The notes below the pieces were generated by a model that ran no database searches, was not told where the DNA came from, and saw nothing but the letters and a program-made list of their open reading frames with translations. Below are positions 1 through 64,000 of a stretch of 64,000 bases of DNA, piece by piece; position 1 is the first letter of the stretch; the number at the start of each line of letters is the position of its first letter. The position numbers were made by a program, and so were the translations under genes. Origin of the DNA: Tubulanus polymorphus (taxonomy: Eukaryota > Animalia > Nemertea); NCBI RefSeq assembly GCF_964204645.1, contig NC_134031.1, positions 14,247,807-14,311,806 of the forward strand, read 5' to 3'.

Positions 1-243
1 TAGTAAATATGAAGGTTTGAAATTAATCGCATCTGACAGCACGGGGTAATATTTTGATTGATGGCGATGGTGAGTGATTGTGTGTGATAGATCTGAATCT
101 GATGATCGTGCTCGACGCGGCACTGATGACTGCGCGCCTATGCTACGCGTTTCTTCTTCTCGATGATTCTCATTAATTAATGATCAATCACGCGCAGACG
201 ATTCGGGCGGGCGCGGGGAGACTGATCAATATCTATCAGATGG

Positions 244-660
244 TTAAGGAAGGAAGATATAGGGAGATACAGGGAGAGAAAGAGAGGGAGAGAGAGATGG
301 AAGAGTGAAGGAGAGAGCGGGGTGGGGATGATTGATATAGGGGGATTGAGATAAGATGGAATGGTAGAAAATGGTTCGAAGCCTAGAGGAGAGAGGGAGA
401 CTGGAGAGTGAGGTGAGATAGCAGAGAGGGGAGTGAGACGAGCGATAATAGGGATAGAGGGGAGAGGGGAGGAGAAAAGGAGATGAGAGGGATGTGAAAG
501 ACTGGAGAGTGAGTTGAGAGAGAGGGGAGGGGGCGGGGACTGGAGGGAGGGGAAAGGGGAGAGAGGTGGGACATCTGAGAGACTGGAGATTGAGGTAAGA
601 GAGGTTGAGAGCGGATAGGGAAATTGAAGGGAGATAGTGGAGAGAGACAGAGACTGGAAT
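244..660. repeat. GA-rich low-complexity tract
   Basis: Polypurine G/A run; the overlapping Ser/Pro/Leu-rich minus-strand ORFs are artefacts of it. Confidence 0.85.
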
Positions 661-2527
661 TCTCTGATTCTCCAATTAGCTTCATTTGTAGACGATTCAG
701 TGAACAAATTGCTCGACTTTAAAATCGCTTAAAACAAACCTCACCACACCGACTGCTGCTATATAATCATTCCACCCGAATGAAATCAATTTGCAGAAAA
801 TATGATGCGATTCATCGTTCTACCGCTTGTCGACTCGCTGCCTGTTCCCCAGACGCGCTCGTTCATTCAACTATCATCGTTTATATCGAACGCCTTTCGA
901 ACGGACTGTGAAAATATTCATTCGGAATTAAATCATTCGTAATTAATTTACATTTCGCCCGGCGTTTTGGTGATTAATTTCAATTTTCCATCGACAAGCG
1001 TTTCATTGATTAGTTTTGGTTTTACGTTCGACCGAGCCGAAATTCCGTACTTTTTGATCTTAAAATAGGGATTGTCCCTGTTATTTATTTGGTGGATAAA
1101 TTTTGTTTGATTTGTTTTGATTGAGTGAGTGTCCCTTACAGACCCACCACACCTGCCGGGAGCGAAACAGGGGGTTTGATTTTGAAATCGGAAATCGAAG
1201 TACATATATAGTTGTGTGATCGGCGGTCGAGTTTACAGAATTTTTTGTTTGAATCGAAGTACATAATTGGGATATTCGGTTCCGGTTCATTCAAACAATC
1301 TTCCAACCAGTCTGAACTGGCAAGCGACTGATTGGGGTGAAATTTTCTTGCTGCCTAATTTAATACATCGAAATTTTGGAAATAGTTATATTACAAGGTT
1401 GAAGATCATTTGTCCATTTTTATATTTTTTGGTCGTTTTCTTCGTGTAAATAGTCCGATAATTAAGTTGTTTTTTTCTGGTAGATGTTGATATAGAAAAT
1501 CCGCTAAGTTGATTGTCCCGCGTGTTGACTAGATAGAAAGGAAGCACATTTCAAAACGTAAATTTTCCAGATGAGAGTATGGTCCTTGGGTATCCGAAGT
1601 GTAGTTTATGACATCGACGGTGCAGCTCCGATGAGGATGGGTTTCTCCGTCAAGGGGTGCGCGATCGGTACTTCACATCTGGTGCTGAGTTTGCCTAGAA
1701 GTAAAAGTTTTTACACGGAGAGCAGTTTTGTGTTTCTAATATACAGTGCATGGTTAGGTCTGCGGGTGCGTTGCAATCGAAGGGACAGTACTATGCGCAT
1801 TGATAGACCGTCAGTTAGAAAGCGGCACAGGCACGTGAATATTGAATACATATTTGTACACTAACGTATATACAGTCTTGATCGGGTTTTATTTACAGTC
1901 ACAATTATGTTTTTGGTAGTTTTTAATGAGACTGATGTCAAGAGGCAACTTTCCAGTCATCATTGCGCGCAGATAAACTGAGCTTGCTATCCTAAAGCCA
2001 AAAAGGAGGCAGCTTTCCAGCTATCGCGGCAATGAGACTGAGTTTACAGTCTAAACATCAGAAACAGTAAACTAATGCGTATGTGGTGATATAAAACAAA
2101 AGTGGTCAGACAGTTCTATGCGTATTGATAGACCGTCATCCCGATTCGATCTAAATCAGAACATACCTCAAGTGTCAATGTCGGGGTATGTAGGTGTATG
2201 GCGTTGGGTATAATTAATAGACTACGCTAATGGTGTCGATTGTTAATCTGTTTACTGAATTCAGTCCGCTTGTGTCCGGATGTATAAGTATATTGTTAAG
2301 ACTCCAAATATGAAGGTTTTGTTGAAGCATGATTTCTTGGTTTAGGCGATCTATTAGTGAGTTTTTGAAATAAATTATAGTGTTGATGCGGCCGGAGACT
2401 TGTTCTAGATTGTAATGATTTTGTACAAAATGGATTGTGCGAGAAATAAAAGATGGTTTGTGAGTGTGCGTTTGAAGAACTCTTTCTATTGTTTTAGTAA
2501 TGAACTTAGCGCGGTGACTGATTCGTA

Positions 2528-3629
2528 TGGTGGCTGATTCGGGCCATACTAAAAAAAATTTCTGTATGGCTAAAGCAACGATATAGAAATTTTCACGTTG
2601 GCTCGTTGTTTTGGTTTTCTCGCGCGAGAATTCAAAACTTTTGGTTTTCTCGCACAAGAATTCAAAACATTTTTGTTTTCTCGCGCGAGAATTCAAAACT
2701 TTTGGTTTTCTCGCACGACAATTCAAAAAGTTTGGTTTTCTCGCGCGAAAATTCAAAACTTTTGGTTTTCTCGCGTGAGAAAACAAAACACTTTGGTTTT
2801 CACGCGCGAGAATTCAAAAAGTTTTGATTTCTCGCGCGAAAATTCAAAAAGTTTTGAATTTTCGCGCGACAATTCAAAAATTTTGGTTTTTTTCTCGTGA
2901 GAAAACAAAACACTTTGGTTTTCTCGCGCGAGAATTCAAAACATTTTTGTTTTCTCGCGCGAGAATTCAAAACATTTTTGTTTTCTCGCGCGAAAATTCA
3001 AAACATTTTTGTTTTCTCGCGCGAAAATTCAAAAAGTTTTGAATTTTCGCGCGAGAATTCAAAACTTTTGGTTTTCTCGCGTGAGAAAACAAAACACTAA
3101 GGTTTTCTCGCGCGAGAATTCAAAAGTTTGGTTTTCTCGCATCTGCTTCAGAGTGTATATTGTATGGTGGCTGATTCGGCCCATACTAAAAAATTTTTCT
3201 GTACGGCTAAAGCACCGATAGAAATTTTTCACATTGGCCCGTTTTTTGGTTTTCTCGCCCGAGAATTCAAAAAGTTTGGTTTTCTCGCGTGAGAATTCAA
3301 AACTTTTGGTTTTCTCACGCGAGAATTCAAAACATTTTGGTTTGAAAAATTTTTCTGACTGGCTAGAAGCTGGATACAAATTTTTTACAATGGCCCATTT
3401 TTTTGTTTTCCTGCGCGAGAATTCAAAACTTTTGGTTTTCTCGCGCGAGAAAACCAAAAGTTTTGAATTCTCGCGCGAGAAAACCACACTTTTTGAATTC
3501 TCGCGCGAGAAAACCAAACTTTTTGAATTCTCGTGTGAGAAAACCAAAAAAGGGCCACTGTGAAAATTTTTTTATCGTTGCCTTAACCGTACAGAAAATT
3601 TTTTTTAGTATGGCCCGAATCAGCCACCA
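2528..3629. mobile_element. Non-autonomous TIR element(s) (MITE/foldback-like) carrying a ~30-bp tandem array; TA flanks
   Basis: ~70-bp end TGGTGGCTGATTCGG(G/C)CCATACTAAAAAA... starts at 2528 and again at 3165, with an inverted copy ending at 3629. All three ends are next to TA. Internal ~30-bp units carry the palindromic core TTCTCGCGCGAGAA and switch polarity near 3450. Confidence 0.8.
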
Positions 3630-3874
3630 TAATATTGGGTTGTTCTACTACTAGAATTACAGGTGTTCACTGGCGTCACTAGGATATCTAAGAGGGGGTG
3701 AGAATTGATTGAAGCGGGACTATGCATAATACAAATTTGCTTATCCAGATTACGTCAGACCTTGCGCTTCGTAAAGCTAAACGATCCCTTAAACCTAATT
3801 TTATCCGTGTTGATTCTAACTCTATTCAACGTTAGTCTCGCATTGTTGTCCCTTATGTCCCGTATTTAGACAAA

Positions 3875-4315
3875 TTGAAACCCACTCTCAATGCGCTTAA
3901 CACTGTTATCATATTCAAGTATAATAACAAAATCTCTAGTCATTTATCCAAAAATAATACTCTGTCCAATACTCATGCCGGTGTTTATAAAATCCCGTGC
4001 TCTGATTGTGATAAATTTTATATAGGTGAAACTGGTCGCTCCCTCAGCATTCGTATTAAAGAGCATAAGAAAGATATTATTAATGAAAAACCCCAAAGTG
4101 CTGTGGCTACCCACGTTTGGGATACTAATGGTCATCAATTTGATTTTAATTATTCTCGTATAATTTTTCCGTCTCACAGTATTACCCGACGTCACATAGT
4201 TGAGTCGGCTTTAATAAAATCCCATTCAAATTCCTGTGTCAATGGTAACCTTGGTTTCTCCCCTCGTAATATACTTTTGTCCCTATACATTTCCTCTCTG
4301 GTTAATATTACCTAG
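3875..4315 (+). pseudogene. Penelope-type GIY-YIG endonuclease domain (C-terminal fragment of the RT-EN ORF)
   Basis: GVYKIPCSDCDKFYIGETGRSLSIRIKEH...VATH...IVESALI...N.N.G is the PLE GIY-YIG signature with the CxxC insert. No RT domain, and stops lie upstream. Confidence 0.9.
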
Positions 4316-4383
4316 TTTTCATGTGCAACAGTGTGCGTCGTTCTTACTGGTATATATACTGTGAAATGTCTTAATTTTAGTCA

Positions 4384-4423
4384 CTCTTGAGAATGGTTTT
4401 TAGGATAAAACCGAAAATTCGAG
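4384..4423 (+). ncRNA. Minimal hammerhead ribozyme variant in the PLE pseudo-LTR
   Basis: ctc-TTGAGAA-t-ggtttt[..]aaaacc-GAAA-ATTC-gag: stem I ctc/gag, stem II ggtttt/aaaacc, palindromic AATT in the stem III position; the core deviates from CUGANGA. Confidence 0.6.
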
Positions 4424-4764
4424 GTTTTAAAAAATTCTTTATAGTTTTGATGTTTTAAAATCTCTTTCGAACTTGTGATTGTGGGACTCATATTTCATTC
4501 GTCTCTCGCGATTTATTGCGTAGTTTTATCACGTTATGCATAATACACTTCGTATGTGTCGAGCTCCAAAGACAAACGAGCATTTCTGTATCCTCGAAAT
4601 TACTTGAAGTTTTCATTAAAATTAAACACAGACCTAGGTATTTACTCGACCGTTAAGTGTCCAGTTATATAACCGAGTGTTAGCAGATTTCCTAAATAAA
4701 ACTATTTTTGTTTTATCATAATTTATCTTAATATGTTTGGTTTCACAATAGATATAAGCATTAT

Positions 4765-4905
4765 CGAGCGCCACTTAAAGAGTCAGGAGAATCTGCCAGC
4801 ACTACCGTGCCATCAGCATATAAGAGTAATGATAGCTTCAGAATTCCAATATCAATTCCTTCATAATTTCCGGATTTCACAAAGTTTTCCATATCATTGA
4901 TAAAG
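4765..4905 (-). pseudogene. Non-LTR retrotransposon RT fragment
   Basis: LFINDME...GIDIGILKLSLLLYADGTVVLADS matches the LINE RT motif preceding and including YADD (second D lost). Confidence 0.75.
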
Positions 4906-6405
4906 AGTCCTAATAGTCCTACTATTTGAAATTCGAAGCTTGAGGGGAACTTGCATTTAAAAATGGGGGTCGGCCGCACCACCCGACCGCCCGCTGGTGA
5001 CGCCCATGCGGTTTTTGAATGCAACTATTCGGTTGTCTCTAGGGTAGCTGCAGTGGTCGGGGTTTTACATTTGAAATAAATCGTGTTGTCTGATGAGTGT
5101 TGTTTGATGTCACTTGCCACAGTTGGAACGTCAATATCGTCCGTCGAGTTCTGCCTGTATACACTTTATTTTGATAGCGGCGAATCAGTGAACTTAACAT
5201 ACTGGTCGCATGCCACAGAACGAATACCCCGCTGGTTGATTAGTTTGCATAATTTTCGTTGATTTTATACATAGGGGCAGCACTTGATTGTCAAAATCTG
5301 AACTACTGAACATAGAAATGAAATTTACAATTGATTCTGCAATTCTTGAAAGAATTCTGAATATTTGTGATATATTTTTTCCAGGATTCGTGATATTTTT
5401 TGATTTGTAAGATTTATATACATGCCAGAACGACACTGAAAATGCTTGTTTCGTTCGCCAGACTAAGCGATTTTGTTTTTCGCTTCGGTATTGTGAATTC
5501 AAAGAAAACGGAAAAATCAAAAACAGCTATTTGACACTCTAGTTGTGATGTTTGGGGCTTGTTTTGCTTGTGTAAAACGTAGTTGGTTGGGGTTAATCTC
5601 TAGCATTATTCCCGCATGAACGATTTATTAATTTATCTCGTTGTAAAAGCCTCTGTTCTCTTCACGCTGAGACGAAAAGGCGTCAAGGTAGCTACAATTA
5701 CGTGATGACCGTACTTAAAAAACAAAAAAAAACTTCAAAGACTTCCTCTCTCGTGTTGCGTCGTTGACGAGTGCCAGTCACTCAGATTGTGTACTCCCCA
5801 GGAGGGACTATTTTCCGACTCCTAAGAGCTGACCAATACTACAACAACGCAACCCCCGGTTCGTGTACTTTTCCAGACATCAAACGAAAACAAACACGAA
5901 AATCCGCTGTTGTAGGAAGTTGTAGTCGCGTGATTCGTTGTCGAGGAAGAAAGAAATCATTTTCCGACTGGGGTGAAAATAACGAAGTGATTCTGATTTT
6001 GCCGCAAAGCAAGAAAAAATAGCAATTGTGAAGAACTTTTACAACAGTCAAAAAAAGTTCCGCCATGTTGCTTCGGTTCGGGTTCTTGGAGTGACGTCAC
6101 ACTTCCGCTTTGGGAAAGACTCACCGCGGGCAATTAAAAGTATCATTCTTTTTAACAATAATATTCAAGAATTGCCAAATCAATTTCAATCTACTACTTT
6201 TAATAGAAATTGACCATTATCGATGACGCGATTAGGTTTGAACAGCTTTGTCATGAGAAATACGAAATTTGATCGTCATTATACTTCATTGCTAATGGTA
6301 AGCTATGTACAATGTGTGTTTTAAACTACGTGTGTGCTACAGTGTGTGCGCTACACTACGCTACTACAGATTGTGCGCTATAGTGTGTGCGGTTTTCTGT
6401 TCTAG

Positions 6406-7668
6406 TTTTTAGCCTACTTGGGACTTTAGTCCCAGCGGGCTATTGCGTTCGCTTTTCGTCCGTCGTCCGTCCGTAGACGGAATCCAGCTATTTTGGGAAG
6501 TTTTGAAGACGCTTCAATGTAATGTCTTAATATTTAGGTTACACATATCTACCCTAAACACATCTTCAGCCCAAAAACTGGTTCTGTCAGAATCAAGATG
6601 GCCGACTGGCAGCCATTGTTGTTTGCCAAAATCAGCACTTTTTACACGTTTTTGAACTTTTTGAGGGAAATTTTGAAGACGCTTTGATCAATACCTTGAT
6701 CTTTCGTCTATATTTGAATCCCCCAGGGCCCATAAGCATAACAAAAATTGGGTCGATCGGACTCAAGATGACCGTCCTGTGACCTTTTTAGTGCCCAAAC
6801 ATGTCAATTTTGGCCCGAATTCTGAGTCCTGTAGCTTCCTACTGGTTCGCCATTTCTCATTGCAATTGCTGATGGGTATTCTTTGGAAGGGGATGTTTTA
6901 TACCTGAGACAGGTATTTTTGATCAGCCAATTATGTCGCAATTGGCGGCCATCTTGGTGTTATCAGTACTCACTCGTAGGTGGGAAAAAGTTTTTCGGCA
7001 TTGTATTGATACCTAAGCATATTTTGTTACCCCAATGAATTAAAAAGTGGTAGCTTATAACGTGTCCTATGATTGTGGTGAGTTTCAAGGTCATTGCTTT
7101 TGTATATGGCCACCAGCGGGAGTTGAATAATACAATACCTTAGTATTTCTTTATTATATTTGTACCAATGCATATTTTGTTACCACAATCAATTGCAAAG
7201 CTGGAGCTCGTGACATCGTCTATAATTGTGGTGAGGTTTAAGGACATTAGTCATTCTATATGATCACCAGGGTGCTTTTAATAGTAGAATAGTAGAATAA
7301 CTTAGTATTTCCTTATTATATTGGTACCTAGGCATATTTTGTTACCATGATCAATTGCAAAGTTGTAGTTCATGACGTGTTCTATAATTGTGGTGAGTTT
7401 CAAGGTCATTGGGTTTTGAATATGGTCACCAGGGAGCGTTGAATAATAGAATAACTTAGTATTTCCATATTTGATTGGTAACGAGTCATATTTTGTTATC
7501 ACAATCAATTACAAATCGTAGCTGTTGACATGTTCTATGATTGTGGTGGGTTTCAAGGTCATTGGTTTTTGTATATGGTCACCTGGGGGCGTTGAATATT
7601 GAAATTGTTAGATTGTTGAGCATTTGAAACCACTTCCCAAGTGGGCATGGTGTCCCTGGACCCCTAGT
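6406..7668 (+). mobile_element. Helentron-associated non-autonomous element (HINE/DINE-1-like)
   Basis: 5' T-run, then subTIR GCCTACTTGGGA (6412), (GTCC)n microsatellite (~6458-6475), ~155-160-bp tandem units (~7010-7600), inverted subTIR TCCCAAGTGGGC (7635), a short GC hairpin and terminal CTAGT. Confidence 0.75.
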
Positions 7669-8876
7669 TCTATTTCAGGTCGTTGTCAGAGGTATCGGAA
7701 AGTGAAAATTACCGAATTCAAGGAACAATTTTATTTGAATTGAACACGTTGGAAGCAGGTGCGAGAATTGCATCATGGGAAACGATTTTTCACCACATTT
7801 CCAAGCTGCATATAGGCTCAGACCACTATTCCAAAATCATCCATATCCTATAGTAAAAACAAGAAATTCGAGCGTTGAGTTTATAATAAATAGGCGCGTT
7901 AATTTAGGGGAAATCCTGCTTATGGCTCATCGGCCAGCATCTTAGTGGTTTGGTCCTATCCGCATCTTGAAGCTACCCCAAACAATACCGTCATTAATCT
8001 CAACCATAGGTCTACTACCATTTTGGGTTGCATTTCAAATTCATAATCTGATATGAACATCATTATCCTGCCTATGAATGACGCTTTAAATCCCTGTAAA
8101 CTTCAGCGAACTGTTTTGTAATAAAGGTCACACCAAGGACTCTTATATTACATATCCCTTTCCCTTTCCTGATTACGAATGCTTTCAATGCAGCTCTCTC
8201 AGTTTGATGTTTCCTGTTGGGCGGAGGCAGTTTACTGCCTGGTACAGAGCTGCTTTTATTGAAATGTGGACAGCACGCAATAATATATTGAACTGCAATT
8301 GAACCTAAAAGCGATATTCAGTTTTTCAAACGTCACGCTACCGACTAACAGACACCAATACCAGCATTTATTGAGTATTTATCCGCCCTACCTTAAACCT
8401 TTTATTAATAAACTGTTCACTAAAGCAATAGATTTTTCCTTTCCCATTTTTTGTTTCGTTCTGTAAAAGATAAAGCAAACATGAGCGTATTGCTTGTGCT
8501 TGCAGCAATGCGGGGTCTCCAGCTTGCAAGCATGCACTATACCCCCGTGGCAGACGCTTTACTGAGATTCAGACTACAAACGCCGACCGTATTGACTCAC
8601 TTGCCGAGGGCTGTTTCCATCCGTTAGTTCAGAACTGCCACGATTACCTTTCTAGTTCACCTCAAAAGAGTCAGCATAAAAATAGTTTTGAAAAGATTGT
8701 CGTATTTTTGGGTCAAGTCTAATTTAAGACTCAGTAAACACAACTCATCGTGGAATATCCGCGTTTATGTAACCGAATTTTCCAGAACATATGAAATCAG
8801 CGGATGATCCAAAATACCGCAAAACCTTTGAAAAATGATTGTACCGTACTGAAACGATATGAGTGGTCGTCGATTT

Positions 8877-9598
8877 CGCTACGATAACTCTGATTTAGAC
8901 TCTTGTGCCTAGCTCCAGAATCCGGGATATAAACTTACTTAACTTAACTCGTAGTTTGCCTTTATCTTGTATAATATGAGTATATGTTTATTCCATCATC
9001 CGATTTATAATGTCTTCTATAATGTGTAGTTACAATCCAGCGTAAATCCTATAGTCAACCCGTCTGATCCAGATCCAATCCCTCGGCTATTCTCCCGTAC
9101 GATCCCGATCTGATCTCTCGGAACTCCTGACTAGCTTTTCTCTGCACTTGACTTAGCTCTCACTCCCGTCTAGTTCTCTAGTTCCCGTTCTCTAGTTCTC
9201 GTTCTCTAGTCCACTATCTAGTTCCCCTCTCTAGTTCCCCCGAAACTACTGAACTAACCCTTTTTATCCCCAGAATCTCATCCCAAGTCTCAATCCCTTT
9301 TCATTGGTTAATTACTAAATAAACTCCCCAACATGCTATACAATAATATAACTAAAATACTTTACAAGTAGAGAGATCGCCACTCAAGACCATGGTTTAA
9401 CCAATGTTTATAAAATAATAAGCCTAATGGATACTAACTAAGAATTGGAACAATGAAGCCTAAAGATGCCAGTTTGAAGGGTCTTGAATGTCGATCTACG
9501 CTAAATGTTATAAAAACAGCAGATGTTCTGCCCTAAAGTTACATAAAAATACTTTACAAACAGCATTACTATTAAGCCAAAATAGCTAAATCGTAACA
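8877..9598 (-). mobile_element. Possible solo LTR
   Basis: Ends CGCTACGAT...ATCGTAACA (imperfect TG..CA inverted termini); minus-strand AATAAA and TATA-like tracts arranged as in the Gypsy LTR at 41526; no TSD found. Confidence 0.35.
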
Positions 9599-10130
9599 CT
9601 ACGTATATCCCGTTAAATCGTTCTATGAAAACAGACGCTAGTCTGCCCGGATTATAAGTACGTATACTGCCCGGAGCAGTCCAAATCTCATCCTTGGTCC
9701 CTCATCTTGATCACAAACTGTAACTATACTAATGAGGGTTTGCTAGTTTACTGATCTTCCCGGGCTGAGTTAACATGACGTTCGCAGCTTTTGAGAGGAA
9801 ATCGGGGGTGAAAATGCTAAATTAGAAAAGTCGTCGAATGCAAAATGTTAATTGAAACGAATCAATGAAGGATATGAACTAATCAGGTTCGATTATCGGC
9901 ATGTCCAGTATGGTACAGGTCTATGCAAGCGGGTCGATGATTGGTTAATTAGGATGCGCGACGACGGTTAACTGGGGAGTTATACAATAGCAATACTGAA
10001 AGTGAATGAATCGATGTGAGATGAACCCTTTCTACTATACTCAACTACACATGTTTGATAATCTAGAGATAAAGGTGAAATTTACTTAAGAATGCATTTG
10101 TAAGATAGTTTGGCAAGAACCCAAGTAACT

Positions 10131-10326
10131 ATGTTTATAACAACGTTTCGACTATATCCTAATAGTCATCTGCATAATCTTCATTATTCCTGAAGATGAC
10201 TATTAGGATATAGTCGAAACGTTGAAATAAACTACTATCTCGAAGTTTCATTTTCGGACTTATTATTATCATTGTGGGATTCTCTCTACATCGCGTCAAC
10301 ACGTATATAGTGTTCTAGCAATCGTG
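10131..10326 (+). mobile_element. Short hammerhead-containing PLE-derived insertion with inverted 5' duplication
   Basis: 12-bp TSD ACCCAAGTAACT (10119-10130 / 10327-10338); internal inverted repeat ~10133-10171 vs ~10194-10233. Confidence 0.8.
10184..10230 (+). ncRNA. Minimal type I hammerhead ribozyme
   Basis: ttattc-CTGAAGA-t-gacta[ttaggata]tagtc-GAAAC-GTT-gaaataa: canonical core, stems I and II, palindromic AACGTT stem III region. Confidence 0.8.
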
Positions 10327-10339
10327 ACCCAAGTAACTG

Positions 10340-10660
10340 TTCTCCCACCACGGCTGTGAGGTGAGGGGTTCACCGAAAACCTGTTGTTGTGACTGTTCTA
10401 CTCGCTGCTTTAGAACCACAGTTAGTGGCGGTTGTGTGAGAGGAGGGGGTTCACCGAGAACCTATCGTGACTGTTCTACTCGCTGCCCTAGAACCATCTA
10501 GTCAGTTGTGTGAGGGAGGGGGTTCACCGAGAACCTGTTGTGACTGTTCTCGCTGCTCTAGAACCACGGCTGTGAGGAGAGGGAGTTCAGCGAGAACCTA
10601 TTTTGACTGTGACTGCTTTACCTGCTACTCTACCACCACAGCTGGGGAGGGGGTTCTATT
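10340..10660. repeat. Diverged tandem repeat, ~70-80-bp unit
   Basis: Recurring GAGGGGGTTCACCGAGAACCT..GTGACTGTTCTACTCGCTG..TAGAACCA. Confidence 0.8.
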
Positions 10661-11909
10661 TTACTTGCGGCGTCCGACCATGTACGGAGCCTGAGAGAGG
10701 AGGTCGGGCCCATCCAGTTTTAAAAGATAGGCCTGGTGTTCACCGATAACCCGTGCTATCTATCCTAATTGCTACGCACCCTCCATAGTTTGGGCGAAGT
10801 GGCCATGAAAAATCCAAACCATCGGTCTACTGCAAATTTCTTTGTTGTTTTCTGTAAAACAATAACATTAATTCCTCTCTTTAGAACTGTTGTTAAAAGC
10901 CTATTTCTATGATCAACGATTTATCAAATAAAATCAATTTTCTCTCTATAAATCCTCTGTTCGCAGTTTATACTTATGTATTCTGAATAAAATGTCAACT
11001 GAAGCTGTCATCATCTATCATAATAGTTGACCTGCTTAGGTTTGTATTGAGTACATACTAAATACGTCTAAATCGAAAGCAATTCGCGGAATGTGATGAA
11101 TGGATTTATTGAAGCGTGAACTCAGCTGTGATTCTGTCCATCAGATACTATAGGTGATGAGAAATGAGGGAGGGCTTACACAGTCAGATTTTCTATCATA
11201 TCTAGGAGGGATGATGGACTGAGAGAAAGGTCGGTAAAGCGATGTGGTAGCAGTGACTGATATTGACTGAGGAGGATAAATAAATCGTCTCTCTTGCGGC
11301 ATGAGCGGCTCAAACTTGTGTGTGGCGGCGGCGTTGCACTTGTCATCGATACCACCAACCCCGTATCGTATTAGTTCGATCTGACCTCTCCATCTCCCCC
11401 TCAGTCTCCGCTTCTCTCTCGCTGTGAGACATATCATTGGCGTTGCTGATAAAACCACATTTAAAACTCTCTCTAGCCTCATCTCGCGTGAAAACAAACA
11501 CAACTTTTTCATTCTCAATTTGCTCGGATCTACGAGCAATTATCTCAATTGCAATTGCTCGTAGCTCGGATTAAGTGACGCACATAGAAGGAAGAAAAGG
11601 TAGGAATCTAATCTATGTTCCCCCTTATTTTCATCTTTTGAAACTGTTTGTGATTGACTTTATGACACGTCGTTCTCTAGATTCTGATGACTTTGAAATC
11701 AGGTTGGTACCTGATGGAGCAAGCATAATTATTGTGAATTAGTATTCCTATAGTCCCCTATTGCTTGTCCATCGAGAAAGTATTCTTTTGGTTAAATGTC
11801 TATACTGAGAGGATTACGAGGTGAAAATTGGGACGGTTAAGAATCGTTTTACTGCTTGTCAGTCACATGTCCAAAACATATATTACTTAAACACATATTG
11901 AAGTAGACT

Positions 11910-12039
11910 TCCTAGGGAGACGCCAGAAGAAGTACCAGGAGAAGAATTCCACACCTGATGATGGCTGTTAGTCAACAGCCAAAATGTTGTGGTTTCGTCT
12001 TAGTAAATTTTCATCATATACAATTCTATTGTGGGACCG
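11910..12039 (+). mobile_element. 130-bp hammerhead-containing insertion (decayed core)
   Basis: 10-bp TSD GAAGTAGACT (11900-11909 / 12040-12049); cac-CTGATGA-tggctg[ttagtcaa]cagcc-AAAAT-GTT-gtg at 11952-11991; same family as the 24.5-kb element. Confidence 0.75.
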
Positions 12040-12094
12040 GAAGTAGACTAATGAGTTGCAGCTGGATTGGGTTAGGGGTAGCGGGTATAGTTCA

Positions 12095-13111
12095 CATTCA
12101 TAAACCACATACAACAAATCAAAATAGGCAACTTTGAACTTGAAAGAGTAAAACAAATAGATTTCCTCGGCTTGACAATACATGAAAATCTGAACTGGAA
12201 ACCACATATCGACAAAATACACAAGAAAATTTCACAAATTACTGGTATCATAAACAAAACTAAAAACATCCTAGACACACAAAATTTACTTTCTCTTTAC
12301 TACACCTTAGTCTATCCTCATTTGAACTATGGCTTGTTGGCTTGGGGCCACTCGCCTTATAATAAAAAATGCCTCCTATACCAAAAGAAGATTGTTCGAA
12401 TAATCACCAACTCTAAGTACACTGCACACACAGACCCACTTTTTAAAAATCTTGAAATCCTCAAAATCAATGATGTCCTCATCCTTAAAACTGCACTTTT
12501 TATTCAAAACACCATCAAATCTTCACCCCATTACTTTTATAATTACTTCACCGCGGAAAACTTATCTCCTTTAGTCAACATCAGAAAAAGCATATATTTA
12601 GACCACACATATTCTTTATTTTCAAAACAAACACCGCCAACCCCGCATCAAAATTCACCTCAAAACATTCTTTCAAACATCTGGCAAAAACTACCTTTTT
12701 CCAATGACATCCTACAAACAAGCAAACAAAATTTAAAACGTAAACTCAGACCATATCTCACCTCCGCCTACAATGATATCCATCAATGTAATAACCCTAA
12801 TTGTTATAATTGCTCACTCTCCTGAACCCTCTAGCTTACTCATATAAACTCTCCTGAAATTATCAAAAATCATCAACTTTCATTTCCTTCCCCTTTATTT
12901 CTTCATTTCCCTTTCGTTTTTTTTCCCTGGGTGCTTGCGACAGCGGCCTAAAGGCTTTGCTTGGCCCACACTGAAAGCTACTGTTCTCTCTCTCTTTTTA
13001 TAATTGTGCTTTGTTTAAAAAAATTGTAAATTTTATTGTTTGTTTTCTCTCAACCTATGTACATAGCCTGTCATGCTTTCTGTGAAATAAATTTGAACTT
13101 GAACTTGAACT
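12095..13111 (+). mobile_element. 5'-truncated LINE (CR1/L2/Crack-like): ORF2 C-terminus plus 3'UTR
   Basis: ORF 12172-12825 (FLGLTIHENLNWKPHID...LYYTLVYPHLNYGLLAWG...QKKIVRII...HTDPLFKNLEILKI) is typical post-RT sequence; ends in AATAAA plus a (TTGAAC)n tail. Confidence 0.85.
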
Positions 13112-13145
13112 AGTGGCCATGCTGTACACTGACCATACGGAAAGG

Positions 13146-13836
13146 TGTTGCGATGTAAGTCAATTGTAGTTGGATTACGTACTTCGAGTCATCACGGGAA
13201 GCGTGTAATTAGTGAAATTGAGTTCTCGATTGTGACTGGGCGATTTGTACATACGTAGCGATTCCTCCTTTACAATGAGGGTCTTCAATTTGAGAGGGGC
13301 TCACATAGATACCGCGGGTATTGTAGCTGTGCACATTGACTACAGAGGACGGGACTAGCCTCACATATACACTACCTACCCGGTGGCATTCACTGGAGCT
13401 ATAGATATAGTTTTGTGTCCATTGTTCCCATAGTAATTTCCCTGATAAGATCAAACATTATAAAACTGCGGCTGCTAGTGCTAGTGCTGGTGCTATAACA
13501 ACTAGGAATATGGATCTATTTAGACATAGATTTCGAGACACTAAGTCGTTTATCATTTAATCAGTTTGTTCATTGATTAGTGTCAATCTGAGTATGACAC
13601 CTGACAACGCCTGTCTCTGCCAAACTCAGACTGACTGTCTCAACTTATATTGTCTCTGGTTGAGACTGCTCAATTCATAGGAATCTAATGTGAAACATAT
13701 TGTACTGTCTTTGTTTTTGTTTGACTACCTTGTATGTGTATAAATGTGATGTGTAATGTGCTGAACAGAAGAGATTGTATGATTGTCGACCACTCTGGAT
13801 AAAGAATAAAACTACTATATTGAATATTCTACAACG
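13146..13836 (+). mobile_element. Possible solo LTR
   Basis: TGTTG...CAAC(G) ends, internal TATAAAA (~13459) and AATAAA (~13805); no TSD found. Confidence 0.3.
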
Positions 13837-14014
13837 GTTGTCCGTTTGTTAATCGCCATCCAGCTACGTCCCCCTTGCAACTATACGGAAATTTAGGTTG
13901 CTACAGTGCTGCGGCACCACAGCTGCTGCGTCTGCTCTCTGTGTGTCATATCATGACGTGCATTCGTCGTGTTAATATAATCATCTCTTAATATCGACTT
14001 AAATCGGTCGTGAT

Positions 14015-14250
14015 TGACCGTAACTGACCACTACGGGAACGAACTGACCACTGTGGCAAGTGACCACTACGGGAACCTGACTGATCTCGGCAACTGACCA
14101 TTATGGGAACGAACTGACCGCTGCGGCAAATTGAATGACCACTGCAGCAACCTGACCACAGGAACAAACTGACGACTGCGGCAGCTGACCTATACGGGAT
14201 CCCGACTGACGACTACGGGAACTAACCTCTCCTCGGACAACTGGCCACTA
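14015..14250. repeat. Diverged short tandem repeat
   Basis: Repeated CTGACCACTACGGGAAC / CTGACCACTG(C/T)GGCA units. Confidence 0.75.
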
Positions 14251-14547
14251 GAGGGAAGTGAACGCCTAGGAACGTCATTTCAACTAGATTCTGAAATTTA
14301 TCTTAAATTTTTCACTAAATTTTCTATCAATATTCAAATGAATATCAAACACAGAATTTGGTATAAGAATAAATGCTATACAAAATGAATGGATTCACAG
14401 CTTTTTCTATTTATTTTTCCCTAATTTTTGCATAATCATTTTATTGTAGAATTTTCATTTTTTGTGATAAATTTGTAATTCGAATTTATGCAGGTGTGCA
14501 GCGGTATTATCTAAGATAGATTTTTATTTTTCGGACAAATCTTGATA

Positions 14548-14810
14548 TCAGATTAGTAGCTGAAACGTGGCGACTTGGTCCTGTCTGATTGTATAGTTGA
14601 CTAGTCGGACTGGTCCTGTTAAGAGTCTGTTTTTAAGGGTATCTCTCCAGCGTCCGGCCGGTATGTATATCTCCCGTTCAGTCGTGTTCGGCTGTAGTAT
14701 CGGAGCAACGAGGAGTTTCTTACCGATCATAAACTGATCGTCTGCGGCTTGTTGAATAGCTTGATCGTCTGTGGGATGCGCCCACCAAACCGGGCGGATT
14801 AACGGCGCAC
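14548..14810 (-). CDS. GH31/MYORG-like protein, terminal coding exon
   Basis: Acceptor ...ttccAG| at 14812-14811; translates as (G)APLIRPVWWAHPTDD...DQFMIGKKLLVAPILQP...IYIPAGRWRD, the conserved GH31 C-terminal motifs; phase-1 junction keeps frame with the upstream exon. Confidence 0.9.
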
Positions 14811-15178
14811 CTGGAATGTAAACATCAATTACTGATATAAAAGGGAACCTTATTAGACAAATTTATAGATTAAAAACAAAATCATTGATCAAATTAAGAC
14901 GTGTCGTTTCGGAACATCACGGGATCTGGTTCCGCAAATTAGAAACCAGTTCCACAGTTCAGAGCGCAGGAGGGTTATGATTTGACTCAGTTAACTCATC
15001 GGAAATTGAACTTATTTGTACTTACAACTACGTCTCTGGGAATTTGACGCGTACAATTCGTTTTCAATTTGTTTATAGTGGTTAAAATATAACTGCTTGC
15101 TTCAAAATGTATTCTTTAAAAGATTCGATAAGTTTGGTTCTACATTTTTTTGATTCAACTTTTAAAAAACTTCATTAC

Positions 15179-16721
15179 CGTTTTTGCGCACTTCATCGAC
15201 AGCCTGCAATAGAATTGGCTCTACAATATTGCGTCGAATCTGTGTATATTTCCTGCTGATATTCACTATCGACATTTTATCCTTTTCATTCATTTTATCC
15301 TCCTCGTTCGCTAATTCGGACGGTAAAATCGTGAATGACATCATCGGCAGAAACGTCATTAATTCCAACCAGCGCGCGTATAAATCGTTATCTACACCGC
15401 CTACAGGGGGTGCCACCGTATAAGGGTACCCCAGTAAGCCGTAGTGAATATGCGCGGGTATCAGGGCGCGTAGGCTTGCCCAGGTCGGCGCCGTCTCGGG
15501 TAAATGCACGAATGCGGCGAATTTCTGCGACTTTCGAGGATTCGTTTTGAAAATCGAAACTGCTGGAATTCTGTGCAAGGATTCGATTTCATCGGATGGA
15601 ATTTTCCGATCGACACTGAACACGTCCGTTCCGAGATCGACTGCGGTTTGCATCACCCGTTCAGTGAACCAGGTGTCAGCACCATCGACGTCTAAATTCA
15701 GTACGGGCATCAGTTCGTCGTTATCGTTGAAGAGATACGGGATCCGATTTTCACCGTTTCGTAATTGCCAATAACCCCGCCGGAAACCGTCGCGAAAACA
15801 GTCCGTGTTCACGTGACATATCGCTAAAACCGGAAGTGTCATTTTGACTGATGAAAGTCGCAGGCGGTCGCTGTTTTGACGGCAGATTTTCGATTGCGAC
15901 AAACATTCAACGAAATACTTCAAATCGGTTTTCATTATCAGATTCCGTAGGCCCGATTCGTTTTTATGGCGTAGAATATATCGTAGTTTTTGTTGAGTGT
16001 CGTTTGAATTTGAATTCGAAAGTTTGCTACCAAAAATGACGGCCGTTTTGAATAATTCAAGCCATGGTTGAATACGCGGCCAGCCGAGGTACGTGTCGGC
16101 CATATACTCATGCAACACCCGCGCATTGGAGCCTGTGCATACACTGAAATATTGAGACTGCTTGCCGTTATTTCTAAAACAAAGTTGTTTGCCAATTTTC
16201 GAATGGACGGCGTCGAAATCAACCGGCACAGATGCGTAAAGGGCTATTCCGCTAGAATGTAGCCAATAGCGTTCCCCTGTGGTCGGCTCGTTTGCATAAC
16301 CACGCTCGCTAGGTGCCGCTAGCATACGATGTATTCCTTTCGAGTTTAATAAACCGTTAAAACAAACTGCGTACGCACTAGAAATCGAATCTGCAATGAA
16401 TTTCACCAGTTTAAAATGATCGCAGATAATGTCAATAGTTGGCCTATGTCGGTTGTTTTCGATCACTTTACCTTGGCCCAGCGACAGACGGATGGTGTCT
16501 TCGTCACCGGGAATATTCAAAATGGGTCCATAAGATGTCCTTTTAAACTCCACTCGAATCGTAACATCTGGCGTTACTGGTGATTCGGTCACCCACGCTA
16601 TACCGGACCGCGTTTGAACCCATCTCTGTTTTGCAACTCCAAATTTCGACAATAAAATCCAAATCAGGATTAAATAAACTCCACAAATCAAGAGTAAAAG
16701 AACAAAGTTTAGGCGCCCCAT
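15179..16721 (-). CDS. GH31/MYORG (SITS-binding protein)-like type II membrane protein, main coding exon
   Basis: ATG at 16721 with an in-frame TAA two codons upstream; N-terminal hydrophobic anchor; ERYWLHSSG, LRALIP...GLLGYPY...VGG and LYARWLEL..FLPMMSF motifs; donor G|GTAAT at 15178. Spliced CDS is 1806 nt = 601 aa. A probable acceptor at 16834-16833 implies an upstream non-coding exon. Confidence 0.88.
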
Positions 16722-18449
16722 TTTTTAAACTACACAAACTGTAGACAGGACTATCAGCTGGACTGTTGATGGATTGTCAGATCGGGTCTTGCCGACTTAA
16801 TGATTCTTGACGGTTTTCGGATGTTTACGATGCTGAAAAATACAACGAAAGAAAAGCAAAATGCACCTTACTTTTGAGACTGCTGTAGATTTATACATAT
16901 ATCACCGAATTGAGAATCTGTCCCCACAGTTACAGTTCTCTGTTTGGCTCTAGAATTTCCAATATTTTGAAATATAATCAGATTTCAACAGACAACTGTG
17001 CGAATGGTTGCAGCAGAAATGAAAGATTATTCCAAATAGAATTTTTTAGTAAAATCCACAATAGGCATGAAGAGCGGTTTACCCTGATTTGACCGGTAAC
17101 GAGCGAGGCGCCATTTCGACTGTATTCTAAATTCATGTACGTGTGTGAAGTATTACGACTATTCAACCGCTAATTCATGCGTAGTCACGCATTGTATTGT
17201 TAGTATCGGCTCCACGGATATTTGGGTATCAGCTGGTTTATTGTATATGAGATGTAACTTGATGTTTTTTCGCAACCTGATAGATTTGTTTCACATATTG
17301 TGCGCGCTCTCGGCAGATCGATAAAGCCGTCACACTGACAGAAGTCTATAAATCAGGGGATCAGTCAATTCGTAGACTTACGATATGCCCCAAAATATCA
17401 ACCTAATCCTATTCTGAGTCTGATCATTTGTATTGATATTTCATAGCTCATTTGTTCTATAGCTTTATAATTGTATTGGACATAAAACTCTACCGGCACG
17501 CTAAAAAGAAAACATAAGTCTCAACCCTTCAGGAAAGCATAATTATGATAAGACAAACTTATGGCAGCCCTTTCACTTTCAATGACTTCAACAAGGTGAT
17601 TTGATCGTAGTTAACTCGGTAATACTGGCTCCAGATGCGTTAAATGTTGTTTAGGAAGACACCGATTGTTAACCCTTTAAATTCATGACTAAAGATCTAA
17701 TGTTTATTGTCAAATATTTTGTCGGTTAAATTTGAATCTGTCGATCAAAATACTAGAATAATCATAGCCTGTCATTAAATCGTTTTTCATGACAATATTT
17801 TGACGTTGATTGCGACAAAATGCAAATTTAATTCGTTGATAGAATCGAAAAAGTAACAGTCTGTTGACAGCGACCATGACGGAATTATCTTTCGAAAAAA
17901 ATATTAGCTCCGATCATTTTCTCCGGGAAATGAAAGATGATGGCAGCAGCTGAAAGGTAAATTGTCGCGGAATTAAATTGTCATTATTCATAGAATGCTG
18001 TCAAATAAAGTATAAATCCATGTCTGAAAGTGTCACAATGTCAGAGCCCACTGAATGACGGATAATAGATAGGAATTGTCGCCACATGGTCGTATCTCAT
18101 CTCACTCAATATTACTCCAAATGTCAATTCTTGTTTTTATCCTAATTTATTGTGAGTTGTTGCTTAAATTTCTTATTTCACAAAGATATCCTTGGATTAA
18201 GTTGTGGCTAATGATTCTAAGCTTAGGACCCAGTTCTACAGTTCTGGCGCCGATTCCACTGTGTTCTCAATTCAGAAAAAAATTGAAAAAATTAAAAAAC
18301 AATTAATTTTCAAATCATATTTACTGGCAACTGTGGATCGTTTTTCGGATCATGTATAGAATATGGTAATATAGTCCCTTATTGCGGAAGCTTAAGGTAA
18401 AATGAGAGAATGATTCGGTTCATAATTCTGTATTTGAATTATATATAAC

Positions 18450-18725
18450 ATTGGCAATCCCGACATTCCGACACTCCCGACGTTCCGGCAATCCGACGTA
18501 CTCGACAATCCCGACATGCCGGCAAACCGACATACCCGACAATTCGACATACCACGATTCCAGCACCTCTCTACAGGGGATTATTAGGAACCGAACGCCC
18601 CACGATCCCGGCACCTCTGTACAGGGGAATATTAGGAACCAAACGCCCCACGATCCCGGTATAATATCAAGAACCGAACGCCCCACGATCCTAGGGGAAT
18701 ATTAGGAACCAAACACCCCACGGCT
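18450..18725. repeat. Short tandem repeats
   Basis: ~9-10-bp CCGACA-type units followed by longer GGAACC(G/A)AACGCCCCACGATCC units. Confidence 0.75.
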
Positions 18726-18837
18726 CAACTCCAGAACAGGTAAAAGTAGATCTGCGGGTTGGTTCCAACATTTTCACTGAGAAAAGTATTAATACGCGCA
18801 GATCGATAGAAGGGGGCACGTGAAGTAATTTTCAGAA

Positions 18838-19445
18838 GTCGACAATCGGCAATCGGCAATCGGAAACCTGATAGTCGACCATTTCTCGGGTCGGCAATCG
18901 GCAATCAGAAACCTGACAGTCGACCATTTCTCGGGTCTGATTTAACTCTTTCCCTCATATTGCTTCAATGCGCTCTATTTTTGCAAGTTCGTGAATGGTT
19001 TGAACAATGATGGCTGTTTCTATGTTGCTTACAACAGATTGTGAGGGTGATATAGATGCTGCGATTGTGAGGGCGATATAGATGCTGCGTTTGTGAGGGT
19101 GATATAGATGCTGGGATTGTGAGGGCGATATAGAGGCTGTGATTGTGAAGGCGATATAGATGCTGTGATTGTGAGGGCGATATAGATGCTGCGATTGTGA
19201 TGGCGATAAAGATGCTGCGATTGTGAGGGTGAAATAGATGTGATTGTGATTGTGAGGGCGATATAGATGCTGTGATTGTGAGGGCGATATAGATGCTGCG
19301 ATTGTGAGGGCGATATAGATGCTGTGGGTGACTGGTTTCTGATTGCCGATTGTCGATTCGAGAAATGGTCGACAGTCAGGTTTCTGATTGCCGATTGCCG
19401 ATTGCCGACCCAAGAAATGGTCGACAATCAGGTTTCTGGCGGCAA
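18838..19445. mobile_element. Foldback/MITE-like element with repetitive inverted arms and an internal 26-bp minisatellite
   Basis: Arms (GGCAATC)n-GAAACCTGA-GTCGACCATTTCTCG at 18838-18935 are inverted at ~19333-19445; GATTGTGAGGGCGATATAGATGCTGC array at ~19037-19325. Confidence 0.65.
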
Positions 19446-19709
19446 TTTGAAACCGAACCACTCCCCTCATTTAAGAAAACCCTGCACGATGGAACTATTT
19501 TGACCTATTCAGGAGTTGAACCGTTCAGGGGCTATCCCAGACAACTCTGTAGATCGGAATATTGGAACCAAATTGCCGTATCTTTAATAGCGTTCACTCG
19601 TAGTACGTATTTCGTGAATTATTCGTAATCGATGCCCAAGGGGATTGAAGCGTAAAAATCATTTCCAAAACATTTCCAAACATTTTCTAAATTTTGTCAA
19701 ACTAACGAT

Positions 19710-19806
19710 ACTGACGATGTTGGTGATGTTGACATTGTTGGCGATAATGACGTTGTTTACGATGTTGACGATGATGACGATGTTGATGATGTTGTCGATG
19801 TTGTCA
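19710..19806. repeat. (GATGTTGAC)n-like microsatellite
   Basis: Degenerate 3/9-bp periodicity. Confidence 0.7.
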
Positions 19807-21204
19807 AATATTTTTGAATTACTACACTGCGTTGTAATTCGTTTATCGGTGAAAAGTCTTGTGACTTCTTAACCGGGTACTGGAGTTGAGCCGAACTTTT
19901 GAATGGGATGAGCAATGATTCAAAAGTTGAATTATCGGGAAGACGATATCAATGTTTATAACTTCACCAGCGCGCATTGTTGCATTAACTTTATGATTGA
20001 GTGATATCATAAAAAATTATTCGCTGAGTTCATCGATATTTTTACTTAGTTTCTATCTTAGTCCAATCCAGAGATGAACGAAATAAAAAAATTAAACGGG
20101 GGAAAATAGGAACAAAAATTCAACAATGCGGACCCAGTGGGTTCTCAAAAAATGCCGCCTGGAAACTGTGAAAAGGCTTGTTTACAGTTGCAAGTTGCAT
20201 AGCTACTGTTTTCATATGAAAAACCATTGATTTCTATCGAGTTTAAATACAATTTCATATTTGAGAAGTCAACACTTGTCGGTCTGTTAGAGTAAATAAT
20301 AGAATTATTCAATTTCCGAAAAGCCGTTGGCATAAATTCAAATATCAGTTATACAGCAAGAAAATATAATCAATTTTGAATGTGATAACATTTTGTTGAA
20401 TGCCAAAAAGTAACAGAAGCTATAACGATTTATCGATTTCATTCCGAGTGTTGTTGATTATTAACACATGATTTCAATTTATTCATATCTCACTGTATAA
20501 AATACGGTCGTATGAATATCCCGAACAAAAGTTATTTCATAATAAGAATTGAAAATTACTACAAATTGAAATTTCATCATTGCTAAAAGATATCGCAAAT
20601 TCATAATGCAAATTCATAATTGAATCCTTAAGATATAACAAATCGAAAGTTCATTAATTCAAAAAAATGCAAGGTGCGCAGCGGAAAAAATATATTACAA
20701 GTTAGGCCAAGTTCGTCGCACAGTTCCAATATCATGGTTTGAATTTTGAAAATATAGAAGATGTTAAAAGATCATTTACTCTGAAGTTCATGTTTTTAAC
20801 CGTATTTTTACCTAGAGGATAGGCAACATTGGCGCTAGCATGCCGTCAACTTACTGTGGCAATCGGGGAGTCGAGTTGTGGTGGACCGAAACAATGTGGG
20901 AAAAAGGAATTTCTGGCATTGTTTTTTATACAGGTTCGTTACCACCTAGTCGTGTTATATTGATTTCGCCGATTCATATTCAACAAAATGAATCGCTTGA
21001 AAACAGGTGCGATTACTCGACTATAGATATCAGCAAAAATACATAAAGACTCCTCTTTATGTATTTTTGATACTAAAATATCATATACGCGGAGAGGGAA
21101 ATCGAGTGTGAATCATCATTTTAGCGTTTACCGAGGATTTGATAAAATAGCTAATTTCGAACCGTACACTCGCACGCACATTTGTCAACAGTGCGGACGT
21201 TTTG

Positions 21205-21610
21205 TGATCAGTGCAGTGATCAGTCAGGTGTGGTGACTGGTGAACAGAAAGGTGTGGTGACTGGTGACCAGCCAAGTGTGGAAACAGGTGACCAGTCAGG
21301 AGTGATGACTGGTGACCAGTCAGGTGCGGCGACCGCTGATCAGTCAGGTATTATGACTGCTGATCCGTCATGTGTATAGTGACTGGTGACTGCTGATCAG
21401 TCATGTAAGGTGACTGTAATTGACCAATCAAGTAAAGTGGCTGATGACCACTGAGGCATGGTGACTGGTGAGTGCTGACTTGTCAGGTGTATTGACTGTT
21501 GACCCGTTAGGCAGGGTGACTGTTGATCAGTTAGGTGTAGTGACTGGTGACTAGTCAGGCATGGTGACTAGTGACCAATCAGGTATGGTGACTTGTGACT
21601 GCTGATCAGG
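21205..21610 (+). repeat. 24-bp minisatellite
   Basis: GGTGACCAGTCAGGTGT(A/G)GTGACT units; same family as 37065-37620 in the opposite orientation. Confidence 0.85.
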
Positions 21611-21934
21611 TTTGTTGACCATTTTGGGCCTTCAGTCACGACTCGACAACAAGGTTCAGATGTTTACATGTTATTTGACTCAATAAATATGTGGCTGCAT
21701 CATTTATTTTTCAATCCCGGTTTTATAGCGTTATCGACGGTGCAAATAGCACATTACAGCGAGGTTTAATGTCACAATCTGTGACATTAAACATTCATCT
21801 GTAATCAATAAATGCGACATGGAGACCTATAACAATTCCATAAAATACAGATTCGTGGTCGGTTTCAATTAGAATTTAGTCATTCACGTCAAATATGTGT
21901 GGTACCTATTACCCGCTCCGCGTGGAAAAATAAA

Positions 21935-22285
21935 CTCAATTGTGGAACTGGATCCAGAGTCGAATTAAACCCGCATTACTGTGGACCTGGGTGCAGTATC
22001 GAATTAAGTCCACGCAACTGCGGAACTGGGTTCAGGGTCAAATTAATCCTACATTACCCCGGAACTGGATCCATAGTCGAATTAAGTTCGAACAACCGCG
22101 GAAATGAGTTCAGAGTTAAATCAATCCCACACGTGTGGAATTAGATCCAGAGTCAAATTGAGTCCAAACAACTGTGGAACTTGGTCCAGAGTCAAAGTAA
22201 ACCCGCACAACTGCTGAACTGGACCCAAATCAAACCCATGCAACTGTGGAGTTGGGTCCACTGAACCCACACAACTGTGGAACCG
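21935..22285 (+). repeat. ~39-bp tandem repeat (CTGTGGAACTGGGTCCAGA family)
   Basis: Repeated CAACTGTGGAACTGGATCCAGAGTC(G/A)AATTAA; related pieces are dispersed through the window. Confidence 0.8.
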
Positions 22286-24550
22286 CGCGATATCTCGGAG
22301 GTTATAGTTATATAGTTATAAGCTATATGGCATAATAGATTGTCCATTCATCGACAGTCAGTCGGTGTGCTGGTGATGGGAGGCTCCTGCTGTATTGTAG
22401 TAAAACTACTGTAGTATATTGAATAACGACGACAGGAATCAATACTGAAGGTTTATGATTAATCCTCAAATATGCACAATAATTAAAGCGAATGATATAA
22501 GACGGATTCTTACATAAACACCTCGAGGGAGATTGGAACCTAAGATAAGACTGCAGTGTCTGCTGCTGCTGCTGCTGCCGCTGCTGCGGATGCTGCTGCC
22601 GCTAACGTATGTCCTAATACTGAGCAATTCGCATCTATCTACTAATAGATAAATGTAAATTCATCATCTTTCACTTTGATCTCCATTTGGACTCGGTGAA
22701 ATGGGTACAGTTGACTCCTCCAGTAGTCCGCATCCGCGGGACCGATGCGGGTTCATACAGTGCTGCAGAAAAATACGTTATAACCCTGACTACATTCAAT
22801 AAAACATGTATCAAACATCAATATATCAAATATCAATATATCAATATATCAAAATCTGATAATTGCAATATCAGGTGACAGGAAATTCGTCAATAAATTC
22901 CTTCACATATTTCAATATTTATCATGCAATAACTTAATTGGTTGAATTATACATTAGTTCATTGATATCAGCAATCAGTAGTGTAACGCACATAACGCCA
23001 ATCTAACAACTTTAAAACCAGTCGAAGCTGTCGGTCAAGTTTAAACTCAAATTTAAACTCAAACATAAATTAAACTCAATTTCTTTTGGTTTAATTGGTA
23101 TTGGTGGTTACTTAAATGAAGAGAACATTTCAAACTTAAGAATTTAGGCTGAAACTTTTTCGTTGACCTTGAACTGTGTAAACTGAGTCCGCGGAGAACT
23201 GTTTCCAATCGGCAATACCCGGTACACTCTTTGACGATTCGCAAACGCGACGAAAATACTGGCGCAGAAGATAAACGATTTTCCAGCATTATGGATTTTT
23301 GACCGGTGCAACACGGATTACTCCTGGTTAATTCTGCAGAGGATTCTTAGGGATAAGCGGGACGAGAGCTTGAAAGATGAAAAAGAAAATTGACCTCAGA
23401 CTCAAAAACCCTATTGTTTCGTTATTACCAATACTCGGTGACCGTTTATGTGATCTACTACTTATCCACACTCGACATTATCAACTATTGTCTTCAAGAG
23501 TTCCGTTATGTGGAAGGCATACTGTATCATCGGGCTCTTTTTGATGTGCGAATAAAGTTCAGGAGGTGGCTTTATGTTAATATCGAGTCTCCGAGTGTCA
23601 TTAAAAGTTACCATATTTGTACAAATTGTCCCACTACTTTACTTAGAAAACTTTGTACAATGTTTAATGCAATACCACAGTCGTTAGAAGATTTGACTTT
23701 AAAGTTTAAACATTTATGATTTCCATTCATTTAGCTGATGAAGCTACTCTTCACTAGCAACCAAACACGACTACCTGTTTACTCAGTTTACATGGTTTAT
23801 TTAAGCGAAGGTTCGTACTTCAAATGAATCTAGTTAACCTTAACCCGTTTTCAAAGCTAAAAGATTGCAAATAAACAAATTAGAACTGTAGGTTAAATTA
23901 CACTGTGTTGAGCTTAAAATTCTAAATTCGAACTTGTTCGCGAACCGGACTTATTGTTTTAGGAATGACTGTGAACTGTTAAGTGACCTCACGATACCAG
24001 AACCACTCCTGATTGATGATGTTTACTAATTCTGTGTGATAGTCCATCCCCCTCCCTAATGGCATCTTGGTCCCCATGCTGTTTAATTGATAACGCTTGT
24101 TAATTGGCTTTTAGTTGCATCGTCGTGTTTCACAATATCTACCGCTAGATAGTTCTTCGAATAAATACGTACTATGTTAGCAGAGTCGGCAGAGTAAGAA
24201 AACCAAACTGTCTCGTAGTAATGGGGTTTACTTGTACAGCACCGCACAACAAATCAGTGTTTGACTTTAAGTCACTCATAGAATGGTATGAGAAATAGGG
24301 CGGGAGCAGACACAGTACGAGGGTGGCGGAAACATGCTGTGACCGGTATTGTACGTTCCGTGGCCGATCTGTAGCTATAACGCCCAAGAGTCACTGACAG
24401 CACTCAGTATAGAAATTCCCCCAAACGCACATAGATAATTGTCGAATAAACACTATAATCCGTGTATACTGTAGCAACCTGACTGTAGATAAATGAAGAA
24501 ATCCCACACTTCGAATTTAAAATTATACGATCAAATTTATTATTATGAAA

Positions 24551-24588
24551 CCACAACGTTTCGGCTGTTGACTAACAGCCATCATCAG
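24551..24588 (-). ncRNA. Hammerhead core (canonical; 5' strand of stem I missing)
   Basis: Minus strand reads CTGATGA-tggctg[ttagtcaa]cagcc-GAAAC-GTT-gtgg; the upstream AATG cannot pair with GTGG. Confidence 0.7.
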
Positions 24589-24592
24589 CATT

Positions 24593-24634
24593 CCACCTGA
24601 TGATGGCTGTTAGTCAACAGCCGAAGCGTTGTGG
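24593..24634 (+). ncRNA. Minimal type I hammerhead ribozyme (GAAA->GAAG substitution)
   Basis: ccac-CTGATGA-tggctg[ttagtcaa]cagcc-GAAGC-GTT-gtgg; stems I and II are intact. Confidence 0.72.
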
Positions 24635-27479
24635 TTTCATAATAATAAATTTGATCGTATAATTTTAAATTCGAAGTGTGGGATTTCTTCATTTATGCAC
24701 ATAGATAATCTGGAGCAAAAGAACTCGAGCGGTTTCACAATCAGTTGAAATAAATCTTAGTTCTAATGTTTAACTCTATAGTCCTAACTTGGAACTATGG
24801 AACAGAATCCTGGTGGCGGATTGGCTGCTTGCAGTAACACCCTTTTCGCTTCATTTTTTGGTGCTTATGTATGTTACTTCGAGACTTTGTAATTTTTTGA
24901 CGCCTTATAAAACGTTACCATTATGAAACCTAAACAATGTTAAGCATTCAGCGTCATTTTACAAACGAAAACCGTAAATCGATGGGCAAAACGTCACAGG
25001 TCTATGTGTACACATACAAGCTATTTGGCAAAGTATTATTGACAAAGATGTAGAATGTCTTCCTGTGATTATATAATGAGCTCTATTTGAACGTCGAAAT
25101 GTTATATTGCATTGAATATCATGAGAAGACGTATTGTAATAGTAATGGATGTATGAATATATCAGAAGCGACAGGTATAAATAGAAATGATAAGTAAATC
25201 GGATAATTCGGTCAAAATCGCGGTTGTATACACGATGCGGAAGTCTGATATAAAAGTCAGACCCTGACAGATTGCCAAATTCAATTAAGTTACAAATCTT
25301 AAGATAAGAAAATACAATATACAAAACACAAGTTACAAATTTGAAAATAAGAAAATACAACATACAAACACATGCGTAATTCATACAGAATAACATAAAC
25401 AAGCTATTTCAAATGACGTCCACTTTAACCCAGACTCAAGAGGATATCGAGTGGCAGCCAAACCGAGTGGGCTAGGCCACACGATATGCTCCAAAGTCAT
25501 GATGAAGCAGACATCAGAAGAGCTCTTTCCTCAGCCATAGGCAATGAAGTTGCAGACCAGCTTAGAGGCAAAAGGGAAATTGACAATTTTTAATTACAAA
25601 AATTAAACCACTATTTACAGTCGAAGGCCTGTATCACCTACCCAATCGCCAACTCTCATAATTCCCCAAATTTCTTAAAACTTCTATTTCAAATTTGCAA
25701 TCCCACGTTAGCTAATCCCAAAAAGTCTACATTTTTTTCGAAGGCGTCAAATAATTTTTTAAAATTAATTTTCTTTTTTCTTGCTCCATTTGCTAGAGGG
25801 ACCATGCTGTAAGTTATATGCTGTTGGGAGGAGGGCACAGTGGGATGCAGTGGATCAATTACTCCTCCGTTTGACTTTTAGGGCTATTTCTGGTGCTTTT
25901 ACATAACATGTTTTATAGACGTTGAGTGTGCTGAGTTACGTAATTGATCACCCTGAGAATAATTGATATCCATACGCTACTGATATAGACCGCGTTGGTG
26001 CATTAGTTCGGTCGCTTAATGAGTAATATGTTCTGCCTTGACTTCTGGGATTCGAACCCATCGGTCGTCGATTCGTGTAAGTAATTGCTTTCCTTTTCAC
26101 ACGGATTAATTCCCAATTCTCAGACGATCTACGGAGAGTCCACTCAATTAATTAGACATATGAATAACACCGCTTTACTCTCGTGTGGCTTTCTGGGGCC
26201 GGAGTTTACACGATAAAATCTGACACCTGATGAGTAGGTCACTACTCATCCGATGAAGCTACTATACAATATTTAACCGTTACTGGACCCAGGAACCTTA
26301 TTCACTAACGTTACGCAAGTTGTCGTGGATGATTTGCGTTACGAGACCATTTACGATGAATATCAGTTTGCGTTGCGTGGTTTTCACTTAACTCCTCGCA
26401 AAGAGTGAATGGAACTAGCCCACAACTGTAGAACTAAGCCCATTACTATGAAACTGAGTCTAGAGCTGTGGATCCTGAACTGTGGAACTGGATACTGAAT
26501 AGTGGAACTAGATCCAGACCAGATTTTGATGTCAATTGGGATTTCACCTTGAACTCGATTTGCGGACAGCGACAGCAGCCATTACGTGCCGTGGATCACG
26601 TGATGACCGCGCTGCAGTAGCAGACGATGCTGTTGTGTTATTCACACTGACATGAATTGACAAGGACAAAAATCGATGTTTGTAATCAAAGTCTGAGGGT
26701 GACAATTCCCAGAAATGCTATTATCGAGAAATAATGGACGAGACAGTCCAGTGAATACCTGATCTTATTGTCTCTTTCTTTCTAATACATGGTGGCTGCA
26801 CTTTTCGGCAAAATACGAGCATATCTAGCAAAATAACGTAGTCTTCTGTTCTGAATTCTTGTGGTGACCTCATTGAAAACAATTTGTATTTGAATTTATT
26901 CATCATCAAATAAACAATTATCATATTTACATTAACATAACATTTCAAATCATCCATGATGGGAATGGACGCCGTACCTTTCTTATACGTAACTTCTGAT
27001 TGATTTTATGATTTTGGTATCGAGAATACGAGCGTTACTTGCGTGAAAAAAGAGAGTTTAAGGGTGCCCCTTACTTCATACAGATCTGCGAGAATTCGTT
27101 ACAATTTCCCCGCTTTCAAATTTAAGGGATTTTTTCGAGGAGGGGATATATCTGTACAATTCGTTTAGAGTTCAAACATCAAAGCTCGTTTAATCAAACC
27201 TGCCACCCCTCGTTAAATTACGTCTTCTGTGAATATTTTTCATTCCCGCCTTCTAGTCTATCTATTCACGTCTCCTGATTATGACGTACCTCCTAATTCG
27301 ATTTGGAGTCAGCGATTAAAAAACCATTCCCGATATAAACGTTATTATCGTGTTACAAGATGGGAATTGACTGACATCGTCGAGTGCTTCAGACATATAC
27401 ACAGAGATTGTCGTGTAAAGTGCTGTATTACAACACTTCGCACCAGAGAGCACTTATAGAAATGGGATTATTCTATAAA

Positions 27480-27670
27480 CTACCTCTTCTCTCCTACCTC
27501 GCCTCTCCTCTCCTGTCCTCTCCTCTCCTCCCCTCTCCTCTCTCCTCCCTCCTCTCTTCTATTCTCTTCTCTTTTCCTCTCGACTCGCTTCCCTCTCCTC
27601 TGTCCTCTCCTCTCTTCTTTCTACTCTCTCTCCTTTCCTCTCTCTTCTTTCTTATTTCTTTTCTTTCTCA
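27480..27670. repeat. CT-rich simple repeat
   Basis: (CTCTC)n-like polypyrimidine tract. Confidence 0.85.
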
Positions 27671-27889
27671 CGAAAACACGTTTGAAGTGTTTTTATAGTT
27701 CTTTGAATCCTACGTCTTTTCACTGTGAGATCCACTAACAAGCCAGGTGTTGACTGGTCTGCTTGCTCCATGGCGAGTGGTCACGCAAACTTATAGAAAC
27801 CCACTTAACAAGATTGCAGTAAAGCACCACATTGGCGTTGTCGATCTCCCAACATCAAACGACAAAAATATAATCAAAGTTCCGTTTTT

Positions 27890-28245
27890 CTGTGTGAGAG
27901 AGCGAGAGAGGGAGAGGGAGAGGGGGGAGTGAGGGAGGGAGAGGGTAGAGGGGGAGAGTGAGAGAGGGAGAGGGTAGAGGTAAAGGAAGATGTAGAGGTA
28001 AAGGAAGAGGTAGAGGAAGAGGTAGAGGTAAAGGAAGAGGTAGGGGCAGAGGCAAAGGTAGAGGTAGAGGTAGAGGTAGGGATAGAGGTAGAGGTAGAGG
28101 TAGATGTAGAGGAAGAGGCAGAAGTAGAGGTAGAGGCAGAGGCAAATGTAGAGGTAGAGGCAGAGGTAGAGGTAAGGAAAGAGGTAGAGGTAGAGGTAGA
28201 AGTAGAGGTAGAGGTAGAGATAGAGGTAGAGGTAAAGGCAGAGGG
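27890..28245. repeat. (GAGGTA)n hexamer microsatellite
   Basis: Explains the LY-, LP- and RG-repeat ORFs. Confidence 0.9.
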
Positions 28246-29420
28246 GGCTGCGTGAACTCTTCAGGGAATCATCGTGCATGAGATCATTTCTCAGTAAGTT
28301 TCTGTGTGTCGTGGTGAATTATGCATCGGTATCATTAACACATCCCTGGAGAACCCCCTTCCCGTGAACGACTCCTTCAATAGCGTATGGTTTATTTTTC
28401 ATCAACTTTCCGTCGATGCATCTCTTATTCTCCTCAAGTGACGTCTCCCAGATTCATTTGAGAGCGAATTGAAAAATCTCTACAGCAGAATGAAAAAATG
28501 ATATATCAATCTTTCAATCTCGGAGATTGAAAACAGACTGACGCGTTCACACATTACCCGGTGCTTTGAATTGTAGGTTGAACTACGCATGTGCAGTTAA
28601 TGAACCTGGGTTGAGCTTTCACAAGAATGATTCATAACTCCCAATTAACTGAATAAATGAAGGAATTAACTCTTAAATGTTATATGGACTTTCTTGTGAA
28701 ACTAAGCCCAGTTGAAGAAGTAATGATCCATGGGCTAATAGGGTATTGGAGGCTCATAGGCTCAGTCTATCTTGTTTACTAGATAAAATAGTAATACAGA
28801 GCAATCGTTGCTATTGCTGACTAGCGGCCATCTTTATCATTTTCAAGTATTTTTATGATTATATCACATTTCACTACCTGACCAGACAATGAGATGCATA
28901 GCGACCGTGTCACTATTTATTGCTGCCTAGGGGTCACCTTGATTTTTTAAATATGCTCATGATGCAATCACATTTCGCTTCAATGATATGCTTAGCGACC
29001 GCTGCTACCTGACAATCAATTGGATTGCGGTGGGCGGGGGTGGGCGGAATGTCATCGAAATCGTACACTGCGTCAATTCAAGAGCCACCGTTGCTTAAGA
29101 TGCCTAGCGGCCATCTTTATCTAAATATGTCTTTCTCACTCACTTCGTCTATTGGTTTCTCCACGGCGGTGGTGAGTGACTCTATTGCGGTTGATTTAAG
29201 TTAGGTATTAAGAAATCGTGGTTTTTAGCGATGGGTTTCATGGGTTTCTTTAACAATCGAATATGGCTTCTTTAAAGCCGGGCGTTGGTCGGCTAATTTG
29301 TAGGTGGGAGGGGAAGTAACAGCATCCTGACTTTATTTGTTCTATGTAAACCAAAGCGAATAGATAATACAAATTCTCCCATTGAGAATAAAATAGTGCT
29401 CGAAAAGTTTTCTTTGAGTC

Positions 29421-29466
29421 GGTAGTTTATTTCAACGTTTCATCTACAGTAGACATCTCCGGAATT
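29421..29466 (-). ncRNA. Degenerate hammerhead copy (10.2-kb family)
   Basis: Minus strand ttc-CGGAGA-t-gtctac[t]gtagat-GAAACGTTGAAATAAACTAC; the 3' part is identical to 10216-10235. Confidence 0.5.
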
Positions 29467-30311
29467 TTGGTGTTGCAACAAAATTACGCAATATCATAAA
29501 ATTCCGAAGAAAGAAACAGATCAAGTTAAACACGATGTGATACAAACTAGGGTAAAAAAACAGTTGCAAACTAAACAAACGTTGATATATTTGAGCTCAA
29601 GGAAACATTTCAGACTCTTATTCTACGTAAGTGTGCAGGTATTTTACGCTGTCATTAAAACACAAGTATTTCATCAATGTCTATACGTAATGAATTCAGT
29701 TCGTTTATTCACTGCGATAGGAAATCTCCGCTAGTACCAAATTAACCACCTTTCAATCACCGAATCTCAATGGATCCATCCGTTTCGTATTCGTCACGGA
29801 CTCTGACGAAGACGGATCGGATAATTCCGTTAGTGTGCGCGCGGAGTTTTCCTCGATGTGACGTCATAAGTATTCCGTTAACGGTTCTTCAAATTCAAAT
29901 ATTCAAACATCTTTCCCGAGACAAGAGACGATCGAACGCAACAATGTTTCCGTTTAAACTGTCTGATCGTTTCGTTCTGACCATTTCGTTCCAGAGGGAA
30001 ATATTTGCGCAGTCACGACATCTTTAAGGTCCGATAACCAATTCAGCGAATTAAGATACAAAACCTGAGGATTTTCAGCGCTGAAGCTACCGAACAATGT
30101 GTCGTGCAACTAGTTGTAATATGTCAAGGTTGATACCAGACTATCTAAGTTCAATGCCTGATCTAATAACGTAAGACCAGTCTTTGGATTAAAGATAATT
30201 TTCGGATTTTCTAATTCAATACGACTTTTCATCTGAGCCCAAATTGGCCGGTTCTATAGTCATGGCTCAGATTAAAGACCAGTAGTTCTATAGCCAAACT
30301 AACATCTTGTT

Positions 30312-32345
30312 AGTTCTCCAGACTGTTCTACTCCAGACTGCTCTACTCCAGACTTCTCGACTCCAGTCTGCTCTTCTCCAGACTGTTCTACACCAGACTG
30401 CTCTACACCAGACTGCTCTACTCCAGATTGCTCTACTGCAGACTGCTCTACTCCAGACTTCTCGACTCCCTCCTGCTCTTCTCCAGACTGCTCTACTCCA
30501 GACTGCTCTACTCCAGACTGTTCTACTCCGGACTGTTCTTCCCCAGACTCGTCAACGCCAGACTGCTCTACTCCAGACTTCTCCAGACTCAGGGGCGGAT
30601 CTGAGGTTTGATTAAGGAGGGGGAGCAGGTAACTGGGCTTTTCTGGTGGCACCTGGGAGCCTTTGCGAATCATGTATCCTAGACATGTATTAAATAGCCA
30701 AAGATAAGAGTCGATAAGAAGAGTCATGGTCTAGGCGCCCCTTATGAAAGTCACCAGAAAACATCAACTATATTTTTGAAACACCCAATTACGGATGGTT
30801 TAGTTTTATGAACAATTTTACTCAAATAGAAAAAAATCTTAAAAAGAATTTTTTTAGGGCACCTTATATTGAGGGGGAAGCGCTCCCCCTGCTCCCCCTT
30901 GAAACCACCCCTGAGACTGTTCTACTCCAGACTGCTCTACTCCAAACTCCTCTTCACCAGACCCCTCTGCTCCAGACTGCTCTGCTCCAGACTGCTATAT
31001 TCCAGACTGCTCTCGTCCGGACCTCTCTGTTCCAGACTGCTCTGCTCCAGACTGCTATATTCCAGACTGCTCTCGTCGGGACTGATATATTCAGACTGCT
31101 CTGCTCCAGACTGCTATATTCCAGACTGCTCTACTCCTCCAGTCTGCTCTACTCCAGACTGCTCTGCTCCAGATTCCTCTGCTCCAGACTGCTATATTCA
31201 GACTGTTCTACTCCAGACTGCTATAATCCAGACTCTACTCCTCCATACTGCTTTACTCCTCCAGACTGCTCTACTCCAGACTGCTCTACTCAGACTACTC
31301 TACACCAGACCCCTCTGCCCCAGACCCCTCTGCTCCAGACTGCTCTGCTCCAGACTGCTCTACTCCAAACTCCTCTTCACCAGACCCCTCTGCTCCAGAC
31401 TGCTATATTCAGACTGCTCTGCTCCAGACTGCTATATTCCAGACTGCTCTACTCCTCCAGACTGCTATAATCCAGACTGCTCTACTCCTCCATACTGCTT
31501 TTCCCCTCCAGACTGCTCTACTGCAGACTGCTCTGCTCCAGACCCCTCTGCCCCAGACCCCTGCTTCAGACTGCTCTGCTCCAGACTGCTTTACTCCTCC
31601 AGACTGCTCTACTCCAGACTGCTTTACTCAGACTACGCTACACCAGACCCCTCTGCCCCAGACCCCTCTGCCCCAGACTGCTCTGCTCCAGACTGCTCTA
31701 CTCCAAACTCCTCTTCACCAGACCCCTCTGCTCCAGACTGCTATATTCTGACTGCTCTGCTCCAGACTGCTCTGCTCCAGACTGCTATATTCAGACTGCT
31801 CTGCTCCAGACCCCTCTGCTCCAGACTGCTCTACTCCAGACTGCTCTACTCCAAACTCCTCTTCACCAGACCCCTCTGCTCCAGACTGCTATATTCAGAC
31901 TGCTCTGCTCCAGACTGCTCTTCTCCAGACTGCTCTGCTCCAGACTGCTCTGCTCCAGACTGCTCTTCTCCAGACTGCTCTGCTCCAGAGTGCTCTACTC
32001 CAGACTGCTCTGTTCCAGTGACCTCTGTTCCAGACATCTCTGCTCCAGACTGCTTTACTTCAGCCTGCTCTACTTCAGACTCATTTACACCAGACCCTTT
32101 TGCTCCAGACTGCTGTACTTCAGACTGCTGTACTCCAGACCGCTCTAGTCCAGACTCCTCTAGTCCAGACTCCTCTACTCCAGACACCTCTGCTCCAGAC
32201 TGTTCTACTACAGACTGCTCTACTACAGACTGCTCTGCGCCGGACTGCTCTGCTCGAGCACGCTATACATACTCCAGACTGCTATACTCCAGACTGCTGT
32301 ACTCCAGACTGCTCTAGTCTAGACTACTCAACTTCAGACTGCCCG
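30312..32345. repeat. 15-bp minisatellite (CCAGACTGCTCT(A/G)CT)n, interrupted at 30590-30913
   Basis: Roughly a hundred units; source of the SGVEQ, LQTAL and DCSAP ORFs. Confidence 0.92.
30590..30913. mobile_element. MITE with CAGGGG...CCCCTG ends and 5-bp TSD
   Basis: CAGGGGCGGATCTGAGG...CTTGAAACCACCCCTG; AGACT is duplicated at 30585-30589 / 30914-30918. Confidence 0.78.
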
Positions 32346-32980
32346 GCGTGAGTTTGACATCTGAATTGATATCAATTTTCAAAAAGAGCAATCAACACAA
32401 GTTGCGAAACATCGATTTTATACCTGTAGGCTCTCAACTCAGAAACATTTCGAAATCAAATACGGTAAGCCCAATTTTCCTTTTTATACTTTCTCTGTCG
32501 TTTTTCTGTGCACAACCAACGCATCTTCCAAATTATGCCTCCCCAGGAGACCGATGTAATGTCTATTTTGCCGTATGAATTTTTCTGTGTGTTGAGAGGG
32601 TGATGCGACCACGCAGAAACGTGTGCGTGAACATGAAAATGAAATTTATTCCGGCCAGGGGTGCACACTACGATAATTCGATCGTGGATACAACTCCGTT
32701 AGGAACCACGAACGAAGTAAACTGCGCGAAATAATTGCGCAGGAGTTTAGTATTACCATATAAATGAATTAAAGCATAAGAAAATGACAGATGTGTGCGT
32801 GACCATAGTACAGAATGACAGAAACAGCTTTTAGGAGTCATTGGGAATGAGAAGTTCGTCATTAGTCATAATTTGGCTGAATCGTTGAAATCGTCGAGAA
32901 TAACAAAGTGGACATTAGTAACTTAGCATACTTAATTCTACTGAATCGTTCATTTTGATGAAGCTATTGGCTTAAGACAT

Positions 32981-33185
32981 AAAGCACGATCACACGGGGA
33001 CGATTTGGCCCGTGCCTAACTAGAGAGCGCTTTCACGCAAACCACTCACTCGATATTAGGCACTGCTCAAGCGTAGTGAGTCATTTCTGGAACCAGTTGC
33101 AATTCAAACGCAATCATTTGGCCCGCGTGAACAGGTGTTCCGGGCCTAGTTTGACCCGGGCCAACGCTCCTGTGATCGCGGCTTT
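32981..33185. mobile_element. Small MITE (PIF/Harbinger-like ends)
   Basis: AAAGCACGATCACACGGGGACGATTTGGCCC ... GGGCCAACGCTCCTGTGATCGCGGCTTT form imperfect TIRs. Confidence 0.55.
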
Positions 33186-33444
33186 GTGCGACATCGGTCA
33201 GGGTTTGTATCGGCGTACGCTTCGGCGGTAGGCAAACAACCCCTGGTAAGCGAGGCTGACATAAATAACGAAAGCTCGTACAAAAAACAACTCGATAAAC
33301 AAGTGACCCTTAAAAGTACCATCCATCTCGTTTTACACCAGGTTAGCACGGCTCCTCAATCTTCTGAATCGTTTGAAGTCATCCATAATGAGAAGCCATC
33401 ATTTCTATTGAATCGTTAAAGTTATTGAGAATAAGAGGGTCAAT

Positions 33445-34190
<746 letters not shown>

Positions 34191-34409
34191 GACAGATGTT
34201 AGTTCGTTGGGACGTGACTAGAATGTCTTCTCCTCGTCTGCGGTTTGCTGTTTGCTCTCACTGCCCTGACACAGACAAACTGCCTCCAGTCACCGAACAC
34301 ACTTTACCAAATATTATGTAGATTGACCGCGTGAAGTTAAATGTTGCTGACAGAACTTGAGGGATTTCTTTCATTTTCAACTGCAGTTAAACACTCGACT
34401 CCAAGGTCC

Positions 34410-34620
34410 CCAGTCTAAGCTCATCGTTTCATAACCATTACCACAACAGGTTCGATACCATACCTAACAACTTATGACCGGTCTAAGCTCGTTTTAGTTA
34501 TATAGCCAATATGACAACTTAAGACCTGTCTAAGCTCATCGTGGTTCCATAACCAATAATCATAACCGGTTCCATAGTAGATCTAACAACTTTAAGACCA
34601 GTCTAAGCTCATTATGGTTC
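34410..34620. repeat. Diverged tandem repeat
   Basis: GTCTAAGCTC...CTAACAACTT(A)AGACC recurs four times. Confidence 0.65.
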
Positions 34621-34878
34621 CAACCCGAACGCTTGAATCGCAAACTATAATATAGAATACTACATATAATACTGATATTTTACGCATTAAACCAGATGTT
34701 AGATTAATAGTAGATATAGATTGTAATCACTACCGCGTACACAAACCCTTCCAAGGTTTTTTCCCGTTTAGTTATGGGTGTTTTCGTGTCAAAATATTAT
34801 AGAATTGCACGATAGGGAAAGATGAGTCAAGCTTGAGTTAATACACATCTTAATTATCGGCACATCCATCCTCTCTCT

Positions 34879-35200
34879 CTGATTCGGGCCATAACGTAAA
34901 ATTCCTGGTATGCAAATGAGGGCGCCAGAACGCCGAAACGAAGAAAAAACGTCCAATTTTCTCTGAAAGTCCGCGGGGCGCCAAAACGGAATATTCTTTG
35001 TTTTGGCGCGCCAAAACGGATTTTTAGAGAAATTTCGACGTCTTGCGTTGTTTTGGCGTGGGTGTCAAAATGGAATATTCTTTGTATTGGCGCGCCAAAA
35101 AGGATTTTTAAAGAAAATTCGACGTTTTTTTTCGTTTTGGCATTCTGGCGCCCTCATTTGCATACCAGGAATTTTACGCTATGGCCCGAATCAGCCACCA
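34879..35200. mobile_element. MITE with long TIRs sharing termini with the 2528-3629 element
   Basis: CTGATTCGGGCCATAACGTAAAATTCCTGGTATGCAAATGAGGGCGCCAGAA... is inverted at ~35120-35200, ending GAATCAGCCACCA|TA; the left tip lacks TGGTGG. Confidence 0.8.
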
Positions 35201-36186
35201 TACCTCTCTATTCTCCCGCTCCCATTTCTGACCCCCACCTCTCTCTAAAACGTCCCATAACTCGCCGCCTTTCCTCTCTCCGTCCATATGAATTAATATC
35301 TTGTCTTGTCAACGTATCGGAAACTACAAAGTATTTCATCTTCATCTGTTATCAGGATTGCATCTCTTGCTCCCTCCTCTATATCATCTGATCCGGCGGC
35401 GATTGTAGTCAACACGTCAGCCGGAGCTCAATCCGTGCGCGCATTAGCCGCGGTCCGGATGTGTTCGGTCTTGTCAGGGCGCGTTTTAGAGGCTTTTAAA
35501 ATTCGCACTAATGGATTGAAACGTCGTGACAAGATGAGAAGTCGTTGTAGGAATATTAAACTTTTCATTCGGAAGCCCGTTGGCGAAACTAATTCGAGCC
35601 GCAGAATTCAGAAATCGAAATCTGAGAAGTCGTAGAACTGTAATATCAGATTTGATTTGTCTTGACGCACGTGTAGATCTAAAAGTTTCTAAATCCATCG
35701 AATCAAAGACAGGAAAATGCATTAAATATCACAATTAAGAGGCTGTCTGTATATAGGCCAACGGCCTTCTTCGACGGTAACTTATGATCTGATATGATAG
35801 AAGTAAAAAAGTAACAGCTATTAATTTGCAAGAAGAAACGCTTATTCTTCGTTTCGCGATTCAATACCAAAATGGTTGCGACACATTGTGGGTTGTCACC
35901 GTGGTATTTATCCACTTCCGCCAAGTTCCAGTCTTTACAGAGGGCATCCCACCTTCGGGCAATACCCGTAGAGCCGAAAAAATTAAAATGCATAACAGAA
36001 ACGAGGATTAGAATGAATCCTCAAATACGCACATTTTCACAACATTTGTCTTTTTCGTGACTAATCACTTGAAGCATCACCTGGGAGGTTGTTGGAATAT
36101 GTCGTAGATGGCGGTAGAGTACGGTGTCTATAATAAATTCGACGCGACGAATAATACTTTATATGTTAACTATAGTTTATTTGACG

Positions 36187-36228
36187 CGCGAGCTTTCGCT
36201 ACTAATATATAGTAGCTTCATCAGGTGA
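36187..36228 (-). ncRNA. Hammerhead ribozyme in a PLE-like pseudo-LTR fragment
   Basis: Minus strand tcac-CTGATGA-a-gctacta[tatat]tagtagc-GAAAGCTC-gcg, preceded by a TATATATA tract (~36257-36266); a degenerate inverted partner lies at ~36340-36430. Confidence 0.72.
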
Positions 36229-37064
36229 ATGCGTATAGTCAATGGAAAAACAAAAGTATATATATACAGGGCAAGATAGTTGAACAAAAACGACAGTATT
36301 TTATAGAATTCATAATTTTCATATCCTATAAGTACAGTTGTTTCTCCATTGACTTTACCTATTCATATGATAATGATGCTACCATACGCTAGTAGCGAAA
36401 ATTCGTGATTTATAATAAAATCAGTTAACCTACACATTTCTACCTGTTTACTTATTTACCCGATAAAGCTACTCTATACACTGATCGCGAAAGATATTCG
36501 TATCGTTGTATTCATTCTACACCCGCGGTTAGCACGGCACCTCTACGAATCTTCTCTCGTGGTGTCAATAACAATGAAACTCGGTCCTGCATTCGGGCTC
36601 AGTTTTGAATGTGTTTTACAAATTGTTTGATTTTCACGCCATTGACATTTCTACTGATGAACCCTGACGAGACAAACCGATACCATATAGCGACCACTTG
36701 ACTGCGACTTGCGGATATTGTAAAACCAGACGATGGAATTCAAGCAGCAATCAGTCTCTATTGTTTGCGTCAGTGAAACGCCTCTCAAATTTCGGGCACG
36801 AATTCAAATGAAATTCTTTCATTCGTTATTTCGATATTTTCCGACATTTTATGATTGTCATTTTAATGTTGACAAAATGATTTTTAAAAATCTCGCGTCG
36901 TCGCCATCAGCGGACAAATTGCTTTTTTGAATTTCTATTTCATGTCTGGATAATGGCACCATCGGTTCGTTCATTATTGTCGATTCGTCAATGTTGTAGT
37001 ATTTCAGAAATGTCTATAACTGTTGACATACGGGAATGTTAGGATATTGTTAGTGAATAGGAGC

Positions 37065-37620
37065 TGTCATCACATCTGACTGGTCACTGATCATTACACC
37101 TGTCTGGTCAACAGACACTACACCTGACTTATCAACAGTCACTACACCGAACTGGTCACTGGTCACCACACCTGACTGGTCACTGGTTACTACACCTGAC
37201 TGGTTACTAGACACTACACCTTGCATGTCCACTGGTCACTACATCTGAATGGTCACTGGTCACTACGCCTGACTGGTCACCAGACACACACCTGACTGGT
37301 CACAGACTGTACACCTGACTGGCCACTGGTCACTACATCTGACTGGTCACTGGTAACTACACCTGATTGGCCACTGGTCACTACACCCGACTGGCCACTG
37401 GTCACTACATCTGACTGGTCAATAGAAACTATTACTGACTGGTCACTACACCTGACTGGTCACCAGTAACCAAACCTGACTGGTCACCGGTCACTTCACC
37501 TAATTGGTCACTGGTCGCTACACCTGGCCGGTGACCAGTCACCAATCCTGACTGGTCACCAGTCACTTCACCTAACTGGTCACCATACACTACACATGGC
37601 TAGTCACCAGACACCACTCT
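37065..37620 (-). repeat. 24-bp minisatellite
   Basis: CACTACACCTGACTGGTCACTGGT units; reverse complement of the 21205-21610 array. Confidence 0.85.
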
Positions 37621-37654
37621 GACCAGACAAACATGCAAGACCACGCCAGTCAAT

Positions 37655-37705
37655 ACATCTCAGTGGTCTAATGGTTAGCATGCTCATACGCTGGTTCGAG
37701 TGCTA
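37655..37705 (+). repeat. Degenerate tRNA-derived (SINE head-like) fragment
   Basis: A-box-like TGGTCTAATGG and B-box-like GGTTCGAGT; no full cloverleaf. Confidence 0.3.
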
Positions 37706-40700
37706 GGTTTAGGTAGTGCAGCCTCGGAGTAATACGATTAGGGTTACTGGCGAACAATACTGCTGTGGCTGGAACTGCTCGTTTTTTGTATGTTCTCTGT
37801 GGCTTTGACCGGAAGACATTTTGTTTTCCACTCATAGTTTTAGTTAATGAAACTACGTGATGTCACAACACAATTAATGTGTCGATATTGACTACTTTCA
37901 AATATCATCGACTTCCTATTCATCAAAGAATTGTGGAAAGGACCCAATTTCACAAACTTCGAGGTGAATGAGACTGGAGCGACAGAGCTTCGAAAAATGA
38001 TGTCGATCTTTTGCAGACTGACGTAAATAAATCCAACCTCGTGAGATTCGCGAGCGTAAAAATCATCACCGAAATTGATCGTGAGTTTACGACGATCCGA
38101 GCGAATGAAAGATAATTCCGCTCTTGATATTCTATTGGTCAACACGTCATCAGAAATATCGAAGTCTCTCTCTCTCCCACCGGGAGGGAGGCACTATGGG
38201 ATGGGGGAGAGGGGAAAGGGGAGAGGGGAGAAGGGAGAGGGAGAAGGGAGAGGGAGAAGGGAGAGGGGAGAGGTGTCATGTGGTCTAAGGCACCATCTTT
38301 ATTGGCAGACTAGAATCGTCGACATATTCAAGTGGTCGCCGATGTCGAAGGAAGTTTATTATAACTTTAAAGAACTTGCAACCGTTTAGGTGGTAATTGA
38401 GAAAAATCGTGACTTAGTAAGCATTTGAAACTATTACGGCCCTCATTGCTAATCAAACCCTCGGACACGGGGATTAGTGACTTAAAAAGTTAACGGTACT
38501 GTAACAACAGCAAACAGAGTTAATCAGATATAACAAACAATGACATGAGGTATACACATTACATATATATGAGCACTGTCTTCTGCATTAAATCAGGGGG
38601 AAGAAGACATTTGTCGCGCGTTAATTGAATCGAGCAAAACTCGACTCTCAACACAAGCGATGCATGAAAATAAATATAAGTGATATTGATACAGCGAACT
38701 GTCATGTAAATAGTCTGCGCATAAACCTTTTATCTTACATCGGAGCACGTATTGTCAATATCGAGTGTGCACTTTCTACCGGTGCACGTCATCACGGCAT
38801 CGACGGTTAACGAGGCCACTTTATAAATGATCGTGAAATTGTCAGTATCGAGACTGTTTAGGTAAAAAAATTGCGTTTTAACGATGAGAAGTTTAACATT
38901 GAAATTTTGCGTTATCGATTCGTGTAGTGTGCGCAATTGAGACTTAGTTTGATACCATCATGGACTCTAAAAATGAAAGGACGCGCGTAAAACGAAAAAG
39001 CCGCCTTCGCTATCTGCTATAGCGTCCGGGCTGTAACGGTTTTCTGCAGTTCTGAGCTACGTCATTAGTGTGACATCGTCTATCGGAGCTTCGTTTTAGA
39101 GTCGATGGTAAACTAACGAAGTATTAGGAGATCTGATTATCGATTGCCGAAACCCACAAAAATCAAGCATATTTTCTAATATTTTGTTCAATGTTCGCTT
39201 GAATACCTCACCGCTACGCGAACCGATCTATATTTGTTAATTTCAACAGACCGCGAATATCTCACAAATCTCGAATAATCTCGAATAATCTCGTGAGAGA
39301 TTGTTATCAATAAGCCGTCGATTTTCTCTATTGAAATGTATCGTATTCTGTCATCAGTAGTTATTTCATTCAATAATTGATTCGAGGAAGGATTTGATGA
39401 ATTTTCTTCTTCTTCAAGTGACGCTCGATATTCAGTCATCAGCCGAGATGCGACTCCGCAGTCCTCTCTCGTCTCGTCTGCGCTAGATACAGTTGAACCT
39501 CATTAACAGGATTCTGTTTAAGACGAAACCCGATTATTACGATGATTTTCAGCATGACCCAACTATATATAGATATTTATAAATCAAGTATAAGTTGTAT
39601 CAATCGGTTGACAGTAGACACCCTACCATACACACCAGTTATGGGCGATGACTCTATTGGACGGTTGTCAGTAGACACCGCACACACCAGTGTTATCTTA
39701 TGTTTATATATATATCTATTTTCTTTTGTTTCGGGGACATTTTTTACGGAATCAATTAGGCCTATTCCCTGGGCTCTTTGAGGTACGTCGAAATTCATTA
39801 TACTGGAATCAGCCTATCGACAGAATGATCCGTTCTTGATATTTTGTTACATAGTGACGTCAATTCGAACATGAACTTTCGTGGCGTTGATAGCAGTAAA
39901 ATCATCACACGGAGGAAAATTTTGCGGTGAATACACTTTAAATCTTATACATAACTGCCGTTTTGGTATTTAGAAACATTTATGTTATATATTATCCAAC
40001 TTATCCGCAACCTTATGATTATCCACGCAGTAAACAGTGAAAATTATGAATACGTCATACTTCAGCAAGACGTTTACTCTAAAACTCTCGATTGCTAACG
40101 GTCGTTTACTGTTAACACTGACCGAAGAACGCAACACGCGCACGCTGTATATGACGTATGACTTCGGCGATGGATATGTAATAATATAATGCCGTGTACT
40201 GAACTAACGCCCAAAATTTGCTCAATCTAAATCAAATTCAAATTCAATGAAAATGTCATTCGTTATGACGCCATTTTTTCATCGGTCCGGACATTTGACG
40301 GTGGCATTATATATAAAGCTGTTATACTGTAACAGTAAATGCCGATCTTTAAAACGACGCATTCTCTTGAACTTCGAAATTCGAAAACGTTTTTTCAAAA
40401 GAGACCTTGCCGCCGTGCGCTTTTACGAAGCGGCTAGCCCAATTATAACAGGGATTGATATAGTATATCATCGCAATTAACTGATTGGACGAGGTTATGT
40501 GATTGCGAACGATCTGTAAATTTTGAAGGCAGTGCAGCGACAAATCAGATAAATGGACGTGTTTCCCCTCAGTGGTAAAGATCGGGGCCTACAAGAGTCA
40601 AATCAGATAAATGGACATGTTTATTGGCACTTTGTATTAAACACAGTATGATTAAGCGTAGGCATTATACATGTGAAAAATGTATGGAGTATAAATAAGT

Positions 40701-41525
40701 GAATATTTCCGTGTCCGGTAATCGTCATATCATCCGGATAATGACAGAACTGGACTCATAGCTCTCATGTATGATTGAGTACTGGCCGTCGGGGTCAGAA
40801 CAGTGCGGTTTATTTCAGATTCATTGCAATCAACCCCATGGGGAGATAATGGCGATTGCTTATTGTCGGTTACTTTGTGAATGTCGTATATACAGCCGTT
40901 TAACTAATGCAGTTTACGCGTAACGAATTTTTTAGACGTATGTATTCTATCAAAGTCATATCATAACTGCAGCAATGATGAATAATTTGCGAATATTAAA
41001 ACCCAGGTGCAGTTCCAGATTTGTAGCACGTGTGCTACCGTCGCAATTACCCCGTCTTTTTGAAAAACAACCGCAATTTTTTAGGGATTTTTCATTTCTT
41101 TCACCCGCAGCCAATGGAGCAGACACATACAGCCTACACATTCTCTTGTACATGTAGGAATTGGGCCTTAACGCTTTATTGTCTTTAAAGCCCAGCGCAG
41201 GCGGAAAAACATTAGTTTCCTTAAAACAGAAAACACGCTTAAGCCCAACGCAAGGAAAAAACGTTTTCTTTTGTCAGCGATTTCTGTGCCTTAACACTTA
41301 CCATTCTCTTAACGTCACTTTAAGTGGCTAGAAAATGCACTGATATTTCAACATTTTCCAGACCCCGTTATGGCTTCGCGTGACTGACACTTACTCTGCG
41401 TGAACACTACTCCTGCCTTTTAACAGTAATGCTCTTTTAATTTCAATTGCTCCTAAAAATGTTTCCCCTAAATACCCAAGTCATTAACTTGGTGACCATT
41501 CAATAAATTGGTCGCCTCATGGTAT

Positions 41526-42279
41526 TGTTATGCGGCCCGAAGAAGGAACCGAAATATCGTGGGAGAGCGTATCCTTCCTCAGCTCCGCACAACGACACAA
41601 ATTGAATTTGACCCGAGACCAAAAATGAATAAACGACTAAGATGCAAATACTTCGAATATAAATACTCACAACTATTTATTATGTTACTTTCGTCTTTCC
41701 TATTTATCGACACCTTTTACAATTTCGGGTTCTAGTTCCTTCCCCTCTTGGTTTCCCAGGTGCTCTCCGACTAGTTCAGCTATGTCTCTTATTTTTATAC
41801 TATCCAAAATTTGGTTTCCAAGGGACTATTCTCGTGACCAACGCCACCGCATTTGGGGAGGGCCGACGACTAACCTCGGGACCTGATTCGCCCACCAGGC
41901 CCCCAAGAATTAATGTTCTTAGCAACCTGGTTAAGAAACAAGCCCGGAGTTGTCTCGGTTTCCAAACACGTAGACGTTGACACTTGACTAATCCCTTAGG
42001 ATTTTTCTATTGTCTTGAAAACTAACTCCAAAATATTTCTTATTAATCCGAGACATAAACTGAACTAGTAACAAAGGCAAACAACATTAAATGACCGCAA
42101 AGCCAAAACTTGCCCGTTTATGAATTCCTAGTAAACAATAACAAATCTACATTGAAAAACCCATTAGTAAAACATGCCCGTTCTGGATTTCCTAGTGAAT
42201 AGAGTTGTATGCATTGTGAACATACAACTGCTATTGAACTATGCATGTTTTATAAATATAAAAATTGGCTATCATAACA
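41526..42279 (-). repeat. 3' LTR
   Basis: TGTTATG...CATAACA; identical by eye to 47352-48105; G-rich PPT-like tract on the minus strand at ~42283-42294. Confidence 0.95.
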
Positions 42280-44220
42280 GTACCTCCAACCCAAATTCAA
42301 AGTGTCCCACTTTGTCACAAAAGTTCAGCAAGCATGGAGTAACAATGTTATGATTTCAAATCTGAAGCGTGACTCAATACAGTAATAATAAACCAAGGTG
42401 TCGACGATAACGTACATGACAATAAAATAATCACAACAAACACAGCAACAAGCAACATATTCATACATAGACAAAATGAAATCGTAGATAAATGAAACAA
42501 ATCGCAAACAATTAGAATGTAGCAAATAATCATTGGTCTGATAAATAAATAGAGTCACAAGCGCGCAATCAGCGAAACCCGATAAACCATTAGAGTCAGA
42601 AACGCAAACGTATCCGCGATTAATTCGAAACGCTATCAACGACACGCATTGACCACAACAACGCAACGTTAAACATCAAAGTCCGCAACATTACGAAAAA
42701 GAGTTCGTACGAGTTACCACCGCATCGGCACTACAAAATACTTCTTTTGTTGAATACGAATCGCTTCCATATTTTTCTGCAAAACAGTTCATCACGAATA
42801 ATACATTGTGAATGTCCATCACCGCATTGCACTTCCACCATCAACCTGACTCGGCGATCAATAGGCGCAATTTTCGGTCAGGCGGGCGCACCAGCCATTA
42901 AACTGTCAGGCGTCGGGAATTTACATCAGCCATCGTCTTCTTGATCAGCATGTGGACTGAGAACCTTCATAAAAGTGTGGAGTTAATGGATTGGTAACGA
43001 TAGAGTCTATACGTACATTGTATTTGCGGAAATTTTGAGTTTAAACGTGCGAAGAAGTGAGCAATAAACATGAGTTGACCCGCGTACGTCCCTAGAAACA
43101 GTGTCGCATACTATTTCCAAACAATAGCGAGTCCATCCGGCGCGAGTTTAAAAGAACGTCGCGAAACAAGTTCGAACACTTCGTCGGAGAACGGATATAA
43201 GAGCGCATCGTTATTCTTCACCAACATCCCTCACGGAGGAAATATGTTCACCAACACGCGTAACGGAGGAACTATTGAGAACGGTAAGCCAAAAGCTCTC
43301 TATTACCTATATCAGATACTAAACCTACAACTCAAACATAGCACAAGTAATCACAGCAAACAATTTGGTTTTCTTTCAACTATCCAATATAAAAATCATT
43401 AACTCATTTAAAATATCCCCATTATACTTATCAAGAATTTCCATGTACCGAAAGCATAGTACGTATTGCCAACCACTCCATTCATGAATTACGAAGAACA
43501 TCTTTTGTTTATCTTACGGATAATGAGATAATGTTTCCCATCATTCGCTCAACCAACATATTATTGTGTAACACATCCTTTTTGAACAATATATTTTCTC
43601 CTAACATAGTTCGTTTGAATATCATTCCATTTCCCTAGCAAGAGAGTTTTTTTTTTTTTTTTAACATAATAATAGCATAGTCTTCCACAATTAATTTAAT
43701 CAATTTAACCTCAAAATATTATCAACTTGTATGCAATTACATCTTATTTTTATGCATTTCCAGCTCAACGAATCTACGTCGGCTGCATCGGCCTTTCCAA
43801 CAATCGTATCATTTACCAACACCGGGTATCCACATTTCCAGTAAGTGATTTCATTAAAATACCTGTTAAGAACGCGTTTAATACTCAATTGTCATGGGTT
43901 AAGGAAACAATTCAAGCCATAGTGTGTGTTAGCCATTAAAAAAAAAAATCCATTCTCATTTCAGCGATAGAATTGGCAGCGAAATGTTGAATTATCTGTT
44001 ATTGTTATTGTCATCAGTAGGCGAAATAAAGAAATGGTTACATCCAAGCGACCTGTGTTTACGTTAGTTCATTGCTAAATTAAAAATGTGACCGCGAAAA
44101 AAATGAAACGATCTCAATCAATCATAAGCTTCAAAATAATCATTCAATTATTTCGAATCAAAATTTATCCATTAAGAAATGTCTCGTCGCTCGTCACTTA
44201 AAAATAGTCGTCATCTTTTG

Positions 44221-45219
44221 TCAGGCAGAGTTTTCTTCCTCAACTTTCAGTAACTCTAACCTGTCGAACCTTTTACCGATTATTCTTCCACAACGATTTT
44301 CGGGAGGGCGTACCCGATGATACAGCCTCCATTCCCGGAACAGTGGCGATTCCGGATTCGCATGATCTAATCTATGTGGCCCTAAATATGACCTTTCGTG
44401 AATATTAACGAACCGTGGTGTGAGATTAGTAGAACTTGCGTGAATATTAATCGATGAAATTGATATTGCAGCCGTGGCACCCACGACTTTCCTTTCACGT
44501 AACTGGTGTGAAAATTCATATACAGCCTTTTTGCTGTTAATTTTTCCGACTAGGGCCTGTGAACAATGTGCATCGACAATCTTTTCAGAAATAGGTGGAA
44601 TAATTGGATTGGTCGTGCTTTGAACCGAAGTTGTTTTATTTAAATCTATCTTGTTAGTAAAATGAATTGGACTTGCTCCCGGTAGCTTGAGAAAATTCGA
44701 TCCGTAATTAATACTTGCGTTGTTAGAGCGCAAAAAGTCGGAACCTAAAATAATATGAGTATCGATTCCTGGGACCAAGTACATAGCGTGACGAACGTCA
44801 TACTCACCAATTTTAAAATTTGTGGGCACAACGCCTTTCAACTCAAATGTCTTACCATCCACCGCTCTTGCCTCCATGAACTGACCCTGTGTCACGGGAC
44901 CCACGGCTATTGATGGGTTTTGGCGATACCAGGCCTCATTCAGGACGCTTATTTCAGCACCGGTATCGACCAAAACGGACAATGTATTTCCCGCATGGGT
45001 ACCCGTTACACGGTTAGCCACGGATGCAAGAATAGGTGGCGTGTAATGCTTGTCGCCAGACGTCCTTTGTTTGTCGAAACCTCTAGTCGGCAACGGACGG
45101 TCTATCTCCTTGTCTGTCGGAATACGTCCTCTCAGTGACCCTTGAGGGTCCCTCACTCTCTCCTCAGGCAAAGGCTGGGTGAATTGTCGTTCGATGGTGA
45201 CTGGGTGTGTGCGTGGCAT
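44221..45219 (-). CDS. pol: Retropepsin-type aspartic protease (truncated pol; -1 frame relative to gag)
   Basis: VLVDTGAEISVL and IILGSDFL motifs; the frame is open back to the slippery site at 45342 and ends before any RT domain. Confidence 0.9.
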   Translation of the reverse strand: MPRTHPVTIERQFTQPLPEERVRDPQGSLRGRIPTDKEIDRPLPTRGFDKQRTSGDKHYTPPILASVANRVTGTHAGNTLSVLVDTGAEISVLNEAWYRQNPSIAVGPVTQGQFMEARAVDGKTFELKGVVPTNFKIGEYDVRHAMYLVPGIDTHIILGSDFLRSNNASINYGSNFLKLPGASPIHFTNKIDLNKTTSVQSTTNPIIPPISEKIVDAHCSQALVGKINSKKAVYEFSHQLRERKVVGATAAISISSINIHASSTNLTPRFVNIHERSYLGPHRLDHANPESPLFREWRLYHRVRPPENRCGRIIGKRFDRLELLKVEEENSA

Positions 45220-45233
45220 GTCTTGGGGTGTTC

Positions 45234-46478
45234 TTAATAGAGCTCGTTGGTCTCGTAGGGATACATTGGATGGCCGGGGATAACTGGGTACATTGAGGCC
45301 GTCATCGCGCCATCCTGATGGTGACGACCGAAACCATTTCCCGGCTGCTGTTGATCACCCCTTTGACCTTGCATGGGTGGCAGCGGGTGTTGTGGCGGCG
45401 GATGTTGTGGCGACCGCGGGTATATCCTCCCCTCTTGTGGCTCTCTGTATCCGTACTGTCGACCCGTATCTGGCGTATATGGACAGAACTTCCCATAGTG
45501 ACCCGGTTGACGACACCTGAAACAATTATTGTGCCCCGCGAGATTTCTTTCCCTCCTAGCCGGGTAAGAACGTCGGGGCTCAAAGCGTGGGTTTTGGTCG
45601 TAACGAGGTCTCGCATCTTGCCATCGAGGGGCGCTGCGATTTCGACCTGGGGATTGTCGAGTGAACGTGTCCCCCCGTCGATCACCTCTCATAGGCCTCT
45701 GTGCTTGCCTCTCACCCCTGTCACTAGGCTCTCTCAGCCGTAAGAACTGAGAGAACATTCCTTTTATCTCCTCCATGGTCTTGAGGAGTGACGCATCAGT
45801 TGGGGAGGTCTGGTTCACTGTCGGTTTCGTCAGATCTCGATCAGTCCACTGCTCGGCAGTCCTCGCGTGCTCGACTGCCATTGAAAACGTGTCGGGCCTC
45901 ATCATCATCACGTCCTTCCTGATCGCATTGTCCAGCCCGTTGAGAAAGACGACCAATTTGTCTCGGTCCGATTTTTGTAATTTGTGAGCCAGTCGGTCCA
46001 CTCGCTCCGAATAATCATCGACTGACTCCCCTTTCTTCTGCCGAAGTCCGGAGAAGTCAGTCTCCTCTCGGAGTCGCAGACTGTCCGACTCAAAGTGGTC
46101 CCTAAAAGAATTGACAATACTAGCAAATTTTGTAGATCGATCTATGACTAAATCGTCATAGAACCGTCTAGCCGGACCCTCTAAATATTGGAACATGAAA
46201 TTTTTACATTGGTCGTCCGTCCAACCTCTCGCTTTAGCTACATTGTCATACGTTCGCAACCATTGCGAAAAGTCACTCCCGTTTGGTCTACCTGAAAATT
46301 TCGGGATGGAAACCACATCCCCAAGGTTTGTCGAACTACCTAGTCGTTCGGCGATCAGGAGGAGTATATCTCGTTCTGACATGCTCGTCCCCGTCGACGA
46401 ACCAGCCCCCGCTGTCGGACTCTGCGGGTCGTCAATATCCTCATGAGCCGTCTGACTCCTAGTACTCGGTGGCGGCAT
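45234..46478 (-). CDS. gag: Gag (retrotransposon capsid plus CCHC zinc knuckle)
   Basis: IPKFSG...WL..Y, YLEGPARRFY, LRQKKGESVDDY, FLNGL and CFRCRQPGHYGKFC motifs. Confidence 0.93.
   Translation of the reverse strand: MPPPSTRSQTAHEDIDDPQSPTAGAGSSTGTSMSERDILLLIAERLGSSTNLGDVVSIPKFSGRPNGSDFSQWLRTYDNVAKARGWTDDQCKNFMFQYLEGPARRFYDDLVIDRSTKFASIVNSFRDHFESDSLRLREETDFSGLRQKKGESVDDYSERVDRLAHKLQKSDRDKLVVFLNGLDNAIRKDVMMMRPDTFSMAVEHARTAEQWTDRDLTKPTVNQTSPTDASLLKTMEEIKGMFSQFLRLREPSDRGERQAQRPMRGDRRGDTFTRQSPGRNRSAPRWQDARPRYDQNPRFEPRRSYPARRERNLAGHNNCFRCRQPGHYGKFCPYTPDTGRQYGYREPQEGRIYPRSPQHPPPQHPLPPMQGQRGDQQQPGNGFGRHHQDGAMTASMYPVIPGHPMYPYETNELY
45295..45342 (-). promoter_or_regulatory. Predicted -1 ribosomal frameshift signal
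   Basis: G GGA AAU heptamer (45342-45336) in gag phase, followed after ~6 nt by the stem-loop GGUCGUCA-CCAU..AUGG..UGACGGCC. Confidence 0.7.
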
Positions 46479-47329
46479 ATTGAATTATAAATTAACTCGG
46501 AGAAAAGAAAGTATAAAAAAACAGAGTAAAACAGAATATTAAAACAGAGCGTTCCTAAAAATGACCGCAACGCTAATAGTGGCTGCAATTCAAAATCTAT
46601 GCAATTACAGTTTCGACACAGATTCTTATAAACCTTTCTATAAACCTATTATCCCCAATATGGGATCGATATCTACACTATCGTAAATTATTTCGCGTAG
46701 CTTTACTACCGAAAATACTATATCTTAATCTATAATTCAGTACTGATATCAGTTATCAACACAATACCCTCAATATCGGAAACAAAATCAGCGATATTGG
46801 ATTTCATTTAAATCATATACCTTCTCCTCAGTATCGGAACTTCCCGTCAATACTGGAATATCACCATCAATATTGGAATATCACATCAACATTGGAATCT
46901 ATCGTTAACTATTTAATTATTCCAAAATACTGGAATTTTCCATCAGCATCGGAACATTAGCTTGACTGTTCAACTCTTCGTACTACCTAAACCTTTTATT
47001 AACAAAATACTCAGTACTGAGCGACAACCTCGGTGACATATATCAAAATATCATCACAATAGGTAACTATATGTATTTTTAAAAACCTTCTATTGCGGTG
47101 CATATAGCTACCCATATCAATAAGAAATAAACTAAAAAATAATTTATATTAAACCAGTAGTAATTAGAATTCAATTCCTAATTAAATCATCAATTAAAAT
47201 AATAAATCGCTATACCATAATCACTGATTAATCAAAATACTCATTCTCTAATAAACAATTAACCATTCTGTAAACTTTAAGTAAATAATCTTATCTAACT
47301 ATCTGACTGAATAAAAAAATAACTAAAGG

Positions 47330-47347
47330 TCCCGGGTTTCGGCACCA
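47330..47347 (-). promoter_or_regulatory. Primer binding site, tRNA-Phe
   Basis: TGGTGCCGAAACCCGGGA, 4 nt inside the 5' LTR boundary, is complementary to the metazoan tRNA-Phe(GAA) 3' end ...TCCCGGGTTTCGGCACCA. Confidence 0.9.
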
Positions 47348-47351
47348 AATC

Positions 47352-48105
47352 TGTTATGCGGCCCGAAGAAGGAACCGAAATATCGTGGGAGAGCGTATCC
47401 TTCCTCAGCTCCGCACAACGACACAAATTGAATTTGACCCGAGACCAAAAATGAATAAACGACTAAGATGCAAATACTTCGAATATAAATACTCACAACT
47501 ATTTATTATGTTACTTTCGTCTTTCCTATTTATCGACACCTTTTACAATTTCGGGTTCTAGTTCCTTCCCCTCTTGGTTTCCCAGGTGCTCTCCGACTAG
47601 TTCAGCTATGTCTCTTATTTTTATACTATCCAAAATTTGGTTTCCAAGGGACTATTCTCGTGACCAACGCCACCGCATTTGGGGAGGGCCGACGACTAAC
47701 CTCGGGACCTGATTCGCCCACCAGGCCCCCAAGAATTAATGTTCTTAGCAACCTGGTTAAGAAACAAGCCCGGAGTTGTCTCGGTTTCCAAACACGTAGA
47801 CGTTGACACTTGACTAATCCCTTAGGATTTTTCTATTGTCTTGAAAACTAACTCCAAAATATTTCTTATTAATCCGAGACATAAACTGAACTAGTAACAA
47901 AGGCAAACAACATTAAATGACCGCAAAGCCAAAACTTGCCCGTTTATGAATTCCTAGTAAACAATAACAAATCTACATTGAAAAACCCATTAGTAAAACA
48001 TGCCCGTTCTGGATTTCCTAGTGAATAGAGTTGTATGCATTGTGAACATACAACTGCTATTGAACTATGCATGTTTTATAAATATAAAAATTGGCTATCA
48101 TAACA
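47352..48105 (-). repeat. 5' LTR
   Basis: Direct repeat of 41526-42279, adjacent to the PBS. Confidence 0.95.
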
Positions 48106-50914
48106 GTATCATCAACTATCCAAGGCAACGTTGGTATTTTGGATGCCTCCAGAAAAAATGAAATGCACGACCGCCTCCATCACGCATCCACGCCGTGACA
48201 TTCTAAAAATATCTAATATGGCGAAAATTTCGATGGCCTTAAAAACCATCGAGTGACACAATCACATGGATATTGATATAGACGATCCTTTCCGAAACAA
48301 TGGCCGCTTTCCCCCTATGACATCATACAAAATTACGAGAATCGGTGTATTTTTCAGATCAGAAGGTAAATATAGTTTACTGCCGTTTTTTGCATATCAA
48401 CGATTTTTAAACTTTTAACGGTACGGCAAATTTCTGTCTCGATGAAATATTAGAAACGGCTCGGTTTTCAGAATTGTCAAAAGAGCAGTTCTATTTTTCC
48501 CAAATCTGTGAGATACAGTATTCTGATATATTTACCGGGGTTGTCTGATGGTCTTACAGCAAAAAAAGATGTCAACTGCATTGTGTGCTAGTTTCCTTTT
48601 GTTATTTCTCTCAAAAACCAATAAAACCTGTCCGCCTGGTGGAAGCGGCAGTTGTTGCTTCTGATAAAATGTGCTTTGAATATTGTTTTAGCAAGACTAG
48701 AAATGAAATGGGGCGATTATCATAGCATTCAATATTGTATTCAATTTTCTTTGGCACCTAGTTGAAAGTTACAACTTCAGAACATTTGACGTTTGAATTG
48801 CGTAGGTTTCGTTTAGAGATGTATCACTTCTACTTGTGGAAAATACGGATGATTCTTCCATCACGGTATAGAACTAATTAGAACGAAATCAACCCCGAGG
48901 TTTTAACTCAAGTTTGAAACAAGCTAAAAAGTAACCACTGCAGTATATTTTGAAGTTTGAAAGTTTGAATTACGGATAACGGGTAGATTTTAAAATGGGC
49001 AGGCCCTCCGTTGTTAGATAGAACCAATTAGAATCTAAAAAAAAAAACGATGTAGACCCATGTTTGAGAAAAAACTTAAAGTTTTGACGGAGTGTCCCGT
49101 TTGAAAACGTATCTCTTAATGCGAACTATCGGTACCCAATTATGGAATAGAACTAACCAGAACATAATTACAAGTCTAGACTCTAATTGAGACTAACCAA
49201 AAAGGTAAATCTAGCTAGATCAAACCTCCATAAATAAATCAGACAATTACTTTAATTCTTGCCACTTGTTATATACATTCTACTTTTTGCAACCGGGATA
49301 AGATGTCTATTATCATTCTCGGAATTTGTCCGGGGTGTTTTTGATTCAAGCAACGGGGAATGAGCTGAATGGTAAAATGGAAGGTTTCTCTGTATCATCT
49401 TACTTGTTGACCAACAGCAATTTCCGTTCCCATTTTCCACAGAAAAAAAAACTTTTTCAAAACTGAAAGACTTGTAGTGCTTCTCTCTCGTAGGATTAGA
49501 AAGATAAGATTAGAAAGATAACCTCGAAACAGTTACTTAACTGGTACAATGGACGAATCTACGAAATTAGGTCTCTTTACCGTCGAGTCTCAACCAGGTT
49601 TGAAAATAAATCAAATAACCATTCATTAAGTAGCGATTTTTTATTCCATAAGTATGAAAAACACGTCTGAGATTTTCGGGGCTATTTTCATGTTGAAAGA
49701 GGGCTATTTTCCCATCTCTCTACGAAAACTACTACAAACTCAAAGTACTTCGTCTGAGTATCAGTTTTATTTATATTGAATAAGCAACTTATAAAAAATT
49801 TTGTTCCTTCCATTAGGACGAAAGATCTTTAAATAAAACCACTTGACGTCTGATCTTCAAGCAGTCGGTTATTGAACCATCGACAAACAACTATACGGGA
49901 CTCCTCTACATAGACATGTAATGAGTTCAACAAAGAGGTTTCCAGTTTCTAGGCGCCACTGCTGCGATCCCTCGAAGTGCCCATTGTAGCGATAATTTTC
50001 ACTATTCTCTGCAGTCACAGGCTTTGATTTCTACATCATTATAAAGGAAATGAAATGCAGAATTTGCTGGAGACTCCGAGACCCACAGTTCGGGTATTTC
50101 AGAATAACTATCCTTCATACGCTGACGTGAGGGATCTGGCACTATCACGCAGTGGTGATACATTATATCTATATAGATTGAATTTCAGAAGAATTTTGCT
50201 TTAAAGTTTTCACTCATGGAAAACATCTCGGCCAAATATGCAGAAAGGTTTAAGCTAATTCTGGCTCTTGGATATCTGATATCGGCGAAACTTTGAAAAT
50301 GTTTTTGAATTCATTTGTATCCGGATTTAGAATTCAACCGCGCATCGGGAACCGAATCTGAAAAGTCTGCTTATAATCCTGGATTAGAATCCGGGATTGA
50401 AATAACCGAGGGATGGATGGTGTTATCAATAGCGCTGATAAAGCCATTTGGATTAGAATATTTTCTCTGGTTACAAATCGAAGTTGTAGGGGTTTTAACG
50501 CTCGCGAGGTAACATTGATAATTCTAGAAAATCATAAATCGTAAAAAATGCGCTAAGATTCGCGAAAAAGTTAAGCCTAAGAGGGTTGAGTTTCCTCATC
50601 GAAAACACTGATTACAGTTAAGAAACAAGAATGTTACACGAAACGATTTCTTTAATCCGTTGAAGAATATTTTAAAGTTTTTTTTCACGAATTTCGTGAC
50701 CAAGTTAATCCTCAATAAACCCGTGAAATAATCCCAAAAGTTCCCAGCTAACCCCATGTGTTGAATCGGGATTATACTTTCTAACTAGTTTCAAAACGTT
50801 TAAATGCGTTCTGCTGATCGATGTCATAATTCCAATGCGTGAAACCATTAAGACTCGTTGGACTTGCACAAACCCTCGAAATTGGTGCCGCCCATGAAAA
50901 TCCTGCACCCCAAA

Positions 50915-51005
50915 TATATAGAGAATCCCAAAATAATAACGGTAAACAAAGTCCAAAATGTTTCCTAATATAGCTGGTAGCTTATTCGACGTTTCGATTG
51001 TATTC
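50915..51005 (-). mobile_element. Truncated copy of the 10.2-kb hammerhead element 3' tail
   Basis: Minus strand ATCGAAACGTCGAATAAGCTAC...CATTTTGGACTT...TTGGGATTCTCT aligns to 10214-10287; the CUGANGA half is not intact. Confidence 0.5.
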
Positions 51006-51529
51006 TCCTAAGCCCCATCTCAGTCTCCCCATAACAAATGAACTCAATCGGGAAGTTTTCAGTATAAAGGCAAATGTCAAATAAGTTTTGTGCCCGTTTT
51101 AGTGCAAGTTACCCCTGAGTAGTCATGAGAGGCACCCGGCCTTGATTTCTAATAATAACCCCGACGGTTGATGCACGCGATACATCAGGGTCGCGTCTTT
51201 GTGAATTAGTTTTCGCCGACATCGACCGAAAGTTCACGAAGGTTAATTCGCAGATACATGCTTAGTCTGAGTTAAAACATCGCCGATCAACAACACTGCG
51301 TCGTGAAGCCCGTCACCGTCGTGCGCGGAAAACACAAATTGCAATCGCAAATTGGCAAATCGAATCTCGAATATCGCGCTGTCACCGGGGATTCGTCAAA
51401 CGACGGCCGACGAGCTGATTCTGATCGCGATGCCACCAGACCACTAGTCACCAGAAACATATTGAATAATGTTTCTTCTGAAAGGAGAGAGTGAACGGGA
51501 AGTGTGAGGAAGATAGTGGAATGGAAGAG

Positions 51530-53045
51530 CGTATGAGAGGAGAGAGGGGAGAGAGAGAAGAGAGTGAGAGAGAGGGGAGGAAATACGAAAGGAAGAGGAG
51601 GGAGAGATATAAGAGAGAGAGGACAGAGATATGAGAGGGCGATGAAGGAGATATGAAAGGGGATTGAGAGGAGAAAGAGGAGAGGAGGTTGAGAGGAGGA
51701 AGAGGAGAGGGGATTGAGAGGAGGAAGGGGGGAAGGGGATTGAGAGGTGGAAGAGGAGAGGGGATTGAGAGGAGGAAGATGAAAGGGGATTGAGAGGAGG
51801 AAGAGGAGAAGGGGATTGAGAGGAGGAAGATGAGAGGGGATTGAGAGGAGGAAGATGAGCGGGGATTGAGAGGAGGAAGATGAGAGGGGATTGAGAGGAG
51901 GAAGATGATAGAGGATTGAGAGGAGGAAGATGAGAGGGGATTGAGAGGAGGAAGAGGAGAGGAGGTTGAGAGGAGGAAGAGGAGAGGGGATTGAGAGGAG
52001 GAAGGGGAGAAGGGGATTGAGAGGAGGAAGATGAGAGGAGGATTGAGAGGAGGAAGATGAGAGAGGATTGAGAGGAGGAAGAGGAGAGGGGATTGAGAGG
52101 AGGAAGAGGAGGATTGAGAGGAGGAAGAGGAGAGAGGATTGAGAGGAGAAGGATGAGAGGGGATTGAGAGGAGGAAGATGAGAGGAGGTTGAGAGGAGGA
52201 AGATGAGAGGGGATTGAGAGGAGGAAGATGAGAGGGGATTGAGAGGAGGGAGAGGAGAGGAGGATTGAGAGGAGGAAGAGGAGAGAGGATTGAGAGGAGG
52301 AAGAGGAGAGGGGATTGAGAGGAGGAAGATGAGAGGAGGTTGAGAGGAGGAAGATGAGAGGGGATTGAGAGGAGGAAGATGAGAGGGGATTGAGAGGAGG
52401 GAGAGGAGAAGGGGATTGAGAGGAGGAAGAGGAGAGAGGATTGAGAGGAGGAAGATGAGAGGAGGTTGAGAGGAGGAAGATGAGAGGGGATTGAGAGGAG
52501 GAAGATGAGAGGGGATTGAGAGGAGGGAGAGGAGAGGAGGATTGAGAGGAGGAAGAGGAGAAGGGGATTGAGAGGAGGAAGAGGAGAGAGGATTGAGAGG
52601 AGGAAGATTAGAGGGGATTGAGAGGAGGAAGATGAGAGGGGATTGAGAGGAGGAAAAGGAGAGGAGGATTGAGAGGAGAAGGATGAGAGGGGATTGAGAG
52701 GAGGAAGATGAGAGGGGATTGAGAGGAGGAAGAGGAGAGGGGATTGAGAGGAGGAAGATGAGAGGGGATTGAGAGGAGGAAGAGGAGAGGAGGTTGAGAG
52801 GAGGAAGATGAGAGGGGATTGAGAGGAGGAAGATGAGAGGGGATTGAGAGGAGGAAGATGAGAGGGGATTGAGAGGAGGAAGAGGAGAGGAGGTTGAGAG
52901 GAGGAAGGTGAGAGGGGATTGAGAGGAGGAAGAGGAGAGGGGATTGAGAGGAGGAAGAGGAGAGGAGGTTGAGAGGAGGAAGATGAGAGGGGATTGAGAG
53001 GAGAAAGATGAGAGGGGATTGAGGAGGGGGGATTGAGAGGGGATA
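51530..53045. repeat. 25-bp GA-rich minisatellite
   Basis: (GAGAGGGGATTGAGAGGAGGAAGAT)n; source of the 591-aa S/P/L ORF. Confidence 0.95.
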
Positions 53046-54006
53046 GAAGAATTGCTCATCATAAACTATTTTTAATCGAAACCTCCAGTACATGAAATAT
53101 TCCAATGAAAGTCACTGATAGCTCTGATCAAAATGTAATATGCCAGGTTTTTCTGAGACGATTCGATTTTCTCTATACTGTTCTGAAAAAAACCCGCCGC
53201 CGAGATTTGAATCTGATTCGCGAGAATATACTATTATCTAATGCCACACTTTTGTTGTCGGTTTCGAGTTTTCGGCGAAAGAAGTTTTTTCTTTCGTAAA
53301 TGTTGTTGTCATTCAATGAATGTCAGTTCGTTTGGTTTGGCGTCCCGGCGGGAATTGACGATCAGAAAACCGATTCTATCTGTGGTTGATGCGTCTTCCT
53401 CCAAACTAACGGTAATTCGAGCGAAGGCTTTACACTGCTTACAATTAGAGAGCCGCCGTGTAATAAGATGCGCAGGCGCATTGACGAATCCGATACAGGC
53501 AGACGGAGAGAGAAGGGAAACAGAAAACTAACAGAAAATATATGTATATCCGATGTTAGATACAAAGTAATTCGAGATGATGGAAATAAATTGAGGACGT
53601 GAATTTGAGATAAACTGCGCAATAAGGATTGAGAATCGGAAACTTATATCATTATATCGGTATACAGCAAAATTACTAAGCCGAAGAGATCTTTTCCTCA
53701 ATCTGTTTGTGTCACAGAAAAATGACGAATTACAACAAGTCCGATTTGTACTTAAAACTAAATGAGCATCATACGCCCCATTTTTTCTTGGAATGCTAGC
53801 TCGAGATCCTGAAGTCAAAAATCCCTTATCACCAAGTAGTGTTGTTGGTTAAAATGTGCGTGGCTTAATTCTCTTGACTAAGAACATAGTTCCACAGTTA
53901 TATACGTACAATTTGTCTCTGGTCCCAGTTTCCACAGTAATGTGGGCTTAACTTGTCCATGGACCCAGTAAGGCAGTTGTGTGGGTTTAAGTTAGTCTGG
54001 ACGTAT

Positions 54007-54334
54007 TGATAAGATAAGATATAACTTTATTCTCCTGACTAAAATTGATAGTATAAGGAGGTCTAAAAAAGATCATACATAGAAAAATACAATACAGGAA
54101 AGACACAAAATAATGCAAGCATTGATTGCTTCAATTCTCAATTAAAAATACAGTTATCTAAGTACCAACGCGTATGAAACCAGTCATGCATGACTGGTTT
54201 CATACGCGTTGACTTATTTTCACAGTTTAGTAGTTCATTATACATGAGAGTATTTGGACGTTTCCAGAATGCGTCTGGTATATACTTTTTCCTTAATTCT
54301 AAGTGTTGTGGGTATGTTAATAAAGAATGAAATT
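54007..54334 (-). mobile_element. LINE 3'-end fragment
   Basis: EFHSLLTYP..LELRKKYIP...RPN...ELL resembles the non-LTR ORF2 C-terminal 'DEFHFLL.CP...LR..YI' region; minus-strand AATAAA plus a (TCTTA)n tail. Confidence 0.65.
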
Positions 54335-55129
54335 CGTATTGGCCCCACTCCGCGCGGTTGCGCCACCGCGCGGGATTTACGCAAAGCAGCAGAAACAATC
54401 GTGGCCACTTTAAGAATTTTCAATGATAGAAATTGTATATGAATTTCAATCATTTTAGCTGTTCGGGTTCCAAGGTACGATTTAACTAGATGATGTGATA
54501 TGGCGATGTTAATAAATGATAATGCCGCAGTGAAGCTAGTCACAAACTGTCCCGATTCAGTGTACAGCTGCCAAAAACATATAAATTGGCGTAGTTACAT
54601 AACTATTTGCAAAGAATTGCAGACGAAACATGAGGCCTTAATGGCCGTTTACAAAAACATTTTAGCAATCATAATTGAAAGATAATAATGATATACAACT
54701 TTCTTAAAACTATGGCCATTTCTGAAATTGTATTACTAATTTGTAGTCAGTGCGGAACGTTTGGTTTTGGAACAAAAATGAGGGGTGGTAGATAGTCATT
54801 CATTTCAAGTTATGATATACCACATGTTACCTCCGTGTTGTTGAAAATCTCACGAGAATGGCGCAATAGTGAAACTGGCAAATAAATGCCAAATATCATA
54901 CATACTTTTTGTGCATATTCTTAATTTATCCGCTATAAAGTGCCGATAAACAATTGCATGTTTACGATCAGTATGTTTGGCGGCGATGGTTGCCTGGGAC
55001 GCGATTTCTGCCCATTTCTGATAAAAGGGTGTAAGTCAAAATTTTTCGAAAATCAGGTTTTGATTGATCCTACCTAATTTGGACCTGCTCTTTCATTTGG
55101 TGCAATCCTCAGATCATTATCTCTCACCG

Positions 55130-58050
55130 TTAGGGAGATAAAAAATGAGAAAAGGAAGTATGTCTTATCATTTTTCTCATATTACCTGACAAAATGCAGT
55201 AAGTTATTGTTTGAACGACTGATATAAGTATCAAATGACAAAAAGAAGTATGTTTCGCTAAGCAATCTGACTTACTTCGTTTTGTCAGATAGATCATGTT
55301 ATATACTTCTTTTTGTCAGATAAGCCATCGCACATACTTCCTTCTGCCAGGTAAGTTGTCTGACCTACTTCCTTTTGTCAATGCATTTTTTGAAACTGAA
55401 ACAGTTTTAATTGTTGGAATTTGTGTTGTTAGGATTCTTATTTCAATCATCCATGATAGTATTAGGTTAAAAACGAATACATTTGAAGTGTCTGGATCTT
55501 GAGAATTGCAGGTATGTATCTAAAGTTTTCACCAAATAATAGAAACATTTCCTCTGTTCCAAGCATGGATGTTTCGTCACTGTTTCATCATTATCATTAT
55601 TATTATAAGACCTATCACTGGATTGAAAACTGACCACTGGATTGAAAACTGGCCTATGCTATGCAATTTCAGAATTTCTATCATTTTCAGCATGGCCTGA
55701 GCTATATAATGCTTCAAATTTCGATCTCTCATCTTTACTCTTTTCAGGATGTCCCTCCTTAGCTTTAGTGACGTTTTTAGAACCCTTCGAGGCAGGTATT
55801 GTGGATGACGGAGAGAACATTTTGAATGCGAATTCAATGCAAGCCACTGTACCGGCTGAAATTGAAAGTAGCGCTTCAACGGGTGAAAATTAACCTCAGC
55901 ATAACGACAAAGAAAACGAAATCCCGCCCCCTAAGAAAAAAAGGCTCACTCCAACTGAACAGCACGACAAACTCGTTTCGGACCATCCATTACTTATAAG
56001 TTGTGCATGCAAGCGTTTGAAATGCCATGAAAAATTTACAGAAATCGAAAGACGAAATATTCATGACAGCTTTTGGAATATAACTGATTATAGTGAGCGA
56101 AAAGCTTGGGTATTCCATCATGTCAAGTGTTGCGATTCCAAATCTGCAAGCGATAGAAAGGTTCGTAAATTCTATCTGCCAGTGGCTACGGCTGCTCTTG
56201 ATGTTGAAGTTTGCCAGACATTCTTCTTACAGACCTTAGGGTATAAGAGCGATCGGATTCTTACGCATACCTTGGCTGCACAACAGGGTCAAAATGTATT
56301 TTCGCCACCGAAAGACAAGAGAGGAAAACATGCTCCTAAACATCCCATGACCACGGAACTACATGAAAAATTGAAAGCGCATGTTGAGGCCTATAACCCA
56401 TCGATCAGTCATTACAGAAGAGAACACGCCCCTCATACTCGATATCTCACTACAGAAATAAATGCCACAGTAATGCATGATGATTTCAACAAACTCTTTC
56501 CAGATTCCAATGTCTCCTATGTTACATATATCCGCATTCTAAAAGAGATAAAAATTAGTTTCACCAAACTCGGGGAAGAGGAATGTGAAATATGTATCGA
56601 ATACAAGAAGCATCAATGCAGTATGGAAGATTGTCAGATATGTCAATTCCATGAAAAACACCAAGATTGTGTGAAAGAAGCAAGAAGTATGTATAAGAAT
56701 GGTGCCAGTAAAATGTATGATGGTGAAACTATGATTGTATCCGCTGATTTAGAAAAGGTTATAATGTTACCCCGGTTACCTGGTTTGAAGACAGCTCTGT
56801 TTACAAGACGACTGGTTGCCTTCAACGAGACTTTTGCACCACTTGGAGCAAATTATTCGAGTATGAAACCTACAGGTGTGATTTGGACAGAGGCAGTAAG
56901 TGGAAGAAATGACGAAGATATTGCCAGTTGTTTCGTCAAATTCCTGAGATCATCCCCGTGCCGAGATACGGAAAATATTATCATTTACTGTGACAACTGT
57001 AGTGGTCAGAATAAGAATTGGACCCTATATAGTGCTCTGTGTAGAGAGGTTAATATGAATGACGAAAACAAAACTGTAGTCTTGAAATACCTTGAGAAAG
57101 GTCACACATTTATGAGTGCGGATACATTCCACAGTAAAGTTGAGAGAGAAATGAAAAGGCGAAAAAATGTATATGATTTCGACGATTACAAATCATTCAT
57201 TGAAAAAAATGGCACTGCTATCGTCATGAAACATTCCGACTTCGTTAGGTATGAAAATGAAATGTCCAGTGGAAGATATACTTTGAAACCACACTTAGCA
57301 GCGGTTAAAATCGTTATGTTTAAAGCTGGATCGACTAAGATTTTCTGGAAAGAATCCTACAAATCAGTAGAATATAATGAGGGAGAGTTTCTGAAAAAAA
57401 AGGTTGCTGCCATGATCCTTAACCGCCAAAATATGTATCAGCATCGTGAAAATGACAGGGGTATACCAGGTCCAAAGAAACAGGGTATTTGCTCAAAACT
57501 ATGTCCACTTAAACCGATGAACAGAAAACTTAGCCATCAATGATAGTTCTCGCGACTTGATAAGTCAATATGAATAGACTAAAGAGCATGATTAAGCATA
57601 GGCTAATAATTATGAGTTTTGTTTACAAAGTTTGTATTCGTTATATTAGAATAATACATACATTGCAATATTACTGTTTATTGCACCGTTGTTCGGATCA
57701 ATCGAAATATAGGGGATACTGTAGTTCCACGAATTTAAAAATGAGATTTTATGTTAAACGTCCTTAGATCGACTTATCTGAAATAGATTGTCATAATTTG
57801 TTAGGTATACTTGGGATACATTTTTTCATCATTATACATCACTTATGAATAATAATAAAGTTTGTTTTTGATATTGAATTTTTAGTCTGATGTGTCCATT
57901 AACTTCCTTTTGTTAAAGAAAATGGCCCTGTAAAAAGTGTTTTTATGATCGATTAAACGACAGAAGGAAGTAAGTTGACGTACTTTGTTAAATATGCCAG
58001 ATATTTAAACGATATTTTCTGACATAAAGAAGTATATCAAAAATCTCCCA
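55130..58050 (+). mobile_element. Sola1-like DNA transposon (boundaries approximate)
   Basis: Transposase flanked on both sides by multiple (AAAG)GAAGTA / TACTTC(C/T)TTT subterminal motifs in both orientations; exact TIR tips and TSD not resolved. Confidence 0.6.
55748..57597 (+). pseudogene. Sola1-type DDE/D transposase, disrupted
   Basis: ORF 56017-57543: VCQTFFLQTLG, DKRGKH, SHYRREHAP, SADLEKV..LP, YCDNCSGQNKN, GHTFMSADTFHSKVE. The same frame continues upstream through a TAA at 55891; a plausible C-terminus (ENLAINDSSRDLISQYE*) sits in another frame. Confidence 0.8.
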
Positions 58051-60799
58051 GAATCCTGCATAAATTACGGAAATAACTTCATATATAGGTAGGGGGATAC
58101 TTGGCTCAAGTAGGGTATTGCATAGTATAGTTCCTTCGCGTATGCTTACTGCGTTGTTCGGTTTATGTGTATCCCAAAGAAAGTTGTCATGTCGACACAT
58201 TCACATCGCCAGCCATTAACATTCCATATGTCAACGTGTCGACGTATCTACCAACCGACAAATTAACTACTAACGATCTATTAACCTCATACACCAAACA
58301 CACCACGTGACCAAACACATGATAAACCCCATACTTAAAATACAAATTGCATTTCTATTTTTCTTTTGTCAATTCCAGTTCTCTGATATTAGTTTCAACA
58401 CGGTTAAGCATTCAAATTCACAGGAGATTCATTATTTAACTTCATCACTGTTATCGTGAGATGCGCCTCCCAAAAAACAAACGTGGGGACTATGAAATAT
58501 GGCATTGTTCACATTGCTACAGAACGACGTCGATACGTGCCGGCTCTTTTTTTCAAAATCAAAAATAAAACTTTCGCAGCTGATGCTTATAGTTAACTTT
58601 TTCGGTAGATTTACTTTCTCTTCAATGGGCCAACCAACAAACAACCAACAGTAGTCGACTGTCACTAGTCGTCGGTCAACCTGTACATGAACTGTTCCTT
58701 TGCTGCGCATTAATACCCAATTATCAATGTATTAATGCGCTGATACATTAACCGCAGAACTTATTAACTCTACGCCAAGGCACTATACTATGCTATATCC
58801 GACTTGGGCCGGATACTTAAACGCTATGAGGTATAATTCTTAATGTTCTGTGATTTTTTAGTTTGGAGGGGCAATGGTTTTTAACGAAAAATCTTTCACG
58901 CCAAATTTCTCAAAACAGTACACGAGGAACATACACCCTTTTGTCAGAAATGGGCAGATTTCTTTTAACAAGAGAGTTTCCGCCATCTTGTTTGCTGTGC
59001 GCATGCTCCCAACCTACGAACAAACTACAGCGTCAAATAGCCTACCGGAACCCACCTGGGCACCCTTTCTACGTCTACATCAATTTTCTGACACCGTTTT
59101 TGCATTTTTCATTCGTGAACCAGTGTGTCAATATGTTTATCAGCATACCGGGGGACCTCCAGAGGTTAAGATGGATCTTTGAACATATGAAAATTTGGAA
59201 ATATTGATTTTCGCCACGTATGTCATTCGTATATTTCAACTCGTAGACTTTTGTAGGATATGATTAAAGAATTCGCACATGCGATCGGCCATCCCGCTCG
59301 TGCTTGAAATGGAAATTAATATCTCGTACGATGATGAGTGAAAGAAAATAAAAGATGAAATCTAAATCATTCGATTCTTTCAAAGAAATGCATTCGAAAA
59401 TTGTTTGGAAATAAACTGGATTTTTATTAGAACTCATTTCACATTACCCATTCAACACCCAACTAACCACAGCTTTGATATGACAATCCTATTATCTAGT
59501 GTGTTTCTCCTTGGATTCAGTTTCTCAAGCTGTGCGGTGGGTTTAATTCGTCTCTGGACCCAGTTTCACGCTCGGGTTTAATTTGTCTCTGGAACTAATT
59601 GTGTGGTAGGAAACGCGTAGGAGCGCTCATTATCAATTGAAACCTTGGCCTGGTATTTTTCAGAGGATGATTGAATTAAATTCAGTTAACTGCAGACATA
59701 GGCTGAGGATCGACTAACAAACGCGGTTCTGATTGCACAGTTTGACAAACTGATTTCCTAATCGAAACCGACTCTTCTTCGACGGCGCCGAAATAACGAG
59801 TCGTTGTGCGATTCTCGCTGTGCAAATCATCATCATTATCCTTAATACTTCTGAGAGAGAAATCATAGCTTTAATTGTTTAGCTTTGCGTCTCAGAACAG
59901 AATCTTTATCTAGATTTGTTTGTTCAATCGACACTTGCTTGAAATAATCCCGCCGCGCTCGGAGTAAATTCAACAGCCTCTTATGGACTATACCATAGAG
60001 AGTTTGCTGTTACGAATCTCAACAATGTTCAGGACCCAGTTCCACTGTTCTGAAATACGATTCGTCTCAAGAGTTAATTCATTATAGTTACGTATAACTC
60101 ACGCAACTGTAGAACTGGATCCAGAAGTCAGTTCCACAGTCACTGTAAAATCTGGGCCCTTGCTTGATCAACTGAAAACTGTTTTGATTTCGTAACCTCT
60201 GATGAACGAAGCAACGGAACGAAAACGTCTACCGAAATAAACCAAATCGGGGCACCCAACCGGAGCTAAACGGATATTTGAGTTAAACAGAGTAAGTTGA
60301 CTGACTCTTATTCATACTTAGGGAGCGTCGGCGAATCGGAAATCTGCTAACGGATCAAATTATTTGTTTCTTGTCATAATATCTGCGACAAACAGGGAAT
60401 TACTTCAGAAGGGTGTAAAAATCTGAACCTAGTAATTCTATACACGACGGTCTGTTTTATCTGTCGGTAACGGATTAATTCGATATTTAGCACGAGATAC
60501 CCACTGTTGAGTTTCAAAAGTTACCGGTTTTTGTGACTTATTAGAAAATGTCGCGGAAACGAAAAATGTCAAACGTTGATTCGGAAAGCGAAATCAGACG
60601 AAGTAGATCGTGTGATGTTTAAAAACTACACAGATCCCGAACCGGAAAATTCAGACGATCAATAGCTAAGTGCCTATTACAGCCACTCGTCTGTGAGACT
60701 GCGGCAAAATATAAGAGTCAAATTTCCCCCGAAAAATATCAGTTTTTATTTCTCGCGTCAAGCTCGAATTATCGGCTTTTAACATTTATCCGCACTGTT

Positions 60800-61015
60800 C
60801 CCAGAACTGTGGAACTGGGTCCAGAACTGTGGAACTGTGCCCAGAACCGTAGAACTGGGTCCTGAACTGTGGACCTCTTGAGTCATGAACTGTGATACTG
60901 AGTCCTGAACCCACTGTGGAACTTAGAGTCCTGAGCTGCGGAACTTTTGAGTCCTGAACTGTGGACCTCTTGAGTCATGAACTGTGGAACTCTTGAGTCC
61001 TGAACCGTGGAACTA
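60800..61015 (+). repeat. ~20-24-bp tandem repeat (GAACTGTGGAACT family)
   Basis: Repeated CCTGAACTGTGGA(A/C)CT; an inverted array lies at ~63630-63720. Confidence 0.8.
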
Positions 61016-61484
61016 GATCTCATCGTATTTTAAAAAAATCGTGATTTAAAAAGGCGGTGGCATTGACACAGCGTCGGGCAAAAAATAACGTGGCTCTATG
61101 CGTCATGTCCATGAATGTCTGAAAAAATATTTCTCCTTTCTTGGTTTATTTTTAATTCACAAGTTACAGTAACGCGTGTCTATAAATTCTGCCGTTCAGA
61201 ATCAGTCTCAAATCAAGCGAACATTTACTACTAAAAAACCTACTGTCAGGAACAAGCCGTAGTGATCCCTTCCTCTCCCCCTCTCGCTACGAGAGTCAAT
61301 CTCAGCTGGATCGATATGAAATCTGCCGATAAACCAAGCACAGATTGTCTTTTGCAGAAGATGGAAAGGAATATTTGCGAATGATTTCCGATAAACGATT
61401 CTGAATGAAGCAATCTATAAATCTTTAACATAGATAACATAACTGCATGATTTATTATCTCGATAATATATCTCAACTTTGGTG

Positions 61485-61810
61485 TAGGTCTAGGTCAACT
61501 AGAGATATCTCAACCTAGAGGAAATGTTTGCCTAGGTTCACTAGAGTGTAGCCCAAAGATATCTCAACCTAGAGGAAATGTATGCCTAGGTCCACTAGAG
61601 TGGAGTCAAGAGATATCTCAACCTATAGAGGAAATGTTGGTCTGGGTCAACTAGAGCGGAGTAGAGGAAATGTTGGTCTGGGTCCACTAGAGTGGAGTCA
61701 AGAGATATCTCAACCTATAGAGGAAATGTTGGTCTGGGTCCACTAGAGCGGAGTAGAGGAAATGTTGGTCTGGGTCCACCAGAGTGGAGTCCAGAGATAT
61801 CTCAATCCAG
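61485..61810. repeat. ~53-55-bp tandem repeat
   Basis: CTAGAGGAAATGT...GGTCCACTAGAGTGGAGTC..GAGATATCTCAAC. Confidence 0.85.
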
Positions 61811-62479
61811 GAAGAAAGCCACTAAATATTTGGATGGATATATGAAAGCTGTGGGTACTGGAGTGTGTAATGGGTAGTGTAGTGTGATCTGTGTGCATTT
61901 GTGGCCAGCACACAGATCACATTGTTCATTGGGGTTTAGTCCAGGACTCGCGAGATTTTCAACAACACGGAAGTAACGTGTAATAAATGATGACTTGAAT
62001 TGCATGACTACCTACCACCCCTCATTATTGTTGGAAAACTAAACGTTCCGCACTGACTAAAAATTAGTAATAATAATTAATAATATTTTAGAAATGGCCA
62101 GAATTTTAATTTAGGTTCTATCTCATTTTTATTTTACAATTGCGATTGGTATAATTTTTTTTAAACGGCCGTTAAGGCTTCATGTTTCGTCTGCAATTCA
62201 CTGCAAATAGTTACGCAACTACGCACATTTCAGTGTTTTTGGCAGCTGTACACTCAATCGGCACCGTTCGTGACTAGCTTCACTGCGGAATTATCATTAA
62301 TTAACATCGCCATATCACATCATCAACTTATATTGTGCCTTAAAACCCTAACAGCAGAAATAATTGAAATGCACACACGATTTCTATCATTGAAAATTGA
62401 GAGAGTGGCCGTGTTTGTGTTCTGCTGCTTCACGTAAATCCCGCGGGGTGGCGCCACCGCGTGGAGTGGGGCCGATACG

Positions 62480-62745
62480 TCTAGAGGAAATGTATTTCTA
62501 GGTCAACTAGAGTGGAGTCGAGAGATATCTCAACTTAGAGGAAATGTATTTCTAGGTCAACTAGAGTGGAGTCCAGAGATATCTCAATCTAGAGGAAATG
62601 TATTTCTGGGTCCACTTAGGCGGGGTCCAGAATTATCTCAATCCAGAAAAAATGTAGTTCTGGGTCCAGTGAGTGGAGTCAGAGATATCTGAACCTGGTA
62701 TAGAGGATATGTAGTTCTGGGTCATCTAGAGCGGCGCCCAAAGAT
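62480..62745. repeat. ~53-bp tandem repeat (same family as 61485-61810)
   Basis: Same unit, separated from the first array by ~670 bp. Confidence 0.85.
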
Positions 62746-64000
62746 ACCACAACCTCTTTGGGGCTCTTTAGGTCTAAAGGTCGAGTCAAGTCCAGGAATA
62801 TTGTGATGGAGAGTTTTACAGTGTGACTGACGGGTTTGAAACGTTTAGCAAACATATTTTTTACATTCTCGCAGCTACAATGCGATGCGAACCAATTGAT
62901 ATTGATATTGATATATTCACCTCCGTTTGAACTATCATGCCTACAGATCATAGGATCAATTTTCTAGACTTACTGATTATTCCCATTGATGCGATTATCA
63001 CTACGAATAATACTCGACCGTACGCTCCAGTGCCCACCGTGACGTCATCACCGGAACAACAACTGTCATTTCCGCCACGAAACGAGTCACGTGATGCGCA
63101 TTTTCATTGAGAAAATCGATAAAACTTCGTTAGAAATCTCGATTTTACCGATGGTGCAGTTTTGATAATATAGTGCGCAAAGCAATCATAAATGATGACC
63201 AACAGTTCTGCGTAGCGTTCAAAAACGGAAGTCGTCTAGTCACGTAGTTCCGGCGATCAATTACTAGTAGCCATTAGAAGTCGGGTAGTTTACAGGAATC
63301 ATGCTCAGGTGCAGACGTTTGCCGGAATAACCGTCGCGGCGTAGACGTTTATTCAACGTTTGACGTCATTGTTGCATTGTTTCAGTCACGTATATGAGAT
63401 GAAGCCTGTGCGGATATGGTGCGACGGGTTTAATCCCGCCCTGCAGCAGCAACAACAACAGACGTGCCTCTATGCCCAATGTCAAGGTGAAGAGCGCACG
63501 TGTTTACTACCAGGATCGAAAAAATTTGATCATTAATTCTTATGGCAGAATCTCTGTCTGAACATATGCTATACGAAAAAATATACTTTCCAGGATCTAA
63601 GAAAAAATCAAACCTATAAAGTTCTGGATCAGGTTCCACAGTTCTGAACTCAGGTCCACACTTCTGAACTCAGTTTCACAGTTCTGGATCCAATCTTACA
63701 GTTCTGGACCAAGTTCCACGGGAACTGTGGTCGTGGGTAACCCGTGGTTGCACAGTTTTGTTTGTACTGTAGCGCGCGGTCAGAGTGTGGAATACCATGT
63801 AATCGTATCAACGTCGTGGTCTCAACGACGATTTAATTATGAAATAACACCTTATGTCTATTTCAACTTGTTTAAAGAGAGGTTGGGTTTTCTATAGCTC
63901 AGTCAGTTAGAGTACTACATACCTGATATAGGTGTTCAAAGACCAGTACAGATGGACAGCCAAAAACATCGATTTTTAATTCCATTTTCTACAGAATCGA

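Follow-up and report, generated by a model that had tools for sequence, protein, structure and literature searches.

Short hammerhead-bearing insertions in Tubulanus polymorphus as probable copies of the terminal redundancy of Penelope-like elements

A 64,000-nucleotide stretch of the genome of the nemertean Tubulanus polymorphus (NC_134031.1, positions 14,247,807 to 14,311,806 of the forward strand; hereafter the window) contains four insertions, E1 to E4, that carry a hammerhead ribozyme motif between target-site duplications (TSDs). E1 is a Penelope-like element (PLE) fragment; the other three are mini-insertions that encode no protein, and a supply of enzyme in trans is therefore needed for them. 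Are the mini-insertions a mobile system of their own, or products of the PLEs? An earlier note on this DNA had offered two answers: a retrozyme-like non-autonomous lineage mobilised by the PLE enzyme, or extreme 5' truncations that stop reproducibly near the ribozyme.

Anatomy of the insertions in the window

E1 (3734 to 4534, plus strand) is a 5'-truncated PLE with the long, tailed 3' end and without an inverted arm, flanked by a 13-bp TSD (3721 to 3733 and 4535 to 4547). It retains the C-terminal 146 aa of a GIY-YIG endonuclease reading frame (3875 to 4315, plus strand), which matches Pfam PF01541 at 22.6 bits, exactly at the cut-off, and for which a first-look search of the genome gave at least 1003 relatives. 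Truncation of the 5' side is variable in the E1 family, with matches spanning positions 1-801, 102-801, 216-801, 420-801, 525-801, and 617-801 of the query. In the 3' UTR, a TATA box (4351 to 4358, plus strand), read from the sequence and conserved in the family alignment, precedes an initiator-like TCAC whose A (4383) is 32 nt downstream of the first T of the box. The minimal hammerhead that follows (4387 to 4420, plus strand; predicted cut after C4420) has stem II GGUUUU/AAAACC, GAAA, and a palindromic AAUU, and its core UUGAGAA, kept across the E1 family, is the U3-A8 covariant of the C3-G8 pair, a variant known in PLEs (PMC4209133). The family alignment places a TGTGGGA motif with a short alternative 3' end at 4480 to 4498 and the 36-nt optional tail that makes up the long 3' end at 4499 to 4534 (both plus strand). 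Both ends occur in the family; the short one lies about 12 nt past TGTGGGA, many copies stopping at query position 762-766. The E1 tail agrees with the PLE tail described previously (PMC11167929, PMC8557442).

E2 (10131 to 10326, plus strand) lies between 12-bp TSDs (10119 to 10130 and 10327 to 10338); in it, a junction links a short inverted arm to a tailed sense arm. Its canonical minimal hammerhead (10190 to 10223, plus strand; identified by the core motif, predicted cut after GUU) reads CUGAAGA, U, stem II GACUAU/AUAGUC, GAAA, and palindromic ACGU. From the family alignment, TGTGGGA follows at 10273 to 10279, the short-end position at about 10289, and a 37-nt tail at 10290 to 10326, all on the plus strand. 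E2 departs from the usual form of its family, whose typical members measure 242-261 bp and have an inverted arm that reaches about 10 nt beyond TGTGGGA.

E4 (24440 to 24696, plus strand; 13-bp TSDs at 24427 to 24439 and 24697 to 24709) is a head-to-head mini-insertion of two arms, a junction, and one tail. The arms occupy 24489 to 24588 and 24597 to 24696 and meet at the junction CATTCCAC (24589 to 24596); the 49-nt tail is attached to the left arm only (24440 to 24488). The minus-strand arm has a canonical hammerhead core with C3 at 24588, and the plus-strand arm has GAAG for the GAAA found in other family copies. E3 (11910 to 12039, plus strand; 10-bp TSDs at 11900 to 11909 and 12040 to 12049) is a single-arm insertion, E4-like after its first 42 nt; its core begins at 11955 and has a mutated AAAA in place of GAAA, and TGTGGGA occupies 12030 to 12036. 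The first 42 nt had no partner among the scored genome candidates beyond a 6-nt overlap. A panhandle between the 5' end and TGTGGGA in a single-arm fold gave a z-score of only -1.9, and we make no claim for it.

By script, all four TSDs are exact, as the earlier note had reported, and BLAST bears out its division of the mini-insertions into two sequence families, E2 versus E3 and E4. Its assignment of a hammerhead to each of the four inserts holds for the motif, but the cores of E3 and of the E4 plus arm have point mutations. It had also listed further copies at 29.4, 36.2, and 50.9 kb. The copy at 36.2 kb has an intact core but belongs to a third family, F3: it is a longer PLE tail fragment (36060 to 36290, minus strand) in which a TATA box is followed by CATTCAC and then by a canonical hammerhead (C3 at 36224, stem II GCUACUA/UAGUAGC, palindromic AGCU), and a hairpin mini-insertion related to it is present at another locus, L088. 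The other two are degenerate E2-like fragments, a piece of hammerhead found by BLAST (29422 to 29470, minus strand) and an old, diverged single arm of about 70% identity with a degenerate core (50914 to 51025, minus strand).

Hammerhead motif, copy number, and coding relatives

The PLE-type minimal type-I core, either CUGANGA...GAAA or its U3-A8 form and joined without a gap to helix II, is present in E2, the E4 minus arm, F3, E1, and four further families. When the helices of eight families were compared, 80.8% of cells were paired, versus 31-45% in slid registers; double changes were found in 9 of 10 helix I/II pairs, and none of 500 shuffles scored as high, helix I being indistinct in F3/G4. 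Identification as a minimal type-I hammerhead is supported by this covariation, and cleavage is a prediction. Published PLE hammerheads cleave weakly or require protein (PMC11167929, PMC4209133). When the Rfam hammerhead models that the earlier note had proposed were run on the window inserts, no hammerhead family matched at the gathering score or at E<=10, a result that we attribute to the near absence of helix III in minimal PLE hammerheads. The Rfam microRNA models gave spurious sub-threshold matches, both to the palindromes and to a repeat at 2.6-3.5 kb.

The very high genomic copy number that had been surmised was confirmed, with 2674 genome-wide matches to the E2-type 30-mer and 473 and 89 motif matches for two other families, against 0 for reversed-pattern controls. 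Discrete families of hundreds to thousands of copies would suit a retrozyme-like lineage, that is, short and possibly circularised ribozyme RNAs with families of their own that use the PLE enzyme in trans; the need for that enzyme, which such a lineage shares with any other reading, and the proposal in the literature that animal retrozymes are PLE derivatives (PMC7229834) also accord with it. However, coding PLE families have 3' ends that match the mini-insertion arms. At locus L083, an internally deleted PLE, with a reverse transcriptase motif and the C-terminus of the endonuclease, has a 308-nt 3' UTR followed by a segment that shares 95% identity with the E2 arm, tail included. At least 10 GIY-YIG endonuclease matches, including ones in intact 833-codon frames, have the E2-type 30-mer 320-325 nt downstream, and E2-type PLEs have direct repeats spaced 2857-2863 bp apart. 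The E4-type 30-mer was found 226-229 nt downstream of all three endonuclease matches examined, a link made by coordinates and one 30-mer only. For the reverse transcriptase of the source elements, the evidence is the motif fragment in L083 and the 833-codon open frames, the latter by coordinates only. E1 itself carries an endonuclease frame. Sequence identity thus points to the mini-insertions being copies of the terminal repeat of endonuclease-bearing PLEs, as coordinates do for E4.

The arrangement of the copies also differs from that of a retrozyme lineage. The four inserts and 53 sampled family copies are dispersed single or inverted units with TSDs and include no tandem arrays, although retrozymes would be arranged head to tail. 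Per DNA search, the best 40 of 553-1146 first-look candidates were scored, and the sampled copies are therefore biased towards those that resemble the query. No arm or truncated copy in the sampled E1, E2, and E4 families starts at the predicted ribozyme cut site, which also rules out ribozyme-cleaved RNA as the template.

Arm boundaries, junctions, and the origin of the palindromes

Each arm has defined limits. The inner end is fixed 7-8 nt upstream of the hammerhead C3 in E2, E4, and F3/G4, and in E1 it lies about 4 nt upstream of U3; the outer end is 10-13 nt past TGTGGGA, or 36-49 nt farther when the tail is present. An initiator-like TCATT or TCAC motif marks the inner end, with a TATA box at -31/-32 in E2 and E1. 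The inner limit of E2 arms is CATTATTC, preceded in L083 by TATATATAT at -31; that of E4 arms is CATTCCAC, and that of F3/G4 arms CATTCAC. TATA spacing is looser outside E2 and E1, at about -33 to -37 in F3 and about -25 in G3. The mini-insertions themselves lack the upstream TATA region and begin at the predicted transcription start, contrary to what a retrozyme lineage would suggest. The motifs and the cDNA ends suggest that the inner end corresponds to a transcription start.

In all families the breakpoints fall at a structured ribozyme's 5' edge, a pattern that ordinary 5' truncation would also give, with reverse transcriptase stalling or switching template at a folded or dimerised hammerhead instead of running off the RNA. 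Three E1 insertions, in which an inverted arm is joined to a long sense copy, fit stalling in that the arm ends at A8/A9, within the core, and so falls 8-9 nt short of the predicted start. Against it, copies that are long or full-length continue past this ribozyme in their 3' repeat, and the breakpoints fall on TCATT/TCAC, about 31-32 nt downstream of TATA in E2 and E1. The TATA/initiator reading of E1 moreover predicts 10 nt upstream of A9 per arm, and in four minimal hairpins, found after the prediction, 20-24 nt separate the two A9s. We regard stalling as rather improbable.

The tail, 36 nt in E1, 37 nt in E2, and 49 nt in E4, was on one arm only in 28 of 28 typical E2-family hairpins scanned and in every hairpin sampled. 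TSDs of 9-15 bp were present in 22 of 28 E2-family copies (maximum 8 bp in 560 flank shuffles) and TSDs of 11-17 bp in 17 of 23 E4-family copies; the mode is 13. The earlier note had linked the mini-insertions to PLE machinery, and these TSDs, the one-sided tail, the inverted arms, and the identity with PLE 3' ends uphold that link. Spacing between inverted hammerhead pairs of the E2 type peaks at 38-66 bp and forms a continuum to 2.4 kb, and pairs of the E4 type are up to 3.2 kb apart. Insertions of two arms that comprise only the terminal redundancy, R, are the commonest class (8 of 19 inverted pairs, paired by eye among 100 listed exact E2-type matches).

In 23 E4-family and 30 E2-family copies, the arms are conserved and the head-to-head junction varies, with deletions, fillers, and mirrored versions, even inside a single subfamily. 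Hairpins are therefore built afresh at each insertion, which tells against a retrozyme lineage, and amplification as a hairpin unit is ruled out by junctions that vary among copies with near-identical arms. Some junction types recur, e.g., six copies with CATCAT|CATTCCAC, and these could partly reflect inheritance rather than recurrence. The junctions also bear on a reading of the palindromes as DNA elements of the foldback or MITE-like type, or as a hairpin retroelement that is copied whole. E4 looks the part, as a near-perfect palindrome with a 100-bp stem and a folding energy of -171.5 kcal/mol, and copies within a mini-insertion family are of similar total length. Yet the centre differs among copies, TSD length is not fixed but ranges over 9-17 bp, one end bears an unpaired tail of 37-49 nt, and both single-arm copies (E3) and long-spacer versions occur. 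The variable junctions largely refute the foldback reading, which we consider extremely improbable.

The mini-insertions probably arise when both target strands prime cDNA synthesis on the PLE terminal redundancy and the two run-off products are subsequently joined. Each arm would be a complete DNA copy of R, from the likely transcription start to the reverse-transcription start. The GIY-YIG endonuclease would make staggered cuts that give rise to the 9-17 bp TSD, and each target strand would prime a cDNA, one from the short start site and the other from the long one, on a template that may be a full-length RNA or a short read-out transcript. Both cDNAs would run off the RNA 5' end and be joined head to head via microhomology or filler DNA, leaving a palindrome with a single tail. 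The hammerhead would be present in the mini-insertions because it is located inside R. Dual-strand priming is suggested by published in vitro work, in which the PLE enzyme cut each strand and extended it, starting internally from two neighbouring sites some 90 nt downstream of the hammerhead (PMC11167929). Placement of the PLE transcription start inside the pseudo-LTR, and an inverted copy with a one-sided tail as the typical structure, have likewise been described (PMC8557442). Of the two alternatives in the earlier note, reproducible stops near the ribozyme fit best; the independent retrozyme-like lineage appears quite improbable, given arms that match the terminal repeat of coding PLEs, dispersed inverted dimers, and junctions made anew.

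Comparison with known elements and significance

The anatomy closely resembles that of endonuclease-bearing PLEs of the Penelope/Poseidon type, including the Anolis Poseidon element studied in vitro (PMC11167929; PMC8557442). There too, the hammerhead is found immediately upstream of the open frame or overlapping its start, reverse transcription begins about 55-110 nt downstream of the hammerhead at two alternative sites that define an optional tail of 30-40 bp, and copies have a one-sided tail, an inverted copy at the 5' side, variable TSDs, and a transcription start in the pseudo-LTR. Unlike in those accounts, the minimal product of two R-only arms is the commonest here. The alignment of the inner ends with a TATA/initiator pair is not something we found spelled out for Penelope/Poseidon (PMC11167929; PMC8557442).

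Cervera and de la Pena (2014, PMC4209133) reported minimal hammerheads in pairs, one on each strand and 100-700 bp apart, along with single motifs from truncated PLEs. They share with the present motifs the minimal type-I form with a helix III of 1-2 bp and a palindromic loop, the U3-A8 covariant core, massive copy number, and association with PLE terminal repeats; the boundaries, TSDs, tail asymmetry, and junction variability of short palindromic copies were not dissected in that work. Metazoan non-LTR retrozymes (Cervera and de la Pena 2020, PMC7229834; Li et al. 2026 preprint, 10.64898/2026.07.22.740005) are likewise non-coding, bear a type-I hammerhead, are related to PLE pseudo-LTRs, and presumably depend on the PLE enzyme. 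They form head-to-tail tandem arrays, built of hammerhead-bearing repeats of about 170-400 bp, that give circular RNAs, whereas the mini-insertions are dispersed, inverted, TSD-flanked, and apparently unable to self-propagate.

Probably, then, the mini-insertions are by-products of active endonuclease-bearing PLEs, a known kind of element, and not a new mobile system. For annotation, this places ribozyme palindromes with PLE fragments rather than with new elements, MITEs, or microRNA genes. To our knowledge, little is understood of how PLEs operate, and in vitro reconstitution has been achieved for one enzyme only. T. polymorphus offers thousands of natural insertion products whose ends appear to mark the 5' terminus of the template RNA, two internal reverse-transcription starts, and dual-strand priming. 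These products are consistent with the model drawn from in vitro work and yield predictions that can be tested, on where transcription starts and on the one-sided tail. A bolder reading, which we think unlikely, is that TATA/initiator-bearing PLE 3' ends are small genes for a capped RNA of about 150-190 nt, led by the hammerhead and preferred as a trans-mobilised PLE template, with the mini-insertions as a distinct parasitic RNA class. If that were true, genomic copies would record the transcription start and the two reverse-transcription starts of each PLE family, and the 5'-terminal ribozyme would decide between the fates of capped mRNA and template.

Hammerhead motifs in the window insertions

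A script reproduced the exact target-site duplications (TSDs) of 13, 12, 10 and 13 bp that had been claimed for the insertions E1 (3734-4534), E2 (10131-10326), E3 (11910-12039) and E4 (24440-24696). E1 contains a GIY-YIG frame of 146 aa (Pfam PF01541, score at the cut-off), and E2, E3 and E4 are short protein-free insertions, here called minis, whose division into two families, E2 and E3/E4, was upheld by BLAST inside the window. Among further copies proposed by the earlier note, the one at 36.2 kb has an intact core and represents a third family, and BLAST reduced those at 29.4 and 50.9 kb to degenerate E2-like fragments. The 268-Mb eukaryotic assembly (77 contigs), in which the window is C7:14247807-14311806, was then sampled through 90 fetched loci, with 40 candidates scored in each DNA search. 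The first 42 nt of E3 (11910-11951), inside the TSD, have no match beyond a 6-nt overlap among the scored genome candidates; they may be filler or may stem from a switch of template to a different RNA at the arm 5' end.

An Rfam scan of the window returned no hammerhead family at gathering score or at E≤10, so the hammerhead calls depend on a descriptor and on covariation. By descriptor, the minimal motif is present as claimed in all four insertions, canonical in E2 (CUGAAGA-U-GACUAU...AUAGUC-GAAA-CGUU) and in the minus arm of E4, and covariant in E1; the claim needs qualifying for E3, which has AAAA where GAAA is expected, and for the E4 plus arm, where the window copy has GAAG and other copies GAAA. 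The E1 core UUGAGAA is a U3-A8 covariant of the C3-G8 pair, is kept across the E1 family alignment, and is a variant already reported for Penelope-like elements (PLEs) (PMC4209133). Eight tail families were found in the window and fetched loci, with the same core, each beside its own perfectly paired stem II. In an alignment of one representative sequence per tail family, 80.8% of cells were paired, compared with 31-45% for slid registers; double changes occurred in 9/10 pairs, and none of 500 shuffles scored as high. Five families show a helix I of 3-6 bp, and it is not clearly defined for the tail families F3 and G4. In most families helix III consists of a palindromic tetranucleotide (ACGU, AAUU or AGCU), which agrees with the published dimer model.

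Elsewhere in the window, short repeats in direct and inverted orientation form a block at 2600-3530, with units like CGCGAGAA-TTCAAAAC and many sub-threshold Rfam microRNA and sRNA matches. GC skew is -0.34 to -0.41 at 30000-34000, where GC content is raised, and of opposite sign (+0.28 to +0.63) at 50000-54000, where it is not.

Copy number, arms and coding PLEs

The suggestion of a very high copy number was borne out by genome pattern searches with a 30-mer or 31-mer (≤2-3 mismatches), which gave 2674 E2-type, 473 E4-type and 89 E1-type matches; the reversed-pattern controls gave 0 for all three types. In the E2 family, copies are usually 242-261 bp, with TSDs of 9-15 bp in 22/28 (mode 13; shuffle maximum 8). 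The inverted arm starts ~10 nt beyond TGTGGGA, a motif near the reverse-transcription start, and the sense arm has an extra 37-nt tail; the window E2 is atypical in its shortened inverted arm. Exact TSDs of 11-17 bp flank 17/23 distinct E4-family copies, in each of which both arms stop 13 nt beyond TGTGGGA and a single arm bears a 49-nt tail. E1-family sense copies are variably 5'-truncated in the ordinary pattern and end either ~12 nt beyond TGTGGGA or 36 nt further on. These ends show the signature of the PLE tail and the two adjacent reverse-transcription starts that Frangieh et al. 2024 (PMC11167929) demonstrated in vitro. The families also fit the PLE drawing of Craig et al. 2021 (PMC8557442), with its inverted copy and a tail on one side only.

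When the first 100 exact E2-type matches were paired by eye, 8 inverted pairs lay 38-66 bp apart (minimal hairpins) and 11 more were spaced 111 bp to 2.4 kb. This spectrum indicates a separate minimal class alongside 5'-truncated copies of the ordinary kind, which each carry an inverted arm of R, the PLE terminal redundancy that contains the hammerhead. Three E4-type minis (L018, L024 and L026, at C3:19.77 Mb, C3:13.85 Mb and C6:18.40 Mb) have common flanks and a common junction and were products of segmental duplication, not separate insertions. At C6:705380-705770, partial E2-type arms, tandem and inverted within 400 bp, form a local hammerhead-arm array and not a simple hairpin.

The proposed PLE link holds through one-sided tails, inverted arms, TSDs and the match of an E2-type arm to a PLE end. 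At locus L083, an internally deleted PLE retains an RT motif and the C-terminus of EN; after its stop codon come a 308-nt 3' UTR and a segment that shares 95% identity with the E2 arm and its tail. By coordinates, at least 10 endonuclease matches, intact 833-codon frames among them, have the E2-type 30-mer 320-325 nt downstream, and three have the E4-type 30-mer 226-229 nt downstream. E2-type direct repeats are spaced 2857-2863 bp (e.g., C2:13167879/13170736), with a three-copy tandem at C2:15726133-15731854. Arithmetic on coordinates has the 833-codon open frame starting right after the 5' hammerhead, and, read by eye, one frame is open across spacer, TGTGGGA and tail of the E2 arm; the same layout has been published for the Anolis element. 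These results identify the minis as ends of coding PLEs, the E4 type by coordinates. Two 5'-truncated E1-type copies start exactly at the 3' end of the E2-type tail (L083 1356-1560) and at the short end of tail family G3 (L066 2199-2302), which points to insertion into the ends of other PLE families, or to a template switch there.

Variable junctions and fixed inner ends

In the E2 and E4 mini families the arms are near-identical among copies and the centre is variable, differing by small deletions, fillers of 1-30 nt and mirrored forms in which the opposite arm is complete. This variation persists among copies with identical subfamily substitutions, and within one copy such substitutions are common to both arms, which argues that the hairpin is not copied as a unit; amplification as a unit was rejected on these variable junctions among copies with near-identical arms. 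We infer that each insertion joins two cDNAs of one RNA variant. The separate retrozyme-like lineage entertained in the earlier note was not borne out, since the minis match ends of coding PLEs and their junctions are remade at each insertion.

The alternative in that note, a reproducible stop near the ribozyme, did stand: inner arm ends are fixed at CATTATTC (E2), CATTCCAC (E4) and CATTCAC (F3/G4), 7-8 nt upstream of C3. Long copies continue through the same ribozyme where it stands in the 3' repeat, which makes an obligatory polymerase block unlikely, and the stop is better explained by an RNA 5' end. The fixed inner end looks like a transcription start; the pseudo-LTR contains one in Penelope and Chlamys (PMC8557442). 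In the L083 PLE, C/A of the inner end is -1/+1 of a TCATT motif and TATATATAT begins at -31; in E1, the TATA sequence TATATATA (4351-4358) lies at -32 relative to the A (4383) of TCAC. TATA-like boxes occur in F3 and G3 too, where the spacing is looser. From the E1 positions, the two A9 of E1-type minimal hairpins were predicted to lie ~20 nt apart, and a subsequent genome pattern search found four hairpins with spacings of 20, 21, 23 and 24 nt and one with 4 nt.

In an E4-type single arm (L002:1634-1745), AUUCCAC at the predicted 5' end of the RNA is complementary to GUGGGAU at the reverse-transcription start, with shorter forms in E2 and E1; the L002 fold with this pairing was not significant alone (z = -1.9).

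Proposed origin and fate of the minis

We consider it likely that the minis are PLE by-products, run-off cDNAs of R primed on both target strands and then joined. PLE RNA started in the pseudo-LTR would begin with R (start site, hammerhead, spacer and reverse-transcription start) and, when full-length, would have a second R at its 3' end. A dimeric PLE enzyme would cut both target strands, and every 3' OH would prime at a start site. If priming took place in the 5' R, or on a short transcript read out from any PLE 3' end, the cDNA would run off at ~150-190 nt. Two such cDNAs head-to-head would give a mini, and one run-off plus one long cDNA the classic inverted arm with truncated copy. A transcript through a mini would, in the computed fold, form a 100-bp duplex with the ribozyme buried, and the minis, being without the TATA region, are probably dead on arrival.
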